From positions 1 through 64,000 of IMG/VR virus record IMGVR_UViG_3300044797_000396: a DNA stretch of 64,000 nt. One strand, written 5' to 3'. The stretch is from a virus. Position numbers and translations under genes: made by a program. Position 1 is the first letter of the stretch; every line of letters starts with the position of its first letter. The notes under the pieces were generated by a model. It did no database searches. It saw only the letters and a list, made by a program, of their open reading frames with translations, and was not told the DNA's origin. Shown in pieces: positions 1 through 64,000 of this stretch.

Positions 1-1278
1 ACTTTGATCGCTTTCTTGAATACTGCTACTGCTACCTTAACTAGCAGTCAGGTGGATTTCAGCGATTTTGCAGCCATCACACAAGATTATAGATTACAAA
101 TCAATGGTTCTGTGGCTGTCAATCCTACTACTGGATTGAGTAACGATGGTCTCTATGATATTACTGGTTTCGATGCTATGACCAATACTCTTACTTTGGC
201 TATGGCTTTTGTTAGCTCCAGCGGTCTCAGATATGAAGTATTGGATCCAAGTGCTAGCGGCACCACCACTTATTTGATCCTGAACCAAAACGTGGTTCCT
301 AACGGTAACCAGCTGAGAGTGACCATCGTGGATCAAAGAGACGCAGCCTTCTTCGATGCGGGTTGGGTCAATGCTTTGGCCGCTTTGGAAACCGTGGAAT
401 GCGACATTGTGGTCCCTCTACCAAATCAAACCATCAGCGTTATTTTCCAAAACGCTCTCAGCCACTGTATCGCACAAAGCAATATTGTTAACAGACACGA
501 AAGAATTTTGTTTATCGGAGCCATCAATGGTTTGACTCCTGCCAACTTGACTGGTGCTCAACTAGCCGCAGTGGAAGATTTGGGTATCTTGGAAGGAATT
601 CCAAACAACGATATTACTAGTACTTTAGCTGGTAACATTCAAGACATCGCTAACTACTCAGTTCCCAATGCTTATGGCTTCACCTTCCGTTGCGTGTATT
701 TTTATCCCGACCAGATTGTGGTACAGGCCGGTGCTAACAACGTCTTGATTGATGGTTTCTACATCGCTGCTGCTGCCGCAGGTTACGCCAATGCAGACTT
801 GGCTCTCCAGAATCCATTCACCAATAAGGTGTTTAGCGGATTCACCATCCTCAATAACAAAATGTTTTCTAACACCGTACTTGAATCATTGGCTGCTGCG
901 GGTGTCACTACCCTCCAACCAGTGGCAGGCGGTGGTAGAGTGGTTTGGGGAATTACCACTACTCAATCTGGTTTCCCAGAAGAACAAGAAATCTCTGTCG
1001 TCTTTATTAGAGACAGAGTGGCCAAGGTACTTCGTGCCGGATTCGAGGGATTTGTAGGAACTCCTCAAACAGCAAGCACTGCAAACTCATTAAACACAGA
1101 AGCGGTTATTCTATTAAACTCCTTGATTGCGCAAGGATTAATAACGGCCTTTACTGGATTGACAGTAGTTCAGGATTCAGTAGATCCTCGTCAATGGGAT
1201 ATTTCAGTAATTATCCAACCAACATATCCAATTAACTGGATCTACATCACAGTTACCGTAGGTAATTTGGGAGCTTGA
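1..1278 (+). CDS. Contractile tail sheath protein (5'-truncated by window)
   Basis: The frame is open from position 1. The C-terminus has sheath-like features (GVTTLQPVAGGGRVVWGITT, ISVVFIRDRVAKVLRAGFEGFVG, PTYPINWIYITVTV). It lies directly upstream of a tube-like gene. Confidence 0.85.
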   Translation, partial: TLIAFLNTATATLTSSQVDFSDFAAITQDYRLQINGSVAVNPTTGLSNDGLYDITGFDAMTNTLTLAMAFVSSSGLRYEVLDPSASGTTTYLILNQNVVPNGNQLRVTIVDQRDAAFFDAGWVNALAALETVECDIVVPLPNQTISVIFQNALSHCIAQSNIVNRHERILFIGAINGLTPANLTGAQLAAVEDLGILEGIPNNDITSTLAGNIQDIANYSVPNAYGFTFRCVYFYPDQIVVQAGANNVLIDGFYIAAAAAGYANADLALQNPFTNKVFSGFTILNNKMFSNTVLESLAAAGVTTLQPVAGGGRVVWGITTTQSGFPEEQEISVVFIRDRVAKVLRAGFEGFVGTPQTASTANSLNTEAVILLNSLIAQGLITAFTGLTVVQDSVDPRQWDISVIIQPTYPINWIYITVTVGNLGA

Positions 1279-1285
1279 TATATAT
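1276..1285 (+). promoter_or_regulatory. Recurrent intergenic YGATATA motif (candidate phage late promoter)
   Basis: TGATATATAT upstream of the tube gene RBS (AGGAG). The same motif is at 13886, 30424, 34746, 37828, 40764 and 62651. Confidence 0.45.
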
Positions 1286-1304
1286 ACTTAGGAGTTAAAA
1301 TAAT

Positions 1305-1988
1305 ATGACTACAGGCTATCCACAAACTGGTTCAATACTAAATCTAGGAGATGCATTCGGTACTAACACTACTGATACAGCAATTTCAACTAATATCTTG
1401 ATTGCTGTCAGAACTCCAACTGGTTATCAACCAGTTGGTGCAGTTCAATCTATGGCAATCTCTGAAAAGAGATCTATTAAGATGATCGATGAAGTTGGAA
1501 CAGATGGTCATATTGACTCTGTCCCTAATCAATCAACTAACATTACTGGCACTTGCCAAAGAGTTAGATTCCAAAAACTACGTGTTGCCGAAGCGTTTGA
1601 TAGAGGCTTCTTGCATGTGGCTGCCCAAGTGTATCCTTTTGATATTGTTATCTTTGACAAGCAAAAGTTTGCTGTCAATGCTCAGGTAACTACCATTATT
1701 AAGAACGTTTGGATTTCTGGCATTGATTATACTTACCAAGTCAGCGATTGGGTTATTACCGATAGCATGAGCTGGGAAGCGGAACAAATTTATAGCCAAG
1801 TTAACGGTGGTCCAGCTGCTACGGGTGGTCAAGACAACTTGCTCAAGCCGTTCGGTGGAGCTAACAATCCAACCTGGATCGAGTCTCAAACCGATATGGG
1901 TTCCAGTGGCAGAAGAGGTTCTTTGGATGCTGCCGGTCTTATCGATATTGGAAGTGCTCAGTACCCAGCTTCTGTTGGTATTTACTAA
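1305..1988 (+). CDS. Tail tube protein
   Basis: 227 aa, follows the sheath gene, AGGAG RBS. Beta-rich tube-like pattern (VGAVQSMAISEKR..EVGTDG, PFDIVIFD, IKNVWISGIDYTYQVSDWVITDSMSWEAE). Confidence 0.75.
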   Translation: MTTGYPQTGSILNLGDAFGTNTTDTAISTNILIAVRTPTGYQPVGAVQSMAISEKRSIKMIDEVGTDGHIDSVPNQSTNITGTCQRVRFQKLRVAEAFDRGFLHVAAQVYPFDIVIFDKQKFAVNAQVTTIIKNVWISGIDYTYQVSDWVITDSMSWEAEQIYSQVNGGPAATGGQDNLLKPFGGANNPTWIESQTDMGSSGRRGSLDAAGLIDIGSAQYPASVGIY

Positions 1989-2013
1989 TCATTACTAACA
2001 ATATAAAGTCTAT

Positions 2014-2049
2014 AAAACGCCTGGTCTTCGTGATCAGGCGTTTTTGTTT
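2014..2049 (+). terminator. Rho-independent terminator after tube gene
   Basis: AAAA-CGCCTGGTC-ttcgt-GATCAGGCG-TTTTTGTTT: 9-bp stem with one G-U pair, followed by a U tract. Confidence 0.85.
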
Positions 2050-2075
2050 GTTATATATTTAGTTAGGAGTTGTAA

Positions 2076-2762
2076 ATGCCAAAGTTCGAAAGCCCAATTA
2101 GTTCTAAACAAATCAATAGTCCTCCAATGAAGGATTTTAGAGTGCCAGATGAAAGTGGATTTAACCCACCTCCTCCGCCTCCACCACATCGTCATGTCCA
2201 AGAGACGCAACCACCACCTTTTGATCCAGTAGCTATGAGAGAGTTTGAGTCTTCTATGCAGCCTCAACGAGCGCCCCTCCCAATGAAGGAGATGAGCGAT
2301 GTAGAGAGGCAGATTTTCGAGGCTAAGAAGGCTAAGAGAGAGGGAAAAGAAAGATTGTCAGACGGTGCCAAACGTCGTATTGAGATGTTGATTGGTATGA
2401 CGCGTATGACCAAGACCGTTGACATCGAAGGTAATAATTTTAGCCTGCAAACATTACAAAATAGAGAGGCTCGAGAAGCCTTGGTAGCTGCGGCCGACTA
2501 TGATGGTACGGTACAATTTTCTTTTGAGTACTCTAAGCAATTACTGGCTCGCTCCCTAACACAAATAGCTGGCATCAGTTTCTCAGATTTTATCTCGTCC
2601 CATGATTTAGAAGATAAACTAAACTTTGTAGAGGACCTCCCACAAGCACTTTTCACCCGATTATATAATGAATATGTAGCGCTAGACGATGAATCAAGAG
2701 CTAAGTTTTCTCCTAAAACTGAAAATCAGGTGAAGGAGGTAGTAGAAGACCTAAAAAAATAA
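2076..2762 (+). CDS. Tail assembly chaperone (gpG-like)
   Basis: Lies between tube and tape measure genes, AGGAG RBS, and ends in the slippery sequence CTA AAA AAA TAA. Confidence 0.7.
   Translation: MPKFESPISSKQINSPPMKDFRVPDESGFNPPPPPPPHRHVQETQPPPFDPVAMREFESSMQPQRAPLPMKEMSDVERQIFEAKKAKREGKERLSDGAKRRIEMLIGMTRMTKTVDIEGNNFSLQTLQNREAREALVAAADYDGTVQFSFEYSKQLLARSLTQIAGISFSDFISSHDLEDKLNFVEDLPQALFTRLYNEYVALDDESRAKFSPKTENQVKEVVEDLKK
2753..2759 (+). promoter_or_regulatory. -1 programmed ribosomal frameshift slippery heptamer A AAA AAA
   Basis: The heptamer lies immediately before the chaperone stop. The -1 frame is open from here (KIINEPEHRFTWELCKIYRKLPNDPFIID) into the 2843..3112 ORF. Confidence 0.8.
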
Positions 2763-3112
2763 TAAATGAACCGGAACATCGTTTTACTTGGGAATTATGC
2801 AAGATTTACCGTAAGTTACCCAATGATCCATTCATTATAGATATGGACCCGGTTCTCAAATTATGGTTATACCATCATTGGTTAGGCGATCAAAGAGATG
2901 ATGCCGAACTAGCTAAAAATCACGCATATCTATTAGGATCTTTCTCGAATCCTGAGGCTGTCAAAGAAATGATGAATGATAATAAGCATGAATCTTCCGA
3001 TGAGGATATGGAAGAGTCGATGAAGATGGTAATGGAGACCGATGTACGTAAGCTGGAAGGCGGACAAACTCCTAAAAGAAGAAGACGCAGAAGAGCAACT
3101 TTGAAGGAATAA
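2759..3112 (+). CDS. Frameshifted C-terminal part of tail chaperone (gpGT-like; full product 2076..3112)
   Basis: The -1 frame is continuous from 2759 to the stop at 3112. The annotated ATG at 2843 has no evident RBS. Confidence 0.7.
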   Translation: MINEPEHRFTWELCKIYRKLPNDPFIIDMDPVLKLWLYHHWLGDQRDDAELAKNHAYLLGSFSNPEAVKEMMNDNKHESSDEDMEESMKMVMETDVRKLEGGQTPKRRRRRRATLKE

Positions 3113-3115
3113 TAA

Positions 3116-5359
3116 ATGGCCGATCCCACCACAACACCCACAGATCCAACAGCGCCCGTTATGCCGGATGTGGCTGCTACACAGAATGCTACTGCCGCCT
3201 ACGAAGAGTATGGTAATGCTGCGCGCAAGGTAATTGAATATGAAAAGCAGCATCGAGACAGCTTGCATTTGAGTAGTACGGCTATGGGCTTTGCTACCAC
3301 CGCAGCGGTAGGTGCGGCTAGCGGATTCAATCAATTGGCTCACGTTGATATGTCCAGGGTTAATACTTATACCAAACAGTTCGATGAGCTTGGCAATATT
3401 TTAACTAAAAATGGAACTATTGTTAAACTTTCTGTTGATAGTATGAATACATTAAAAAATGCTGTTGGGGCTATAGGAGGCTCTACTGTTGCAGGAATGA
3501 CTGAAGCGATGAAAGGTGGAACTGAAGGATTGATTGCCTATGGCAAACAGTTAGCGGCAGTAGCCGATCAACAGGTTATAACGCGAGAATCTATGATTCA
3601 AACCATGGCTACCACAGGTGATTTGAGTGGATTGTATGCAAAAACTAAATATGATCTTTCTCAGCTCAACGCTATGTCGAAAAAAGTTACAGATTCTCAG
3701 ATACTAGCGGATGGTGTTACCAAAATAGGCATCGAAACTGCAAGAAATTGGCAAGCACAATTATTTACTATACCTGGCGTACAAAAGGAATTAATAGAAA
3801 ATACTGGTAGAATGACGGCAAAAACGGACTTTTTTACTAAGACTGTCCAATTCGCTAAGGGAGCCGGCCGAGATTACAGTACTATGATTCAAGACATGAC
3901 CGTAGCTACCAAAGAGATGGGTATGTCTCAAGAAAAGGCTTTCCAATATACGGCAAGAATGACTGAAGCTGCCGAAGTGATGGGAGTACCCGTGGATGAT
4001 CTACGTATGGCCATAAATTCCTCTGCCGATGCTTTTCAAGCCTATGCTTCTAGTGGCGAACATGGCGCTAATGTGACGGATGGTTTAACAGAATCCATGA
4101 CAGAATACATCAAGTCTCTTAAAGACTCTGGTGTTCCGATGGCAACCGCTATTAATCTAGGTAAAGAAATGGCTGGCACTTTGGGTAGTATGGGCTTAGC
4201 TCAAAAATCTTTTTTGTCTTCTTCCACTGGCGGCCCTGGTGGTATGATGGGTGCTTTCAAGATTGAAGAGATGCTCAAAAAGGGAGACATCCAAGGTGTG
4301 CTTAGAAAGCAAAGAGAGGCTATGGAAAAAATGTTGGGACCTATTGTTTCCACCGAAGAAGCTGCTAGCAGTGAAGCCTCTGCTCAGAAGATGACCAAGC
4401 AAATTATGCTACTCAGACAAGGACCTTTGGGTCAATATGCCAAAAGTGATGCTGAGGCGGAAGACCTCTTAGATGCTATGAAAACTGGGGGAGGCCTTAG
4501 TGCTCTTGGCAAAGGCAATGGCAAGGGTGGGACCGCATTAGGAGATGTCAACAACAACCTAACTTTGCAAAAAGCTATTGAACAAGGAAACAAGTTAGCC
4601 CAAACTACAGATACTAGTGTTTCTAAAATAGAGGCTATGGTTAGACAAGCTCAACTAAGAGCTGGCATGGATGTAGGGAATAAAATAGGTCAGTTTACGG
4701 CACGTTCTGCTACTCGTAGTGGAGCTGGGGAGGGTATTCATCCAGAGTTACAAGCAGATTTACGTCGAGGCATGTTAAATGCGGGGTCTTCTTCTGCTTT
4801 GTCTTCTGATCAAGCTCCTAAAGATTTGAAAAGCATTCCATCTTCTTTGGGTATTTTAGGTAGGGCGGTGACCGAAAGTGGTAACAGTAATAAAGCGACC
4901 AACAGTGCCGCATCTATGAATCAAGATCTCATTAATAGAAAAGAGGCTATCTCTAGTGCATCTAGCGCAGATATCCAAATGCCTAATAAGGCAGAAGGGA
5001 TGTTTGGGGCAGCCATACAAGATACAAGCAATTTAGCTAAAAATCCATCCGCTCCACAAAGCGGAGGAGATATTTTTGGTGGTGGTATCGGTCAAGGATA
5101 TACTCCAGCCGGAAGACAAGTAGGTCAAGCCGTTCAATCGCCCAAGGGAGACGAAGATACCTTCGGTGGTAAGGGATCTAAAGCTGGAGGCGCTACTGCC
5201 GCTTCCACCACGATGCAATCCAATCAACCTATACCAGTTATGTTAGCCGATGGCAGCAGCATCACAGTCAACTTTACAGGTAAGTGCCCACATTGCAACT
5301 GGAATATTCATTCTAGTGAATCTGCCAGAAGCGTAAGCCCACAATCTAGTAACGGATAA
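3116..5359 (+). CDS. Tape measure protein
   Basis: 747 aa, Ala/Gly/Met/Lys-rich helical composition, directly after the G/GT chaperone. Confidence 0.75.
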   Translation: MADPTTTPTDPTAPVMPDVAATQNATAAYEEYGNAARKVIEYEKQHRDSLHLSSTAMGFATTAAVGAASGFNQLAHVDMSRVNTYTKQFDELGNILTKNGTIVKLSVDSMNTLKNAVGAIGGSTVAGMTEAMKGGTEGLIAYGKQLAAVADQQVITRESMIQTMATTGDLSGLYAKTKYDLSQLNAMSKKVTDSQILADGVTKIGIETARNWQAQLFTIPGVQKELIENTGRMTAKTDFFTKTVQFAKGAGRDYSTMIQDMTVATKEMGMSQEKAFQYTARMTEAAEVMGVPVDDLRMAINSSADAFQAYASSGEHGANVTDGLTESMTEYIKSLKDSGVPMATAINLGKEMAGTLGSMGLAQKSFLSSSTGGPGGMMGAFKIEEMLKKGDIQGVLRKQREAMEKMLGPIVSTEEAASSEASAQKMTKQIMLLRQGPLGQYAKSDAEAEDLLDAMKTGGGLSALGKGNGKGGTALGDVNNNLTLQKAIEQGNKLAQTTDTSVSKIEAMVRQAQLRAGMDVGNKIGQFTARSATRSGAGEGIHPELQADLRRGMLNAGSSSALSSDQAPKDLKSIPSSLGILGRAVTESGNSNKATNSAASMNQDLINRKEAISSASSADIQMPNKAEGMFGAAIQDTSNLAKNPSAPQSGGDIFGGGIGQGYTPAGRQVGQAVQSPKGDEDTFGGKGSKAGGATAASTTMQSNQPIPVMLADGSSITVNFTGKCPHCNWNIHSSESARSVSPQSSNG

Positions 5360-5374
5360 AACAAGGATTTTCTT

Positions 5375-6313
5375 ATGGCTACCTTTTCTCTTAACTCAGC
5401 TACGCAAGGTACTAACAGTCTTGCTGCCTCTCTTAACTCAGCTGATCCTGTTACGCAAGCGCAACTTGCTTCTAGCGGATCTTTGGCCTCTTCTACGCCA
5501 GTAGGTAGCGGTAATGACTTGCCTTACGCACAAATTGTGCCAGGCGTCAATGCTCAAATTGTTAGAAACATCATTACTTGGTATGTTCCTCAATTTGGTA
5601 CCGTACAGATGTTTATCAATCCACAAAATATTACTTATAATCACAAAAAGCTAATCAACAAAGATAGAACTAAGGGCGGATATACTTTACAATATTGGGG
5701 AGAGGAATTGAGCACTCTCAATATCTCGGGAACCACAGGTAGTTCGGGTATTGAAGGCATTAATATGTTATATGAGATTTATCGTGCAGAACAATATGCT
5801 TTTGATGCGGTGGGTTTAACCTTGGCTGCCAATAACGCTGCTGCGGATGTTTCTAATAATATTTCAGTTGGTGTGGGCGGAGCCATAGGGCAAGTCTTTG
5901 GTGGTACTAATTTAGTGTCAGGATCCAATACCGCTGGTATTCTAGGTGGTATATTAGGATTGAACTCACCACTTAATACTTTGTCAGCTAGAAATATTCC
6001 TACTTTGGCTTCTTTGGCTTTTGCGGTGGAAATGTATTATAATGGCTGGGTGTATCGAGGATTTTTTGAGAGTATGACGGTCACGGAAAGAGCTGACAAC
6101 TTCTTACTAGATTACCAAATGCTCTTTACTGTTACTCAAAGAAGAGGATATAGGACTAATTACTTTCCTTGGTCGGAAAGTCCGGTCAGTGGAGCTAGCA
6201 GCTATACCACCCCCGGTTCTTTCAGTGGTTATACAGTTGCTAATACTAATACGGGTGTAAATATTGGTGTAGCCAATCAATCTTTGGCAAGTACATTAAT
6301 TGATTTATTGTAA
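5375..6313 (+). CDS. Baseplate/tube-initiator protein
   Basis: MFINPQNITYNHKK..RTKGGY..QYWGEEL..LNISGTTG and YRGFFESMTVTE..LLDYQMLFTV resemble tube-fold initiator proteins. It follows the tape measure gene. Confidence 0.55.
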   Translation: MATFSLNSATQGTNSLAASLNSADPVTQAQLASSGSLASSTPVGSGNDLPYAQIVPGVNAQIVRNIITWYVPQFGTVQMFINPQNITYNHKKLINKDRTKGGYTLQYWGEELSTLNISGTTGSSGIEGINMLYEIYRAEQYAFDAVGLTLAANNAAADVSNNISVGVGGAIGQVFGGTNLVSGSNTAGILGGILGLNSPLNTLSARNIPTLASLAFAVEMYYNGWVYRGFFESMTVTERADNFLLDYQMLFTVTQRRGYRTNYFPWSESPVSGASSYTTPGSFSGYTVANTNTGVNIGVANQSLASTLIDLL

Positions 6314-6327
6314 GGGGATATGTATAA

Positions 6328-9300
6328 ATGTCTGATTTTTTAGGTTTGTTAGGGAATGCTATAAGTTCTCAATTTGGATTAGCCACCAGTGATACCACTT
6401 CATTGAATGAGGTAATTGATGGGCAACAACTTAGCACTGGCAGTCTTGGTGGTATAGCTTCTCAATTCGATCAATCCATAGAACGTAGATATACAGAAGA
6501 AGGTTATTTACGCAGAGATCCTTATGAGACAGACCCTCGTTTATCCGAGGTTTTGTGGCAGCAGCCTAGTGCTACCGTCTTATTCAAGAAAAAGATGTTT
6601 TCTTCTATTGCAGAAAATTATCGCCCTGACTTTATGGATCAAGACGAAAAATTGTACTATAAGGCTATGTGCCTGCTCTTCCAAAACAAATGTACACAAA
6701 TTGCGGCTCTTGAACAATTGAGCAAAATTTCGCAAGTTACAGCTGCGGTGGGCAGCATCGCTCAACAATTATTGCCGGTCATTGTGACTTTGGCCGATCA
6801 AGCCAACAACGGTTATGCCACGGGCAGCGGAACTGGTTTATTTCCTAATGGCAATCCCTTTGCCCCATCAGATGCCACCAGTTTTTTCCAAACGGTAGAT
6901 AGACTGCGAGTGTTGCAAGCTTATAATTTTACCTCCTCCTACACTAGTTGGATTACCGATCCTACCGATCTATTTCAATCCACTTTTGGCCCCGGTACGG
7001 GTGTCATTGAAATAACTAATTTTACTAGCCTCAACACTACTACTAGTGTGGATATTTTAAGTCCAGGCGGTTTTACACTTTCTATTTCCGATCCCTATGA
7101 GTCAATGTTGATTACTGATTATGATATCGAAATAGCGCTTAGTGATGCCACTAATGCTTATTATAATAACCAAGCTATTTCACAGGGTGTAGTAGCGGCC
7201 AATCAAACTATTACTCAGCAACAAAATATGCTTAATCAGGCTCGTAGTTCTAGAAATGCCAGCCCTATTTCTTTCAATGTCGATCCTAATACTATTTTAG
7301 GGCAGCCTATTACTGCCATCATCGATAGTTTAGGTTTAGAGATACCTTTTACTTATAATGCATTTGGTGGTTTAATAGGTTCCAGCAGCGCAGTGTCGGT
7401 ACCAGCCGATTATTTGCGCGGTGGTAATTTGGCAGGATACAATGGCCTAGATGACGGTACATTGCCTATCGGCCCTGATAGCAATATCGTTCCGCTCTTT
7501 GGCAGTAGTGAATTGTCTTTGTTCAACGCTATTATTACTGCTACTTTCCAGCAACTGACTTTGTTGCAAAACACGTCCACTAACTATGTGGCACAAAATC
7601 AACTGACCAATTACGCCCGTAAAAAATTGCGTTTCAATTTTTCTGGTTTGCTAATCATTCAACCTATGGATACTGTACATATCTATATGAACTCACGTAG
7701 CCAATACGATGCCAAAGTTTTGTCAGGACTACAACAGATGTTTAGTGGTGTGGGTATTCTAGGCAATCTCAACGATATGGCTACCTCATTGGTTAATCAG
7801 GTTGATACTCTGCTTAATCCCTCTGGCAATATTGCTATGCAAGCTGAAAAATCTATTTATGTCGGCCCTGATTTTCCTAATTATTTGTGGGCTCTATTGC
7901 GAACACAATTCGTGACAGAAATAGAAGGCACTCATGTTTTTGCGGGCGTAGTGGAGCACGCTAATGACAACTGGGCAGATGGCAAATTCACCATGAACAT
8001 AGATGGCAAAGACAACACTGCCTACTTCGATCAAGGTAAAATCAATTTCAAGCCAGGCGTGGATGCATTCAATGGTTTGATTTTTGATCCGCTTACCCCT
8101 TTCAAGTCCAACTTTGATAGCTTCACGGGTAATGCTTCGGCTCCCGTCACTTCTCAGAATTCTTCTAACACGCCCCAGCTTTTAGATGAGAATATGTATC
8201 TCTTGTCGGAGACAGCTTCTGGTTCTCTGGTACGATATAAACAAGGGGCTTTGTTTGGAGAGAAAGCTACACAAGGTAACTATATCCAGGACCAAAATAT
8301 TGATCCAGCCACTGGACGTCTGACCAAGATCTTTTATGCTCCCGATGGGCTGGTTTATAAGTGGAAACAAGGTATTGGTATTTTTGCACAGTCCGGCAGC
8401 ACCGCCACTCTCAATGATCCCAATCTGGTAGGTAATCCTAATATTTTCAACGAGCCTTTTGCTGGCCTGGATGTAATGAATGTCCTATCCTTGTTAATTG
8501 CAGGCGTCCCTTATAATTATGCCACTTACTTCAAGGCCACTTCTAATTTCAATGGTTTCACTGGCGATCCGAACAGTAAACAATCCAACTCTAATTCCTT
8601 TATGGATTCTTTGAGACTTAATTTGGTGAAGACTAATACCTTGTGGGGAAATTTTATTCCCTTCAAGACTTTGACTATGAACGAGGCTGCTATCGCTCAG
8701 TCTATGCAAGCTCAATTCACCGCTACTCAAATCAATTCTGATTTGGACAAAAAGCTCCAACAATTTTCTAATTATCAAACTCAACTAGTAGCTTTGGGAG
8801 CCATCAACGCCCTATCCAATTCTAGAAATATTTCTACGCCAGCTGAGAGCGGTGTCCTAGCCCAACAAAAAAGCACTTTGCTAGCCCAGGTTACTAATTT
8901 ACAAACAAGTATTCAGGGGTCTATCCAAGCACTACAAGCCGCCTCCACTCAGTTTTCTAGCCAAACTGGGACGGGTCCTGCCGATGCCACTAATTATCTA
9001 ACCAATGGTACCAACGATCCTTCTGATAGCCAAGCTCGTAAAACCATTCGTCGAGAAATTAATTATTTGACCAGGCGTATGTCTTATGACGTTCGTGCTA
9101 ATGAAGACAAGAATCTTTTTATAGTGGACGATTATTATGATGTGGATTATGACATTGCTGCCTTCAACTCTTCTTTGACAGATGGCTTGAAATTGTATAG
9201 CAATACTTACACTAGTGCTCGTGAAAATATTCAGACAGCTGCCGACCTACTAAACTTAGAAGTTTTTGCTGACTCACAAGGGCATATTCGAGTCAGGCCA

Positions 9301-11388
9301 CCACAATATAATAGGATGCCTAGCTCCGTCTTTTATCGTATGTTATATCTCAAGCAAACTTTGGGTATTCAAGTTTTCCCAGACTTCCTCAATAACTTAT
9401 TGACTAATCAGTTGAGTAGCCTGCAAACACAGATAGAAATACTAGAAGATCAAATACGATTAGATTGTGCTATCTTGAATCAGTATCCTAGCTTGGATGT
9501 CACTGGTGACCAAGCAGCTCAAATATTTCTTGTCTCTTTCAATCCACAGGGTGCTACCTTTGGGTTCTTGTCCAACGGTGCTACCGATAGTATTGGTGAT
9601 ATCAACAATTTGGTGCAACAAGCTAACCAAGATGTGGCTAATGCTGGTGTTAGTCAGGGGCTAGGTGATTACAGTATTATCAAGGCGGCTGGCACTTCCA
9701 CCAAACAACTTTTTACTAACGCCGCTTCCTACACATATTTGCTGTCAGCTTTGACGGCACAAAACCAAGCACAGGGTGGCATCCAAGGCGGCACTAACGT
9801 CAATAACCAACCTACCACTGGCGTCTTCCAAAGCAGTTTGGTGCAAACATTGATTACTCGCATTAGCACTAAGTCTGGACAAACAGTTAGCAGCTCTGAC
9901 TACCTTACTGCCGCCGGCCCCAATCAACCGCTAGAAATAGCTACCGGACAAACCATCGATTTTTTCAAGGTGACCAGCCAACTGACTACCTATATGATGC
10001 AGTGGCAAACACAAGTTAAACTTTTTTATCATACTCTCAAAAATACCGCAGAATATCGTTCCCTGGATGATGACACCACTACCGGCAACACAATGCAGAA
10101 TGCAGGTATCTTCAACAATCAAAATATTCCAGAAGTTTATGAGCATATGATTGAAGACGAGACCTACGATGATTATGGACTCAATTCAGGTCAAAGATAT
10201 GTCATTAAAACCTCGCAAATCAAAAATCTTGCCATTGGACAGAATGCACCTCCTTGGACGACAGTACAGGTGGAAGGCACTCTCTCACCTCTCTTTGATC
10301 CTGCTTCAGGTGGTGGAGGCCCTGCTGGTTTCAATAATTTTCCAGGTGGTGGTAATGGATTAGTGACCGCTTTGGCCATCGATTACGATATGTGGCGTAA
10401 CTATGGTTTCAAGGATGCCAAAGTGATACGAGTTCCCTTCTTGACGGATCCAGTTACTCAATGTGGTCCTTATGCGGCTATGGTATTAGCTCGTAATCGT
10501 TCCAATATTTTGCAAGGCACTTGTACTATTTCTGGCAATGAGTTTATGCAAGTTGGAGAAGTAGTATATTTGGAAGATCGTAATCTGCTTTTCTACATCA
10601 AGTCAGTTAAACATAATTATACCGAGGGACAATCTTTCACCACGTCTTTGGATCTAATTTATGGTCACTCTATTGGTGAATATATTCCCACCTATTTGGA
10701 TACTGTAGGTAAATTGATCTATAAGAACCAAGACGTCACTAATACCGTTATTCAGCGACAAGACTCTTCGGCTAATGAAAAGAACTTGGGTATCATTCAG
10801 TTATCTGGACAGCAACCCACCGCCAATATTTTATACACTGGTAGTGAGGATGATAATATTAATTCTTATTCTGCTACCAATCAGACGGTAATCAATAATA
10901 TCTTGTATACTACTAATTATGTTATTAACTCTAATGGTCAGCCAGGTAATAACGTGACTGCCGCTATTGAACTTAGAATATACTATGATAGCAATACGCC
11001 CGTTAATAGTAATTTACAAAGTATGGCTCAACAAGTGCAATCTAATTTATTAGGAAGTTCGCAGGGTGTCCAAAGTCTCCCTACTACCAATCAACCTACG
11101 CAAAATCAAACTTTGCCAGCAGGCTCCGTGACGGTGGTGACCGTTAGTATGGACAGCCAAACCGAATATAGATCCCCGTCTCAGCAAGCCATTAATGCGG
11201 CCAGAAATCAAATGGCCAATACTAGCACTAATACGGGTCCGAGCACCCCTACTAGTTCTAGTTCGCTAACTGCCAATAATACTACCCTAAGAACTAATTT
11301 GTATAGTTATATCATTGATTGCTGGATTACTTTTACCCCAGTACCAGCTACCGTATCTAGTAGTAGCACTGCTAATCCAGTTGCCTAA
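6328..11388 (+). CDS. Large baseplate hub protein (gp27/gpD-like with insertions)
   Basis: 1686 aa. Hub-like motifs (VFAGVV, LEVFADSQGHIRVRPPQYN, GTCTISGNEFMQVGEVVYL, FYIKSVKHNY..G.SFTTSLDL). Confidence 0.6.
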   Translation: MSDFLGLLGNAISSQFGLATSDTTSLNEVIDGQQLSTGSLGGIASQFDQSIERRYTEEGYLRRDPYETDPRLSEVLWQQPSATVLFKKKMFSSIAENYRPDFMDQDEKLYYKAMCLLFQNKCTQIAALEQLSKISQVTAAVGSIAQQLLPVIVTLADQANNGYATGSGTGLFPNGNPFAPSDATSFFQTVDRLRVLQAYNFTSSYTSWITDPTDLFQSTFGPGTGVIEITNFTSLNTTTSVDILSPGGFTLSISDPYESMLITDYDIEIALSDATNAYYNNQAISQGVVAANQTITQQQNMLNQARSSRNASPISFNVDPNTILGQPITAIIDSLGLEIPFTYNAFGGLIGSSSAVSVPADYLRGGNLAGYNGLDDGTLPIGPDSNIVPLFGSSELSLFNAIITATFQQLTLLQNTSTNYVAQNQLTNYARKKLRFNFSGLLIIQPMDTVHIYMNSRSQYDAKVLSGLQQMFSGVGILGNLNDMATSLVNQVDTLLNPSGNIAMQAEKSIYVGPDFPNYLWALLRTQFVTEIEGTHVFAGVVEHANDNWADGKFTMNIDGKDNTAYFDQGKINFKPGVDAFNGLIFDPLTPFKSNFDSFTGNASAPVTSQNSSNTPQLLDENMYLLSETASGSLVRYKQGALFGEKATQGNYIQDQNIDPATGRLTKIFYAPDGLVYKWKQGIGIFAQSGSTATLNDPNLVGNPNIFNEPFAGLDVMNVLSLLIAGVPYNYATYFKATSNFNGFTGDPNSKQSNSNSFMDSLRLNLVKTNTLWGNFIPFKTLTMNEAAIAQSMQAQFTATQINSDLDKKLQQFSNYQTQLVALGAINALSNSRNISTPAESGVLAQQKSTLLAQVTNLQTSIQGSIQALQAASTQFSSQTGTGPADATNYLTNGTNDPSDSQARKTIRREINYLTRRMSYDVRANEDKNLFIVDDYYDVDYDIAAFNSSLTDGLKLYSNTYTSARENIQTAADLLNLEVFADSQGHIRVRPPQYNRMPSSVFYRMLYLKQTLGIQVFPDFLNNLLTNQLSSLQTQIEILEDQIRLDCAILNQYPSLDVTGDQAAQIFLVSFNPQGATFGFLSNGATDSIGDINNLVQQANQDVANAGVSQGLGDYSIIKAAGTSTKQLFTNAASYTYLLSALTAQNQAQGGIQGGTNVNNQPTTGVFQSSLVQTLITRISTKSGQTVSSSDYLTAAGPNQPLEIATGQTIDFFKVTSQLTTYMMQWQTQVKLFYHTLKNTAEYRSLDDDTTTGNTMQNAGIFNNQNIPEVYEHMIEDETYDDYGLNSGQRYVIKTSQIKNLAIGQNAPPWTTVQVEGTLSPLFDPASGGGGPAGFNNFPGGGNGLVTALAIDYDMWRNYGFKDAKVIRVPFLTDPVTQCGPYAAMVLARNRSNILQGTCTISGNEFMQVGEVVYLEDRNLLFYIKSVKHNYTEGQSFTTSLDLIYGHSIGEYIPTYLDTVGKLIYKNQDVTNTVIQRQDSSANEKNLGIIQLSGQQPTANILYTGSEDDNINSYSATNQTVINNILYTTNYVINSNGQPGNNVTAAIELRIYYDSNTPVNSNLQSMAQQVQSNLLGSSQGVQSLPTTNQPTQNQTLPAGSVTVVTVSMDSQTEYRSPSQQAINAARNQMANTSTNTGPSTPTSSSSLTANNTTLRTNLYSYIIDCWITFTPVPATVSSSSTANPVA

Positions 11389-11399
11389 ATGAGGAGATA

Positions 11400-13523
11400 A
11401 TGCCTAACAATAGAGGAGTCAATTCTTTCGATCCACCAGCTAATATGATTAGGAATGGGACTATTGTCGGATATAATCCCACCACTAATACGCTACAGGT
11501 GCGTCTAACAGAAAACTCTTCTCTCAAGGGAAAGCCTATTCCTGTGTCGGTGCCTGCCTACTTTCCACTTTCGGATAGTAATGGCGCCTTTATTGGGACA
11601 CTGCCTGTCAAGGGAACTACCGTCACCCTTTCTCAAGCAGCTGGTGGTCAATTCTATATCGTCAATCACCAGCAAGAAAGTCTGAATAACATTCCAGATC
11701 TCACTCTGGGAGAAATGCTGCTATACACCACCGAAACATCATTTGTGTCTTTGGACATGGACAGCCATATCTATGCTGGCTCGGATACTAATAACATTCA
11801 TATTTTTGCGGGTAGTCAGCAATATCCTAAAACCAATTTTATCACCCTCAACTTTGAGAACGAAAACCATTTCAATCAAGCCTATCGTGAAGTGGGTGGT
11901 TTGGTCAAAAGAGATTTACGCCCTAATCCATTGGCCGCCTCCTACGATGGTAGTTCTAAATTAGCAGATGACTCTTACGACATTTTCTATTCTCTAATTG
12001 GTTTGGATCCTACTGCTACCGCTAACGATCTACCTATCGGCCCCACTAAAAATCCACCTTTGGTAGAGCATCGACAAATCGTCTATGAGTTTCAATACCA
12101 ATCGGATGTAGAATCTGATACTACCGAATCAAACAAATACACTTCCAATCCTCCTACTTCTCCTACTTATGTAACTCAAAATCGTCGTGCCAGTCGTGCC
12201 GATACTATGAGCCTCAGTTTAGTAGAGCCTAATTTTTTGATGGAAGAAGTTAAGGGAACTGTGGTAGATATCTTTGGCAACATTTTAGATCTCAATCGAG
12301 GTGGTTTGCCAGTGGGTCTTAGTGCCTCTACGACTTTACGCACCACAGGAACTACCGCTAGCACTAATGCTCAACAATCTTATCTCAATATTCGAGCTTT
12401 GGAGCGTAAGAGCATCGCTTATCATTTAGAGATTAATGCTCGTAAAGATCCAGCTCCCACTTTTCCTGGGGTGACGCAAATAGATCTCAGTATCAATGCC
12501 GATAATTACAATGCCAAATTGCTACGTAGTAGGTTTTCTCTCGATGTAGATAAGGAAGGTCAGTTCAAGCTCAATGTTCCCGCATCTAGTAACGTGGGCA
12601 ACATACCACTTCTAGTGCGCCCAGAAAATTATTCAACTTTTGCTACCACCGATAGCGGCAATCCAAATCAAACTTGGTTTACCCCCAGCCCCAATAATAC
12701 TGGGCAAGATATCTATGTTGATTCCTTTGCGGCTCCTATGACCACCATCAATAATACAGGAGTACCTACTTTCACCAATTCTTTCAATCACGGCTCGATT
12801 AAGCTGATAGATGGAGACACGGGCGCAGATCAGGGGCCGGTGGATCGTATTAGTCAGTTTGTGGATAACAACCCCTTCAACATTAGGCACGGCACTGTGT
12901 TTCACGATATTTTGCAGACTTGTTATTTAACCAGAGACAGTACAGAAGTATTGAGCTTCCCTACCGGAGGCGTTAACAACGTTCCTGTTACTTATCTCTC
13001 GACTGATATGGCAACTAACGCTGCGGTAGCCTCTCCCCAAATTATAGTGACGGGAGCAGGTGCTAATGCGGGAGGCCGTAGTGGGTCTATCAATTTTGAC
13101 GGCTCTATCGAAATGAATGTGGGCGCCAATACCATTGATCGACAATCACTGTGGCTGGACACCGCAGGAGGCGCTGTAGTCAATCTTGGTCGTGACACAC
13201 AACAACGTAGTTTAGTGATGGGGATGGACGGACACGCCTTCATACAAATTGGTGGCTATGGCATTTCTGGGGATGCCAGGTTCGATGCCTTGGGACAAGA
13301 CGGGTTAGTCAATGGCATTTTAGATCTTCGTATTTATAGCGGCGGTTTTGTGCATATGATTAGAATCGACTCTTTGGGTATGGTTTTGATGAGCCCCGGT
13401 CGTGTCGGTATTCACGCTGGACAAGGACTTACTCTCAGTTCTGATGGTGATATGGTAATAGATTGTGAAACCCTCACTGTACAACAAAGAGGCGTTAAGA
13501 AAGTTTTTGGAGGATCCTTATAA
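11400..13523 (+). CDS. Baseplate central spike protein (gpV/gp5-like)
   Basis: N-terminal OB-fold-like segment (GTIVGYNPTTNTLQVRL...LPVKGTTVTL) and C-terminal Gly-rich beta-strand repeats. It follows the hub gene. Confidence 0.55.
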   Translation: MPNNRGVNSFDPPANMIRNGTIVGYNPTTNTLQVRLTENSSLKGKPIPVSVPAYFPLSDSNGAFIGTLPVKGTTVTLSQAAGGQFYIVNHQQESLNNIPDLTLGEMLLYTTETSFVSLDMDSHIYAGSDTNNIHIFAGSQQYPKTNFITLNFENENHFNQAYREVGGLVKRDLRPNPLAASYDGSSKLADDSYDIFYSLIGLDPTATANDLPIGPTKNPPLVEHRQIVYEFQYQSDVESDTTESNKYTSNPPTSPTYVTQNRRASRADTMSLSLVEPNFLMEEVKGTVVDIFGNILDLNRGGLPVGLSASTTLRTTGTTASTNAQQSYLNIRALERKSIAYHLEINARKDPAPTFPGVTQIDLSINADNYNAKLLRSRFSLDVDKEGQFKLNVPASSNVGNIPLLVRPENYSTFATTDSGNPNQTWFTPSPNNTGQDIYVDSFAAPMTTINNTGVPTFTNSFNHGSIKLIDGDTGADQGPVDRISQFVDNNPFNIRHGTVFHDILQTCYLTRDSTEVLSFPTGGVNNVPVTYLSTDMATNAAVASPQIIVTGAGANAGGRSGSINFDGSIEMNVGANTIDRQSLWLDTAGGAVVNLGRDTQQRSLVMGMDGHAFIQIGGYGISGDARFDALGQDGLVNGILDLRIYSGGFVHMIRIDSLGMVLMSPGRVGIHAGQGLTLSSDGDMVIDCETLTVQQRGVKKVFGGSL

Positions 13524-13888
13524 TGGAGAACAATATGAAAAAATTGAATTCAGTAGTATATCAAAAGCTACTTTTGCAAGCGGAAGAAGCTAAGGACCAA
13601 GATATGGTCAAGCTATCCACAGGACTGCTCAATGCTTTGGGTCCCGTTCCCGAAGATGAGTTAGTTAGCTATAATTTCGAGGAATTACAGGGCGATATCT
13701 ATACTGGTTTATGGAAATTAGCTGCTTGCGTAATCAAATATCACGATTTAGATAGTGTAGACGCAGAAAAAGTGCATCAAGTATTAGAAATTTATTCCTC
13801 TAAATTAATTGAAGAGATAGAGCAGTCTTTGAGTGTGGATAATACTCAGGTAGGTCCTTTGGAAATTAAGGTACCTGGTCAAGAGTGA
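13523..13888 (+). CDS. Hypothetical protein
   Basis: 121 aa ORF coupled to the spike gene. The start may be the second ATG after GGAG. Confidence 0.6.
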   Translation: MENNMKKLNSVVYQKLLLQAEEAKDQDMVKLSTGLLNALGPVPEDELVSYNFEELQGDIYTGLWKLAACVIKYHDLDSVDAEKVHQVLEIYSSKLIEEIEQSLSVDNTQVGPLEIKVPGQE

Positions 13889-13916
13889 TATATAATAAGG
13901 GATAGAAGGAAAATAA

Positions 13917-16058
13917 ATGTGTCCATGTAGCCCTAGTGATGTCTCTTTCCCAATTCCCCCTCCTGGACCGCCTGGTTTTCCGTTTTCGGAGCCTGCCTTC
14001 TCTTTACCATTCCCATCGGGCTTCCCCGAGGACCTTCTCTCTATCCTCAACCTATTAGAACTACTGGTACCTTCTGGCCCCCTAGTTCCTCAATTAAGCC
14101 TCAACTTTGGCAAAGATATTTTTGATGCCATTATGAAGTTGCTAGATCAATTTATGCCGTTTTTGATGTTATATAAATTTTTCTTACCTATTCTAGAACT
14201 TATTATTTGTATTATCGAAGTACTATGTTCTTTGATGAACCCCTTTGCTCTTATCGGTGCTTTGGATAGATTATTTACACAGTGTATTCCAAACTTCTTG
14301 AACTTATTTCCCATTTTTGCTTTGATCATAATGATTATCTCTTTGCTATTGTTACTATTAGCATTAATTGAATATATTATAGCTCAAATTCTGTTATTTG
14401 TAGAGGCTCTGCTTCGTAACATCAATGCTTTGGCTATTGCTTTTCAGATAGGTAACGCGGTAGGCGTTTTAGCCATTGTTAATAAATTAGGCACTTTGTT
14501 GTGTGTCTTCCAAAACCTCTTTGTCTTACTAGCTCTCTTTGGAATTATTGTCGGAGTTATTCAGGATATTCTGGGCATGATTTTTGCTATTCCGCCTTGT
14601 GAAGGTGGTGATAATAGTAATTGCTGCGGCCCACTAACCTGCCCTACTATCGTGCAAAATCCATACACCAATAATACGGGAACCCTACAATATCTTAACG
14701 AAGTAGATTTCAATACTGGTATCGCTATCGGACTCAATTTTTTGACTTCGGATTTGCGTGCGGAAAGCTGGCAATTGTATGATGTCAATCAAACCTTGCC
14801 ACAACAATTTTGGAACATTGTAGATGGTTATGATGTAATTGCAGATGGATACAATCCACCTCCTGTTTATTTCCCTACTACTTCTACTTTCACAGCCACT
14901 ACCGTGCCAGCACAAGCCGCTTACACCGTCAACCTTAGACTATTTTATAATCCAGCGCAATGGGGAAGGGCTGGAACACCAGAGTATATCAGATTTAATA
15001 ATTGCATTGTTTTAGCAGCTCCCACTCAAAATCTTGTCAATTACGATAATCAAAATGTCTCCGTTCCCAATGGCGTGCTGTACATAGCGGGTGGCGCTGG
15101 GTTTAAGGACGATAATAAGACGCAACTAAATGGTTATGCAGCTGATGGTTATACTCCACTTTCACCTTTCACGCAAGCCACCCTCAATAATTTCTTGCAT
15201 CAACCGGTAACCTTGACTAGCTCTACCTCTCTACCAAATGATGGGTACACTTTCTCTGATATCACTTACACTTTCACGCCTAACTTGCCAATTTTGATGC
15301 AGGCTAATTTGGTGACGGCCGGATGTCAGCCCCAGGTTATGATTTCTCGAGCCTTCGTTAACAATGTGATGTTTGCTAACATTTCTTCGCAAACAGCGGA
15401 GCTCAAAAACATTGTTAATAGTTCCAATTTCCCTGATCCTACTGGTGCCGAGCAATGTTTGTTGGCGGCTATTTCCGCTCTTCGTGCTAATATGACTACC
15501 AGTGGTGTAGCCGAATTTCAATCCACGGCTAGTATTTGTTTATCCACTTTGCAAAATAATACTCAAAATGCCTTGGCTTCTGTTATTGGAGTGGGTTTTA
15601 GTCCTTGCAATAGCAATTTCACTCTAACACCGGAAACACAATTTACCACGCAGCCCATAACTGTTACTGTTAATCTTAACGAGAATAATGGGCTACCACT
15701 AACCAAGGGTATCCCTGCCACCACTGCACAGGATTTGGCCTCCTTTATTATTGGTTATCCAACTTTCGGGAAACTAACTCAATTCTCTTACGATGGTTAT
15801 CAATCTTTTACTGCCTATTTGACTAGCACCGTCCCAGGAACTGGCAGTGTAATGGTAGCTTTCCAAAATCAAATTTTATGTACTAACACCTTACCAACTG
15901 ATGGTTCTACCCCAAGTCACACTTTACAATCTCTCGATTATCAATTTGTCTACGCCCCAGTGGCTGGAAACTTGCCTGGTACAGGTGAAGGTGATACTAC
16001 GGGTGAACCAAGAAGAGATGCTGGCGATTTATCCAGAGATAGTGTGGGAGTTAGTTAA
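13917..16058 (+). CDS. Virion-associated protein with N-terminal multi-pass hydrophobic region
   Basis: 713 aa. Cys/Pro-rich start (MCPCSP), several long hydrophobic stretches at about aa 80-225, then a Thr/Asn-rich beta region. It lies within the baseplate cluster. Confidence 0.55.
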   Translation: MCPCSPSDVSFPIPPPGPPGFPFSEPAFSLPFPSGFPEDLLSILNLLELLVPSGPLVPQLSLNFGKDIFDAIMKLLDQFMPFLMLYKFFLPILELIICIIEVLCSLMNPFALIGALDRLFTQCIPNFLNLFPIFALIIMIISLLLLLLALIEYIIAQILLFVEALLRNINALAIAFQIGNAVGVLAIVNKLGTLLCVFQNLFVLLALFGIIVGVIQDILGMIFAIPPCEGGDNSNCCGPLTCPTIVQNPYTNNTGTLQYLNEVDFNTGIAIGLNFLTSDLRAESWQLYDVNQTLPQQFWNIVDGYDVIADGYNPPPVYFPTTSTFTATTVPAQAAYTVNLRLFYNPAQWGRAGTPEYIRFNNCIVLAAPTQNLVNYDNQNVSVPNGVLYIAGGAGFKDDNKTQLNGYAADGYTPLSPFTQATLNNFLHQPVTLTSSTSLPNDGYTFSDITYTFTPNLPILMQANLVTAGCQPQVMISRAFVNNVMFANISSQTAELKNIVNSSNFPDPTGAEQCLLAAISALRANMTTSGVAEFQSTASICLSTLQNNTQNALASVIGVGFSPCNSNFTLTPETQFTTQPITVTVNLNENNGLPLTKGIPATTAQDLASFIIGYPTFGKLTQFSYDGYQSFTAYLTSTVPGTGSVMVAFQNQILCTNTLPTDGSTPSHTLQSLDYQFVYAPVAGNLPGTGEGDTTGEPRRDAGDLSRDSVGVS

Positions 16059-17938
16059 TGACAACTACGACTAATACTAATAGCAACACTCCTCAAAGTA
16101 ATTATCAGAGTAATCAAAATTATGATGCTGATGTGGCCACTCTGTTCAAGCATTTTGTCACGGGTGGTAGTACGCCTAACGATAATGAGCCGGGAGAAAA
16201 TATTGGGATCGATGATATTCGTGCTCAAATTAGTCCTAGCGTCACTAGCACGGGCACCACTACTGCAAATCTAATTACCTCTCTCAATATCAATCCTAAT
16301 ACTAATGCTCCCGCTCCTACTCCTAATACCACCACCCCTGTATTGTTAGTACAAGAGAGTAGATGTCATGCTTTTTATCGTATTTTGGGTTTGCCAGTAG
16401 TTAGTGCTAATGCTTCTAATTTTTACAATCCAGGTTTTGATATTACTAAAAGATACTATCAACAACTCGGTTTAACACAATCTATCCCACTTAGTGAAAA
16501 AATTACTATCGCTAGTGCGGTCGGAAAACCTTTTGAGGCCATTTCCGCTGCTCGAGAAACTTGGGCAGCCACTACGTCTCAAATTTTCAGCTCTCCCACT
16601 TCGGTTGAGGCGGGTGTCCTGGCACTGACTTCTGGCACTTATGGAACGGGTGGCACTATTAATAAGCGCCTATTTAATGTCCTCCAAAAAGTGACTGGCC
16701 CTTTTGATTTTAATAGTGCTCATCAAACTTACGCTATTGCTAGCCTGACTAGCTTGGTGGGCGATTCTGAGCAGCTGTTAGCCACTTTCCAAGACGCTAA
16801 CGCCAACACTATTTTATCCGCCTATGTCAGCGGGACTGGCGCTTCCGCAGTTTTTAGTGCCAAGAGCCCTAGCACTACTTTTTTTACGCATCAACATATT
16901 ATCGCTCCTTTTATGGTGGATCCTAGAATTGATTTTAGTGTATGGAGCAACGAGTCCAAAACTTTCAATGGAATGTCTAAGAGAATAGCTGTCCCTTTCG
17001 TTCCAGATGCCAGTTTTTTGCAAGTGAGTAGTACTGCTAATGCCGAGCGCCCCGTTATTGAACAAATTATCCGAAAGAGAATGTATCAGGCTAACCAAGC
17101 TACTGAGGCTGGAGCCAATTTGGCTAATGCGCAAGCGTTCATACAAAACGATCCAACCATCGGAGCTATTCCTTTCATTGGTAGTGCTCCGTTAAGCAAT
17201 ATTTTTAGCAGTGCTGTGTTCGGATTATCACAACAGAATTCTTTTGCTGATACACTTTCCTATTTGCAGTCCCTTATAAAGAAATTAGTAGTCTCTTTGC
17301 AGAAAGTTCATTTGGCACAGGGAATTTATTATTGGCTTCCTATGCCTAATACTACTGGGCCAGAGGGCGGCTCTAATATTCGTGATGTGCCTCTTAACCA
17401 AAATTTTTCCAATAATCTAGTAACAGACGAAGACTTCAACATTATTTACAATCAAACACAGGTTTTATTCTCCAACATCACCGTGGCTGCTACCCAGGCT
17501 AACGCCATCCCAGATAGAGGTGGTTATGCTTTTGGGGGTAATTTTAGTTTCAACAAAGATACTACCGATGCTCAGGGAGATGTCAGCTCTAACACACAAA
17601 ATAACTTAGCCGCTAAGAGAAACAAAATACTAAATGATGCTAGTGATGCCCTGCAAATTATTGAAATGATTATGGGAGAGTTTAGTGGATTGGGCTTATG
17701 TGATATTTTGGCTGTTATTGGCGCTCTGTATACTATGCCAATGACTAACTTAGTAGGGTTTTTAGATGATGACGCCTACCTGCGTGCCAGTGTTTTGTTG
17801 GGGGCAGGATTACCAGCAAGAACCGGAATTAGTGATTCTATGACGGCTCTAATGCAGGGAGTAAGTGGATTTTATCAAATTATGGATCAGGTCTTTGTAG
17901 ATACGGTGGGCAATGGTTCTCTCAATCTAACCTCCTAA
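16058..17938 (+). CDS. Hypothetical structural protein
   Basis: 626 aa, Thr/Ser/Asn-rich, coupled by TAATG overlap within the baseplate cluster. Confidence 0.55.
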   Translation: MTTTTNTNSNTPQSNYQSNQNYDADVATLFKHFVTGGSTPNDNEPGENIGIDDIRAQISPSVTSTGTTTANLITSLNINPNTNAPAPTPNTTTPVLLVQESRCHAFYRILGLPVVSANASNFYNPGFDITKRYYQQLGLTQSIPLSEKITIASAVGKPFEAISAARETWAATTSQIFSSPTSVEAGVLALTSGTYGTGGTINKRLFNVLQKVTGPFDFNSAHQTYAIASLTSLVGDSEQLLATFQDANANTILSAYVSGTGASAVFSAKSPSTTFFTHQHIIAPFMVDPRIDFSVWSNESKTFNGMSKRIAVPFVPDASFLQVSSTANAERPVIEQIIRKRMYQANQATEAGANLANAQAFIQNDPTIGAIPFIGSAPLSNIFSSAVFGLSQQNSFADTLSYLQSLIKKLVVSLQKVHLAQGIYYWLPMPNTTGPEGGSNIRDVPLNQNFSNNLVTDEDFNIIYNQTQVLFSNITVAATQANAIPDRGGYAFGGNFSFNKDTTDAQGDVSSNTQNNLAAKRNKILNDASDALQIIEMIMGEFSGLGLCDILAVIGALYTMPMTNLVGFLDDDAYLRASVLLGAGLPARTGISDSMTALMQGVSGFYQIMDQVFVDTVGNGSLNLTS

Positions 17939-17965
17939 TATTTTTGCATTATGGGAAGGACGGAT

Positions 17966-18691
17966 ATGCCCACTACCAACTTGAAAAAATGTAAAACATG
18001 TGGATTAGCAAAATCCATTGATAACTTTTCTATTTGTTTAATAAAGAATGGTAATATCTATTATCGTGCCGAATGCAAAGAGTGTAGAAAGCCAAAACAA
18101 GACACATACAATCAAAAATATTATGAAGAAAACGGGGAAAAGCGCCGTACACAAGAACGAGAAAGATATCATAATGGTGGTAAGGAGGCTCGTAAAGCAT
18201 ATAATAAGAATTATGGCGCTATGTATCGTCAAAATCCAGAAAACAAAAAGAAAAATAGTAAACGTGTCAATGAGTGGAGCAAAAAGAAACGTAAAAATGA
18301 ACCTGGTTTTGCAATACGTCAAAATGTTTCGCGTGCCATTAATGCTACATTGCAATTAACCAGTAATACTAAAAATGGACAAAGTTTTTTACAGTTTGTT
18401 CCCTGGACATTGGGTGAGTTAAAGCAATATCTTGAACAACAATTCGAACCTTGGATGACCTGGGAAAACCGTGGAAATTATGTGAAATCTCGCTGGAATG
18501 ACCACGATCCTTCCACTTGGACATGGAATATCGATCACATTATCCCACAAAGTGATTTGCTTTATACTTCGATGACAGACGACAATTTTAAGAAATGCTG
18601 GGCGTTAGAAAACTTACGACCTTACTCAGCCAAACAAAATATAATAGATGGTACTACCAAAATACGACATAAAAAAGAAGGTGAAAAATGA
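17966..18691 (+). CDS. HNH-type homing endonuclease-like protein
   Basis: N-terminal CxxC..CxxC, a Lys-rich helix, then LEQQFEPWMTWEN...WNIDHIIPQS...KCWALENLRP. It is a paralog of 50219..50926 and interrupts the structural cluster. ATG 17966 follows GGAAGGA (the ORF track starts at 17951). Confidence 0.7.
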   Translation: MPTTNLKKCKTCGLAKSIDNFSICLIKNGNIYYRAECKECRKPKQDTYNQKYYEENGEKRRTQERERYHNGGKEARKAYNKNYGAMYRQNPENKKKNSKRVNEWSKKKRKNEPGFAIRQNVSRAINATLQLTSNTKNGQSFLQFVPWTLGELKQYLEQQFEPWMTWENRGNYVKSRWNDHDPSTWTWNIDHIIPQSDLLYTSMTDDNFKKCWALENLRPYSAKQNIIDGTTKIRHKKEGEK

Positions 18692-19119
18692 GCTACGATC
18701 TCCAGCTCGTAAACGGTGATCTTGTGATTGGTCAAGGAGAATTACAAACTGTAACCGACTCCCAGAAGCTAATACAGGACATTCTAAAAATCTTACTAAC
18801 CGAAGTAGGGGCTGATCCTTTGCAACCTTCTTATGGCTCTTATTTGTCTCGCTCAGTCATTGGTAATGCTTTGCAAAACGGATCTATTGTCCAAATTGCT
18901 AAATCGCAAATCAATACTTGCTTAGTCAATTTGCAACAATTACAACAGTTGCAGGTCAAATCGATGCAAAAAGTTAGTGCAGATGAACAACTTGCAGCTA
19001 TTACTGGTATATCAGTAATTAGAAGCTCGTTTGATCCCAGATTGTTCAATATCAAAGTAAGTGGACTAACCAAGGGATATCAACCAATTAGTACAAGTTT
19101 TACGCTGAGTACCATATGA
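18688..19119 (+). CDS. Baseplate wedge/sheath initiator (gp25-like)
   Basis: DLQLVNGDL, KLIQDILKILLTEVG.DP..PSYGS pattern is typical of gp25/W-like proteins. It precedes baseplate J. Confidence 0.75.
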   Translation: MSYDLQLVNGDLVIGQGELQTVTDSQKLIQDILKILLTEVGADPLQPSYGSYLSRSVIGNALQNGSIVQIAKSQINTCLVNLQQLQQLQVKSMQKVSADEQLAAITGISVIRSSFDPRLFNIKVSGLTKGYQPISTSFTLSTI

Positions 19120-19171
19120 CAACTATCACCCTACAAGATATCTGTAAAAATAGACTAGAGAAGGCGGCCTA

Positions 19172-22100
19172 ATGGTTGTTATTAGGAGTGTATCGGAAAT
19201 AATTTCTAACTTGCTCAGTTTTTTTCAGCTTGCGCAGCCGAACCTAGATACTAAGCCTGGCACAGTGGCTCGTGACTTGATGATTGAGGGCCCTTCCGCC
19301 CAATTAGCTTTGCTTTACGATGAGTTACAGAGTGTTTCTAATTTGCAATCTCTCCGCTTATCTATTGGTACCGACTTGGATAAGTTGGCTAAAAACTATG
19401 GTTTGACCAGGAAGCAATCCACCCCTTCTACTGGTGTTGCGCTTCTTACCTTCTCTTCTCTTAATGCTACTATCGCTATCAACGCAGGAGCCCCAGTCTA
19501 TACGGCAGGAGGTTTAGGCTTCACCGTGGTCAACGGCATTTCCGTAGTTCCTTCTAACATCAATACGTATCGTTCCACGGCCACCAAATTTGCTGCTCAG
19601 CTAGCCTTTGTCGGCATTACCGATCAATATGCGGTAGAAGCGACAGTGATTGCTTCAGCTCCGGGCTCCGCAGGCAACATTGGACAATATACTATCACCA
19701 CGGTTAGTATCCCTGGCATTAGCAATGTTACTAATACGGTGGCTTTTTCCGGTGGTACCGATCAAGAGACCGATGCGGCTTTTAGAAACCGTATCCTAGC
19801 GGCTTTCAGCGGTTCCAGCGTTGGTACCTCCTTAGGTTATCTAAACGCGGCCTTGGGCGTTACAGGCGTCTTGGATGCTGTAGTTATTGGGCCAGGCAAT
19901 CCGCTGATGACTCGTGATGGCACTGTTTCGGAAGTCATCAATGGTGTCTTGACTGTAGTATCAGAGGGTTCGGGTGGCAAAGTTGATATAGTTGTTCTTG
20001 GAACAAACGATGTCTCCAATACGGATACTTTTATCTATGTTGATAAGAGTAATGATAATAATCCAGAAAGTCCAGCTAACAACTTTGTTTTAGGTCAATT
20101 AGCGTCTAACGCCAATATGAGTGTGAGCCAAAAGAGAGTTACTGATATCCAAAACGGACAGCTGCCCGCCCAACCCGTAGATTCTATTATTCAAGTTACC
20201 GGGTCTATTAGTGGTGCTAATTTTATTCCGTATAGCGTAGATGGTTATGGTCGTCCTTCTGGTAATTACCAGTTGGTTAAGGATACGGGTGTCTATCGTG
20301 GTAGCCCTTTTGGTTTCGATACTTTTGAGTGGACTAGCAACCAAATTGTATACCAAGAAGATTTGATCAAGGGACAAACTAATGGACAAGATGCTACCAC
20401 CTTTACCAGCGTGCTACAAATCACGGACGCCCAACAGCAATTAGGTATCACCAACGAAAATAGTATTGTCACTTCGGATCGTTCTATCATTCAACTATTG
20501 CACTATCCAGCTACTAACGTGACACGAGTATTTAATGTTAATACAGGCGAGCGTTATCTGATTACCAACCAAAATTACGATCAAACTACTCCTTTCAACA
20601 ATACTGGAAGAATCCAAATTTCTGGCAACACACTTCCTTCCCCTAGCAGTACCTTGCAGGTAGATTATACTTGGATTATAGACTACGATCGTTATTCTGA
20701 TTTCGATGGTTTAGTAGACACTCAAAATATCCGTTCCGTTACTAATAGCGTGGATTGGGGATACCCATCCGACATCCGAAATGAATTAGTAGAATTCGAT
20801 GTGCAAGCTGGTGACAATTTCTACATAGGTAACACTAGTCATCCTATCGATACGGTAGTAGATGTCAATCAATTTTTGCAAGTAGATGGTTATGTCCAAA
20901 CAGTGACTTCGGGTATTTTCATCAATCGTCTCTCCGTAGTGATTGGCAACTTACTTATCCCTTCTGTCAATGTCAGTTCCGTGACCTGGAAAAATAGCAA
21001 TGTGGAGTTGTTCAACACGGCCCAAGATAACGGTAGTTTTTCCAACGCTTCCGAAGTAGTTGGTATTCAGATACTCTATAATACTATTATTATTTTGCCG
21101 TCTGATACAGTGGCTCAAGTAGGGGATGAGGTTACCACTTATCTCAACGCTACCAATGTCTTTATGAATAGTGTGGCTCAAGGCAGCAGCAATGGTACAC
21201 AAATTACTATTCCTTCTTCTCTAATCAATACTACTGCGGATAGAATCAATCTTCGAGTCAATTACATTGCCAGCGTAGCCGATCTATTTTCTTCCGTTAT
21301 TACTTCCTTGCCAGCTAGTCGTATTGGTAACGGCTATATCCTCAACACCAATACTGGTTTCAATAATTTTAGTATTGTCAATATTTCTAGACGCGAAAAT
21401 CAAGTAGTTCAACTCAACATTAGCAATCAATATTACATCGAACTAAATTTGACCACCTCTGATTATACTTTGGTGCCAGAGAATGTCCTCTCCGTCACCA
21501 GATTATCAGATGGTAAAGAGTTATGGAATCCCGACAATTTAGGACAAATCATCAATGCTGCGGATGGTAATTATCAACTAATCCTAACAGGATATAATAC
21601 GCCAGCTTCTGCTGACCGAGTATTAGTTATTTATTATGCAGAGGATATCCGTCGTTTCCAGCCTTTCAGTTTTAGTAATGACATCATTAAAACGCGTATC
21701 GATACTTTGGGATTTGATTCTCTTACTAATAGTTTTACCGTTCCCTTGGTTAGTTTTACGGCCCAAGCCTCGAGTTTGAGTTTTGAGGTAGTAGAGATAA
21801 ACCAAGATACCGTTTTGTTTAGCGTGACCGATGGTTATCTTACCCCAGTAACTCCAACTACCGCTACTCTGAATAGTTTGTCTGTCAATTTCGACTCCCT
21901 AGCCGATCTAACTAATAAGCGCGTTAAGATTACGGGAGCTATCACTCCAAACAATGATGGATACTTTGATATTCAATCTTATGATGTGAGTAATAATAAT
22001 ATCACTATTACCCTCAACTTGAACCATATTACTACTGATCAGATTTCGGTAATTAGAGTATTGGATGGACAAGAACTTTGGGGCTATAATGGTACTATTG

Positions 22101-23278
22101 ATTTGACTAACAATAGATTGCTCATCCCACAAACTCCGAACGCTGTACTGGGAGACTTAGTTTATACTATGTTTTTCAATTATGATAATTTGCGTATGGC
22201 CCCTACTCGATTGATTGGTACTACTTTGGATCAAACGGTCAATACTGGTATTATGTCAATAGTTGGTACTACCATAGCGCTTGCGGAAAATATTGTTTTT
22301 ACCGCTACTACCACAGGCTTACAGCAAAATTTACAAGCTGCTTTGAGCACGGTGCTGGGCCTCAATGCTTCCACGCCTATCCCCAGCAATATCAGAATTG
22401 CTAAGATTGTTTCGGCACAAAAAGTTACTACCTATACTCCTGGCAGCAATATCGTATTAGAAACCTTAGTCAATTACGATGTTATTAACACTACTATTGC
22501 TAATAATTTATACTACGCTGACACTATGATTTCTAACGCCTCCCTAGATTTAGGGCCACTAGATTTTGTTTTGCCAAACACTGCCAACAACACACTAACG
22601 GGCGCTACCAATAATGTTCCTACGGTGGGAGATCAAATACAAATAACTTTCTATTATACAACTGATAATGTTATTGAAAATCTAAATTATACTAGAATTG
22701 GCTCGTTATATACTAACAATAGGTTTGCACTTATTAATCAAATATATGTAAGCAGCGGTTTTAAGTCTTCCAATGCTACTAAGTTTACGGCCACTTCTTT
22801 CACTAAGCCCAGTGTTGGCGCTCGCTATACAGTTTTCTATAACTATTTAGCTCCTCAACCAGACGAAAGAATTTTAATACAGTATAACTACAATCAGTTG
22901 ATTACTACGGCTACTTTTGCTATCGAAAATAGTCGTCCTCTCAATGCGGACGTATTGGTGAGGGCAGCTATCTTGGTGCAAGTCAATTTGACAATGAATG
23001 TTGTTATAGACCCAACGGTGATTTCGGCCGGCACACAGAATACGGTTCTCCAAAATCTCAACAACCAATTAGTAACCGCCCTTACTAGCACCACCCTAGG
23101 CGATACTATCACTCAAATTTCGTTGATCAACATTGCGCAGGGCATCCAAGGTATCGACCAAGCTAGAATACTAATTTTCAATGTGGTCGGTCAGCCAGGA
23201 CAAGTACTCACGCTAACAGCACAAGAAGATCAATATTTCCAGCCAAATAGCATTATAATAAACACAGAAGCAATATGA
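19172..23278 (+). CDS. Baseplate J-like wedge protein (extended)
   Basis: PGTVARDL, GTDLDKLAKNYGLTRK, GSAGNIG, VTNTVAFSGGTDQETDAAFRNRI are baseplate-J hallmarks. At 1368 aa it carries a long insertion. Confidence 0.85.
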   Translation: MVVIRSVSEIISNLLSFFQLAQPNLDTKPGTVARDLMIEGPSAQLALLYDELQSVSNLQSLRLSIGTDLDKLAKNYGLTRKQSTPSTGVALLTFSSLNATIAINAGAPVYTAGGLGFTVVNGISVVPSNINTYRSTATKFAAQLAFVGITDQYAVEATVIASAPGSAGNIGQYTITTVSIPGISNVTNTVAFSGGTDQETDAAFRNRILAAFSGSSVGTSLGYLNAALGVTGVLDAVVIGPGNPLMTRDGTVSEVINGVLTVVSEGSGGKVDIVVLGTNDVSNTDTFIYVDKSNDNNPESPANNFVLGQLASNANMSVSQKRVTDIQNGQLPAQPVDSIIQVTGSISGANFIPYSVDGYGRPSGNYQLVKDTGVYRGSPFGFDTFEWTSNQIVYQEDLIKGQTNGQDATTFTSVLQITDAQQQLGITNENSIVTSDRSIIQLLHYPATNVTRVFNVNTGERYLITNQNYDQTTPFNNTGRIQISGNTLPSPSSTLQVDYTWIIDYDRYSDFDGLVDTQNIRSVTNSVDWGYPSDIRNELVEFDVQAGDNFYIGNTSHPIDTVVDVNQFLQVDGYVQTVTSGIFINRLSVVIGNLLIPSVNVSSVTWKNSNVELFNTAQDNGSFSNASEVVGIQILYNTIIILPSDTVAQVGDEVTTYLNATNVFMNSVAQGSSNGTQITIPSSLINTTADRINLRVNYIASVADLFSSVITSLPASRIGNGYILNTNTGFNNFSIVNISRRENQVVQLNISNQYYIELNLTTSDYTLVPENVLSVTRLSDGKELWNPDNLGQIINAADGNYQLILTGYNTPASADRVLVIYYAEDIRRFQPFSFSNDIIKTRIDTLGFDSLTNSFTVPLVSFTAQASSLSFEVVEINQDTVLFSVTDGYLTPVTPTTATLNSLSVNFDSLADLTNKRVKITGAITPNNDGYFDIQSYDVSNNNITITLNLNHITTDQISVIRVLDGQELWGYNGTIDLTNNRLLIPQTPNAVLGDLVYTMFFNYDNLRMAPTRLIGTTLDQTVNTGIMSIVGTTIALAENIVFTATTTGLQQNLQAALSTVLGLNASTPIPSNIRIAKIVSAQKVTTYTPGSNIVLETLVNYDVINTTIANNLYYADTMISNASLDLGPLDFVLPNTANNTLTGATNNVPTVGDQIQITFYYTTDNVIENLNYTRIGSLYTNNRFALINQIYVSSGFKSSNATKFTATSFTKPSVGARYTVFYNYLAPQPDERILIQYNYNQLITTATFAIENSRPLNADVLVRAAILVQVNLTMNVVIDPTVISAGTQNTVLQNLNNQLVTALTSTTLGDTITQISLINIAQGIQGIDQARILIFNVVGQPGQVLTLTAQEDQYFQPNSIIINTEAI

Positions 23279-26200
23279 CCGCCATCCTTAGAATAGTCAA
23301 TGTAGTCATCGAAGATAGCTCCGATATCACCGTCACTTTTACAGAGGCGTTGACGCCTAATCTTGTGCCTACCAATGTCTCTATTTTATCGCAAACTGCC
23401 AATGTAGCCAATTCACAAGTATTGCAAGTGACAGTTAGTGGAAACACTTTGTCGATCATTTGTCAGCCACTGATCCCGTATGCGGCTTATTATTTACAAT
23501 TTCAATCCGTAGATAACTATCCTTTTATCTCAGTTAATGGTGATGCTAAAATCTCACAAGATGGTATCTCTAACCGATTTTTATTTACCGGTCCACTACC
23601 ATCTGATAATCCAGTGATGGACTATCTACAATCTTTTTACCAGAATAATATTTATCGAGCTGATGATCCTACTACCATCATCAATCAGTATCTCCAATCC
23701 ATAGCCATCAATTTTTCTCGAGCCCTGTATGATATAAGGCAGGCAGGCAATGAGAATTATTTGTCTTTTACGGTGGTGGATGAACTACACCAAAGAGGTC
23801 CCGGCCCTTATGATAGGCTTAATGAAGAAGGGGCTTACGATGTTTATAGAGTAGGGTTTGGCCCAACCAATTCTCCCGTTCCCTCTTCTATTGTTTTCGC
23901 CAACTTTCCTACTTTCCCAGTTACTTTACAACGACAACTTGCGACGGAAATTGTTAAACCATCTTCTAATAATGATGATGCTACTTTCAATGTTAATACT
24001 CTAACTTTTAATCTCAGTAACAATCCAGTTAGTAGAGTGGACAGCATCGTCTTTACTTTGACTACACAAAACCCAGTCTATACCTATAATATTCCTGAAT
24101 TGGGATATCAGTTGCTCAATTCTACTTTTGCCCAAGATTATGCTTCCAGCTATTTATTATTAAGTGATAATCAAGTCAAGATTAACGAAGCTGTCTTGCA
24201 AGATCCGTTATTTTCTTTGGATCAGATTTTTAGCATTACTATTCAATATGAATATCAAGGTTTAGGTATTCAAGTAGATCCAACATCGGTGGATGTCTAC
24301 ACTATTTTACAATCTATTAGAGAAGTTTTACCGCCTATTATCAATATTTTCAATTTGCAACACGCGCCTATTACCAACTCTTCTGGCAATACCGTTTTAA
24401 CGGGCGGTGTGGTGTTTATGGATCCCAATTCCAATACTGGCTCTCCACATCCAGCTTTTATTTCTGAGATCCCTTTCAGTCTTAGCGCCCTTCCAGCTAC
24501 ACCGGGTGTATATGCTATTGATTATCCTACTGGCACTGTGTATGTTTACGGAGCAGATGCCACTAACGATGGTACTGGACCTTCACCACCTTTGGCTACT
24601 TACTATTATCAATTCACTTACATCTCAGAAATCGATTATGTTTATGACCCAAGCTCATTAGAAATTGTAGCCCTTCCCCTGGGCAACCTAATCAACAATG
24701 CGGGAACTATTGACTTCAATTATGAACAGGTTTTGGTGCCTGGTGTAGACTACACGGCAGACACTCATATTGAGTCCATTAATGAAAATGTGGGTAATAA
24801 CCTTACTGCCCTCAACTCTTTGACAACGCAAAATTCCCCCATTACCAATGTTTTCCAAATCTATAATCAAACCTCGGGAGAAATTTATTTATTGGATAGG
24901 TGGGATAATAACATAGTGTATTTTAAGTACAATAGCCCCCCTCGTATTTTACAAGAAACGGGTGAAAATGTTACTTTCACCACTATCACTAACGAACTAC
25001 TGGGCATTAATACTACTAGCCTTAATATTAATAATATTACTATCTTCACCATTTTCTTGGCCAATAATACGATCATCGATTCCACACAAGATGGGATCGC
25101 CAGTTCTTTCAACACCAGCCTAATGTTTACTAATGGCAATGTTTTCGTTTCCGAGTTTTGGTATAACCAGGAATTTGATGCCCAAATTAATATTGATAGG
25201 CTAAGCGCCCCCGGACAATATACAGTAGACTACGATAATGGAATTGTTTATGTGGCCGTCTCTAATACGCAAAATGATGATATTGGTACAGCCACTTATA
25301 AGATGGATGCTATTCTTCCAGATTTCAATAATGTGGTTAGCGTAGATAATATTTACTACCGCATCAGTGTTCTCAATCCGATCAACAAACAGTTTTCTTA
25401 TCTCTCTTTCACCGGCGACTCAATTATCGTCACGGGATTAGATCCTTCGGATGAGGCGTACTTGAACGGCGTTAATACTTCACCTTATCAGTTAGTGCAA
25501 GGTCAAGTAGGAGCTTTTGTAGATAGCATTTTTGTACCCGGCGTTACTAATCAAATCAAGTTTATTAGGTCGGTGTTCGAGTATAACGATCTCACCAACA
25601 ATCCGTCTCCTATCAATTTTGCTTTTGTTAGCACTAGTAATAACTATAATATTACTGTCAATTCCATCAATAGACAATCTTTTGATAGTGTGCAGTTTAA
25701 TGGCACTAATTATTTTATCACTCTCAACGAAAACATTCCATATCTTTCGCCAGGCATTACCTATACTTTCAATTTAGTTAGGGTTTCCGATTCCAAGGTT
25801 CTCTCCGTAGCTACTGTTGTTCCTGGCAATCCATTAACTCTGATATTGTCTAATACCAACTCACCTCAACTGGGGGATTTAGTTAATGTAACTTACTCTT
25901 TTACTATTGTGCCACTAGAAAGAGTGGTAGTAGACTATAACAAGGGAGACTTCTTTGTGGACTATACTTATGTGGCAGATACCATTTTGGTTAGCTACGA
26001 GTATGGCGACAATGTCCTTGATTTTAGTCAGAGTTTCAGCTTGCCTACCGGCACTAATTACTATGTCTCCTACACGGTGGGGGCTTTGCGCGATGCCTTG
26101 CTCAAAAATTTCGGTACTCTGGTCAATGTTCCTGACTTAGCTACTTTTGATTTGAGCCTCAATCGAGAAAGATATCGTGAAGCTTTGCAAGCAGCCCTTA

Positions 26201-29200
26201 GTTCCTTCATCCAAGGCCCCACTATCGCGGCTATCAAAAATTTGGTGCAAATCATTACTCATGTGGAGCCACAAATCATTGAGTCCGCCTTCACCATTTG
26301 GTCACTGGGCAACGGACTACTCTTTCCTTTGGGAGTAGAGACCACGGGTGATTTCCAGTTGCTTCCCGCTCATTTTGGTAATGGTGTGTTAATCGATCAG
26401 CCCGGCCAAACCATCACGATGCCTGTCAATTCTAACTTGCGATTAGAAGAGGGAACTTTCGAGACTTGGATCCTGCCACAATGGAATGGTTTAGACAATG
26501 ATGCGGTCTTAACTTTCAATATCACAAGAGGCGGCTATGCCATCGCTCCTTATCGGGTGTTTATTGGGGCGGCAGAATATCATCCCACTATCGTTAATAA
26601 CAATTTTACTTTGGATAAAAATTCTAATGTCGTGGGTACACCTAACACCAACAAAGATGGCGTTTTTATTTATTATGATAATGATCCCAGTGGTACCTTT
26701 CAGCGTTGGTATGTGGAGGTAATTGATGGTTATGTGGCCCCTGACACTCATACTTACAAATTCAATATTACCTCCTCAGGTAAATTCTATGATACTAAAT
26801 CTCTTACTTATCCTCGCCCAGCAAACCTAACTACAATCACTAGCAATAGTAAAGTTAGTATGACCATTACTCCGCCAGCAGATGGATATGGCATCAATGA
26901 AGGACTGACTTTTATTTCTGACGTAGAACATTATTTGTTAGACTTTGGATTGCAAGTAGATGCCAATAGGTTATCTATTTACAAGGATGTCGGAGGTTAT
27001 ATGAACTTCCGCGTTTATGATAAAAATAAAAAAGCTTATTCGGTTAGCGCTGATGTTTCTGCTTGGCAGCCCAATGTAGCTCATATGGTAGCTGCTTCTT
27101 GGATGCTTAATACTCGAAATAACCGAGATGAGATGCACCTTTTTATTGATGGTTTGGAGGTGCCCAATATCATCAAATACGGTCAGGCACTCATACCATA
27201 TCCTCACGAAAAGTTTCGCACGGTGGATCCAGAAGAAATAGTGGGTCTCTCTAATCGTGATATCATAGGATCCGATGATTTGGTGACTACCATTAATACT
27301 CCTGTGGTCAGTTCCAGTATCAATTTTAGTCAGTATAATATTTTTGTTGGAAATACTATTTTTATTAATGAAACTGGTTTCTCTCCTGTGGGCTACACCA
27401 TTGAAGCCATAGATGGCCAAATATTAACACTTAACGAGAATATGCCGGGCACTCTTACCAACGGCAGATTTTCAGTTAATGAAACACAATTTTTCATTAC
27501 CTCCGAAATTAATATCTATCCTAATATTACCGTTAGTACCATTCATACTTTTATAACTGGTGATGATTTAGAAACTACTAGCGGACTAAATACCGTTTCT
27601 TCACCTAGCACTAATTTTACTACGGCCGGGGTGTTACCAGGATATTTACTTAGAGTTGATGCGGCTGGTTTCCCCTTAACTTACAATATTCTAAAAGTTA
27701 ATGGTCATACTTTGACTGTGACTGATCCAGCACCTACTAATCTAACAAATGCGATCTATCAGATATACTCCAATACGGAAAATGAGTTGCCAGGTGTCAG
27801 GGCTTTGGATCCAGATTATGCTATTAGTCAGGATATCAATTTTGATAATGTATTAACTATCTACAACGGTGTGTTCGCTAACGATCTAATTTTAGTTAGA
27901 ACTCTGGGTCTCAATTTCCAAGATGTTAGCAGGCAATATTATGTATGGAGTACAGGCGTTGAAAATGTTTTAATGACCCAGCTGCCACCACCTATTGATT
28001 TGGATCAGGCTAATATTACTAAAATTATTACCCCCACTGTCGCTATCGGTCCAGCCAACTCTACTTTGGTAGGCGGTGTTTTTGTATCCAACAATCTCAG
28101 CACCGCTGAGCCTTCTAACTCACAGAATGGTAGAACTATTGAAGCTACTATTAGTGGTACCAATATCAATTTTTCTACTCCGGTGCAAGTGACTATTAAT
28201 GGGGTTACGGGCGTTAGCACCATCAGTGAAACTATTACTTTTACTGATTATGGTACATTGTCTTTTGCTAATCCATATAACCAACTCAATTATGTACAAA
28301 TAAATGTACAACCAATTAATGCAAGTAGGAATGCATGCGCCCTAGGGGTGACTGAAAAATATCCAATTACTTATGGTGAGTTTAGTGATACGGTGCCCGT
28401 TATTAGATATAGTTATCCTATTACACAAGGATATAATCTGGCCTCGGATGGTTATGGTATAGTTGATGATCAATTCAACCTATTTAGCGGATTGGATATT
28501 GGTAACTGTTTATTTATTAGTTCGCCCTCCCCAGTGGCTGGATACTACACTATCGTTAGCCTTTCTGCCGATAGACACTCCATTGGTATACAGGCTACGT
28601 CAACTTCACCGCCTCTTCCGCTGCCAGCTTTTACCGGAGGAATTTATCAGGTTCTTTACACTACTGCTTATCGTAGCGGTTTGCAAAATGGTTTCTTTAC
28701 CTTGGAAGATAGTACGTTGCCAGGGCAACCTTACTACTTAAATCAAGGATTTTATCAAGTAGAATACGCCACCTATCTTAGTATCAAATTTGCTCCGCTG
28801 AATGATAATTTATTCTTTGGTAGTAATTTCTTGGGTTTTGATCAAGCAAATGCTATTCTCAACCAAGCTACTTTATATTCTGTAATGCTAACAGATACCA
28901 GAATTGGGGAAGTAGTTTCAGGCAATACTCTATCTGTTACCAAAGATTATAATTCTATTAATGCACCAGTGCCTAATGCCAATACTTTGGCCTTGGTTAG
29001 TTTCAATAGTTTTCCTTTTACTAATGCAGCCAGCTTGTATGCTAGCACTAATGACGATCATGTTCATTTCCAGTCAGATTGGGCGGTCAATGATAATTTT
29101 GGTCAAAGTTTAGTGTTCTTAAATCAACCTATTCTCCTCCCTAATACTGGTATTCTAGATACTCATAAGCAAGGAACTATTGAGTTTTGGATGAGCCCCT

Positions 29201-30426
29201 TGTTTGATACGGCTAATGATCCTAACTATCGATTTTATTTTGATGCTTATGGGGCGGTAGTAACACAAGTAGTGAGTAATAGTAATGTCACTGTCAAACT
29301 TTCCGCCCCCGCCAGCCAAATTTTGAGCGTTACTTTATCAGCGGGTGACCCCAGAATAGACTACTTTGCAGGCGGAAGGCTAGAAATTGATACGCAGAAT
29401 GCTATACAAGAAACGGACACCAGTGTGGGGGTGGGTTCCGTAGTGGCTCAACAAACCGTGCTTCAGGTCATTACCGTCAGAATTGTGGGAGACCTAACTA
29501 ATAAAGACTATTTCAATGGTGGTTCTGTTGGAGTGGATGGTAAAACTATTTACTTAGGTACTCCACTACCTGTTGGCAATATTCCAGTAATTGTTACCTA
29601 TCAAACCACGAATATCAATAATGCCCCGCTTAATACTCAAATAATTAGGCTCAATAGACAGTTGCCTGCCCAAAATTGCACCGTTACTGTTAAGTATATT
29701 CCTAGTGGTTTGCAAGGAGATCGTATCTCCGTCTATAAAGACCAGTACGGCTACATCAATTTTTCTATCACTGCCTCTGGAACTGATTACATTATTAGGG
29801 GGCCTACTCGCTGGGCTCAAAACACTTGGCATCGTGTTAAAGCTAGCTACATGATCAACGGTGGTTTGGGCAACGATCAAATGAGATTGTTTTTGGATGG
29901 ATATCAATATACGGACGTTTTGTTTGGCACGGATTTGATTGCAGGTCAGTTCCCAATGGTTATGGGAGCCGTAACTATTGGAGATGGTTATGGTTTGATT
30001 GCTGGTATCAATTTTACCGATCCTATCAATGACTTATGGATTGGCACCGATTATGCACAAAATAATCCTATCTTTACTTTGCTTAATAATTTCCGTATCA
30101 GCAATTTGTCTCGACCTATCTATGCCCCTTACGGAGAGCCAATTGATGTCAATTATAGCAGTAATCTGAGTACCGTCTTTCCAGTAACCAGTGATCTTTA
30201 TACAACTTACCTTATGAATTCCGGCACTTTGGTCAGTTTGATCACTAATTTTGCTACCTTAGTAGATCGAGATAGTGGCGCCTTTGATTTCATTGTCAAC
30301 ATATTTGATAGTTTTGGCATAGTTGCCAGTAGTACCCAAGTCCAACAAATATTGGAAAACTTGATAAATACGCTAACGCCAGCTAACTGTCAGGGTTTCA
30401 TCAAATATATTCCACCACTAATCTGA
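23275..30426 (+). CDS. Giant baseplate/tail protein with two LamG-like (concanavalin-fold) regions
   Basis: 2383 aa. Wedge-like RERYREALQAALSSFIQGPTIAAIKNLV. LamG-like EGTFETWILPQW / HMVAASW / MHLFIDG and QGTIEFWMSP / WHRVKASY / MRLFLDG. Confidence 0.6.
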   Translation: MTAILRIVNVVIEDSSDITVTFTEALTPNLVPTNVSILSQTANVANSQVLQVTVSGNTLSIICQPLIPYAAYYLQFQSVDNYPFISVNGDAKISQDGISNRFLFTGPLPSDNPVMDYLQSFYQNNIYRADDPTTIINQYLQSIAINFSRALYDIRQAGNENYLSFTVVDELHQRGPGPYDRLNEEGAYDVYRVGFGPTNSPVPSSIVFANFPTFPVTLQRQLATEIVKPSSNNDDATFNVNTLTFNLSNNPVSRVDSIVFTLTTQNPVYTYNIPELGYQLLNSTFAQDYASSYLLLSDNQVKINEAVLQDPLFSLDQIFSITIQYEYQGLGIQVDPTSVDVYTILQSIREVLPPIINIFNLQHAPITNSSGNTVLTGGVVFMDPNSNTGSPHPAFISEIPFSLSALPATPGVYAIDYPTGTVYVYGADATNDGTGPSPPLATYYYQFTYISEIDYVYDPSSLEIVALPLGNLINNAGTIDFNYEQVLVPGVDYTADTHIESINENVGNNLTALNSLTTQNSPITNVFQIYNQTSGEIYLLDRWDNNIVYFKYNSPPRILQETGENVTFTTITNELLGINTTSLNINNITIFTIFLANNTIIDSTQDGIASSFNTSLMFTNGNVFVSEFWYNQEFDAQINIDRLSAPGQYTVDYDNGIVYVAVSNTQNDDIGTATYKMDAILPDFNNVVSVDNIYYRISVLNPINKQFSYLSFTGDSIIVTGLDPSDEAYLNGVNTSPYQLVQGQVGAFVDSIFVPGVTNQIKFIRSVFEYNDLTNNPSPINFAFVSTSNNYNITVNSINRQSFDSVQFNGTNYFITLNENIPYLSPGITYTFNLVRVSDSKVLSVATVVPGNPLTLILSNTNSPQLGDLVNVTYSFTIVPLERVVVDYNKGDFFVDYTYVADTILVSYEYGDNVLDFSQSFSLPTGTNYYVSYTVGALRDALLKNFGTLVNVPDLATFDLSLNRERYREALQAALSSFIQGPTIAAIKNLVQIITHVEPQIIESAFTIWSLGNGLLFPLGVETTGDFQLLPAHFGNGVLIDQPGQTITMPVNSNLRLEEGTFETWILPQWNGLDNDAVLTFNITRGGYAIAPYRVFIGAAEYHPTIVNNNFTLDKNSNVVGTPNTNKDGVFIYYDNDPSGTFQRWYVEVIDGYVAPDTHTYKFNITSSGKFYDTKSLTYPRPANLTTITSNSKVSMTITPPADGYGINEGLTFISDVEHYLLDFGLQVDANRLSIYKDVGGYMNFRVYDKNKKAYSVSADVSAWQPNVAHMVAASWMLNTRNNRDEMHLFIDGLEVPNIIKYGQALIPYPHEKFRTVDPEEIVGLSNRDIIGSDDLVTTINTPVVSSSINFSQYNIFVGNTIFINETGFSPVGYTIEAIDGQILTLNENMPGTLTNGRFSVNETQFFITSEINIYPNITVSTIHTFITGDDLETTSGLNTVSSPSTNFTTAGVLPGYLLRVDAAGFPLTYNILKVNGHTLTVTDPAPTNLTNAIYQIYSNTENELPGVRALDPDYAISQDINFDNVLTIYNGVFANDLILVRTLGLNFQDVSRQYYVWSTGVENVLMTQLPPPIDLDQANITKIITPTVAIGPANSTLVGGVFVSNNLSTAEPSNSQNGRTIEATISGTNINFSTPVQVTINGVTGVSTISETITFTDYGTLSFANPYNQLNYVQINVQPINASRNACALGVTEKYPITYGEFSDTVPVIRYSYPITQGYNLASDGYGIVDDQFNLFSGLDIGNCLFISSPSPVAGYYTIVSLSADRHSIGIQATSTSPPLPLPAFTGGIYQVLYTTAYRSGLQNGFFTLEDSTLPGQPYYLNQGFYQVEYATYLSIKFAPLNDNLFFGSNFLGFDQANAILNQATLYSVMLTDTRIGEVVSGNTLSVTKDYNSINAPVPNANTLALVSFNSFPFTNAASLYASTNDDHVHFQSDWAVNDNFGQSLVFLNQPILLPNTGILDTHKQGTIEFWMSPLFDTANDPNYRFYFDAYGAVVTQVVSNSNVTVKLSAPASQILSVTLSAGDPRIDYFAGGRLEIDTQNAIQETDTSVGVGSVVAQQTVLQVITVRIVGDLTNKDYFNGGSVGVDGKTIYLGTPLPVGNIPVIVTYQTTNINNAPLNTQIIRLNRQLPAQNCTVTVKYIPSGLQGDRISVYKDQYGYINFSITASGTDYIIRGPTRWAQNTWHRVKASYMINGGLGNDQMRLFLDGYQYTDVLFGTDLIAGQFPMVMGAVTIGDGYGLIAGINFTDPINDLWIGTDYAQNNPIFTLLNNFRISNLSRPIYAPYGEPIDVNYSSNLSTVFPVTSDLYTTYLMNSGTLVSLITNFATLVDRDSGAFDFIVNIFDSFGIVASSTQVQQILENLINTLTPANCQGFIKYIPPLI

Positions 30427-30476
30427 TATATAGTCTAACGAAGGAATATCAATGAAGAAGTTTGGAGATAGATAAT

Positions 30477-33400
30477 ATGGTTAATAGAGCTCCGGTATCT
30501 GTACAAAGACCCATTTGGTACGACTCTCAGCAAGTCGATGAGACGGATCTTACTTCCGAGCAACAAGCCAATGAAACCATTGAGGCTTCTATCATCGACA
30601 ATCATGTGGGCGATGGTGTTTTGCCCGAAGTTTTGGTGCAAAATGTTATCTATAATTCTGCCGTAGCTATCGGATATCAAGACGGATTACCCATCCTTGC
30701 GCAGTCCCAGCCCACTGATACTAATCTAGGCAATCAGCTTTCTATTAGTTTGATCGGCTCTACGGCTTCTGGCAAGCGTCAAATCAAGGTATGTGTTATT
30801 GGATTAGATTTTCAGAGCAATTTACAATACGAAGTTTTTTATTTTGAGCGAAATGAAGTGCAGGTGGGCGCCCAACATTTTACAAAAGTATTATTGTTAT
30901 TGTTCAACGATTTTATTGGTAATCCAACCCTATCTTTCAATCTAGGTGGAGAAATAGTTATCACGGAAGCTAACCCAATGACACTCTCCCGAGATGTTAT
31001 TATGGTGGCGCAAGACCAACAACCTAGTTTATTTTGGAGAGATTTTTTCCTCGATCCTTCTGTTAGTCAGTTATCCGTGCAGGCAATGTTACAAGCCGCT
31101 TTGCCCACCTACAATGTAGCGGATCTCAATATCTACACTGCCCCTTTGGATAATTTAGCTTTATTGAGTGGCGATGTGACCACCCAAATTGGAGAAAAAT
31201 TTATTGCCACCACTAACAATGTGCAAAAAGCCACACTATTATTGTCAGTGCAAAACCTAGCGGTGGGACAGCAAAATAATTTAGTATGGACAGGAGATCT
31301 TGTCGTCAGTATTTATCCATTGCAAACTACCTTAGGTTGCCCTACTGATTTTGTGCCTAACCTACCTATTGATTTTTCGCCCAGTGGTATCCCGCTAGCG
31401 CAAATTAGTTATAACTATACGAGTTTGATGGCAGCGGGTTATGTCTTGAATTCAGTTCCACAACCCATTGATTTTGTATTTAGCAATAGCCCTATTGCCA
31501 ACGGTAGTTTGATGGTACCAGGACAATATTACGCCCTTACTGTTAAAAGATCTGGTGCAGCTAACCAATGTAATATTTTAGTAGCGGTAGGTGGATCTAT
31601 CATTCCCAATTCCTGGGTTACTACTTTCGCTAGCACTCTGTGGGTAGATATTACTACGGAACAATTGTGGTTTCGTGTTTGGACAGATGCCGCTAAACTA
31701 TCTGATGGCCAAGCTTATGATGCAGGTAATGGCGTTATCATTCCTAAAACTACCACCGATCCTACTACTCAGGCTACGGTAGACTATTCTTTTGGTAACC
31801 AACAGTTTGTGGGCAATGACGTTTTTAGTGCTGTTATGGCGGCTGTAACCCAAGACTCCGTTCCAGTTCCTTCCCAGGCCACTGGTAATCCTGTCAATTC
31901 TCGTCAGCAATTCGTGCCACAGCTCAATTTGTTAGATACTATTGATTTAACTAATTTAGAGGCCACTTCCTCTCCCTTGGTATTGGGAGCCATTAGCGAT
32001 AAAAACATTAAGTCTTTTAACCCTGGTGCCGGCGTTATCACCGCTCCTCTTTTTAGTGCCACTATGGCTGCCGATGAATTATTGATTAGAGTGGTGACCG
32101 ATCCTACTGATACGGTTAGATACAATACCTTAGTGACGGCATTAGCTAGTTATTTGCTTAATGGTGCTTTGGTCAGCGCTCAAATTACACCAGATACGGG
32201 CGGAGCCCCTTTCACTAACTATCGTGTTGCTAGCGCTCAACTATGTTCAATGATTGTGGGTGATGTGGATGGTAATGGTATTATTGATGAGAATGACTTA
32301 GCACTTCTCAATACTTACATTGGATATAATCTCAATGTGGGATTACCAGATCAAACGATTATTAATACAGACGGCTATAATACTTCTTTTATTAATGGTT
32401 ATCAAACTTTAATTCAACCTTTTGCCAATCTATATAATGTTAGTTTCCAGTTAGTAGATCCTAATACTACCACCGTTATTGCAGATGGTTATGATGGTGT
32501 TTTGGTGGCTAACCCAGCTATTCCAGGTTCAGCTCAATTTACCAGCGCTTCGGTAACCTTCAACACTATTATTGGACTTAGTAGCTACAATTTGGTAGTG
32601 CTAAGTAATGGGGCTAATTCCGCCGACTTGGGAGGCTGGGCTATTTCTAGTTTGGACTCGGAAGCTGATGTCATCACCATTACTAAAATCTATTTGACGG
32701 GCGATGTTATTGCTCAAATGTTGCGAGCCGATATTGATGGAGATTTTGCCATTACCTATGCTGATGGTTATTTGCTTAATAACTACATCGAAAGATTACC
32801 TACTTCTACGATCCCGCCTGCTACCTATCCAGCCCCCTCTACTAATCCATATACTAAAATTGGTACTCGTTTTAATGTTATTAGATTGCGAGTAGAAGAG
32901 TTCATTGATAGGGCGGATGATTATGATGCTAATCCTAATACTCGTGCCCTATCTGTGCATCCACCACAAGATATTTTCAATAGTGATGGTTATCTATCCG
33001 GTCATAATTTCTATACTTTTCCAATCCAAATGTCTTTCAATCAAGAATTGGTATGGGATCCATCCTTGGTAATAACTTCTGCTCAACCTAAGTTAGTGTC
33101 AGCTGTCTTTGAGACGGAGTCTGGTTTCGTGCAAAATTCCTGTGTTATTGATGGGGTGCAATGCAATATTTATCCCGTTCCCACTCCTTTTGATCCAGGT
33201 CGCAATGACTTCTTCATTCCTAATAATCTTATTATAGGTGAGGGTGGGGAGCTACAAAGACCAGATGGAGATTTCTACAAGGTAGATTTCGAGGTAGGAA
33301 CTATTACCTTAGAAATACCAGATGGGTTGTTTGGTTCTGAACGAACTATCGATATTCTAAATGACTTCATTGCGGATTATACAGGTAATGGCGCTACTCG

Positions 33401-34031
33401 TTTGGGTTTTCCTTCTATGAGATTTGCTGATTGTTCTTTCGTATCGACTAATGCTATTGTAAATGATCAAATTATCTTCTCCGTTTCCGTCCAATCATTC
33501 TCTCCTAATACTAATGGTCTCAGTACCGATGGTTATTATGGAGCTATTGTAGATGGTACAATGGGTGTTAGTTTAGATCCTAGCACCGGCCTCTTGACCT
33601 TGAATTTTAGCAACCTTTATCAAGACCCTGTCCTACAAACTTTAAGCACCAAAGTATTAATTAGCGTCTTCTTAAAGAAGGGTGGTTTCAATAACCAACC
33701 TCTCTTCGTGGATTCGACCAAAGTGCAAAATATGCTCAGTCTAATTAGCGTATTCAGTGGAGCTAATGAGGGCGGTCCCTCTGCCCTAGTACAACTCGGT
33801 AATGATGTCACTGGTATTTTACCAATTCTCAATGGTGGTACTGGCCTAAATGGAGTAGGTGCTTTCGGAACCGTGCTAACCAGCACCGGCAGCGGTGTTA
33901 GTTATCAGTTCGTTACTTCTGCCTCTATCGCTTATGTTCCGGCTGTCTTGGCCAATTGGAGTGGCACTGCCCCTACTTCTATCGCTAATGCTTTGGATCG
34001 TATCGTTGCTCATCTTGGACCAATTCCATAA
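30477..34031 (+). CDS. Tail/baseplate protein with two dockerin/EF-hand-like motifs
   Basis: ATG 30477 follows GGAG. N-terminus WYDSQQVDETDLTSEQ, motifs GDVDGNGIIDENDLALLNTYI and ADIDGDFAITYADGYLLNNYI, and a fibre-like C-terminus VTGILPILNGGTG. Confidence 0.6.
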   Translation: MVNRAPVSVQRPIWYDSQQVDETDLTSEQQANETIEASIIDNHVGDGVLPEVLVQNVIYNSAVAIGYQDGLPILAQSQPTDTNLGNQLSISLIGSTASGKRQIKVCVIGLDFQSNLQYEVFYFERNEVQVGAQHFTKVLLLLFNDFIGNPTLSFNLGGEIVITEANPMTLSRDVIMVAQDQQPSLFWRDFFLDPSVSQLSVQAMLQAALPTYNVADLNIYTAPLDNLALLSGDVTTQIGEKFIATTNNVQKATLLLSVQNLAVGQQNNLVWTGDLVVSIYPLQTTLGCPTDFVPNLPIDFSPSGIPLAQISYNYTSLMAAGYVLNSVPQPIDFVFSNSPIANGSLMVPGQYYALTVKRSGAANQCNILVAVGGSIIPNSWVTTFASTLWVDITTEQLWFRVWTDAAKLSDGQAYDAGNGVIIPKTTTDPTTQATVDYSFGNQQFVGNDVFSAVMAAVTQDSVPVPSQATGNPVNSRQQFVPQLNLLDTIDLTNLEATSSPLVLGAISDKNIKSFNPGAGVITAPLFSATMAADELLIRVVTDPTDTVRYNTLVTALASYLLNGALVSAQITPDTGGAPFTNYRVASAQLCSMIVGDVDGNGIIDENDLALLNTYIGYNLNVGLPDQTIINTDGYNTSFINGYQTLIQPFANLYNVSFQLVDPNTTTVIADGYDGVLVANPAIPGSAQFTSASVTFNTIIGLSSYNLVVLSNGANSADLGGWAISSLDSEADVITITKIYLTGDVIAQMLRADIDGDFAITYADGYLLNNYIERLPTSTIPPATYPAPSTNPYTKIGTRFNVIRLRVEEFIDRADDYDANPNTRALSVHPPQDIFNSDGYLSGHNFYTFPIQMSFNQELVWDPSLVITSAQPKLVSAVFETESGFVQNSCVIDGVQCNIYPVPTPFDPGRNDFFIPNNLIIGEGGELQRPDGDFYKVDFEVGTITLEIPDGLFGSERTIDILNDFIADYTGNGATRLGFPSMRFADCSFVSTNAIVNDQIIFSVSVQSFSPNTNGLSTDGYYGAIVDGTMGVSLDPSTGLLTLNFSNLYQDPVLQTLSTKVLISVFLKKGGFNNQPLFVDSTKVQNMLSLISVFSGANEGGPSALVQLGNDVTGILPILNGGTGLNGVGAFGTVLTSTGSGVSYQFVTSASIAYVPAVLANWSGTAPTSIANALDRIVAHLGPIP

Positions 34032-34039
34032 TTGAGCCC

Positions 34040-34067
34040 TTGACATCCTAATTTTTGTAATTACGAT
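34040..34067 (+). promoter_or_regulatory. Sigma70-type promoter, likely leaderless transcript
   Basis: TTGACA-16 nt-TACGAT, with the ATG 7 nt downstream (34074) and no Shine-Dalgarno. Confidence 0.6.
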
Positions 34068-34073
34068 GTTCGT

Positions 34074-34745
34074 ATGCGGATACTAAAAAAATTATTGAAA
34101 TTACCAAGCCCAAAGGATTTGGGTTGGTCCAACGATAATGCTTTGCCATCGCGAGATTTTTCTCCTAATGCTATTGGAAAAACTTGGGAGGATTGGGATG
34201 AAAAAGTTAAGACGGACTATCCTGTTCGCTATTTTTTTGTGGAACAACTATATCCCTGGTTCCTGAGAAAATATCGGAGATTAGTCAAAGATCCTATTTA
34301 TTATCTAAAATGTCATTTACTCCCCAAACACAAATATCACTTGATCGATATCAGAGAGCCGAATGGTTATCGTTTTGGTTGGATTGATGCGGATCATAAA
34401 ATGATCTTAGCCCTTTTCACTATCCTCAATGATTTTGTCAAAGAGGAGATGCCACAAATGTATTGCCCTAGCGAAGAAGAAATACAAGTGGATCCTCATT
34501 TGTTGAAGCAGCGCAATGCCTATTTAGAGATCAAAGCCATTCACTATTGGTGGAACATTGAGCGTCTCCGTCAAGAAAAAGCTCATGACGATTTGTTGAG
34601 TGCTTGGTCTGCCGCTAAGCATTCTCAGGATCCCGCAGAGCATCAAATGTGGATCGATTTACAAAAAATACGAGAAGCCAACGAGGCCAAAACTGAGGAA
34701 ATGATTGAGCGATTATTAAAAATTAGACGCCACTTATGGACTTGA
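34074..34745 (+). CDS. Hypothetical protein
   Basis: 223 aa, Trp-rich helical ORF (GWIDADHKMILALFTILNDFV). Confidence 0.7.
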   Translation: MRILKKLLKLPSPKDLGWSNDNALPSRDFSPNAIGKTWEDWDEKVKTDYPVRYFFVEQLYPWFLRKYRRLVKDPIYYLKCHLLPKHKYHLIDIREPNGYRFGWIDADHKMILALFTILNDFVKEEMPQMYCPSEEEIQVDPHLLKQRNAYLEIKAIHYWWNIERLRQEKAHDDLLSAWSAAKHSQDPAEHQMWIDLQKIREANEAKTEEMIERLLKIRRHLWT

Positions 34746-34804
34746 TGATATAGATTGGATATAGCAAACATGCGCGTATTTGTGCATTTTTGCACATTTT
34801 ATTT

Positions 34805-35929
34805 ATGAAAATACTAATCCGTCAATTTTTGGGAAAGAACCACTCATGGTGTGTGGTTGGATGGGGTATCGCCAATGCCTTGATAGAACAAGGTCATGAT
34901 GTTCATTTGTTTTCCACTGATGGTATAAAACAACTACCTAAAAAATTACAACCCAATCTTATTGGGTATGTTGAGGAAAATGAAAAAAAACTTTTTGGTA
35001 GATTACCAGATAAAGAATATGATTGCCAAATTAGTTATACGGCATTAAAAAATTTTCCAGCTTATCTTAGCAACGGTTCTAAAAATAAATTTGGTATATG
35101 GTGCTATGAGTGGTCTGGCCCCAATGTTCTACCATTTGGTTTCGCCAAACATTATCAATCTTGTGATTATTTGTGCGCCCCATCAGAATGGCAAAAAAAA
35201 GAATTTATGAATTCTGGTATTCCAGAAGAAAAAATAAAAGTAATACCACATGGCATATGTGCTGCACAATACAAACAAAACACAACTATGGTTCTACCAA
35301 CCAAAAAGCGTTTTAAGATTTTAGCCAATATTGCGCAAAATCATTTAAGAAAAAATATTCCCGGCTTGCTGGATGCTTATGGCAAAGCATTTACTGAAAA
35401 AGACGATGTTTGTTTAGTTTTGAAGGCCAAAGACAAACCAATTGCAGCATTATTTGAGGTATCTTTAAACGAATGTTTGAATACTTTTAATCGCAAGTAT
35501 CCAAAACATGCCGAAGTAAAAATTTTATCGTCTTTTATAGACGATATGTCGATGTTGTATCGTAGCGTAGATGCAACATTTACTATGAGTTTAGGTGAAG
35601 GGTTTTATTTTCCTGGGCTTGAAAGTATTGCTGCTGGAAAATTAGCAATTGCACCAAATAATGGTGGTCATATGGATTTTCTTAATGGCAGCAATGCGTT
35701 GTTAATTGCGGGTAAAGAGGAAAGGGCTAATCCCAAAAGCATGTATTGGGGTGCAAATCCCAACGCAATGTGGTATCGACCCGACATAGATGATGCTGTT
35801 GATAAACTCAGATTTGCCTATGAAAAATACGAAACATTAAATAAAAAAATTGATGAACAGAGGATGAGTGTATACAATGAGTACGACTGGGGCGTGGTTG
35901 CTTCCAAATTTATTTCACTTTGCAAATGA
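34805..35929 (+). CDS. Glycosyltransferase, GT-B fold (GT4-like)
   Basis: ALIEQGHDVHLF, KIKVIPHGI, RKNIPGLLDAY, EGFYFPGLESIAAG. Probable ATG at 34805. Confidence 0.85.
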   Translation: MKILIRQFLGKNHSWCVVGWGIANALIEQGHDVHLFSTDGIKQLPKKLQPNLIGYVEENEKKLFGRLPDKEYDCQISYTALKNFPAYLSNGSKNKFGIWCYEWSGPNVLPFGFAKHYQSCDYLCAPSEWQKKEFMNSGIPEEKIKVIPHGICAAQYKQNTTMVLPTKKRFKILANIAQNHLRKNIPGLLDAYGKAFTEKDDVCLVLKAKDKPIAALFEVSLNECLNTFNRKYPKHAEVKILSSFIDDMSMLYRSVDATFTMSLGEGFYFPGLESIAAGKLAIAPNNGGHMDFLNGSNALLIAGKEERANPKSMYWGANPNAMWYRPDIDDAVDKLRFAYEKYETLNKKIDEQRMSVYNEYDWGVVASKFISLCK

Positions 35930-36648
35930 ATAAAGTATTGAGTATTATTATTCCAGTTTGGAATAAATCGCACTTCACTAAAACTTGTATTCAAGACTTA
36001 TCTTTACTACCAGCGGATCACGAGATCATTTTAGTTGATAACGGTAGTACTGATGATACTGAAACAATATTCCGAAATCTAAAATTGAAAACTACTGCGC
36101 CTGAGTTTCGATACGTGCGCAATATTACTAATTTAGGTTTTGCTTGTGCCTGTAATATTGGTTATGAGGAAGCTATTGCCCATAATGTTTTGTTCCTTAA
36201 TAATGACATCAAAGTGCGCGATCATTTTACTGATTGGACTAGTTCTTTAATAGAGCATTGTGTTACTTCTTTGGTTGGACCTACCATGGGGCAACTTAAT
36301 AATGAATTGGCCTTTGTCAAAGAAGCCAACCAAGAATTGCCTGGTAAATCCTATATGTCTGGTTGGTGTCTTGCCTCGTCCAAAGAAATATTCAAGAAAT
36401 TGGAAATTCCCAGACCTCTTTGTATCTACGACCACATTCCAGCACCTCAAATATTTTCCGAAGAATTTGGGAAGGCTTATTTTGAGGATACCGACTTATC
36501 TTTCCGAGCCAGACAATTGGGTATTCCATTCAAGGTAGTAAATATTCCAGTGGTTCATTTTGGAAAACAGACCAGCTCGCAACTCAATACACACAAATTA
36601 TATTCCGAAGCTAGGCAAATCTTTATTAAGAAGTGGGCTAAGAAATGA
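35926..36648 (+). CDS. Glycosyltransferase family 2
   Basis: LSIIIPVWN, EIILVDNGSTD, NLGFACACNIG, FLNND, YFEDTDLSFRA. Confidence 0.9.
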   Translation: MNKVLSIIIPVWNKSHFTKTCIQDLSLLPADHEIILVDNGSTDDTETIFRNLKLKTTAPEFRYVRNITNLGFACACNIGYEEAIAHNVLFLNNDIKVRDHFTDWTSSLIEHCVTSLVGPTMGQLNNELAFVKEANQELPGKSYMSGWCLASSKEIFKKLEIPRPLCIYDHIPAPQIFSEEFGKAYFEDTDLSFRARQLGIPFKVVNIPVVHFGKQTSSQLNTHKLYSEARQIFIKKWAKK

Positions 36649-36962
36649 AGTATTTTTCGCATGAACTAAGTGATTGGACTTGGTTTGATAGAAATCTTTA
36701 TAGGACAAATGATCAAAAAGGTGACAAGCAGTTTTTGATCGGGTTGGTATGCCTCGATAAACCCAAGCCTATTCAGAATACACATGAGCTTTGGCGAGTA
36801 GATGTTTTAGATTGGGGGGGCAATCTACAGTATCATACTATTTCTTTACTCAAAGAAGCGGGTTTATATCGTAAAGAGTATTCTTATAGCGAATTGGATC
36901 AAGCTAGAAAAGAATTAGATAATTTTATTATTCGAGTTGATAAACTGAAACTATTTATATAG
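36645..36962 (+). CDS. Small hypothetical protein with conserved C-terminal tag (RVDKLKLFI)
   Basis: 105 aa, ATGA-coupled. Its C-terminus matches the KLKAF-type tag. Confidence 0.7.
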   Translation: MKYFSHELSDWTWFDRNLYRTNDQKGDKQFLIGLVCLDKPKPIQNTHELWRVDVLDWGGNLQYHTISLLKEAGLYRKEYSYSELDQARKELDNFIIRVDKLKLFI

Positions 36963-36978
36963 AGAAAGAACGTGTATT

Positions 36979-37818
36979 ATGCCGGAAGGAGTCGAGGTCA
37001 AACTAAGTGCAGAAGTAATTAAGCCATTAGTAAAAGACAAACGAGTTCTCAGTGTTTCATTAGGAGCTAATAGTAGATACAAGTCACAACCTCCTGAGGG
37101 GTTAAATAAGTTTATTGAGGCTACATGTGCTGAAATAATAAAAGTAAATGATGTCCAAACTAAGGGTAAGTTTATGTATTGGACACTATCTCACGATTGG
37201 CATATGTTCTGCACGTTTGGTATGTCTGGTCAATGGAGCCCCAACAAAGGCAAACATCCTTGCTTGGGTATATTTTTGGGCGAAAACCATTTGACACATC
37301 CCGTAGAAAATATTTATTTTAATGATCCGCGCCATTTTGGAACTATCAAATTTACTAATAATCCAAAAGACTTGACAGATAAAATAAAAGAATTAGGTTG
37401 GGATCCATTGCAAATGTTATTATCCAACAATTTACCTTGGATTACGGCTCGGCTTGCAAGAACCAAAAAGCCTATTGCCGAGGTGTTGATGGATCAAAAA
37501 ATCTTTGCTGGCGTTGGCAACTATATAAAATGTGAAGGTCTTTACAGGGCAAAACTTTCCCCATGGAGAGCTAGTCCATCTCTGAATAACGCAGAGATAC
37601 AACTTTTATGTCAGTCTATTGTGGATGTAATGAACGAGTCGTATCAGCATCAGGGTGCCACCATACAAACTTATAAAACTGTGTACGGTGAAGAAGGAAG
37701 ATATTCAACACTTTTCAGGGTGTATGGTAAAAAAGTGGATCCTAATGGAAACAAAATAATTAGCGAAATAACGCCAGATAAGAGGAACACGCATTGGTGT
37801 CCCATTATCCAAAAATAG
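36979..37818 (+). CDS. mutM: Formamidopyrimidine-DNA glycosylase (Fpg/Nei family)
   Basis: N-terminal MPEGVEV catalytic motif, KGKFMY, GMSGQW, FNDPRHFG, H2TH LMDQKIFAGVGNYIKCE, and C-terminal RNTHWCP. Confidence 0.9.
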   Translation: MPEGVEVKLSAEVIKPLVKDKRVLSVSLGANSRYKSQPPEGLNKFIEATCAEIIKVNDVQTKGKFMYWTLSHDWHMFCTFGMSGQWSPNKGKHPCLGIFLGENHLTHPVENIYFNDPRHFGTIKFTNNPKDLTDKIKELGWDPLQMLLSNNLPWITARLARTKKPIAEVLMDQKIFAGVGNYIKCEGLYRAKLSPWRASPSLNNAEIQLLCQSIVDVMNESYQHQGATIQTYKTVYGEEGRYSTLFRVYGKKVDPNGNKIISEITPDKRNTHWCPIIQK

Positions 37819-37922
37819 TGTGCCCATCGATATAATAGTGTGTATGAAGAAGCGCACCAGCACAAATATAATTTACAAAATTACCGCTATAACTAGAATT
37901 ATAAAAAAGTTAGGAAACAAAA

Positions 37923-38909
37923 ATGACAATAGTGAATAAAATTTTGATTATATGTTGTGTTTTACTTGGTGTTGGATTAGTATCATATATGATCTACAAC
38001 CAAGAAGTGATTAAAAAACAAAATACGCAACTGCAATCTCAGATTGTTGCGCAACAACAACTAGTGGATGGCATCGTTCGTAGTCAAAGTCAGTATGCCT
38101 CCGCAGCGGATTTGGCTAAGTTTGCCGCTGACAATGATATCAATCTGAAAGCCATCCAAACTAATTTGCAAAGCCTTAACTCACAACTATCTTCTATCAA
38201 TGTTATTACCGCAGATAGTTCTGGTCAAACAGTTACCAATGTTAGCAGCACTAGCACTGGCCCAGCCAATCCCAATCCAGTAGCAGCGGGCACTTCCGAT
38301 CCTTCCGGCTATATGAAAAATGAGCAACAGCTAGCTCTCAACGAAGACTTTGGCACTCTCAAAGTGCCCTTTGGCACGGTAGGCTTCTCTGCCTGGCAAG
38401 CAGCTCCTTGGAATATCAATATTCTTCCAAGGGAGTATAATGTAGATACCGTAGTGGGAGTGGATGCTAACGAGAGACAAACTTTCTACAATAAATTTAC
38501 GGTAGATATCGGTGGCAAAACTTATGACATTCCAATCAAGAAAGCTACCACCGAGCAGCGGCTACCTAAGGCAACTTTTAGCTGGTGGAACCCGAAATTG
38601 TTCTTGACCGCAGGAGGTGGGCTCAACATTACTAGCTTGCCAGTCAATGGTTCCTTCAATGTGGGCGCGACTATGGAAATAATGTCATACGGAATATATC
38701 AAACAAGTCCCACTCTCTCTATCTTGCAATTAGGAGCGGGTTATCAGTCTAACAAAAACCAATTTACTGCTATTATTAACCCCATCAACTACAATGTGGG
38801 TAAACTTGTTCCAGGTAATCTTGCGAACAATACCTACTTGGGGCCTTCCATTCAGTTTTCACCCAACGGGAATGTATTTGCTGGATTGAATATTAGTATG
38901 GGATTTTGA
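37923..38909 (+). CDS. Membrane-anchored protein with coiled coil and C-terminal amphipathic beta strands
   Basis: N-terminal TM segment (ILIICCVLLGVGLVSYMIY), Gln-rich coiled coil, and a C-terminus ending VFAGLNISMGF. Confidence 0.55.
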   Translation: MTIVNKILIICCVLLGVGLVSYMIYNQEVIKKQNTQLQSQIVAQQQLVDGIVRSQSQYASAADLAKFAADNDINLKAIQTNLQSLNSQLSSINVITADSSGQTVTNVSSTSTGPANPNPVAAGTSDPSGYMKNEQQLALNEDFGTLKVPFGTVGFSAWQAAPWNINILPREYNVDTVVGVDANERQTFYNKFTVDIGGKTYDIPIKKATTEQRLPKATFSWWNPKLFLTAGGGLNITSLPVNGSFNVGATMEIMSYGIYQTSPTLSILQLGAGYQSNKNQFTAIINPINYNVGKLVPGNLANNTYLGPSIQFSPNGNVFAGLNISMGF

Positions 38910-39745
38910 TGAGCAAAGTCCATCTATTAACTCTCACTTGGAATGGTTTAGACAAACTAACTACACTACATAATTCATTGGCACCAGCACTAGCTGATCT
39001 GGATTATCATTGGTGGATCAAAGACAATGCCTCCAAAGATGATACGGTAGCAGTGGCCTCCACTTGGGAGAAGACTACGGTTCTTCCCTACAAAGATAAT
39101 ACGCAAAACTTTTCACAGGGTTGCAATGTTCTTTTTCGAGAAGCTTCTCCGAAAGATCAAGACTATGTGATGTTGCTCAACAACGACATTATCTTTAATG
39201 ATACTGTTTCTATTAAGAATATGCTCTCTATTATAGAAAAAGATATTACGGTGGGAATGGTGGGAGCTCGATTACTTTACACTAATACTGATAAGATACA
39301 GCACGCTGGTGTAGTTTTCGTTCCTAAGTATAATACTCCGATGCATTTTCGTGCGGGGCAACAAACAGACCACGATGCCCAACGCAATCGTCTTTTTCAG
39401 GCCATTACGGGAGCGGTCGCTATTACCAAGGCAGAATATTATCGTAATATTTGCACCACCAACAAATCAGGGATTAATGGGGCGGATGAACAATTCAGAT
39501 GGGCCTTTGATGATACTGATATGTGCCTTTCTATCAAATATAATATGGGCAAGAAAATCGTTTATTGTGGCAACACCAATATTTTCCATGAAGAAAGTGC
39601 TTCTCTCAAAAAGAACCCCACCAACAAATTGTTTCTAAATCATAACCTTACATATTTGTTCAAGAAATGGAAAGGTCGCTACCAGATAGATATAGAGACT
39701 TATACCAAGGATCCTAAACATAACTTGTATATGGCGGGTAAATGA
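38909..39745 (+). CDS. Glycosyltransferase family 2
   Basis: LLTLTWNG, IKDNASKD, NFSQGCN, MLLNND, IQHAGV, AFDDTDMCL, HEESAS. Confidence 0.9.
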   Translation: MSKVHLLTLTWNGLDKLTTLHNSLAPALADLDYHWWIKDNASKDDTVAVASTWEKTTVLPYKDNTQNFSQGCNVLFREASPKDQDYVMLLNNDIIFNDTVSIKNMLSIIEKDITVGMVGARLLYTNTDKIQHAGVVFVPKYNTPMHFRAGQQTDHDAQRNRLFQAITGAVAITKAEYYRNICTTNKSGINGADEQFRWAFDDTDMCLSIKYNMGKKIVYCGNTNIFHEESASLKKNPTNKLFLNHNLTYLFKKWKGRYQIDIETYTKDPKHNLYMAGK

Positions 39746-40710
39746 AGAAAATACTTATTACTGGAAGCAATGGATTTTTAGTTTCTAATTTTCTTCGTAA
39801 AGTGATTTACGAGCAAAATCAAAAGAAACCACAAGATCGTCTTTACAAATTTGCCAGCATAGATAGGATGACGACTAATAATAACAATATGTATTGGAAT
39901 ACAAGTCATAGTTTTTATTTAGCAGATATTTGTGATGCTCACATTGTGGATCGCATTTTTCAGTTTGAGAAGCCAGATATCGTTATTCATAGTGCAGCAG
40001 AAAGTCATGTCGATACCTCTCTAAAAGATCCAAATGTTTTTATTAATTCTAATGTTTTAGGCACTCAGGTAATCATTAATAACTGCTTAAAATATAAAAC
40101 GGAAAAACTGATTTATACTAGTTCGGATGAAATTTATGGACAACTAACCAACGAAAATGATCCGTCCTGGACGGAAGATGCTCCGTTGGCTCCTCGTTCT
40201 CCCTATTCGGCGAGTAAAGCGGCTGGGGAGCTCTTGGTTAAAGCGGCTCATGCGAGCTACGGGTTAATTTATAATATTACCCGAAGCTCTAATTGCTATG
40301 GACCATACCAACTCTCCGAAAAATTGATACCGAAAGCTATAAAATGCATTATCGAGGGACAGAAAATTCCCATTTACGGGAAAGGTTTGCAAATTCGAGA
40401 CTGGACTTATGTAACAGATAATTGTTCTGCTGTCATGACCATCTTGGAAAAAGGTGGTCCTAATGAAACTTACAATATTTCTGCTCACCAAGAATTTACT
40501 AACATTGAAACCATTCAAGAAGTGTGTAATGCTATGGGCAAAGGCCATGAGTTAGTCTCGTTCGTTAATGAAAGGCCCGGACACGATTTTCGATATTCCG
40601 TCAATACCGATAAATTGCAAGCTTTGGGCTGGAAACCTTCCATCAAATTCAGAGAGGGTATTGTTAAAACATGCGAATGGTATAATATGAATCAATGGAT
40701 CCTTCGATAA
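39742..40710 (+). CDS. rmlB: dTDP-glucose 4,6-dehydratase-like NAD-dependent epimerase/dehydratase
   Basis: ILITGSNGF, HSAAESHVD, SSDEIYG, SPYSASKA, SNCYGPYQ..EKLIP, G.QIRDW, RPGHDFRY. Confidence 0.85.
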   Translation: MKKILITGSNGFLVSNFLRKVIYEQNQKKPQDRLYKFASIDRMTTNNNNMYWNTSHSFYLADICDAHIVDRIFQFEKPDIVIHSAAESHVDTSLKDPNVFINSNVLGTQVIINNCLKYKTEKLIYTSSDEIYGQLTNENDPSWTEDAPLAPRSPYSASKAAGELLVKAAHASYGLIYNITRSSNCYGPYQLSEKLIPKAIKCIIEGQKIPIYGKGLQIRDWTYVTDNCSAVMTILEKGGPNETYNISAHQEFTNIETIQEVCNAMGKGHELVSFVNERPGHDFRYSVNTDKLQALGWKPSIKFREGIVKTCEWYNMNQWILR

Positions 40711-40794
40711 ATCTATACCTCAGAAATAAAAATAATAATTCGACCATCTCAAAATTAGACAAGCGATATAAATACGAACACAAGGAGCATAATA

Positions 40795-42156
40795 ATGCCA
40801 GCTACGAGCACAACCGAACAAGGAACAAAAGAAATAATTACGGACAATGTATCTAATACGGAAATCCGTCATCCAGAAGTAGTAGATCTCGGCAAATTGG
40901 CCGCCCTCAAAGCACAAAGCCAAGCCAAGCAAAATCAGGAGAATAAAATGGCAGCTAAGATAGTGTCAAAGAAAGAACGAAGTATCGTATTAGGGGTACT
41001 AGGATCAGGTCAGGCCGGTTCTAGAATTGCCGAGGCTTTTTACAAACTGGGATACGATGCGGTGGTATGCAACACTTGTATGGCCGATCTAAAATTTTTA
41101 GATATTCCAGATAGTAATAAACTTTTATTGGAGTATGGGGTTGGTGGCGCCAGCAAAGAGTTAGAAATCGGTCGTCAAGCAGCCGAAACTCATAGAGGAG
41201 AAATTTTACAATTAGTGAATGGAAAACTATCGGGATCTCAGGTTAATATTTTGTGTTTTTCTTTGGGCGGTGGATCGGGTGCAGGTTCATGTGAAACATT
41301 AGTAGAAATTATGTCCAACTTAGGTAAGCCGTTGGTGGTCATTACTGTTCTTCCGATGGATACCGATGATGCACAGACGAAATCAAATTCATTAGAAACT
41401 TTATCTAAATTGGCCGCTTTCGCTAGAACGAAAAAAATAAATAATCTTATTGTGATTGATAACGCAAAAATCGAAAGTATTTATCACAATGCCAATCAAT
41501 TTGATTTCTTCAATTTGGCTAATAAATCAATAGTAGAAACTTTCGATTCATTCAACACTATGTCGTCGTTGCCTTCGGCAATCAAAGCTCTTGACCCAAT
41601 GGAATGGTCAAAAATCTTGATGGATGGTGAAGGATTAAGTGTGTATGGTGAATTTATAGTAAATAATTATGTTGAAGATGTGGCTATTGCTCAGGCGGTA
41701 GTGGAAAATCTCAGCAATAATTTGTTGGCAAGTGGTTTTGATCTAAAAGGCGCTAAATATGTTGGATTTATTGTATCCGCCAATAAAGATGTTTGGGCAA
41801 AAATACCTGCGTCTAGCATTAATTATGCAACATCAATGGTTAATGATCTAACGCCAGGAGCTAAAGGCGTATTCAAGGGCATCTATACAGTAGAAAATCA
41901 AGATGATTTCGTTAAAGTGTATTCTTTTTTCTCGGGTCTCTCGTTGCCAACTGCGAGAATTGAGCAACTTAAAAATGACACGCTAGAATTGCAATCCAAA
42001 ATAAAAATTAAGGATGAAGAGCGTAATCTTTCGCTACAGTTAAATGTTGGCTCCAATGAAACAATTAGTGACGCGCAAAAGATTAAAAATAAAATTGCAG
42101 CAAAAAGCTCTACCTTTGGAAAATTTGTAAGTGGAACAGTCGATCGTAGGAAATAA
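40795..42156 (+). CDS. Tubulin/FtsZ-family GTPase (PhuZ/TubZ-like)
   Basis: LGSGQAGSRIA, SLGGGSGAG (tubulin signature loop), ITVLP, IDN and C-terminal coiled coil. There are two in-frame ATGs, each with an RBS (40795, 40948). Confidence 0.85.
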   Translation: MPATSTTEQGTKEIITDNVSNTEIRHPEVVDLGKLAALKAQSQAKQNQENKMAAKIVSKKERSIVLGVLGSGQAGSRIAEAFYKLGYDAVVCNTCMADLKFLDIPDSNKLLLEYGVGGASKELEIGRQAAETHRGEILQLVNGKLSGSQVNILCFSLGGGSGAGSCETLVEIMSNLGKPLVVITVLPMDTDDAQTKSNSLETLSKLAAFARTKKINNLIVIDNAKIESIYHNANQFDFFNLANKSIVETFDSFNTMSSLPSAIKALDPMEWSKILMDGEGLSVYGEFIVNNYVEDVAIAQAVVENLSNNLLASGFDLKGAKYVGFIVSANKDVWAKIPASSINYATSMVNDLTPGAKGVFKGIYTVENQDDFVKVYSFFSGLSLPTARIEQLKNDTLELQSKIKIKDEERNLSLQLNVGSNETISDAQKIKNKIAAKSSTFGKFVSGTVDRRK

Positions 42157-42518
42157 TGGTTAAGATACGCGATATTAATTTGTCGTCTTTCACGTATTCA
42201 CAAATCAATAAAAGAGATGATGGCACCATTATTTCCCATTGTGAATTTGTAAAATCTAATATGGTAGCTAATATAGAGGCTTTCCATAACAAAAATTATG
42301 ATCAGTCAGACGCCATCTTTCTGTGTTGTCGAGAGAAGATTGAAAACTCCGATGATTATAGATATACGATGTGCACCATTCCTACAACTGGATATGATGC
42401 CGAAGTAACGAACGTTCGATTAGACAGTTTTAGTAGGCTGCCCACAATTATATTATATAGTAGATCAAACATAGCCGATGTTATAAAAAGAGTATTGAAC
42501 AATCTAATTTTTTCCTAA
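42156..42518 (+). CDS. Small hypothetical protein, paralog of 42548..42901; variant C-terminal tag (RVLNNLIFS)
   Basis: Shares CxREKxExxxYRYxxxTIPT and F..[LM]PTIIL with the downstream ORF. Confidence 0.7.
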   Translation: MVKIRDINLSSFTYSQINKRDDGTIISHCEFVKSNMVANIEAFHNKNYDQSDAIFLCCREKIENSDDYRYTMCTIPTTGYDAEVTNVRLDSFSRLPTIILYSRSNIADVIKRVLNNLIFS

Positions 42519-42547
42519 TTAACCTATTTCCCCATTCGAGAATAACA

Positions 42548-42901
42548 ATGAGAACCGCAACAATAGTTTCTAATCCTTTTCGCCAACATCCCAAAGAGGG
42601 CGAAACCCCTAAAACACCAACCGAGATGATGAAGGCTAGCGTATCTGAAAGTTTGGATGTGTTTGATGGTAACAATCTTGAAACCGCAGACAGGGATTGT
42701 ATTTGTATCTGTGCCCGAGAAAAAACTGAGTTAGGCGAATATCGATACAGCACCATAACCATTCCTACCAAAGAATATTCTACTAACCTAGTCAATGTGG
42801 TGTTAGCTAATTTCAAGAAGATGCCTACTATCATTTTGGATGATAAAGCGGACACCGTAGAAACAGTGCGCAGGGTGCTAACTAATCTTAATTTTTCGTG
42901 A
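42548..42901 (+). CDS. Small hypothetical protein, paralog of 42156..42518; variant C-terminal tag (RVLTNLNFS)
   Basis: Visible similarity to the upstream ORF. Confidence 0.7.
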   Translation: MRTATIVSNPFRQHPKEGETPKTPTEMMKASVSESLDVFDGNNLETADRDCICICAREKTELGEYRYSTITIPTKEYSTNLVNVVLANFKKMPTIILDDKADTVETVRRVLTNLNFS

Positions 42902-42907
42902 GGAATA

Positions 42908-43207
42908 ATGGAGCTGGATATCCTCAAACATTTTATTGGAATGAATGTAGAAGTGCTGGTGGCGGGTGTCTGGATGGAGGGAAACCTCAAACCCATTGTC
43001 AAGGGCGTGGTAGTTTTACAGCCCATTGGCGAGATGATGCAATTCTATGGACCCTCCTCTATGAAAGCGGATGTTATCCAAGCTATTAGGCAAGTCAAGA
43101 AATTGTCAACTACCCCACAGCCACCTCTACCCTCCCCAGACAGCACTAAAGTTGTGTCTAGTTTCGAGCAGTCCTCTCCCACCAAACGTTTTGTTGTAGT
43201 TAAGTGA
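42908..43207 (+). CDS. Small protein, possible Sm/LSm-like fold
   Basis: LKHFIGMNVEVLVAGVWMEGNL...VVVLQP. GAGG RBS. Similar in pattern to 43426..43677. Confidence 0.45.
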   Translation: MELDILKHFIGMNVEVLVAGVWMEGNLKPIVKGVVVLQPIGEMMQFYGPSSMKADVIQAIRQVKKLSTTPQPPLPSPDSTKVVSSFEQSSPTKRFVVVK

Positions 43208-43214
43208 GATAAAA

Positions 43215-43436
43215 ATGAAAAAACATAAAATAACCAAGAAGCAGAAAAAAGCAGCTAAGAAAATTGCCGACCAACAAAGGGCAGAGCGAAATAAATTAGA
43301 GCGCAAGCCTGTCACAAGCACCTCAATACTAACCTTGACGCAATATTTGCAAAAGCAGGCGGAAAAGAAATATCTCAAAGAATTACATCGTGAGGAGAAG
43401 AGGCACGTTAAATTAGGAAAAGATCATGTTCATTGA
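43215..43436 (+). CDS. Small basic hypothetical protein
   Basis: 73 aa Lys-rich ORF in the operon. Confidence 0.55.
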   Translation: MKKHKITKKQKKAAKKIADQQRAERNKLERKPVTSTSILTLTQYLQKQAEKKYLKELHREEKRHVKLGKDHVH

Positions 43437-43677
43437 TATTTTAGATGATTTTTCAGATCTAAGTGTAGAGATAACGACTGCCAATGGCAAGTCTTTTACT
43501 GGAACACTCAAACATCAAACGAGCAAAGGTTTAGTTATTATCACTCCCACTGATAAATATCATCGTTTCGGCCCCGCTTACATTGCAGATAGTGAAGTTA
43601 TAACTATTCGTGAGGTCTTACCACGTATTCATGAAGAAAAATATGAAGTGGAAGACGGTGGTGATGAAAAAACCTAA
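43426..43677 (+). CDS. Small protein, possible Sm/LSm-like fold
   Basis: VEITTANGKSFTGTL resembles the Sm1 motif. AYIADSEVITIRE resembles Sm2. Confidence 0.5.
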   Translation: MFIDILDDFSDLSVEITTANGKSFTGTLKHQTSKGLVIITPTDKYHRFGPAYIADSEVITIREVLPRIHEEKYEVEDGGDEKT

Positions 43678-43742
43678 ATAAAATATCACGGCACTTTGAC
43701 ACATATGAATGAGGCTTTTAAGAAACAGAAATAAGGTAGTAT

Positions 43743-44639
43743 ATGGCAGATTTGATCAAGGGAATAGATATTTCTTCTTTACAAGGGACAATAGATTTTG
43801 CAGCGGTAGCTGCTACTGGTGTGCAATTTGTGATCTGCCGATGTGGCGTAGGTAATAACGGTAAAGATAGTATGTATGGTCAAAATATGGCTAATGCTCA
43901 GGCCGCTGGTCTCCAAGTGGCTGCTTATAATTTTATCTTCCCACTTCCAACTATTCCATCAGAACCATTGAGAGATCCTGTCAAGCAGGCTAAATTGCAT
44001 GCAGGATGGACTGGCAATGTTTCTGTGGTGTGCTGCGATTTAGAGTGGCCCGCTACCCAAGACTGGACTAAGTGGGGTTGTAGTGCTGCCCAAATTGTAG
44101 AATGGACACTTACTTATTTGCAAGCTTATGAGGCCGCTACTGGTGTTAGACCTATTGTCTATACTTACCCATATTTTGCTCAGTCCATCAATCTGCCAGC
44201 TAGTTTTGCGCAAACTTATAAGTTATGGATTGCTAGTTATGAGGTCTCTCCTGCTATCCCTGCTCCTTGGACTGATTGGGTGATTTGGCAAAATTCAGGC
44301 GGAACCACTACCAAACTTCCCAATGGCAGCCCGGTAGATACAGATTTCGTCAAAGATTTATCTTTGTGGGGCGCCTCACCAGCAGTTCCGGCCCCGCCTG
44401 CCTTTCCGGTAATTTATAATCAAGTCCCAGCGGTGGTAACGCCCGCTCCTGTGGTTACCCCTGCCCCTGTTGTAGTAACCCCAGATCCGGCCCCAGCCCC
44501 GGTAGAAGTCTCGCCAGTTGTTTCGGCTCCCGCTGATCCTGTTTCCGCACCTATTGAGGATATAGAAACTGGTGCAAGTTCTATCGTCTTGACTATTCTA
44601 AAGTTTATTATGGATCTCTTCAAGAAGCCGCAACTCTAA
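43743..44639 (+). CDS. GH25 muramidase (endolysin) with Pro/Ala/Val linker and C-terminal amphipathic helix
   Basis: GIDISSLQGTIDF, AGLQVAAYNF, CDLE (DxE), PIVYTY, LWIASY, W.IWQ, VDTD. Confidence 0.85.
   Translation: MADLIKGIDISSLQGTIDFAAVAATGVQFVICRCGVGNNGKDSMYGQNMANAQAAGLQVAAYNFIFPLPTIPSEPLRDPVKQAKLHAGWTGNVSVVCCDLEWPATQDWTKWGCSAAQIVEWTLTYLQAYEAATGVRPIVYTYPYFAQSINLPASFAQTYKLWIASYEVSPAIPAPWTDWVIWQNSGGTTTKLPNGSPVDTDFVKDLSLWGASPAVPAPPAFPVIYNQVPAVVTPAPVVTPAPVVVTPDPAPAPVEVSPVVSAPADPVSAPIEDIETGASSIVLTILKFIMDLFKKPQL
44433..44483 (+). repeat. Short coding tandem repeat VVTPAP in endolysin linker
   Basis: VVTPAP VVTPAP VVVTP, with degenerate codons. Confidence 0.7.
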
Positions 44640-44701
44640 TTCTTGTAGAATAAGTTTTGTCGAGAAAAAAGTGCCAGCCATGTATGGTGCTATGAGGCTC
44701 T

Positions 44702-46165
44702 ATGAGCAAGATAATTATATTGGACAATAAAAAATGCCGGATTATATCCGATGATGCCGATATGCTCAAAGAGCTGCATCAATATTTGTCCTTCAAGCTA
44801 ACCGGTATTGAATACACTCCCGCTTACCAAAATGGTTGGAGTGGTATTACCTATTTACTCAGCAAAACCAATAAGTTTAATTACGGATTGCTACACAAGG
44901 TAGAGTGTTTTCTACAAGATAGGGAAGTTATCTATACAGTAGAGGATAAGCGCGCCCCCAAAGTTATGGTCCCTGAATTAAGCATACAAGATAGTCTCCA
45001 AAAACATCACCTCATTCCCAGAGACCATCAAGAAAGAATTTGTCAGGCCGCCCTAGCTACCGACAGGGGAATTATCAGGGCCGTGACTGGTTCAGGCAAA
45101 ACATTATGCACCGCCCTGATTACTGCTAAGCTAAACAAACCGACTATTATTTATGTGATTGGTTTAGATTTATTAGATCAGTTTTACAAACTGTATTCTA
45201 AGTTGTTTGACGAGCCTATCGGATACATTGGCAATGGTGTGTGTCGTATCGAGAGGATCAATATCGCTTCTATTTGGACGATTGGGCGTTCTCTAAAACT
45301 TGATATCAAAGATATTATCAATGACGATAGTGATGGTGGCGAGCAGGAATTGGATGAAAGCAATCAAACCAAGATCATTAATTTATTAGCGAAAACTAAG
45401 TTGCATATTTTTGATGAAAGCCACGTAGTAACAACCACCACCATCACTGAAATTTATAAAAATATAGACCCCGAATATTTGTATGGTTTTAGCGGCACCC
45501 CCTTCCGAGATGATAATTCCGATTTGCAAATCAATGGTATTCTGGGAGAACAAATTATCTATGTTTCTGCTTCCGAATTGATCGATAAAGGTTTGTTGGC
45601 AGCCCCCTTGATCAAGTTTTACACCGTGCCTAAGATGTCGGTTTCGAGCAACACCTATCCCACTGTTTATAAAGAATATATTGTTGAAAATGAAATTAGA
45701 AATAATTTAATCGTCAAATTATCCAAAGAATTAATTGACAAGAAATATACGCCACTTCTGCTATTCAAGCAAATCAAGCACGGTGACATTCTCTTAGAAA
45801 AATTAGAAGACGCCAATATCAAGTGCGCTATGTTGTATGGCAATGATACTTTGGATAAAAGAAATGAAGTCAAAGAGCAACTTGTCAATAAGAAAATACA
45901 CCTAATTTTAGCCAGCACTATTTTCGACTTAGGTTTAGATTTGCCCGAACTCAACGCCCTAGTCTTGTGTGGCGGAGGTAAAAGTAGTATTCGAGCTTTA
46001 CAGCGAATAGGTCGCGTAATTAGAATGCACGGAAATAAGAAATTTGCTGCCGTGGTAGATTTTTATGACCAGGTCAGATTTCTCAAAAAACATTCTATGA
46101 CCAGGTATAGTATTTATTCTTTGGAAAAAGGTTTCAAGGTAATCAAGTCAAAGGAAATGAAATAA
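44702..46165 (+). CDS. Superfamily 2 DNA helicase (UvsW/XPB-like)
   Basis: PRDHQ, TGSGKT, DESH, SGTPFRDD, GLDLP, QRIGRVIR. Confidence 0.9.
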   Translation: MSKIIILDNKKCRIISDDADMLKELHQYLSFKLTGIEYTPAYQNGWSGITYLLSKTNKFNYGLLHKVECFLQDREVIYTVEDKRAPKVMVPELSIQDSLQKHHLIPRDHQERICQAALATDRGIIRAVTGSGKTLCTALITAKLNKPTIIYVIGLDLLDQFYKLYSKLFDEPIGYIGNGVCRIERINIASIWTIGRSLKLDIKDIINDDSDGGEQELDESNQTKIINLLAKTKLHIFDESHVVTTTTITEIYKNIDPEYLYGFSGTPFRDDNSDLQINGILGEQIIYVSASELIDKGLLAAPLIKFYTVPKMSVSSNTYPTVYKEYIVENEIRNNLIVKLSKELIDKKYTPLLLFKQIKHGDILLEKLEDANIKCAMLYGNDTLDKRNEVKEQLVNKKIHLILASTIFDLGLDLPELNALVLCGGGKSSIRALQRIGRVIRMHGNKKFAAVVDFYDQVRFLKKHSMTRYSIYSLEKGFKVIKSKEMK

Positions 46166-46166
46166 G

Positions 46167-46433
46167 ATGCGTCGATTTTGGAAATTTTTTATCAATGAGA
46201 TAAGTTTTGTTTATCAGAACAAAAAATATGTATTGGAAGTTGGGTATGTCAATACCCATCCAGGATTATATATGAGATTGTATGATCAGGATGGTCAGCG
46301 GCTGGCGGGCAGCTGGGTTTCCAAGGTCGAAGAAAAAGTTAGAGATAGTAGTTTTGATTTTGTGGATAAAAAAATAGTGGATATTTGCGTAGCACAAGCT
46401 CGTCGCATAGAAAAATTGAAAGCATTCGTATGA
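46167..46433 (+). CDS. Small hypothetical protein with conserved C-terminal tag (RIEKLKAFV)
   Basis: 88 aa, ends in the KLKAF tag, ATGA overlap with the next gene. Confidence 0.7.
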   Translation: MRRFWKFFINEISFVYQNKKYVLEVGYVNTHPGLYMRLYDQDGQRLAGSWVSKVEEKVRDSSFDFVDKKIVDICVAQARRIEKLKAFV

Positions 46434-47035
46434 TAGATAAATTAGAAGAAACAGGCGGGGAACTAACCGCTATTCCCAACGACAAGTATCGTAAGTTCTT
46501 TGACAAGTTTGCCGAGATCGAAACGCTAGATGTTTCGCAGTGGAAAGTGGCACATTTATTGGGCTATTTCTGCAAAAGATACAAGGAAGCATTAGGAACG
46601 GATTATGCTTGGAAGTTCAACAATCCCAGCCCCACCAAATGTTTTGAGGTATGGCAAGCCAATACCCTGGCTGCAAAACTCTCTGCTAATCCTAAAATCC
46701 TCAAAGACTACATTGATTGGGCGTTTGACACTTTGGTTAAGGGTAAGAAATACAAGCCGCGTTCCATTTCCTTCCTCACCAAAGAAGAAGTGGTTATCCC
46801 TTATAAGATGAATGTTTTGTTGGCTGGACAAAGAAACTCCAATGTGGATCGTTCTGCTTCCCTGCCAACTATCTACCAAGATATTCTACAACAAACGGCT
46901 GGTATTACTATTAGCACGTATGGTGATTTAGCTTTTATCTCACAAGCCGAGCCATTACCAGACAACATCATATTAGCGTTGGATCGAATGGTGGAGGCAG
47001 GATTTGATCGAGAAGTATTGAAGAGAATAGTATGA
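46430..47035 (+). CDS. Hypothetical protein (possible replication initiator/primosome component)
   Basis: The true start is likely ATG 46430 (ATGA overlap). LKDYIDWAF...SISFL. It lies near the DnaC/DnaB-like genes; function is inferred from context only. Confidence 0.5.
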   Translation: MIDKLEETGGELTAIPNDKYRKFFDKFAEIETLDVSQWKVAHLLGYFCKRYKEALGTDYAWKFNNPSPTKCFEVWQANTLAAKLSANPKILKDYIDWAFDTLVKGKKYKPRSISFLTKEEVVIPYKMNVLLAGQRNSNVDRSASLPTIYQDILQQTAGITISTYGDLAFISQAEPLPDNIILALDRMVEAGFDREVLKRIV

Positions 47036-47343
47036 TAGTTATTAAAAAACGAAAACTTAATTTTCTTGTGGGTGGCACAAACCCCGGAAGAATGACGCTT
47101 GATGTATTGAAGATATTTCGTCTTCCATACAATCTAACATTTATTCCCGATGAAGATAACATTTTAGAATTTGCTGTTAAACAGGCTCAAAATCTTAATT
47201 GGGATCCTGACACAACTTTGTGTGTCTGGACTAATAAGTCGCCTGCTCCGTATCCGCGTGTCTCTTTGTTTATTAAAGACATGACTGTTGAGAGACTGAT
47301 TAGTGCTACCGATAGAGTGGCAAAATTAAAGGCATTCATATGA
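47032..47343 (+). CDS. Small hypothetical protein with conserved C-terminal tag (RVAKLKAFI)
   Basis: 103 aa, diverged paralog of 47340..47645 (IK.RK, NWD, LFIKDMTVERL vs LIINDITFEKL). Confidence 0.7.
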   Translation: MIVIKKRKLNFLVGGTNPGRMTLDVLKIFRLPYNLTFIPDEDNILEFAVKQAQNLNWDPDTTLCVWTNKSPAPYPRVSLFIKDMTVERLISATDRVAKLKAFI

Positions 47344-47645
47344 TGATTATTAAGCCAAGAAAATTTCGAGCCCGCACAAAATGGCAGGAACATAGCATAG
47401 GTATATTTGATATTTTAGATGCGCTTCATATCCAACATATTGAGATGGAAGCTCCATATGATATTGATGTTTTAGAAACTTATAAGCAAAATATTTTATC
47501 AATGAATTGGGATATTAATAAAGCCATGGTAATGCCTGTAAAAGCTCCTGGTAGAAGGCGTCTTGCATTGATTATCAATGATATAACTTTTGAGAAACTT
47601 GTGGATGCCATCAATAGGGCGGTAAAATTAAAGGCGTTTTTATGA
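47340..47645 (+). CDS. Small hypothetical protein with conserved C-terminal tag (RAVKLKAFL)
   Basis: 101 aa, paralog of the upstream ORF, ATGA-coupled on both sides. Confidence 0.7.
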   Translation: MMIIKPRKFRARTKWQEHSIGIFDILDALHIQHIEMEAPYDIDVLETYKQNILSMNWDINKAMVMPVKAPGRRRLALIINDITFEKLVDAINRAVKLKAFL

Positions 47646-48106
47646 CAGACATAAAAATTGGAAAGCACGTTAAATATTTTTTGCGCAATGGAATGGTATT
47701 GGAAGGTTTTGTCGAAAAAGACACTCCCTCCGAATGCATATTAAAATCAATAGATGGTAAAAATCTATTGATTGTGCATCGTCCAACCGAGGATATATTG
47801 CTGACGAAGGTGCTGCTAGAAGAGCCTGAAATTGTAGAAGAAAAAGTTATTGAAACTCCTAAAAAATTGACAGAAACTCAACAAGAAGTCAGAGATAAGT
47901 TGCAGCAAGTTATACGGCCCACGGGCGAACCAGAGCTTGATAAACTAAATATCAAACAGCTACGTGTGCTGGTGCAAGAGCAAGATAAACAAATCATCGC
48001 TCAGAAAAAGAAGGAGCACTTTGGAAGTCCAGGGGCTGCCAAACGAGCCGTACCATATAGCACACCGAAATCAGCATATATGCCCGGCAAACTGCCAAGG
48101 ATGTAA
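47642..48106 (+). CDS. Hypothetical protein with Hfq/Sm-like N-terminus
   Basis: GKHVKYFLRNGMVLEGFVEK...CILK resembles Hfq Sm1 (V.IYLVNGIKLQG.I...VILLK). Confidence 0.45.
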   Translation: MTDIKIGKHVKYFLRNGMVLEGFVEKDTPSECILKSIDGKNLLIVHRPTEDILLTKVLLEEPEIVEEKVIETPKKLTETQQEVRDKLQQVIRPTGEPELDKLNIKQLRVLVQEQDKQIIAQKKKEHFGSPGAAKRAVPYSTPKSAYMPGKLPRM

Positions 48107-48108
48107 GT

Positions 48109-48813
48109 ATGGAACCGTTAAACTTTGTTCGCTCATCAGCATTAAATAATATTCCAACTAAAAAACTACAAGATAAGCTAACTGCCATACAAGAAGGGGA
48201 AGATGCTCAGGAAGCTAAGATTATCAAGCTAATCGCTATCAATCGTTATGCTGAGAGTAATATTCCTATTGAGTATTGGGGATTGTCGATGGAAAAAGAT
48301 TTCACTGGGGATCCTCGCCTCAAACAGAAGTATGATGAATATGTGGTGGACGTCAAGAATTCTTACATTACTGGCAACTCTCTGTGTTTAGCAGGAGCGC
48401 ATGGTCTGGGCAAAACTATGACGGTCACTTGTATGCTTAAAAAGGCTGCTCAAAAAGGATACACTTGCCTCTACACTAATTTGAGTGATATCGTTTCAGT
48501 GATGACGCAAGCTAGTAGTGAAGATAAGTTTCTATCTAGACGAGAATTGGTGTTGGTAGATTTTTTAGTGATTGATGAATTCGATCCTAGATTTATGGCA
48601 ACGGAGAATGCGGCTGATTTATATGCTAGAAGTTTAGAGGGCGTGTTCCGCACTCGTAGTCAGAATAAACTACCTACTTTGATGTGCACTAATAGCCCCA
48701 ATGTAGTAGAAAGTTTTAGCGGCCCACTCCGAGCTAGTATTGACAGTTTGATGAAGGGGTATATGAAAGTCTTCTCCGTATTAGGCGATGATTTTAGAAA
48801 GAAGGGTAAATGA
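48109..48813 (+). CDS. DnaC/IstB-like AAA+ helicase loader
   Basis: Walker A GAHGLGKT, Walker B FLVIDE, R..NKLPTLMCTN, GDDFRK. It is directly upstream of DnaB. Confidence 0.85.
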   Translation: MEPLNFVRSSALNNIPTKKLQDKLTAIQEGEDAQEAKIIKLIAINRYAESNIPIEYWGLSMEKDFTGDPRLKQKYDEYVVDVKNSYITGNSLCLAGAHGLGKTMTVTCMLKKAAQKGYTCLYTNLSDIVSVMTQASSEDKFLSRRELVLVDFLVIDEFDPRFMATENAADLYARSLEGVFRTRSQNKLPTLMCTNSPNVVESFSGPLRASIDSLMKGYMKVFSVLGDDFRKKGK

Positions 48814-50219
48814 GCTTTAACGCGTTAGATTTAACAGTTCTCAAAAGTATCATTTCCAATAAAAAGCACGGTCTAGATTTCGCCAATGATAGCGATGCTA
48901 AAATCTTTTCTCCCGAAGTATGGAATTTTGCCAATGTAGTAGTGGGATACATCCGCACTCACAAAGAGCTTCCGACCTTACGAGTGATCTCGGAAAAATT
49001 ATCCAAAGGCAATAACGATAAGTTGGTAGAAAATATCAAAATTATCTGGGCGGAATTAGATAAAATTACGGCCAACGAACACGAGTATAAACACGACCTA
49101 GAAAAAGTCAAGCAACGCTTTGCCGAAAAACAACTCCTCAACACACGAGATGCACTGGTCAAGTTAGAGCCGGGCAGCATAGATGTCAATAAGTCCATTC
49201 TAGAATTGCAAAAAACAATTCAATCTGTCAAGTCGTTGCACCAAGTTCGTTCTTATGAACGCAAAACCTTGAAGGAAGCAGTCACTGGCTTCCGTGATGA
49301 ATACAATGCCAAATTGCAAGATCCCAATTTTGACGCTGGTATCCAAACAGGATATTCCTATTTAGACTATGTGACGGGTGGACTACGACCTGGTGAATTA
49401 CTTCTCATTGGTGGTGAGAGCGGATCTGGTAAAAGTATGTTACTGATGAATATGGCTATTCAGATTTGGTTGCAAAATAATAAACCAGAAGTGCAGCCGG
49501 CATATCTACCTGGAAAAAATGTCCTTTATTTTTCATTGGAAATGCCTTTCAAGCCCTGTCTCAACCGCGTGTTAGGAAGACTGTCCTCTAGCCCAACTAA
49601 ACTAATTCGTCAGGCTAAACTTAATCAAATGGACGCAGAAAACCTTAAAAAAGTGCTGAGATTTATTAATGCGTACCCTTATCACTTTGAGATTGTGGAT
49701 ATTCCTCGTGGAGCTACCATAGAAAGTTTGGAGTTGATATATGAGGAAGCCAAGGCCATTTATAATCCTGACATCGTGGTCATCGATTATTTAGGTTTGA
49801 TGGATTATCAAGGAGGCAAAGATTTGGATGATTGGCTGAAACTTGGTAAAATCAGCGAGGCATGCCACGAATTTTCCAGGGTACATAATTGCACCACGTT
49901 AAGCGCAGTGCAACTCAATCGCCCAAAAAGCAACAAAGAAGAGGATAAAATTGGATTGCATCGTATTGGTCGTTCAGGGTTGATTATGACTAATGCTAAT
50001 ATTGCTATTCAAATTGAAAATCGTCATAATGAAAAAAGTTTTCCAGATATGAAGTATCACATAATTAAAATGAGGGATGGTGAGCTTGGTTCTGCCACCC
50101 TCATCAAAGATTTGGCACGAGGTTCTTTGCTCGACAATCCAATAGAAGAAGACACCACTACTTTTGAGCTGCGTGATATAGATGACATATCAGAAAAGAT
50201 CGAGCGACTGGACATATAG
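48810..50219 (+). CDS. dnaB: Replicative DNA helicase (DnaB-like)
   Basis: GIQTGYSYLDYVTGGLRPGEL, GGESGSGKS, FSLEM, VVIDYLGLM, QLNR, KMRDG. Confidence 0.9.
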   Translation: MSFNALDLTVLKSIISNKKHGLDFANDSDAKIFSPEVWNFANVVVGYIRTHKELPTLRVISEKLSKGNNDKLVENIKIIWAELDKITANEHEYKHDLEKVKQRFAEKQLLNTRDALVKLEPGSIDVNKSILELQKTIQSVKSLHQVRSYERKTLKEAVTGFRDEYNAKLQDPNFDAGIQTGYSYLDYVTGGLRPGELLLIGGESGSGKSMLLMNMAIQIWLQNNKPEVQPAYLPGKNVLYFSLEMPFKPCLNRVLGRLSSSPTKLIRQAKLNQMDAENLKKVLRFINAYPYHFEIVDIPRGATIESLELIYEEAKAIYNPDIVVIDYLGLMDYQGGKDLDDWLKLGKISEACHEFSRVHNCTTLSAVQLNRPKSNKEEDKIGLHRIGRSGLIMTNANIAIQIENRHNEKSFPDMKYHIIKMRDGELGSATLIKDLARGSLLDNPIEEDTTTFELRDIDDISEKIERLDI

Positions 50220-50926
50220 TGAAAAAAGTGTGCATTAGATGTGGAGTTGAAAAAGATACAGACAATAGTGATTTTTCCTTCATAAAAAAGACTCAAAAAT
50301 ACGATAACACTTGTAGACAGTGCAACAGAGAATACCAAGAGAACTATCGTGAAGAAAACAAACAAGTATTGTTATCTGATAAAAAACTATACTATCAAAA
50401 TAATAGGGTGAGTATAAGGGCCAAGCAAAAACTCTACAGGCAACAAAATCTTGACGCGTATAAGATACGAGACAAAAAGTATTATGAAAACAATAAGGAT
50501 ACAATAATTTTCAAGAAGCGTGCTTATAAAAAGAAACGACGAGAAACAGACCCAGTTTTCAATTTGAGAAACACGATATCAAGAGCTATAACTTTAATGA
50601 TTTCTTCCCAAGGTGCCATAAAACATAGGAAATCTTGTTTGAAACATCTACCATACACCATTCAAGAATTAAAAGATCACTTGGAAAAACAATTTGAGCC
50701 GTGGATGAATTGGGATAATCACGGAGTATATGTCAGTAATCAGTGGGATAATAATGATTCATCTACTTGGTTTTGGCAGCTTGATCATATTGTGCCGCAA
50801 TCTGACTTGTCTTATTCATCAATGGAAGATGATAATTTTAAGAAGTGTTGGGCATTAGAGAATTTACGACCTCTCAGCGCTAAACAAAACCATCTGGATG
50901 GTGTCAATAGAACGAGACATAAATAA
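50219..50926 (+). CDS. HNH-type homing endonuclease-like protein
   Basis: CxxC..CxxC, HLEKQFEPWMNWDN, WQLDHIVPQS, KCWALENLRPLSAKQN. Paralog of 17966..18691. Confidence 0.7.
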   Translation: MKKVCIRCGVEKDTDNSDFSFIKKTQKYDNTCRQCNREYQENYREENKQVLLSDKKLYYQNNRVSIRAKQKLYRQQNLDAYKIRDKKYYENNKDTIIFKKRAYKKKRRETDPVFNLRNTISRAITLMISSQGAIKHRKSCLKHLPYTIQELKDHLEKQFEPWMNWDNHGVYVSNQWDNNDSSTWFWQLDHIVPQSDLSYSSMEDDNFKKCWALENLRPLSAKQNHLDGVNRTRHK

Positions 50927-50945
50927 GCATATAATAAGGGTTAAA

Positions 50946-51122
50946 ATGAAACCAGATGAAGAAGTTGTCGGGGAGGCAGTCAGAGTAGAATATACGGAAC
51001 ACGATGGTAAACTATTTTTAGTCTTTGAGATAACGAACGAAAAATATAAACAAGATATCAAGTTAAATTGGATAAAAGATTTAGAATACAAAATTGTGGA
51101 TAAGTCTTTGGTAAAAAAATGA
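50946..51122 (+). CDS. Small hypothetical protein
   Basis: Likely start ATG 50946 after AAGGG. 58 aa. Confidence 0.55.
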   Translation: MKPDEEVVGEAVRVEYTEHDGKLFLVFEITNEKYKQDIKLNWIKDLEYKIVDKSLVKK

Positions 51123-51472
51123 ATGATATAGAATATAACAATCTCATATTGTTGGCAGAAAATTACAAACACATATGCATCAATATGTCCGAATATACTG
51201 GTATAATTACTGGACAATACTGGAAGCTAATGTCTCTAATTACAGAACAAAAAATTATACAAGCTGGTTTATACGGAACTCTTTTTAGCGCCAAACTTTG
51301 GGTGGGAAAACATATTGCCCCTAGTTATGTTTCGGTATCTAATAATGGTACCATAACCAGCATTGAAGAAATATGGTTAAATGAGGAGGAACTTAGTAAG
51401 TGGTCGGATCAGTGCCCACTAAAATTAGCTAACGAGATGGAACGAGCACTGAAACTGAAAGCTTTTTGGTAA
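51119..51472 (+). CDS. Small protein with conserved C-terminal tag (RALKLKAFW); central segment resembles a major capsid protein fragment
   Basis: 117 aa, EMERALKLKAFW terminus, internal EQKIIQAGLYGTLFSAKLWVGKHIAPSYVSV. Confidence 0.65.
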   Translation: MNDIEYNNLILLAENYKHICINMSEYTGIITGQYWKLMSLITEQKIIQAGLYGTLFSAKLWVGKHIAPSYVSVSNNGTITSIEEIWLNEEELSKWSDQCPLKLANEMERALKLKAFW

Positions 51473-51473
51473 A

Positions 51474-51626
51474 ATGATTGAACTAACTTATTATTTTTGT
51501 GAGCCTTGTGGCCACGAATGGAAAAACAAAAGTGATTTTGTCCAACAATGTCCGAATTGCCAGTCCGATAATATCTACATTTCTGAATTAACAGATACGC
51601 AGCCAGAGGGTATAAAGGAAGAATAA
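51474..51626 (+). CDS. Small zinc-ribbon protein (50 aa, not in ORF track)
   Basis: Read directly: MIELTYYFCEPCGHEWKNKSDFVQQCPNCQSDNIYISELTDTQPEGIKEE. Two CxxC pairs, fills the gap exactly. Confidence 0.7.
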   Translation: MIELTYYFCEPCGHEWKNKSDFVQQCPNCQSDNIYISELTDTQPEGIKEE

Positions 51627-51627
51627 A

Positions 51628-51819
51628 ATGAGTTTATGGTGCTTTACAGATCAACCAATAAAAATTGGCGATGAGTATCAGGGATATTTAGTAGTTAATA
51701 TCCAGCAAAAAATAATGCCATCAGTTTTGATGTATAACTATCACGCTCGCTTGCAAAATCTACCAGAGCAACCAGAGATAATGAAACAATGTATCCAACT
51801 TTCAAGCAAGGAAAAATAA
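51628..51819 (+). CDS. Small hypothetical protein
   Basis: 63 aa, AAGGA RBS. Confidence 0.5.
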   Translation: MSLWCFTDQPIKIGDEYQGYLVVNIQQKIMPSVLMYNYHARLQNLPEQPEIMKQCIQLSSKEK

Positions 51820-51882
51820 ATTCCTTCTGATAGGCAATTACGTTATTAACATAATACTTATCAATATAAGTGTATTAATATT

Positions 51883-52698
51883 ATGACAATTTTATCTATT
51901 AAAGAAATCCCAATATTGCCTTCTGGCAAATATAAACACAGAGAGATATTATTAAAATGTGATGAGTGTGGAATAGAATATACCAGACCACATAGTAAAA
52001 ATAGGGATTTAAAAAGCGAATTACATTTTTGTTCTAAACGGTGTAGCGATAAATCAATAACTGATGGTGCATTAAGGCAAAAATCAGTTAATACAATGAA
52101 TGTAAAGTATGGCTCGTCATATGTTAAAACTAAAAAATTTAAAGTTGAACGGGAAGAAACATTTTTACGTAAGTACGGGGTTAAAAGTATACTTAATTCT
52201 CCTGAAATAAAACAAAAGATCAGAAAAAGTAATTTAGAAAAGTATGGTCAGGAAGTTTATGCCGGCAGTGATGATTGGGAGTCGAAATTAGATCGTATTG
52301 AAATCGCCCGTAAAGCGTGGCTTACCAAAATTGAAAATGGCACTTGCTCTAAATCGGCTCCTGAGGAAAAATTATTTTTGCTATTAGAAAGTGTTTTTGG
52401 TAAAAGTGATATAAAAAGGCAAGTTCGTGTTATTAGACGGTGGATAGATTTTTATATAATTTCTATAGATTTATATATCCAAGTAGATGGGGTCTATTGG
52501 CACGGGCTCAACAGAAACATTGAGCTAATTAAACTAGGAAAAACATCACAAGATAGGAAAATATATAAACAAATATTAAGAGATCAAAAACTTAATCAAT
52601 ATATGAAAGATAATAATTTTAGGTTAGTCAGATTAACTGATGAACAAATTAAAACTTATTTACCAGAAGATATCATTGCTATATTAAAAGGAACGTAA
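51883..52698 (+). CDS. Homing-endonuclease-like protein (Zn finger + KYG repeats + Vsr/DUF559-like nuclease)
   Basis: CDECG..FCSKRC, three KYG repeats, IDFYI..IQVDGVYWHG..RD..LN..LVRLTD. Very AT-rich. Confidence 0.7.
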   Translation: MTILSIKEIPILPSGKYKHREILLKCDECGIEYTRPHSKNRDLKSELHFCSKRCSDKSITDGALRQKSVNTMNVKYGSSYVKTKKFKVEREETFLRKYGVKSILNSPEIKQKIRKSNLEKYGQEVYAGSDDWESKLDRIEIARKAWLTKIENGTCSKSAPEEKLFLLLESVFGKSDIKRQVRVIRRWIDFYIISIDLYIQVDGVYWHGLNRNIELIKLGKTSQDRKIYKQILRDQKLNQYMKDNNFRLVRLTDEQIKTYLPEDIIAILKGT

Positions 52699-52699
52699 A

Positions 52700-53020
52700 A
52701 TGCCACATTATGAATATGAATGTCCCGAACACGGAATATTTGAGGAGTTTCATTCTATACTTCTAAAATTAGAAAATTGTCCGCGATGCAAAGAGACGGG
52801 CAAAGAGCAGCCCATCAAACGACTAATTTCTCTTGGTGGCAAAGGAGTAGTGGAGCTCTACGGAAATGAATTGGTAGAGAAGTGCAAAGATGATGCCCAG
52901 AAACTCAAAAAGGAAGCTGCCAAAGACGAAAAGGTATATGCTAATCTTTTAGGAGAAGAGAAATATCAAAGTATGCAAACTAGAATGGATCAACAAAAGA
53001 GAATACGAAGAAGCAAGTGA
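52700..53020 (+). CDS. FmdB-family zinc-ribbon protein
   Basis: MPHYEYECPEHGIFE...CPRC...KRLIS. Confidence 0.75.
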   Translation: MPHYEYECPEHGIFEEFHSILLKLENCPRCKETGKEQPIKRLISLGGKGVVELYGNELVEKCKDDAQKLKKEAAKDEKVYANLLGEEKYQSMQTRMDQQKRIRRSK

Positions 53021-53023
53021 ATT

Positions 53024-53215
53024 ATGCCAAACTACTTATATGAATGTCCAATCCACGGAGAATTTGAGCACGAACATTCCATTACAGAACAATTAGAGTT
53101 TTGCCCTACTTGCCCTGACTTGGGTGGTCGTCCAAAAGTTAAACGACTAATTGCTAGTGGCACCAACTTTATTTTAGGTGGTAGTGGCTGGGCCAGAGAG
53201 GGATATTCCAAGTGA
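53024..53215 (+). CDS. FmdB-family zinc-ribbon protein
   Basis: MPNYLYECPIHGEFE...CPTC...KRLIA..F.L.GSGW...Y. Confidence 0.8.
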   Translation: MPNYLYECPIHGEFEHEHSITEQLEFCPTCPDLGGRPKVKRLIASGTNFILGGSGWAREGYSK

Positions 53216-53352
53216 GCCAAGACAGAGATAATAGCAAGCTAAAAAACATCGTTGAGCTACTACAATTTGCTTTATCTTTGGACGATGAAGAAATTATTAG
53301 AACGACTATTGAAAGTGTTATTGAATTATTGCAAGAAGAAATCACCAAATAA
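53212..53352 (+). CDS. Small helical protein (46 aa, not in ORF track)
   Basis: GTGA overlap. MSQDRDNSKLKNIVELLQFALSLDDEEIIRTTIESVIELLQEEITK. Confidence 0.5.
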   Translation: MSQDRDNSKLKNIVELLQFALSLDDEEIIRTTIESVIELLQEEITK

Positions 53353-53446
53353 ATACGTTATGTTATGACGCTGATGCGCTATATTTTCAAGCCCCAATGC
53401 ATAACAAGATATACTATTACTTTCGAGCCGAAGAGAGAAAATAAAC

Positions 53447-54076
53447 ATGTTGACAGAACTAGAAGCGCATGACCTAATGACTAAGTTGATTGATCTCAGG
53501 ACGAGGTTTGCAGAAACCAACGACACCAAGATTGAGGCTGAATTGAAGCGTCATGAAAAAGAATGTATTGAAAAGTTTAAGTATCTTGTGACGATGAGGA
53601 CTGTCCGTTATAAGTCTTTTAGTAATTACGAAGATCTCAATCAAGAAGGTTTTGAGGCCCTAATCAAAGCTATGAAAACCTTTAAGCCTAACAAGGGTAA
53701 TTTCTTTGCTTGGGCGCATAATTATATTGGCACTCGTATTTCGAGAAGCGCTAATTTGCACACTACTATTCGTTTTCCGTTGAAGGTGGCCAAAGCGCAC
53801 ACTCCACATAAGGAAGCGATTATGCCGTTGCAAATTGAAGAGCGTTTTTGCCCAGATAAAGAGTTAGAAGAGTCACAAACCACCCACGCTATTCATAAGG
53901 CCTTGTCTGTTCTCTCTAAAGAACAACGAGAAATTATTAGTTTGGCGTATGGGTTTGATGGTGACAAGCCAATGTCAATTAATAAAATATGTAAAAAACT
54001 CAATATCTCTCGATTGAACTATATCAAAACAATCAGTAGTTCCCTTTCTTATATGAAAGAGAACATAAAAATATAA
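53447..54076 (+). CDS. RNA polymerase sigma-70 family factor
   Basis: Region 2 YEDLNQEGFEALIKAMKTF.P.KGNFFAWA and region 4 LSKEQREIISLAYG...SINKICKKLNISR. Confidence 0.85.
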   Translation: MLTELEAHDLMTKLIDLRTRFAETNDTKIEAELKRHEKECIEKFKYLVTMRTVRYKSFSNYEDLNQEGFEALIKAMKTFKPNKGNFFAWAHNYIGTRISRSANLHTTIRFPLKVAKAHTPHKEAIMPLQIEERFCPDKELEESQTTHAIHKALSVLSKEQREIISLAYGFDGDKPMSINKICKKLNISRLNYIKTISSSLSYMKENIKI

Positions 54077-54158
54077 CGCGTTGTAACATAGGACGCACCT
54101 CATGCTTAACCTTAACAATTAAGTAGCTGGATACTTTTTACCTTATTTCAGGACACAT

Positions 54159-55124
54159 ATGACTTTACTAACGCCCCGAGTTTCTTACGCCCCCTTCGAA
54201 TATCAAAAAGCTTACCAGTACTGGGAACTACAACAACAATCACATTGGCTGCATACCGAAGTATCCATGGCATCCGATATTAATGATTGGAAAATGAAGC
54301 TAAATGAAACAGAAAAAAATATCATCGGACATATTCTAAAAGGTTTTACTCAATCAGAAGTATTCATTCAAGAATATTGGGGGCAAATGGTGGGCAAGTG
54401 GTTTAAGAAGCCAGAAATCCAAATGATGGCTGCCACTTTTTCTTCTTTTGAGAGCATTCATGCCGTCTCTTATGCTTATCTAAATCAGTCATTGGGCATT
54501 GAAGACTTTGAGGCTTTTCTCCATGAACCGACCGCCAAAGCCAAGATTGATCGTTTGATCGCTGCCAAAGGAAAAAGTAAGGAAGAGATTGCTCGTAGTT
54601 TGGCGATCTTTTCTGCTTTCAACGAAGGCGTTAATCTTTTTTCTTCTTTTGCCGTGCTCCTCAACTTCTCTCGATTCAATAAGCTGAAAGGCGTGGGGCA
54701 AATTATTGCTTTCTCTATTAAAGATGAGAGCTTGCACTCCGAAGCTGGCTGTTGGTTATTTAGAACGTTGATTAGCGAGTTTCCTGAGATTATGACCGAT
54801 ACTCTCAAAGAAGAAATTTATGATGCCGCTCGTCTGACCGTAGAGTTAGAAGATGCTTTTATTTCCAAGGCCTTTGAGTATGGCTCCGTGGAAGGATTGG
54901 ATTTTCACGACCTCAAAACTTTTATTCGTTTCCGCACTAATACTAAGTTGGGCGATTTGGGCCTTGGTAAGCTGTGGAAAAATATTGACAAACAAGCTAT
55001 GGAAAGAATGGCGTGGTTTGATATTATGTCAGCTGGCACTTCACATGACGACTTTTTTGCTAGCCGTGTAAATTCATACGCCAAAGGAACTATGGACTTT
55101 TCTCACGTATGGGATGTAGCATGA
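54159..55124 (+). CDS. nrdB: Ribonucleotide reductase class Ia beta subunit
   Basis: PFEYQKA, HWLHTEV.M..D..DW, ESIHAVSY, EGVNLFSSF, DESLH, DFFA.RV..Y.K. Confidence 0.95.
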   Translation: MTLLTPRVSYAPFEYQKAYQYWELQQQSHWLHTEVSMASDINDWKMKLNETEKNIIGHILKGFTQSEVFIQEYWGQMVGKWFKKPEIQMMAATFSSFESIHAVSYAYLNQSLGIEDFEAFLHEPTAKAKIDRLIAAKGKSKEEIARSLAIFSAFNEGVNLFSSFAVLLNFSRFNKLKGVGQIIAFSIKDESLHSEAGCWLFRTLISEFPEIMTDTLKEEIYDAARLTVELEDAFISKAFEYGSVEGLDFHDLKTFIRFRTNTKLGDLGLGKLWKNIDKQAMERMAWFDIMSAGTSHDDFFASRVNSYAKGTMDFSHVWDVA

Positions 55125-56815
55125 ACTTGGAAGAGCTAAAACAAGCAGGAGAGGCTCCAAATTGGTTGACAGAAGAAGGATATCGCACATTGAGTGGCGG
55201 CTATTTGCTCACCAACGAAACTCCCCGTCAAATGTACACGCGCATTGCACAAGCAGCCGCTTCTTATTACGAGGACTCTGAGAAATGGCAAGACAAATTC
55301 TTCAATGCGTTGTGGAAGAATTGGTTATGTCCTGCCTCTCCGGTAGCTGCTAATTTAGGTGCGGATCGAGGTCTCCCTATTTCCTGCAATACTGTTCATG
55401 TGGATGATAGTGTTGACTCTATCTTTATGAAGAATTATGAATTTGCTGTTCTCTCTAAAAACGGAGCGGGTGTTGGAATTTACTTTGGGGATATCAGAGG
55501 CAGAGGCACCCCTATCAAAGGCAATGGCGTTAGTGAAGGCGTTATTCCGTGGGCCAAAATATTTGATACAACGACCGTGTCAATCAGTCAAGGAAGTACT
55601 CGTAGAGGTGCTTCGGCTATCTATTTGCCTATTGAGCATCCTGATATTCAGGAATTCATTAATATTAGGCGCCCCACGGGAGACGCCAATCGTAGATGTC
55701 TAAATATTAATCATGGTGTTTGTATTAGTGATGCTTGGATGCAATCTATGCAAGCTGGTGATAAAGAGAAACGACAAATTTGGATGGAAATCTTGAAGGC
55801 TCGCGTGGAAACCGGTGAACCTTATTTGTTTTTTACTGATAATGTTAATAACAATAACCCAGAGTGTTATGTCAAAAATAATCTAACGGTCAAGAGTTCT
55901 AATATTTGTTCAGAAATTACTTTACATACTGATCCTAATCACAGTTTTGTATGTTGCTTATCTTCCCTTAACCTAGTGCGTTGGGAAGAATGGAGAGAGA
56001 CAGATACCGTCAATGTGGCAGTCAGATTTTTAGATGCGGTGTTGTCAGAATACATTAAGAAGACGGAACATATTAAAGGTATGGAAGCTTCCCGAGCCTC
56101 CGCTATCAAGGGTAGGGCTATTGGTCTGGGTGTTCTGGGCTGGCATACTATGTTGCAGGAGAAGGGTATTGCTTTTGAGAGCTTCGATGCTATGCAGTTG
56201 AACGCTCAAATCTTTCGTTCCATTCGTGCCAAAGCAGAAGAAGAAACTAAATTGTTAGCGGAAGAGTTGGGAGAGCCAGAGTGGTGTCAAGGGTTCGGTA
56301 GACGCAATACCCACCTATTGTCCGTGGCTCCAACAGTTTCTAATTCTACTATTTCGGGAGGCCATAGCGCGGGTATCGAGCCGATCTCCGCTAACGTTTT
56401 TACTCAGAAGTCAGCTAAGGGTACTTTTATTCGCAAAAATATTACTTTGGAAAAGCTATTGGCCACCAAAGAAAAAAATACTCCCGAGGTTTGGAAGTCT
56501 ATTAATGAGCAAAATGGTAGTGTTCAGCACCTTTCCTGCTTGACAGAGCAGGAAAAGCAAGTCTTTCTAACAGCTCGTGAAATCAATCAGTTTGCCGTTA
56601 TCAAATTAGCAGTACAGCGACAGAAGTGGATTGATCAAGCACAGTCAGTTAATTTATTTTTTGCCATGAACTCTGACCCTAAATATATACACGAAGTACA
56701 TATTGCAGCCTGGAAAGGCGGATTAAAGACACTATACTATTTCCGTAGTGATGGTGTAATCAAGAGTGATTTAGCTTCTAGAAGTGAAGATGATTGTAAA
56801 GCTTGTGAGGCCTAA
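55121..56815 (+). CDS. nrdA: Ribonucleotide reductase class Ia alpha subunit (no ATP cone)
   Basis: PISC, SQGSTRRGA, TGEPY, SNICSEI, CCLSSLN, APTVSNS, DQAQSVN, LKTLYY, C-terminal CKAC. Start ATG 55121 overlaps the nrdB stop. Confidence 0.95.
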   Translation: MNLEELKQAGEAPNWLTEEGYRTLSGGYLLTNETPRQMYTRIAQAAASYYEDSEKWQDKFFNALWKNWLCPASPVAANLGADRGLPISCNTVHVDDSVDSIFMKNYEFAVLSKNGAGVGIYFGDIRGRGTPIKGNGVSEGVIPWAKIFDTTTVSISQGSTRRGASAIYLPIEHPDIQEFINIRRPTGDANRRCLNINHGVCISDAWMQSMQAGDKEKRQIWMEILKARVETGEPYLFFTDNVNNNNPECYVKNNLTVKSSNICSEITLHTDPNHSFVCCLSSLNLVRWEEWRETDTVNVAVRFLDAVLSEYIKKTEHIKGMEASRASAIKGRAIGLGVLGWHTMLQEKGIAFESFDAMQLNAQIFRSIRAKAEEETKLLAEELGEPEWCQGFGRRNTHLLSVAPTVSNSTISGGHSAGIEPISANVFTQKSAKGTFIRKNITLEKLLATKEKNTPEVWKSINEQNGSVQHLSCLTEQEKQVFLTAREINQFAVIKLAVQRQKWIDQAQSVNLFFAMNSDPKYIHEVHIAAWKGGLKTLYYFRSDGVIKSDLASRSEDDCKACEA

Positions 56816-56839
56816 TACTAAAATGGTATTACTAGTGAA

Positions 56840-57241
56840 ATGAAAGGTACAATACTTCTCAGTCATGATGAGGACACCCACCGAATAGAGGAGGAAGAAA
56901 AAGCACGTTTTATTCGAGGATTTCTAGAACAATGTTTCGAAGGCGCCCCCGAAGTAGCTGCCCAAATTAACTCAATTTGGAATGTGGATGGGCCTTTGCC
57001 AGCTTCCCAAAAAGTAAAATTGAGAGGCCTTCTCACCACCTTTGGTATCCAAATTATAGATAATCTTGATGGGCACATGCAGATATATTTAGAAAATGAA
57101 CTGCAAGCTGAATGGTTCAAGTGTACTTACAAATTGAAAAAAGATCTACGTGTTATTGATCCACGCAAGCGTATTTACCTTGAAATGGAAGTAAGTTGTT
57201 GGAGCGTATTCGATTCACCAGAAGAAAAACAAGAGACCTAA
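56840..57241 (+). CDS. Hypothetical protein
   Basis: 133 aa ORF in the operon. Confidence 0.6.
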   Translation: MKGTILLSHDEDTHRIEEEEKARFIRGFLEQCFEGAPEVAAQINSIWNVDGPLPASQKVKLRGLLTTFGIQIIDNLDGHMQIYLENELQAEWFKCTYKLKKDLRVIDPRKRIYLEMEVSCWSVFDSPEEKQET

Positions 57242-58158
57242 TGAGAAAAAGAAGGCCAAATTTTACTACAGAAAGTTTCGTGCGTGAGTCGATGATAATT
57301 CACGGTAATGTTTATGATTATTCTTTAACTAAATTTATGGCAATCAAAAAACCTGTTGAAATTATTTGTGATAAACACGGAGTATTTACGCAGAGCCCCG
57401 AAGTTCATCTAAGGGGACATGGTTGTTTTAATTGTGGAATAGAAAAAACCGCCAATCACATTAAAAGTAATTCTCAATCGTTCATCGAAAAATCAATCCA
57501 AATACATGGAAATTTATATTTATATGAATTGGTTGATTATTCAAATAACAATAAAGCAGTAAAAATAATTTGCAGATCACATGGTGAATTTTCGCAGACT
57601 CCAGCCTCACATTTAGTTGGAAGAGGCTGCCCACATTGTGCAAAGGAAAAAATCAACAAAGATAAGCTGCTCACTCTAGAAGAGTTTGTTGCCAGATCTA
57701 AATCTATTCATAATGATAAATACAGTTATGATGAGGTAATTTACCAAACTGAAGATATTCCGGTAATTATTATATGTAAAGTGCATGGTAAATTTTTACA
57801 AACGCCAAGGGTGCATTTACGAGGATCAGGTTGTCGCAAATGTGTAGGAACTATCTCTAAAATGGAAACTATGTGGCTTGATAGTCTAAATGTTGATTTA
57901 GATAATAGGCAAAAGACCCTGAAAATAGGGGATAAACGTTTTTTAGTAGACGCTTATGATCCTACTACAGATACCATTTATGAATTTTATGGTGACTATT
58001 GGCATGGTAATCCTGAGGTATATGCTCCACAAAAAATTAACGCAATAAATAAAAAGACTTTTGAAGAATTATATTGTAAGACAATTGAGAAAGAAAGCAC
58101 TCTAAAAAATGCTGGTTATAATGTAATTAGCATTTGGGAAAGCGATTTCAATGCCTAA
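57241..58158 (+). CDS. Homing-endonuclease-like protein with three Cys/His repeats and Vsr-like nuclease domain
   Basis: Three repeats of F...S..IH...Y.Y.....V.IIC..HG.F.Q.P..HL.G.GC..C. C-terminal VDAYD..IYEFYGDYWHG..GYNVISIWESD. Start ATG 57241. Confidence 0.75.
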   Translation: MRKRRPNFTTESFVRESMIIHGNVYDYSLTKFMAIKKPVEIICDKHGVFTQSPEVHLRGHGCFNCGIEKTANHIKSNSQSFIEKSIQIHGNLYLYELVDYSNNNKAVKIICRSHGEFSQTPASHLVGRGCPHCAKEKINKDKLLTLEEFVARSKSIHNDKYSYDEVIYQTEDIPVIIICKVHGKFLQTPRVHLRGSGCRKCVGTISKMETMWLDSLNVDLDNRQKTLKIGDKRFLVDAYDPTTDTIYEFYGDYWHGNPEVYAPQKINAINKKTFEELYCKTIEKESTLKNAGYNVISIWESDFNA

Positions 58159-59461
58159 AACTTATGTTCTTGATACTAGTGTTCTTATTTATGATCCTGC
58201 TGCGTGGAGATGCTTTCCGAATGCTATGTGTTTGGTGCCCATTGCCGTCCTTAATGAACTAGACAATCTGAAAAAAGGCCCTGCGGAAGCTGGTAAAAAT
58301 GCCAGAGTAGCCATTAGATTGCTAGATGATATTTGCGACCAAGGCGATATCAGCACTGGTATATTGTTAGACAATGATATTCTACTTAAAATAGATGCTA
58401 CTTACCGTAATTGTGCCTTGCCGCCCTATGATGGATTAGGCGATGCTACTTACGGCGATACGCACATTTTAGCCTGTCTTTGTGAAACTTGGCACAACCA
58501 TCCCGAACGTGATGTTACCTTGGTTAGTAACGATATCAATTTGCGTGTTAAGGCCAAGTCTCGTGGTATTGATGCAGAAGCTCACGAAGGAAAAAGATAT
58601 TCTCTTAGTGATTTATATGCTGGCAATCAAATTGTTGTCCATGAAGATGCCGGTATGGATTTACAACAAAATGGCTTCATTGATCCGAGAGTGTACGGCC
58701 TAAATCTAGCGCCTCATGAGTGCGTGCTGTTTCAAGCCGACAATGGCGATGGCATTACTATGGGCCGTCAAGTAGCCCCGGATAAAGTCAAAGTGGTTCG
58801 CAAGCAATACCCTTGGGATCTTGCTAGTCGTAACAAAGAACAAAGCTACGCTATTGATTTAATTATGGATAAAAATATCGACTTGGTAACCCTTATTGGT
58901 CAAGCTGGTACTGGCAAAAGCTTAATAGTATTAGCCTGTGCCTTGGAATTGGTTTTAAGTCGTAAAGAATATGATAAATTTATTATCTATCGCCCTATTC
59001 AGCCAGTAGGTAATGATATTGGTTATTTGCCAGGCACTATGGAAGAGAAATTAGCTCCTTGGTTTGGTGCTATTATGGATAATTTTGAGCTTCTTTTCTC
59101 TAATAAAAATAATGGAGATTGGAAGAGGGAATTAGAAATGTATCAAAAGAAAGGCAAGATTGAAATGGAGGCTATTACCTACATCAGAGGTCGTAGTATT
59201 CCTAATACTATTATTTTGGTAGATGAATGTCAAAACCTCAGTAAGGGAGAAGTGAAAACTATTCTCACTCGTGCCGGAGAAAATACTAAAATAATTTTGA
59301 CGGGAGACCTAGATCAAATTGACAATTCTGGGCTGGATGCTGTTAACAATGGGCTAACTAATGTTATAGAGAAGTTTAGAACCTCTGAGTTGGCCGGTCA
59401 TATTACCTTCACTCAGGGAGAACGTAGTAAGTTGGCTTCCAAAGCCGCCGAGATTTTGTAA
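58151..59461 (+). CDS. phoH: PhoH-family ATPase with N-terminal PIN domain
   Basis: YVLDTSVL, ELDNLK, LVSNDINLRVKA (PIN); GQAGTGKS, IGYLPG, YIRGRS, DECQN, GDLDQID. Confidence 0.9.
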   Translation: MPKTYVLDTSVLIYDPAAWRCFPNAMCLVPIAVLNELDNLKKGPAEAGKNARVAIRLLDDICDQGDISTGILLDNDILLKIDATYRNCALPPYDGLGDATYGDTHILACLCETWHNHPERDVTLVSNDINLRVKAKSRGIDAEAHEGKRYSLSDLYAGNQIVVHEDAGMDLQQNGFIDPRVYGLNLAPHECVLFQADNGDGITMGRQVAPDKVKVVRKQYPWDLASRNKEQSYAIDLIMDKNIDLVTLIGQAGTGKSLIVLACALELVLSRKEYDKFIIYRPIQPVGNDIGYLPGTMEEKLAPWFGAIMDNFELLFSNKNNGDWKRELEMYQKKGKIEMEAITYIRGRSIPNTIILVDECQNLSKGEVKTILTRAGENTKIILTGDLDQIDNSGLDAVNNGLTNVIEKFRTSELAGHITFTQGERSKLASKAAEIL

Positions 59462-59470
59462 GGAGTTTTC

Positions 59471-59857
59471 ATGTCCAAAGATAAAAAACGTAATCCGCAG
59501 CCAGTGGTCCCAGGAGTAGCTGTAACCCCTGATGCTGCCCCAGTTGTTGATAATGTTCCACCACCAGTAGTTGTGCCAGTTCCCGCCGTGGTAGCTCCTG
59601 TTCCAGTGGCACCACCCACCCCAAAGTTGATGGATGTGGATAAGATGGCTTTGGATTTGGCCAAAGAGCGCAGACAAACTGCCTTGGCAGAGGCTAAGAC
59701 TGCTTTGGCTAAGAACGAGAATGCCGAGCTTGGTTTCAAGTATATTGTTCTACAACTATATATGAAATATGGGCTTTCTTCTTCCGACGCTATCGGAGAA
59801 GATGGAACGATTGTTATTGGTGGGGCTGCTCAGGTAGCTCAGCAACAAGGCCAGTAA
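59471..59857 (+). CDS. Hypothetical protein, Pro/Val-rich N-terminus
   Basis: AGGAG RBS, low-complexity N-terminus followed by a coiled coil. Confidence 0.65.
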   Translation: MSKDKKRNPQPVVPGVAVTPDAAPVVDNVPPPVVVPVPAVVAPVPVAPPTPKLMDVDKMALDLAKERRQTALAEAKTALAKNENAELGFKYIVLQLYMKYGLSSSDAIGEDGTIVIGGAAQVAQQQGQ

Positions 59858-60114
59858 TGGAGTTCGCTGATCTCTCCCTTACTGATTTAATTGCCATTAG
59901 GCAGTATGTGGTCAATTCCACGGCCTTACCCGCTATTGACAGAAAAACGGTCAACGAGCTCAATGGTATTCTTTTGCTTTTGGACGAAAAAATTATCAGT
60001 ATCTTGACAGGCCCCGCCTTCAAGGCTTACATTGGCTATGCGGATGTCCAAGAAGCTAAATTGAGGGCTGCTAATATTACTAATATTTATTCTGGAATTA
60101 AAGGAAGAAAGTAA
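59857..60114 (+). CDS. Hypothetical protein
   Basis: 85 aa, TAATG coupled. Confidence 0.6.
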   Translation: MEFADLSLTDLIAIRQYVVNSTALPAIDRKTVNELNGILLLLDEKIISILTGPAFKAYIGYADVQEAKLRAANITNIYSGIKGRK

Positions 60115-60123
60115 GTCAAAACC

Positions 60124-60933
60124 ATGAGAACGAACATTCCCAAAGGATCGTTCAGCGATAATAATTTAGTGCGTCTCAAAAATGAAGATTGGTTGCAAAA
60201 ACAAAGGGTTGCTGGCAAAATTGCTGCTAGCGCCCTTTTGCTATTGGACAACGAAGTCAAGCAAGGTACCACTAAAACATTATTAGAGTTGGACAAATTA
60301 GCAGAAACTTACATTAGAGATAATGGTGGTATACCTACTTTTTTGATGTATAAAGGATTTCCCAATTCTGTTTGTGTAAGCGTGAATAAACAATTAGTTC
60401 ACGGTATACCTACCGATTATGTTTTGCAAGAAGGGGACATAGTTAGTTTTGATCTAGGAGTGACGGTTGAAGGAGGAGCTATTGCCGATACTGCTATTAC
60501 TTGCCTTTTTGGTAAGCCTAAATCAGAAAAACATATTCAGTTAATCAAAGATACAGAAGAAGCCTTGATGCGTGGTATTCGAGCTATTAAGGTGGGCGAT
60601 AGGCTAGGTGTTATTGGAGAGGCTATTTATAAATATAGCCGTAAACATAATTATGGGGTCATCAATAATTATGGTGGTCATGGCTTAGATTGGAATATTC
60701 CGCACGCCTCGCCATTTGTGGAAAACAAATCAGATCATACCAAGGGAATGAGAATTCAACCAGGACTTACCATAGCCATCGAACCAATGTTTACCTTAGG
60801 TTCTACCACCACTACCACCGCCGAGGATGGTTGGACGGTGGTAACGCCCGATCTGAGTGCGCACTTTGAGCATTCTATTTTTGTCCACGACACTCATGTA
60901 GAGATTATTACTGATAGGAGTAATTTGTGCTAA
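60124..60933 (+). CDS. map: Methionine aminopeptidase type I
   Basis: YKGFPNSVCVSVN..VHGIP, GDIVSFDLG, DTA.T, GHG, IAIEPM, DGWTVVT, SAHFEHSI. Confidence 0.92.
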   Translation: MRTNIPKGSFSDNNLVRLKNEDWLQKQRVAGKIAASALLLLDNEVKQGTTKTLLELDKLAETYIRDNGGIPTFLMYKGFPNSVCVSVNKQLVHGIPTDYVLQEGDIVSFDLGVTVEGGAIADTAITCLFGKPKSEKHIQLIKDTEEALMRGIRAIKVGDRLGVIGEAIYKYSRKHNYGVINNYGGHGLDWNIPHASPFVENKSDHTKGMRIQPGLTIAIEPMFTLGSTTTTTAEDGWTVVTPDLSAHFEHSIFVHDTHVEIITDRSNLC

Positions 60934-61184
60934 CTATTCGAGATTGTAATATAAGTATGAGCGCGGCTCGCCAAGATCCTCTGATCTCTGAAGAAGACAA
61001 TGGTGATATTATTCTAGATAAACTTATAATTCACGATCTGGATTACGTTATACGGCTAGAACAAGAATTCGGTGTCAAACTAAAGTTCAAGCTAATGTTG
61101 GCGGTGGATGAGCCGGGCGGTCCCACTGGCTATTATGATGAAAATGATATTCGCAAGGTATTAAGCAACAAGGCGTTTTGGTGA
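60927..61184 (+). CDS. Small hypothetical protein with C-terminal tag (KVLSNKAFW)
   Basis: 85 aa, AGGAG RBS before GTG. The terminus matches the tag. Confidence 0.65.
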   Translation: MLTIRDCNISMSAARQDPLISEEDNGDIILDKLIIHDLDYVIRLEQEFGVKLKFKLMLAVDEPGGPTGYYDENDIRKVLSNKAFW

Positions 61185-61188
61185 TTAA

Positions 61189-61404
61189 ATGAGTGTCGTA
61201 ATCGCAGATGTAGCTGATAGTAATATCCTTCTAATTGCTGATGGTATTTCCAAAGGAATATCAGAGAAAGAAATAATTGAGGCGTATATTATCGTTGGGT
61301 TCGGGATGGCGGATATTACACTATTATTAGCGGCCGCAAAATTACTATGCACGGATCGTAAAAACGTTCAACCCACCAAAAAATTATTTAAGAGGGTAGT
61401 ATGA
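61189..61404 (+). CDS. Small hypothetical protein
   Basis: 71 aa ORF in the operon. Confidence 0.55.
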   Translation: MSVVIADVADSNILLIADGISKGISEKEIIEAYIIVGFGMADITLLLAAAKLLCTDRKNVQPTKKLFKRVV

Positions 61405-61577
61405 AAATAATTTTCGAGGATAAATCATTTGTGGAGTGCGCCAAATCCAATACCCCTGGCAAAGTAGTTATTACTATTAGTGCGAAAGATGGCACAGACC
61501 CCCTTAAAAAAATTATCAATGCCGTAGAGATTACCGAAAAAGAATTCCAAAGACTGATTAGCGATGTCCAAGCCTAA
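61401..61577 (+). CDS. Small hypothetical protein (58 aa, not in ORF track)
   Basis: ATGA overlap, GAGGG RBS. MKIIFEDKSFVECAKSNTPGKVVITISAKDGTDPLKKIINAVEITEKEFQRLISDVQA. Confidence 0.6.
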   Translation: MKIIFEDKSFVECAKSNTPGKVVITISAKDGTDPLKKIINAVEITEKEFQRLISDVQA

Positions 61578-61833
61578 AAACTCAATCTGCCCAATGTGCA
61601 AAGAATGGATGATTGATTGGGCAGATGGTAGCCAGTGTGGACAGTGTGGTATTGTATATTGGTCAGCATCAAGCATTGAAGCTCAAATAGGCATTAGGTC
61701 TTCCAATACAAAATCGGAATGGTCGCAGATACCTTTACCTGTCGATCAGCCATATTATTATTTTATAGAGCACGAAAAATTTTATACCGTCTCAGAGATG
61801 GAAAGATTATGTCGTCTGAAAGCATTCCTATGA
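61564..61833 (+). CDS. Zinc-ribbon small protein with C-terminal tag (RLCRLKAFL)
   Basis: CPMC..CGQC, paralog of 61830..62084. Confidence 0.7.
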   Translation: MSKPKNSICPMCKEWMIDWADGSQCGQCGIVYWSASSIEAQIGIRSSNTKSEWSQIPLPVDQPYYYFIEHEKFYTVSEMERLCRLKAFL

Positions 61834-62084
61834 ACCATATCTGCCCTATGTGTAAGCAAGAAATGGATGTGGCCGGTCGATGTATGAAATGTGATATCAT
61901 ATACTGGTCACTTGAAGAGCTGGAAGAATTACAAAGTAAAAATGGTGATATCTTTGCTACTGAGCCGTGGTCAAAAATACGTCTCAATCCCATCGATCAA
62001 TCATATTATTATTTTTTTAAACACGGAAAATTTTATACCGTTCCAGAAATGGAACGTCTTACAAAATTGAAGGCATTTCTATGA
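61830..62084 (+). CDS. Zinc-ribbon small protein with C-terminal tag (RLTKLKAFL)
   Basis: True start is likely ATG 61830 (ATGA overlap). CPMC..CMKC, shares WS.I.L..P.DQ.YYYF..H.KFYTV.EMERL with the upstream ORF. Confidence 0.7.
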   Translation: MNHICPMCKQEMDVAGRCMKCDIIYWSLEELEELQSKNGDIFATEPWSKIRLNPIDQSYYYFFKHGKFYTVPEMERLTKLKAFL

Positions 62085-62632
62085 AAGTTTATTTTATTGG
62101 ATCTCACGCAACAGGAAAAAGTACACTTGCTAGGTATACTTCCCAGAAATACAATCTCCCTATGATTTCCGAAACTGCCAGAGCAATTCTCTCGGAGCAG
62201 GAGATGCAAATAGACACTTTACGATACGATCTAGATACGGCGGATAAATATCAACAACAAGTTTTCGATCGTCAAATATCAGAAGAACAGAAACACTCTT
62301 CTTTTGTATCCGATCGTAGTGTGATAGATATTCTTGCTTATTCGGGACAACACGCCCGTATTTTACCCCAGTTGATGCGGGCATCGGAGTTGGAGCCCTA
62401 CTTGTCAATTTTACGCGAGCCAGGCTCATTTATTTTCTTCGTCAAACCTTCTAAGGCCACTCTGAAAGCTGACGGAGTACGAGAGAGCCTAAATTGGGAC
62501 GGAGTGGTGGCCATCGATGCCATGTGCAAATTTATGCTCAATATGTGGAATTTGCCGCATTTCCAAATTAATATGGATAATATGCAAGAGCGTGTTAGAT
62601 TGATCGACTCCGTTCTTCGACCTAAATCCTAA
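62081..62632 (+). CDS. P-loop NTPase / nucleotide-kinase-like (AAA_28/NadR-type)
   Basis: GSHATGKSTLA, ISETAR, FVSDRSVIDILAY, DGVRE. Confidence 0.75.
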   Translation: MKVYFIGSHATGKSTLARYTSQKYNLPMISETARAILSEQEMQIDTLRYDLDTADKYQQQVFDRQISEEQKHSSFVSDRSVIDILAYSGQHARILPQLMRASELEPYLSILREPGSFIFFVKPSKATLKADGVRESLNWDGVVAIDAMCKFMLNMWNLPHFQINMDNMQERVRLIDSVLRPKS

Positions 62633-62662
62633 CCCGAAATAGCCATATTACGATATAGTCGT

Positions 62663-64000
62663 ATGGCAAACGTAATAACCCCAGGTTTCATTTTTTGGGA
62701 TGGTTTTAAGTATATCACTACTCCCGTTGTCCCACCAGGTGGTAATAGTATCACTACTTTGGATGGAGATGTGCTTGCTGCTGGCCCAGGCCCAGCCGAA
62801 GCCACTGTGGTGGGCATTAGAGACATTACAGTGCCCGTCCCCTCTAGTAACTTTACCGTTCTACAATATAATAACGGGGCTTATTCTTGGGCTGCCGTGG
62901 GCGCTAGTGGTATCACCGCCCTAACAGGGGATGTTAGTGCATCCGGTTCAGGTTCGGTTGCTGCTGTCGTGGAAGGCCTGAAAAACATTGCTGTGCCCAC
63001 ACCGTCCGGCACCAATACAGTCCTACAATACAATAGCGGAGCTTATTCTTGGGCTACCGTGACCCTTGCGCCAGGAACTCCTGGCCAAGTGCTAATGACC
63101 AATGGTAGTTCGGCCACTACCTGGACCACATTATCAGGAGATGTGACGGTCAGTGCTACGGGCGTTACCACGGTCGGCAAAATACAGGGCGTAACTATTT
63201 CTGGCACCCCTTCTGCTGGTGAAGTGTTAGTTGCTACCTCTTCTACCGCAGCTGATTGGGCCATTATCAGTCGTGCCTATAGTAATGTTCTCTATGTTTC
63301 TCAAACTGGAAACGACACTACGGGCAATGGTTCGTTCAACCTTCCGTTTGCCACCTATAGTAAGGCGTCAACCGTCGCCACTACAGGCGGGGCTACCGCT
63401 GGCAATCTGTATTGCGTCTTTTTTGGTCCGGGATCTTACTCAGAAAACATCGTCTTAGCTCCGTGGGTAGATCTTTGCGGAATGGACAATGGAGAATCCA
63501 CCATTCTTAGCGGAAACATGAACATCTCTTCTGCTTGGTCTGGTATCTCTGGATTTACCGCTATTGTCTCTAATTGTGATGTAGGAGGAACTGTTGATAT
63601 CGATGCTCTGGCATTCAGCGCTGGCGGAAATTCTAGCATACAGTTTGGCAATTGCTACATCGAATGTCCAGGCAATTTCAGCGCAAAGGGCTGGGGACCA
63701 ACTCCTGGTGCGGGATCTGAATTTCAGATTCTCATTTTTAACAGCACTGTTGATTGTCATGTGACAGTCAGCGACATTTTGTTGGTTCTCCTTAACGCCG
63801 ATTTCTACGATGATGGGCGAACATTCCTTGCCATGACCGCTCCCACTTATGGAGGAACACTAGATAGCCTTGGTGGTGGAATTGGCTGTGACGTTACTGT
63901 TGATGGCTATTCTGGAAATACTATGTCTGTGGCTTTGACGGGCACCAGTGTTAGCGGACTACTCACTCTCAATGGCACGTTGGCTACCTATACCTCTACG
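62663..64000 (+). CDS. Tail fibre/tailspike-like protein (3'-truncated; not in ORF track)
   Basis: Open from ATG 62663 to the window end. Two ~54-aa repeats (IT.L.GDV.A.G.G...A.V.G...I.VP.PS...TVLQYN.GAYSWA), then LYVSQTGNDTTGNGSFNLPFATYSKA...FGPGSYSENI, typical of the start of beta-helix domains. Confidence 0.75.
   Translation, partial: MANVITPGFIFWDGFKYITTPVVPPGGNSITTLDGDVLAAGPGPAEATVVGIRDITVPVPSSNFTVLQYNNGAYSWAAVGASGITALTGDVSASGSGSVAAVVEGLKNIAVPTPSGTNTVLQYNSGAYSWATVTLAPGTPGQVLMTNGSSATTWTTLSGDVTVSATGVTTVGKIQGVTISGTPSAGEVLVATSSTAADWAIISRAYSNVLYVSQTGNDTTGNGSFNLPFATYSKASTVATTGGATAGNLYCVFFGPGSYSENIVLAPWVDLCGMDNGESTILSGNMNISSAWSGISGFTAIVSNCDVGGTVDIDALAFSAGGNSSIQFGNCYIECPGNFSAKGWGPTPGAGSEFQILIFNSTVDCHVTVSDILLVLLNADFYDDGRTFLAMTAPTYGGTLDSLGGGIGCDVTVDGYSGNTMSVALTGTSVSGLLTLNGTLATYTST

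Follow-up and report, generated by a model that had tools for sequence, protein, structure and literature searches.

Several otherwise unlike proteins of the T4 and T7 replisome and transcription machinery share a C-terminal tail in which an aromatic residue close to the free end is critical, and these tails are read by a single hub, the clamp gp45 in T4 and the DNA polymerase in T7. The ssrA tag and the ClpX-binding tail of SspB act in strict C-terminal register, have the carboxylate as part of the signal and are portable to any body. In the internal proteins of T-even phages the capsid targeting sequence (CTS) occupies the N-terminus, spans about 10 residues and is cut off by the prohead protease. 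As described in one account (PMC3012670), the CTS is a short terminal peptide that forms the sole feature common to a highly diverse set of strain-variable, small defence-related proteins (IPI, IPII, IPIII and Alt) and directs its bearers to one machine. The HbYX motif of proteasome activators is presented in two papers (PMC12352868, PMC10349882) as a hydrophobic residue, a penultimate aromatic and any residue, at the exact C-terminus.

A protein tail encoded by a very large soil phage (megaphage) invites comparison with all of these. The window, a stretch of 64,000 nucleotides, belongs to a record of 90,550 bp (90.5 kb) that is a fragment of a ~400-kb phage (CheckV completeness 21%). The original prediction was that ten small ORFs in the window share a nine-residue C-terminal tag, and on re-reading the sequence all ten were found in place with exactly the last nine residues proposed. 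Eight end in RVDKLKLFI (36962), RIEKLKAFV (46433), RVAKLKAFI (47343), RAVKLKAFL (47645), RALKLKAFW (51472), KVLSNKAFW (61184), RLCRLKAFL (61833) and RLTKLKAFL (62084), and two have a looser second flavour of the tail, h-L-h-F-S/T (RVLNNLIFS, 42518; RVLTNLNFS, 42901). The ten carriers, a cassette formed by two of them and one doubtful member are as follows.

34074..34745, + strand: doubtful member, 223 aa, ending ...EEMIERLLKIRRHLWT, with Trp at -2 and a misfit to the core K-A-F
36645..36962, + strand: carrier A, 105 aa, tail ...FIIRVDKLKLFI, Leu replacing Ala at -3; between a GT2 gene and an Fpg/Nei gene
42156..42518, + strand: carrier B, 120 aa, with a tail of the second flavour, ...VIKRVLNNLIFS; start overlapping the stop of a tubulin-like gene; paralogue of carrier C (E 6e-20)
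42548..42901, + strand: carrier C, 117 aa, second-flavour tail ...TVRRVLTNLNFS
46167..46433, + strand: carrier D, 88 aa, tail ...QARRIEKLKAFV; in a slot between a helicase gene and a conserved gene with a likely start (ATG at 46430) overlapping the carrier D stop
47032..47343, + strand: carrier E, 103 aa, tail ...ATDRVAKLKAFI; paralogue of carrier F
47340..47645, + strand: carrier F, 101 aa, tail ...AINRAVKLKAFL
47031..47640, + strand: E+F cassette, 610 bp, with a TATGA direct repeat at both bounds (47031–47035 and 47641–47645)
51119..51472, + strand: carrier G, 117 aa, tail ...NEMERALKLKAFW
60927..61184, + strand: carrier H, 85 aa, tail ...DIRKVLSNKAFW; directly 3' of a methionine aminopeptidase gene
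61564..61833, + strand: carrier I, 89 aa, zinc ribbon and then YYYF..H.KFYTVSEMERLCRLKAFL; weak zinc-ribbon matches only in Pfam
61830..62084, + strand: carrier J, 84 aa from an ATG overlapping the carrier I stop, tail ...EMERLTKLKAFL

The observation holds as a whole and extends further than was proposed. The tagged set is not confined to the window, since at least 10 further carriers lie at 75.5–90.5 kb, among them the final gene of a leftward operon (75557–75757), and the whole record has about 20 tagged ORFs, approximately one-fifth of the genes on the fragment. The nine-residue end is real, but the conserved stretch is closer to 12 residues, with an extra hydrophobic position at -11. For the ORF ending at 62084 the tail was correctly given, whereas the start at 61719, where the longest ORF begins, is unlikely; the start is probably 61830 or 61809, the latter giving 91 aa. 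The predicted EMER sequence upstream of the tail is present in the ORFs ending at 51472, 61833 and 62084.

The tail follows the consensus h-x-[RK]-h-x-[KR]-[LM]-K-A-F-[LWIV]-stop and is tied to the stop codon. In the six-frame translation of the record [KN][LN]K[AL]F matches 10 times, each time with a single residue between it and a stop, and of the 13 matches to [LN]K[AL]F-x among 103 greedily chosen ORFs, 12 lie at the C-terminus. Phe occupies position -2 in 21 of these 103 ORFs, against an overall Phe frequency of 4.3% (binomial P 2.7e-9). The DNA pattern for K-A-F-x-stop matches the record 15 times, 13 of them at the ends of listed ORFs, and a reversed control gives none. Chance is therefore excluded as the source of the shared tail. 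Among 55 tails a basic residue (R/K) is found at -9 in 46, and a hydrophobic residue fills -8 in 80% and -11 in 89%, positions that played no part in choosing the relatives. Position -3 is Ala or hydrophobic, Ala being near-invariant, Phe at -2 is invariant, and of the last five positions -1 varies most, with a terminal Trp in 18 of the 55. Upstream of -12 the information content falls to the background level.

A matrix built solely from the 21 tails of this record, applied with a threshold of 8 bits, finds the tail in related huge phages. At least 8 bits are reached at 31/703 protein ends against 14/125,326 internal windows in relative G002, at 17/702 against 16/144,025 in G001 and at 9/423 against 5/79,845 in G004; two relatives are nearly without it (in G009, 1/497 protein ends). 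All 17 orthologues of a 171-aa carrier stop at the same residue, ending ...AF[LI], and no C-terminal extension past the tail occurs in these or in any of the 55 tails. The tail is conserved across several of these phages.

Selection acts on the peptide, since synonymous codons at identical residues are used as expected: among 582 residue-identical pairs the same-codon fraction is 0.416, compared with 0.402 expected from the codon usage of the genome. This disposes largely of the idea that a recombination site, promoter, terminator or ribosome-binding context is being read as peptide; AAAGCTTT (K-A-F) is indeed a palindrome and cassettes come and go at a short direct repeat, but Arg -9 is encoded by five codons (besides Lys codons) and Leu -5 by four, the reversed DNA control is empty, and the direct repeat spans the last codon and stop only.

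The bodies in front of the tail are of many kinds. The ten carriers fall into the seven families proposed ({36645}, {42156, 42548}, {46167}, {47032, 47340}, {51119}, {60927} and {61564, 61830}), and with the tails removed only paralogue pairs still match each other. Bodies range from 58 to about 220 aa, some being zinc ribbons, one of repeat type and others alpha/beta. None of 98 tagged proteins matches any Pfam family, and no Pfam-nameable enzyme was found to bear the tail, in keeping with its predicted absence from core enzymes. A profile-profile comparison of two carrier families gave an alignment confined to the last 15 columns, an identical 25-residue end is joined to a zinc-ribbon body in this record and to a different body in relatives, and two database proteins contain the module twice. 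The tail is portable, one end being found on different bodies, and the tail-cut and codon tests uphold its description as a peptide-level, strictly C-terminal element on bodies without detectable similarity.

The carriers are accessory genes with cassette-like gain and loss, an exchangeable set flanked by conserved core genes as had been proposed, and in the record they lie in among genes for replication and nucleotide metabolism. Of the 20 tagged ORFs, with the doubtful member entered as tagged, 5 have a homologue in at least one of six relatives; of the 83 untagged ORFs, 69 do (Fisher P 1.3e-6). Carrier A has no Pfam or PHROG family and no homologue among the six, no homologue of carrier B was found in relatives, and the doubtful member has neither a Pfam family nor a homologue there. 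In four of four soil runs (4 studies) the contigs run straight from 47030 to 47641, so that E and F are precisely absent, and relatives L001, L002 and L007 have no ORFs in this slot either. One soil contig has an in-frame 198-bp deletion in carrier D (46209–46406) that leaves 14 + 8 codons, including IEKLKAFV. Carrier G is present in soil runs X2–X4; its true orthologue in G002 shares 29% identity and has the tail RYLKLVAFW. Tagged ORFs without body similarity occupy matching inter-gene slots in G002, including that of carrier D.

The reading that we favour, with a probability of about 0.4, is that the tail is a docking or addressing element read by one putative partner. The last ~12 residues, corresponding to the end of a terminal helix, would form a portable C-terminal address, with the penultimate Phe and the free carboxylate kept in fixed register, and through it the phage could handle its fast-evolving, strain-variable small accessory proteins as one group. 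The repertoire of carriers probably consists of host-takeover or anti-defence effectors. The reader itself is inferred, and so are the candidates for it. The one ranked first, unlikely when taken singly, is the core or scaffold of the procapsid. In that case the tail would match the T4 CTS in role, though at the C-terminus, and would serve to pack effectors into the very large head so that they are co-injected. Against capsid loading, no carrier of at least 8 bits lies within the G002 head or tail regions (110–200 kb), none of the proteins adjoining the major head protein has the tail at its end, and carriers are mixed in among replication and nucleotide-metabolism genes. A Clp-type proteolytic machine, with the tail as degron or adaptor tether, is ranked second and is a little more doubtful. 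A tandem ClpP/ClpR-like pair is present in 4/4 large relatives, outside the head module, and G002 has a tmRNA. Against this candidate, G009 retains the ClpP pair, AAA proteins and the SET gene with the tail at just one end, the tag of the G002 tmRNA is unlike the tail, and a ClpX/ClpA-type AAA_2 domain reached the cut-off once, weakly, in G004 only. Another phage or host hub, ranked third, is improbable to much the same degree, falling between the other two.

A possible though doubtful alternative is that there is no separate reader. The carriers would go back, through duplication, to one or a few small proteins in which the terminal strand-turn-helix is structurally indispensable, the end unit being a fold cap or a foldon-like self-association element and the bodies having diverged under diversifying selection. 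Tandem paralogues are common (E/F, I/J, K/L/M and the pair at 80069/80302), as such descent would have it, and the G002 positional counterparts could be very diverged orthologues. By reading, many of the 55 tails consist of a hydrophobic strand, a D/N/S/T-x-x-E cap and a helix of 14–16 residues, a layout compatible with common descent. Two AlphaFold models set the tail with fair confidence as the final helix, directly following the last beta-strand of the body. Carrier J (zinc ribbon, beta-hairpin, terminal helix; AlphaFold2 mean pLDDT 66) has strands at 67–71 and 74–76 and a helix at 78–89, and in the 171-aa carrier pLDDT goes from 91 to 73 across the last strand into the tail helix. From this placement the tail may be part of each carrier's fold and not a free handle. 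The original interpretation, with its proposed docking, is supported in part, as to a peptide-level, C-terminal, portable and accessory element, but its 'free amphipathic helix' is not established, because the tail is only weakly amphipathic (moment as an alpha-helix over 11 residues 0.33, against 0.29 for other C-termini; 0.30 against 0.25–0.27 in longer windows). Descent without a reader fits less well with the loss of information upstream of -12, with bodies that differ so much in size and type, and with one end on clearly different bodies. A structural helix rarely bars C-terminal extension, yet none is seen, and conserved residues of exposed type, R/K at -9 together with K at -6 and -4, suggest a role at the surface.

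It is improbable that the tail serves as a short helix for binding membranes or interfaces, of the MinD/FtsA targeting type, and brings accessory proteins to the inner membrane. Its terminal location, the basic residues flanking Leu and Phe, the frequent terminal Trp and a net charge of +2 would suit such a role, and a HeliQuest-type discriminant lies above 0.68 for 87% of the carriers in G002, compared with 39% of other C-termini; this discriminant is driven by charge, though, and the hydrophobic moment hardly exceeds background. Hydrophobic residues recur at every third position with R/K(-9) on the same face, and lipid binding needs neither the near-invariant Ala -3 nor the exact stop register.

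It is less probable again that the nascent tail acts in the exit tunnel, modulating termination and re-initiation at a tightly coupled downstream gene. The stop-codon register resembles that of arrest or termination peptides, and many carriers end in NTA-TGA with the stop overlapping the next ATG. The TATGA repeat bounding the E+F cassette is itself such a junction, and the strain with 14 + 8 codons of carrier D has kept the tail. Coupling, though, is hardly more frequent for carriers than for other genes, with overlapping starts after 5/19 carriers against 16/83 other genes here (5/31 against 49/643 in G002), no start lies within 30 nt downstream of 5/19 carriers here and 12/31 in G002, and the last gene of the leftward operon has the tail; the conserved zinc ribbons and the well-predicted 171-aa body point to real proteins.

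Returning to the proposed docking through the tail and the systems with which we began, the HbYX motif is similar in form, with Ala or a hydrophobic residue at -3, an invariant aromatic at -2 and a variable -1; the aromatic here is Phe and not Tyr, the carriers are small monomer-sized proteins and not ring ATPases, and a search of five records gave no domain of the proteasome or HslV families. The hub-docking tails of T4 and T7 belong to known DNA enzymes and are acidic, whereas this one is basic and sits only on proteins without a Pfam family; no beta-clamp domain was found in five related records. C-terminal register and portability are shared with the degrons and tethers of AAA+ proteases, and tag-bearing relatives encode the ClpP pair and tmRNA. 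The sequence class differs from that of ssrA-type tags (the tag of the G002 tmRNA ends ...AQAA), the tail is predicted to be helical and joined to the fold, and G009 combines a ClpP pair with a near absence of tails. The CTS resembles it in having a constant label on a variable body at hypervariable loci. It differs in that the tail is C-terminal, in register with the stop and unrelated in sequence, and is borne by far more numerous proteins.

All ten of the small ORFs in the window that were originally predicted to share one 9-residue C-terminal tag were recovered, and the last nine residues of each are exactly as described. Scanning the whole record added further carriers, that is, small phage ORFs ending in the same tail, which bring the tail-bearing ORFs to ~ 20 of 103.

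Carriers added beyond the window of the record
75557-75757, 75758-75967 and 75967-76227, all minus strand: carriers of zinc-ribbon type
80069-80305 and 80302-80538: paralogue pair
81853-82275: carrier ending KLRAFW
82279-82578: carrier from the whole-record scan
87830-88345: carrier ending KLSAFL
76214-76558, 87180-87833 and 89909-90550: looser h-L-h-F-S/A ends, from the whole-record scan

Chance occurrence of the tail is excluded by the statistics. Each of the ten six-frame matches to [KN][LN]K[AL]F is followed by one residue and then a stop, and 12 of the 13 strict motif matches in the 103 ORFs are terminal. The penultimate residue is Phe in 21 of these ORFs against a Phe frequency of 4.3% (P = 2.7e-9), and the DNA pattern for K-A-F-x-stop gives 15 matches as compared with none for a reversed control. 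The gene sets used here and below are greedy longest ORFs taken without a gene finder, so that some short ORFs are surely spurious, and carriers C and I were dropped from the set when longer overlapping ORFs won. Two longest-ORF starts are probably wrong: that of the conserved gene after carrier D (46385-47035), where the start is probably the ATG at 46430 overlapping the stop of D, and that of carrier J (61719-62084), which probably starts at 61830, overlapping the stop of carrier I, or at 61809. Among the RNA datasets, none was listed for window 46000-52000. Upstream regions in G002, a related IMG/VR record, show a weak Shine-Dalgarno signal (G up to 0.28 at -8; an SD-like 4-mer in 37%).

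The record is 90,550 bp long, its first 64 kb being the window, and its CheckV completeness of 21% indicates a fragment of a ~ 400-kb phage. Contractile-tail and baseplate genes at 1-34 kb are followed by one long co-directional block, which opens with glycosyltransferases, Fpg, a tubulin-like gene, lysozyme, helicase, a DnaC-like ATPase and DnaB and goes on to a sigma factor, ribonucleotide reductase, PhoH, methionine aminopeptidase and tail fibres; after it comes a leftward operon of ThyX, a GMP-reductase-like gene, DnaQ-like exonucleases, a SET-domain gene and dUTPase. No close cultured phage was found, the best DnaB match in the phage collection being 24% identical. DnaB did retrieve ten related IMG/VR contigs (45-74% identity), among them the near-complete records G001 (480 kb), G002 (433 kb) and G009 (361 kb). 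The record is syntenic with 163.6-241.7 kb of G002, and near-identical DNA is contained in peat and soil metagenomes.

To define the tail, 55 tails were aligned without gaps, 16 of them from the record. Of the other 39, all from relatives, 31 came from 40 fetched pattern places in G001, G002 and G004 (the other nine places are not ends of motif-bearing ORFs) and eight from four DnaB loci. The alignment gives the consensus h(-11)-x-[RK](-9)-h(-8)-x-[KRN](-6)-[LMN](-5)-K-A-F-[LWIV]. In the relatives' tails, the search pattern dictated -4 to -2 and left -5 to -11 free; the penultimate residue is F in 54 tails and W in one. Positions -5 to -11 are conserved all the same, with R or K at -9 in 46 of the 55 tails, and beyond -12, towards the N-terminus, information drops to background. 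In a family typified by a 171-residue carrier, the chain stops at the same residue after ...AF in all 17 orthologues (36-56% identity).

The synonymous codon variation that had been taken to mean selection on the peptide holds up quantitatively. Among residue-identical pairs in the final nine codons of 16 tails (n = 582), the fraction with the same codon is 0.416, where genome codon usage predicts 0.402, and Arg(-9) alone is encoded by CGA, CGC, CGT, AGA and AGG. The sole constraint seen at the DNA level is on the last codon, where NTA-TGA often makes the overlapping ATG of the next gene. In sum, the tail is a genuine and highly non-random feature, under selection as a peptide, portable and strictly confined to the C-terminus.

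A 12-column scoring matrix made from the record's 21 tails only, with a cut-off of at least 8 bits, was run on whole relatives. The comparison of C-termini with internal positions proposed as a check on the original prediction shows the tail enriched at protein ends in G002, G001 and G004.

Matches to the tail matrix in relatives (at least 8 bits)
G002: 31 of 703 protein ends; 14 of 125,326 internal windows; ~ 395-fold
G001: 17 of 702 protein ends; 16 of 144,025 internal windows
G004: 9 of 423 protein ends; 5 of 79,845 internal windows
G009 (more distant DnaB, 46%): 1 of 497 protein ends; 8 of 108,426 internal windows
G006 (67-kb fragment, closest by DnaB, 74%): 0 of 57 protein ends; 3 internal windows

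None of the 57 ORFs of G006 has F at -2. The near-absence from G009 and G006 indicates that the tail belongs to part of the clade, and that the record is unusually rich in it. Penultimate F is found in 80 of the 703 G002 ORFs against 4.6% (P = 1.3e-13), many of these ends being of a second, looser flavour such as ...KIKTLITFL and ...KKLILFS. Carriers in G002 cluster at 0-60, 80-110, 200-247 and 400-432 kb, and its head and tail region at 110-200 kb contains none at the same cut-off. Further afield, a library-wide profile search with a 30-column tail alignment gave three matches at E ≤ 0.001, a model too short to chart the range of the tail. The strict DNA pattern E-M-x-R-x-x-K-[LF]-K-A-F-x-stop matched four viral contigs and two genome contigs; only the match in L012 is a genuine ORF end, the other five being 12-23-codon fragments that read K-F-K-A-F.

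Concerning the second flavour, a tandem array of seven genes for 107-196 residues with such ends lies at 241724-246860 of G002 (L069), and even G008 and G009 contain homologues, over the full length, of the 213-residue member at the end of the record (89909-90550). The second flavour may therefore be an ordinary paralogous family.

The bodies that precede the tail are mutually dissimilar, as had been claimed. In all-against-all phmmer comparisons of 22 carriers with the last 12 or 25 residues cut off, only paralogue groups still match: {I,J}, {B,C}, {80069, 80302, (89909)}, {E,F} and {K,L,(M)}, where A-J are carriers in the window and K-M carriers beyond it. Profile-profile comparison of the zinc-ribbon carriers with the 171-residue family aligns the last 15 columns alone, with a one-turn insertion in the latter. 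A longer end of 25 residues, W/Y-x-x-N-G-x-x-Y-[TS]-x-x-E-M-x-R-L-x-K-L-K-A-F-L, stands behind the zinc ribbon in the record and behind another body in G001 and G004. Two database proteins matched by the tail profile bear the module DGPA...W..G...EEF..KLKAF twice, once internally and once terminally, a repeat that presumably resembles MORN-variant repeats. These proteins, P0005 and P0006 (155 and 162 residues), look like fusions of two carriers, with an internal tail (KLKAFG..., KLKAFF...) and a second, terminal one; either read-through or miscalling of tandem genes may account for them.

Domain searches recognised almost nothing in these bodies. No Pfam-A family matched at E ≤ 0.001 in 65 carriers from the record and G002 or in 33 from G001 and G004 (0 of 98 in total), and in PHROGs one of the 65 matched, to a family of unknown function. 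For the 217-residue carrier, the best ESM Atlas score is 0.78, to unnamed clusters; that clusters labelled Bacteroidota are the nearest is only a lead. The 171-residue carrier found no known fold by Foldseek (best E 0.2), and its best VIA-align match (2ffg_B, Z 4.8, rmsd 2.9 over 66 residues) has unrelated rows close below it.

The main rival to a tail with a binding partner is a last helix that the fold cannot do without and that was handed down by duplication. Helical ends are indeed predicted by AlphaFold2. Carrier J is modelled as a beta-hairpin followed by a terminal helix at residues 78-89 (mean pLDDT 66), and the 171-residue carrier as an alpha/beta body in which a terminal helix of 20 residues (151-170) continues directly from the last strand (145-150), with block pLDDT falling from 91 to 73 and then to 43 at the last residue. 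Co-folding two copies of this carrier with an alignment, in a run without controls, scored 0.00 against a mark of 0.42, a score that weighs neither for nor against self-association. The rival must be set against bodies that are unrelated beyond paralogue groups and a fixed distance to the carboxylate, and we consider it somewhat unlikely. From the sequences we would rather suppose, at a probability of about 40%, that one common reader accounts for the frozen 12-residue end; given these two features, it would be the most economical account.

The genes that bear the tail are accessory and cassette-like. By BLAST (E ≤ 1e-5), five of 20 tagged ORFs have a homologue in any of six relatives, as against 69 of 83 untagged ones, and for two of the five the match is tail-only or partial. 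In the relatives L001, L002 and L007 the order of core genes is kept and the tagged ORFs are absent or substituted. Tagged ORFs of G002 occupy the same slots as in the record (behind the helicase; as a pair behind the core gene that comes next; as another pair ahead of the kinase gene; next to the SET gene) without similarity of their bodies once tails are removed (empirical p 0.02-0.96); the single true orthologue pair of the record and G002 scores z 18 in this comparison. The clearest case is that of carriers E (47032-47343) and F (47340-47645). In soil contigs from four runs and four studies, with 88-99% identity to the window, 47030 is immediately followed by 47641, so that these strains lack exactly E and F. 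The cassette is 610 bp long and has at both ends TATGA, a direct repeat formed by the stop/start overlap; E and F are an insertion at such a junction, carried by some strains and missing from others. Carriers D (46167-46433) and G (51119-51472) were found in three soil runs. The tail is found only on accessory genes, a set with fast turnover, in a clade of huge phages from soil and peat.

The same soil contigs differ at other places. One, of depth 3.5, has an in-frame 198-bp deletion within D (46209-46406), leaving a 22-codon ORF of the first 14 and last 8 codons (IEKLKAFV) whose stop still overlaps the next ATG. The HNH endonuclease gene at 50219-50926 is missing from contigs of three runs, with 235 other letters instead, and the gene for 271 residues after carrier G (51883-52698) is precisely skipped in three runs, with 9 letters between. 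Both genes behave as mobile homing-type insertions.

Candidates for the reader were sought in the relatives, where the following features bear on the question.

Features of the record and relatives considered with candidate readers
G002 66529-67709 (L060 6529-7709): pair of ClpP genes, preceded by a DksA/TraR-type zinc-finger gene and distant from the head module
G002, L059 15645-15997 and 18637-18710, and L077: tmRNA (tag ANDNAFVPMAQAA), ~ 40 tRNAs and a tRNA with anticodon CTA
G002 122955-123938 (L063 2955-3938) and G009 126645-127700: lysin-like protein of 327-351 residues, in the packaging/head module
Record 82575-83066 (L015 18575-19066), minus strand: SET-domain gene, also in G001 (two copies), G002, G005 and G009

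Two adjacent ClpP homologues are present in all four large relatives (G001, G002, G004 and G009; E 1e-45 to 1e-52), and the first copy in G002 appears, by eye, to lack the catalytic Ser and His and to be ClpR-like. Together with the tmRNA, the pair makes phage-directed proteolysis a candidate reader. Against it, G009 has the same genes and almost no tails, and the tmRNA tag, which ends AQAA in G002, is of another class. An AAA_2 domain rose above the cut-off once only in the family search of related records, in G004. The G002 tRNA with anticodon CTA would read TAG; ORFs in the standard code nevertheless span 92.5% of that genome.

A bolder version of the common reader, which we hold to be quite doubtful, is that the tail is an address for effectors: it would load exchangeable anti-host proteins into the giant capsid or tether them to the phage Clp. 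By the first route, dozens of small anti-host proteins would be packed for co-injection; by the second, the carriers plus whatever they bind would be held at the Clp protease that the phage itself encodes. Stop/start junctions would be where new effector genes are inserted as cassettes. The block that holds the carriers contains lysozyme and has tail genes on both sides, and late expression is therefore possible; on the other side, the head module of G002 is without carriers and no scaffold-like protein has the tail.

Further possibilities were considered. Translational coupling is hardly more frequent in carriers than in other genes, and downstream starts within 30 nt are lacking for between a quarter and a third of the carriers. 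In G002, no protein in the neighbourhood of the terminase, protease and major head protein has the tail at its end, and scaffold mimicry was rejected. A tail-bearing ORF directly follows the SET gene in the record, G001 and G002; the idea that the tail lysines might be a SET substrate was dropped, and G009 has SET without tails. As a separate observation, the lysin-like protein, encoded just behind the terminase and a further two large genes, has the end RKFLMKFI in G002, and its counterpart in G009 has RRKFLLKFA; these ends are basic and Phe-penultimate, and only vaguely like the tail.

If one partner does read the tail, a twelve-residue peptide would mark the whole accessory effector repertoire of the clade, which amounts to dozens of proteins in each genome, all of them without a known function or a Pfam match. 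It would then be a single handle for pull-downs, for predicting effectors in metagenomes and for tagging cargo, and would show how huge phages gain and swap small genes with core operons undisturbed. Even without a reader, the carriers are a clean case of extreme divergence of the body with a frozen C-terminus. A limited search of the literature, over articles without supplementary files, found no description of the tail. PMC7824862 has no occurrence of "degron", "C-terminal helix" or "C-terminal motif"; it treats ClpP and BCS1-like AAA+ proteins.

Several known systems invite comparison with the tail. Relative to membrane-targeting helices of the MinD/FtsA type, which combine a high helical hydrophobic moment with basic residues on the flanks, the hydrophobic moment of the carriers' last 11 residues is barely above background (0.33 against 0.29 for other C-termini, a weak difference), and the charge term is raised. 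Clamp-binding tails of the PIP-like/beta-motif kind may also be compared; the C domain of the beta-clamp (DNA_pol3_beta_3) was found in none of five relatives and, with no Pfam match in 98, no carrier is a recognised DNA enzyme. The HbYX motif, as described in abstracts, resembles the tail in its form of hydrophobic, aromatic, any residue and carboxylate, but Phe replaces Tyr in the carriers; the proteasome/HslV ring (PF00227) is absent from the record, G001, G002, G004 and G009. Degrons of the ssrA/ClpX type likewise lie at the extreme C-terminus but end in small non-polar residues (..LAA/..AA), whereas the tail ends K-A-F-[LWIV]. The capsid targeting sequence of T4-type phages is N-terminal and is removed by the prohead protease at a consensus site; as there, the carriers are unrelated, variable small proteins with a common short terminal peptide, which in their case is C-terminal. 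Were the tail an effector address, it would be a functional phage counterpart of effector translocation signals.
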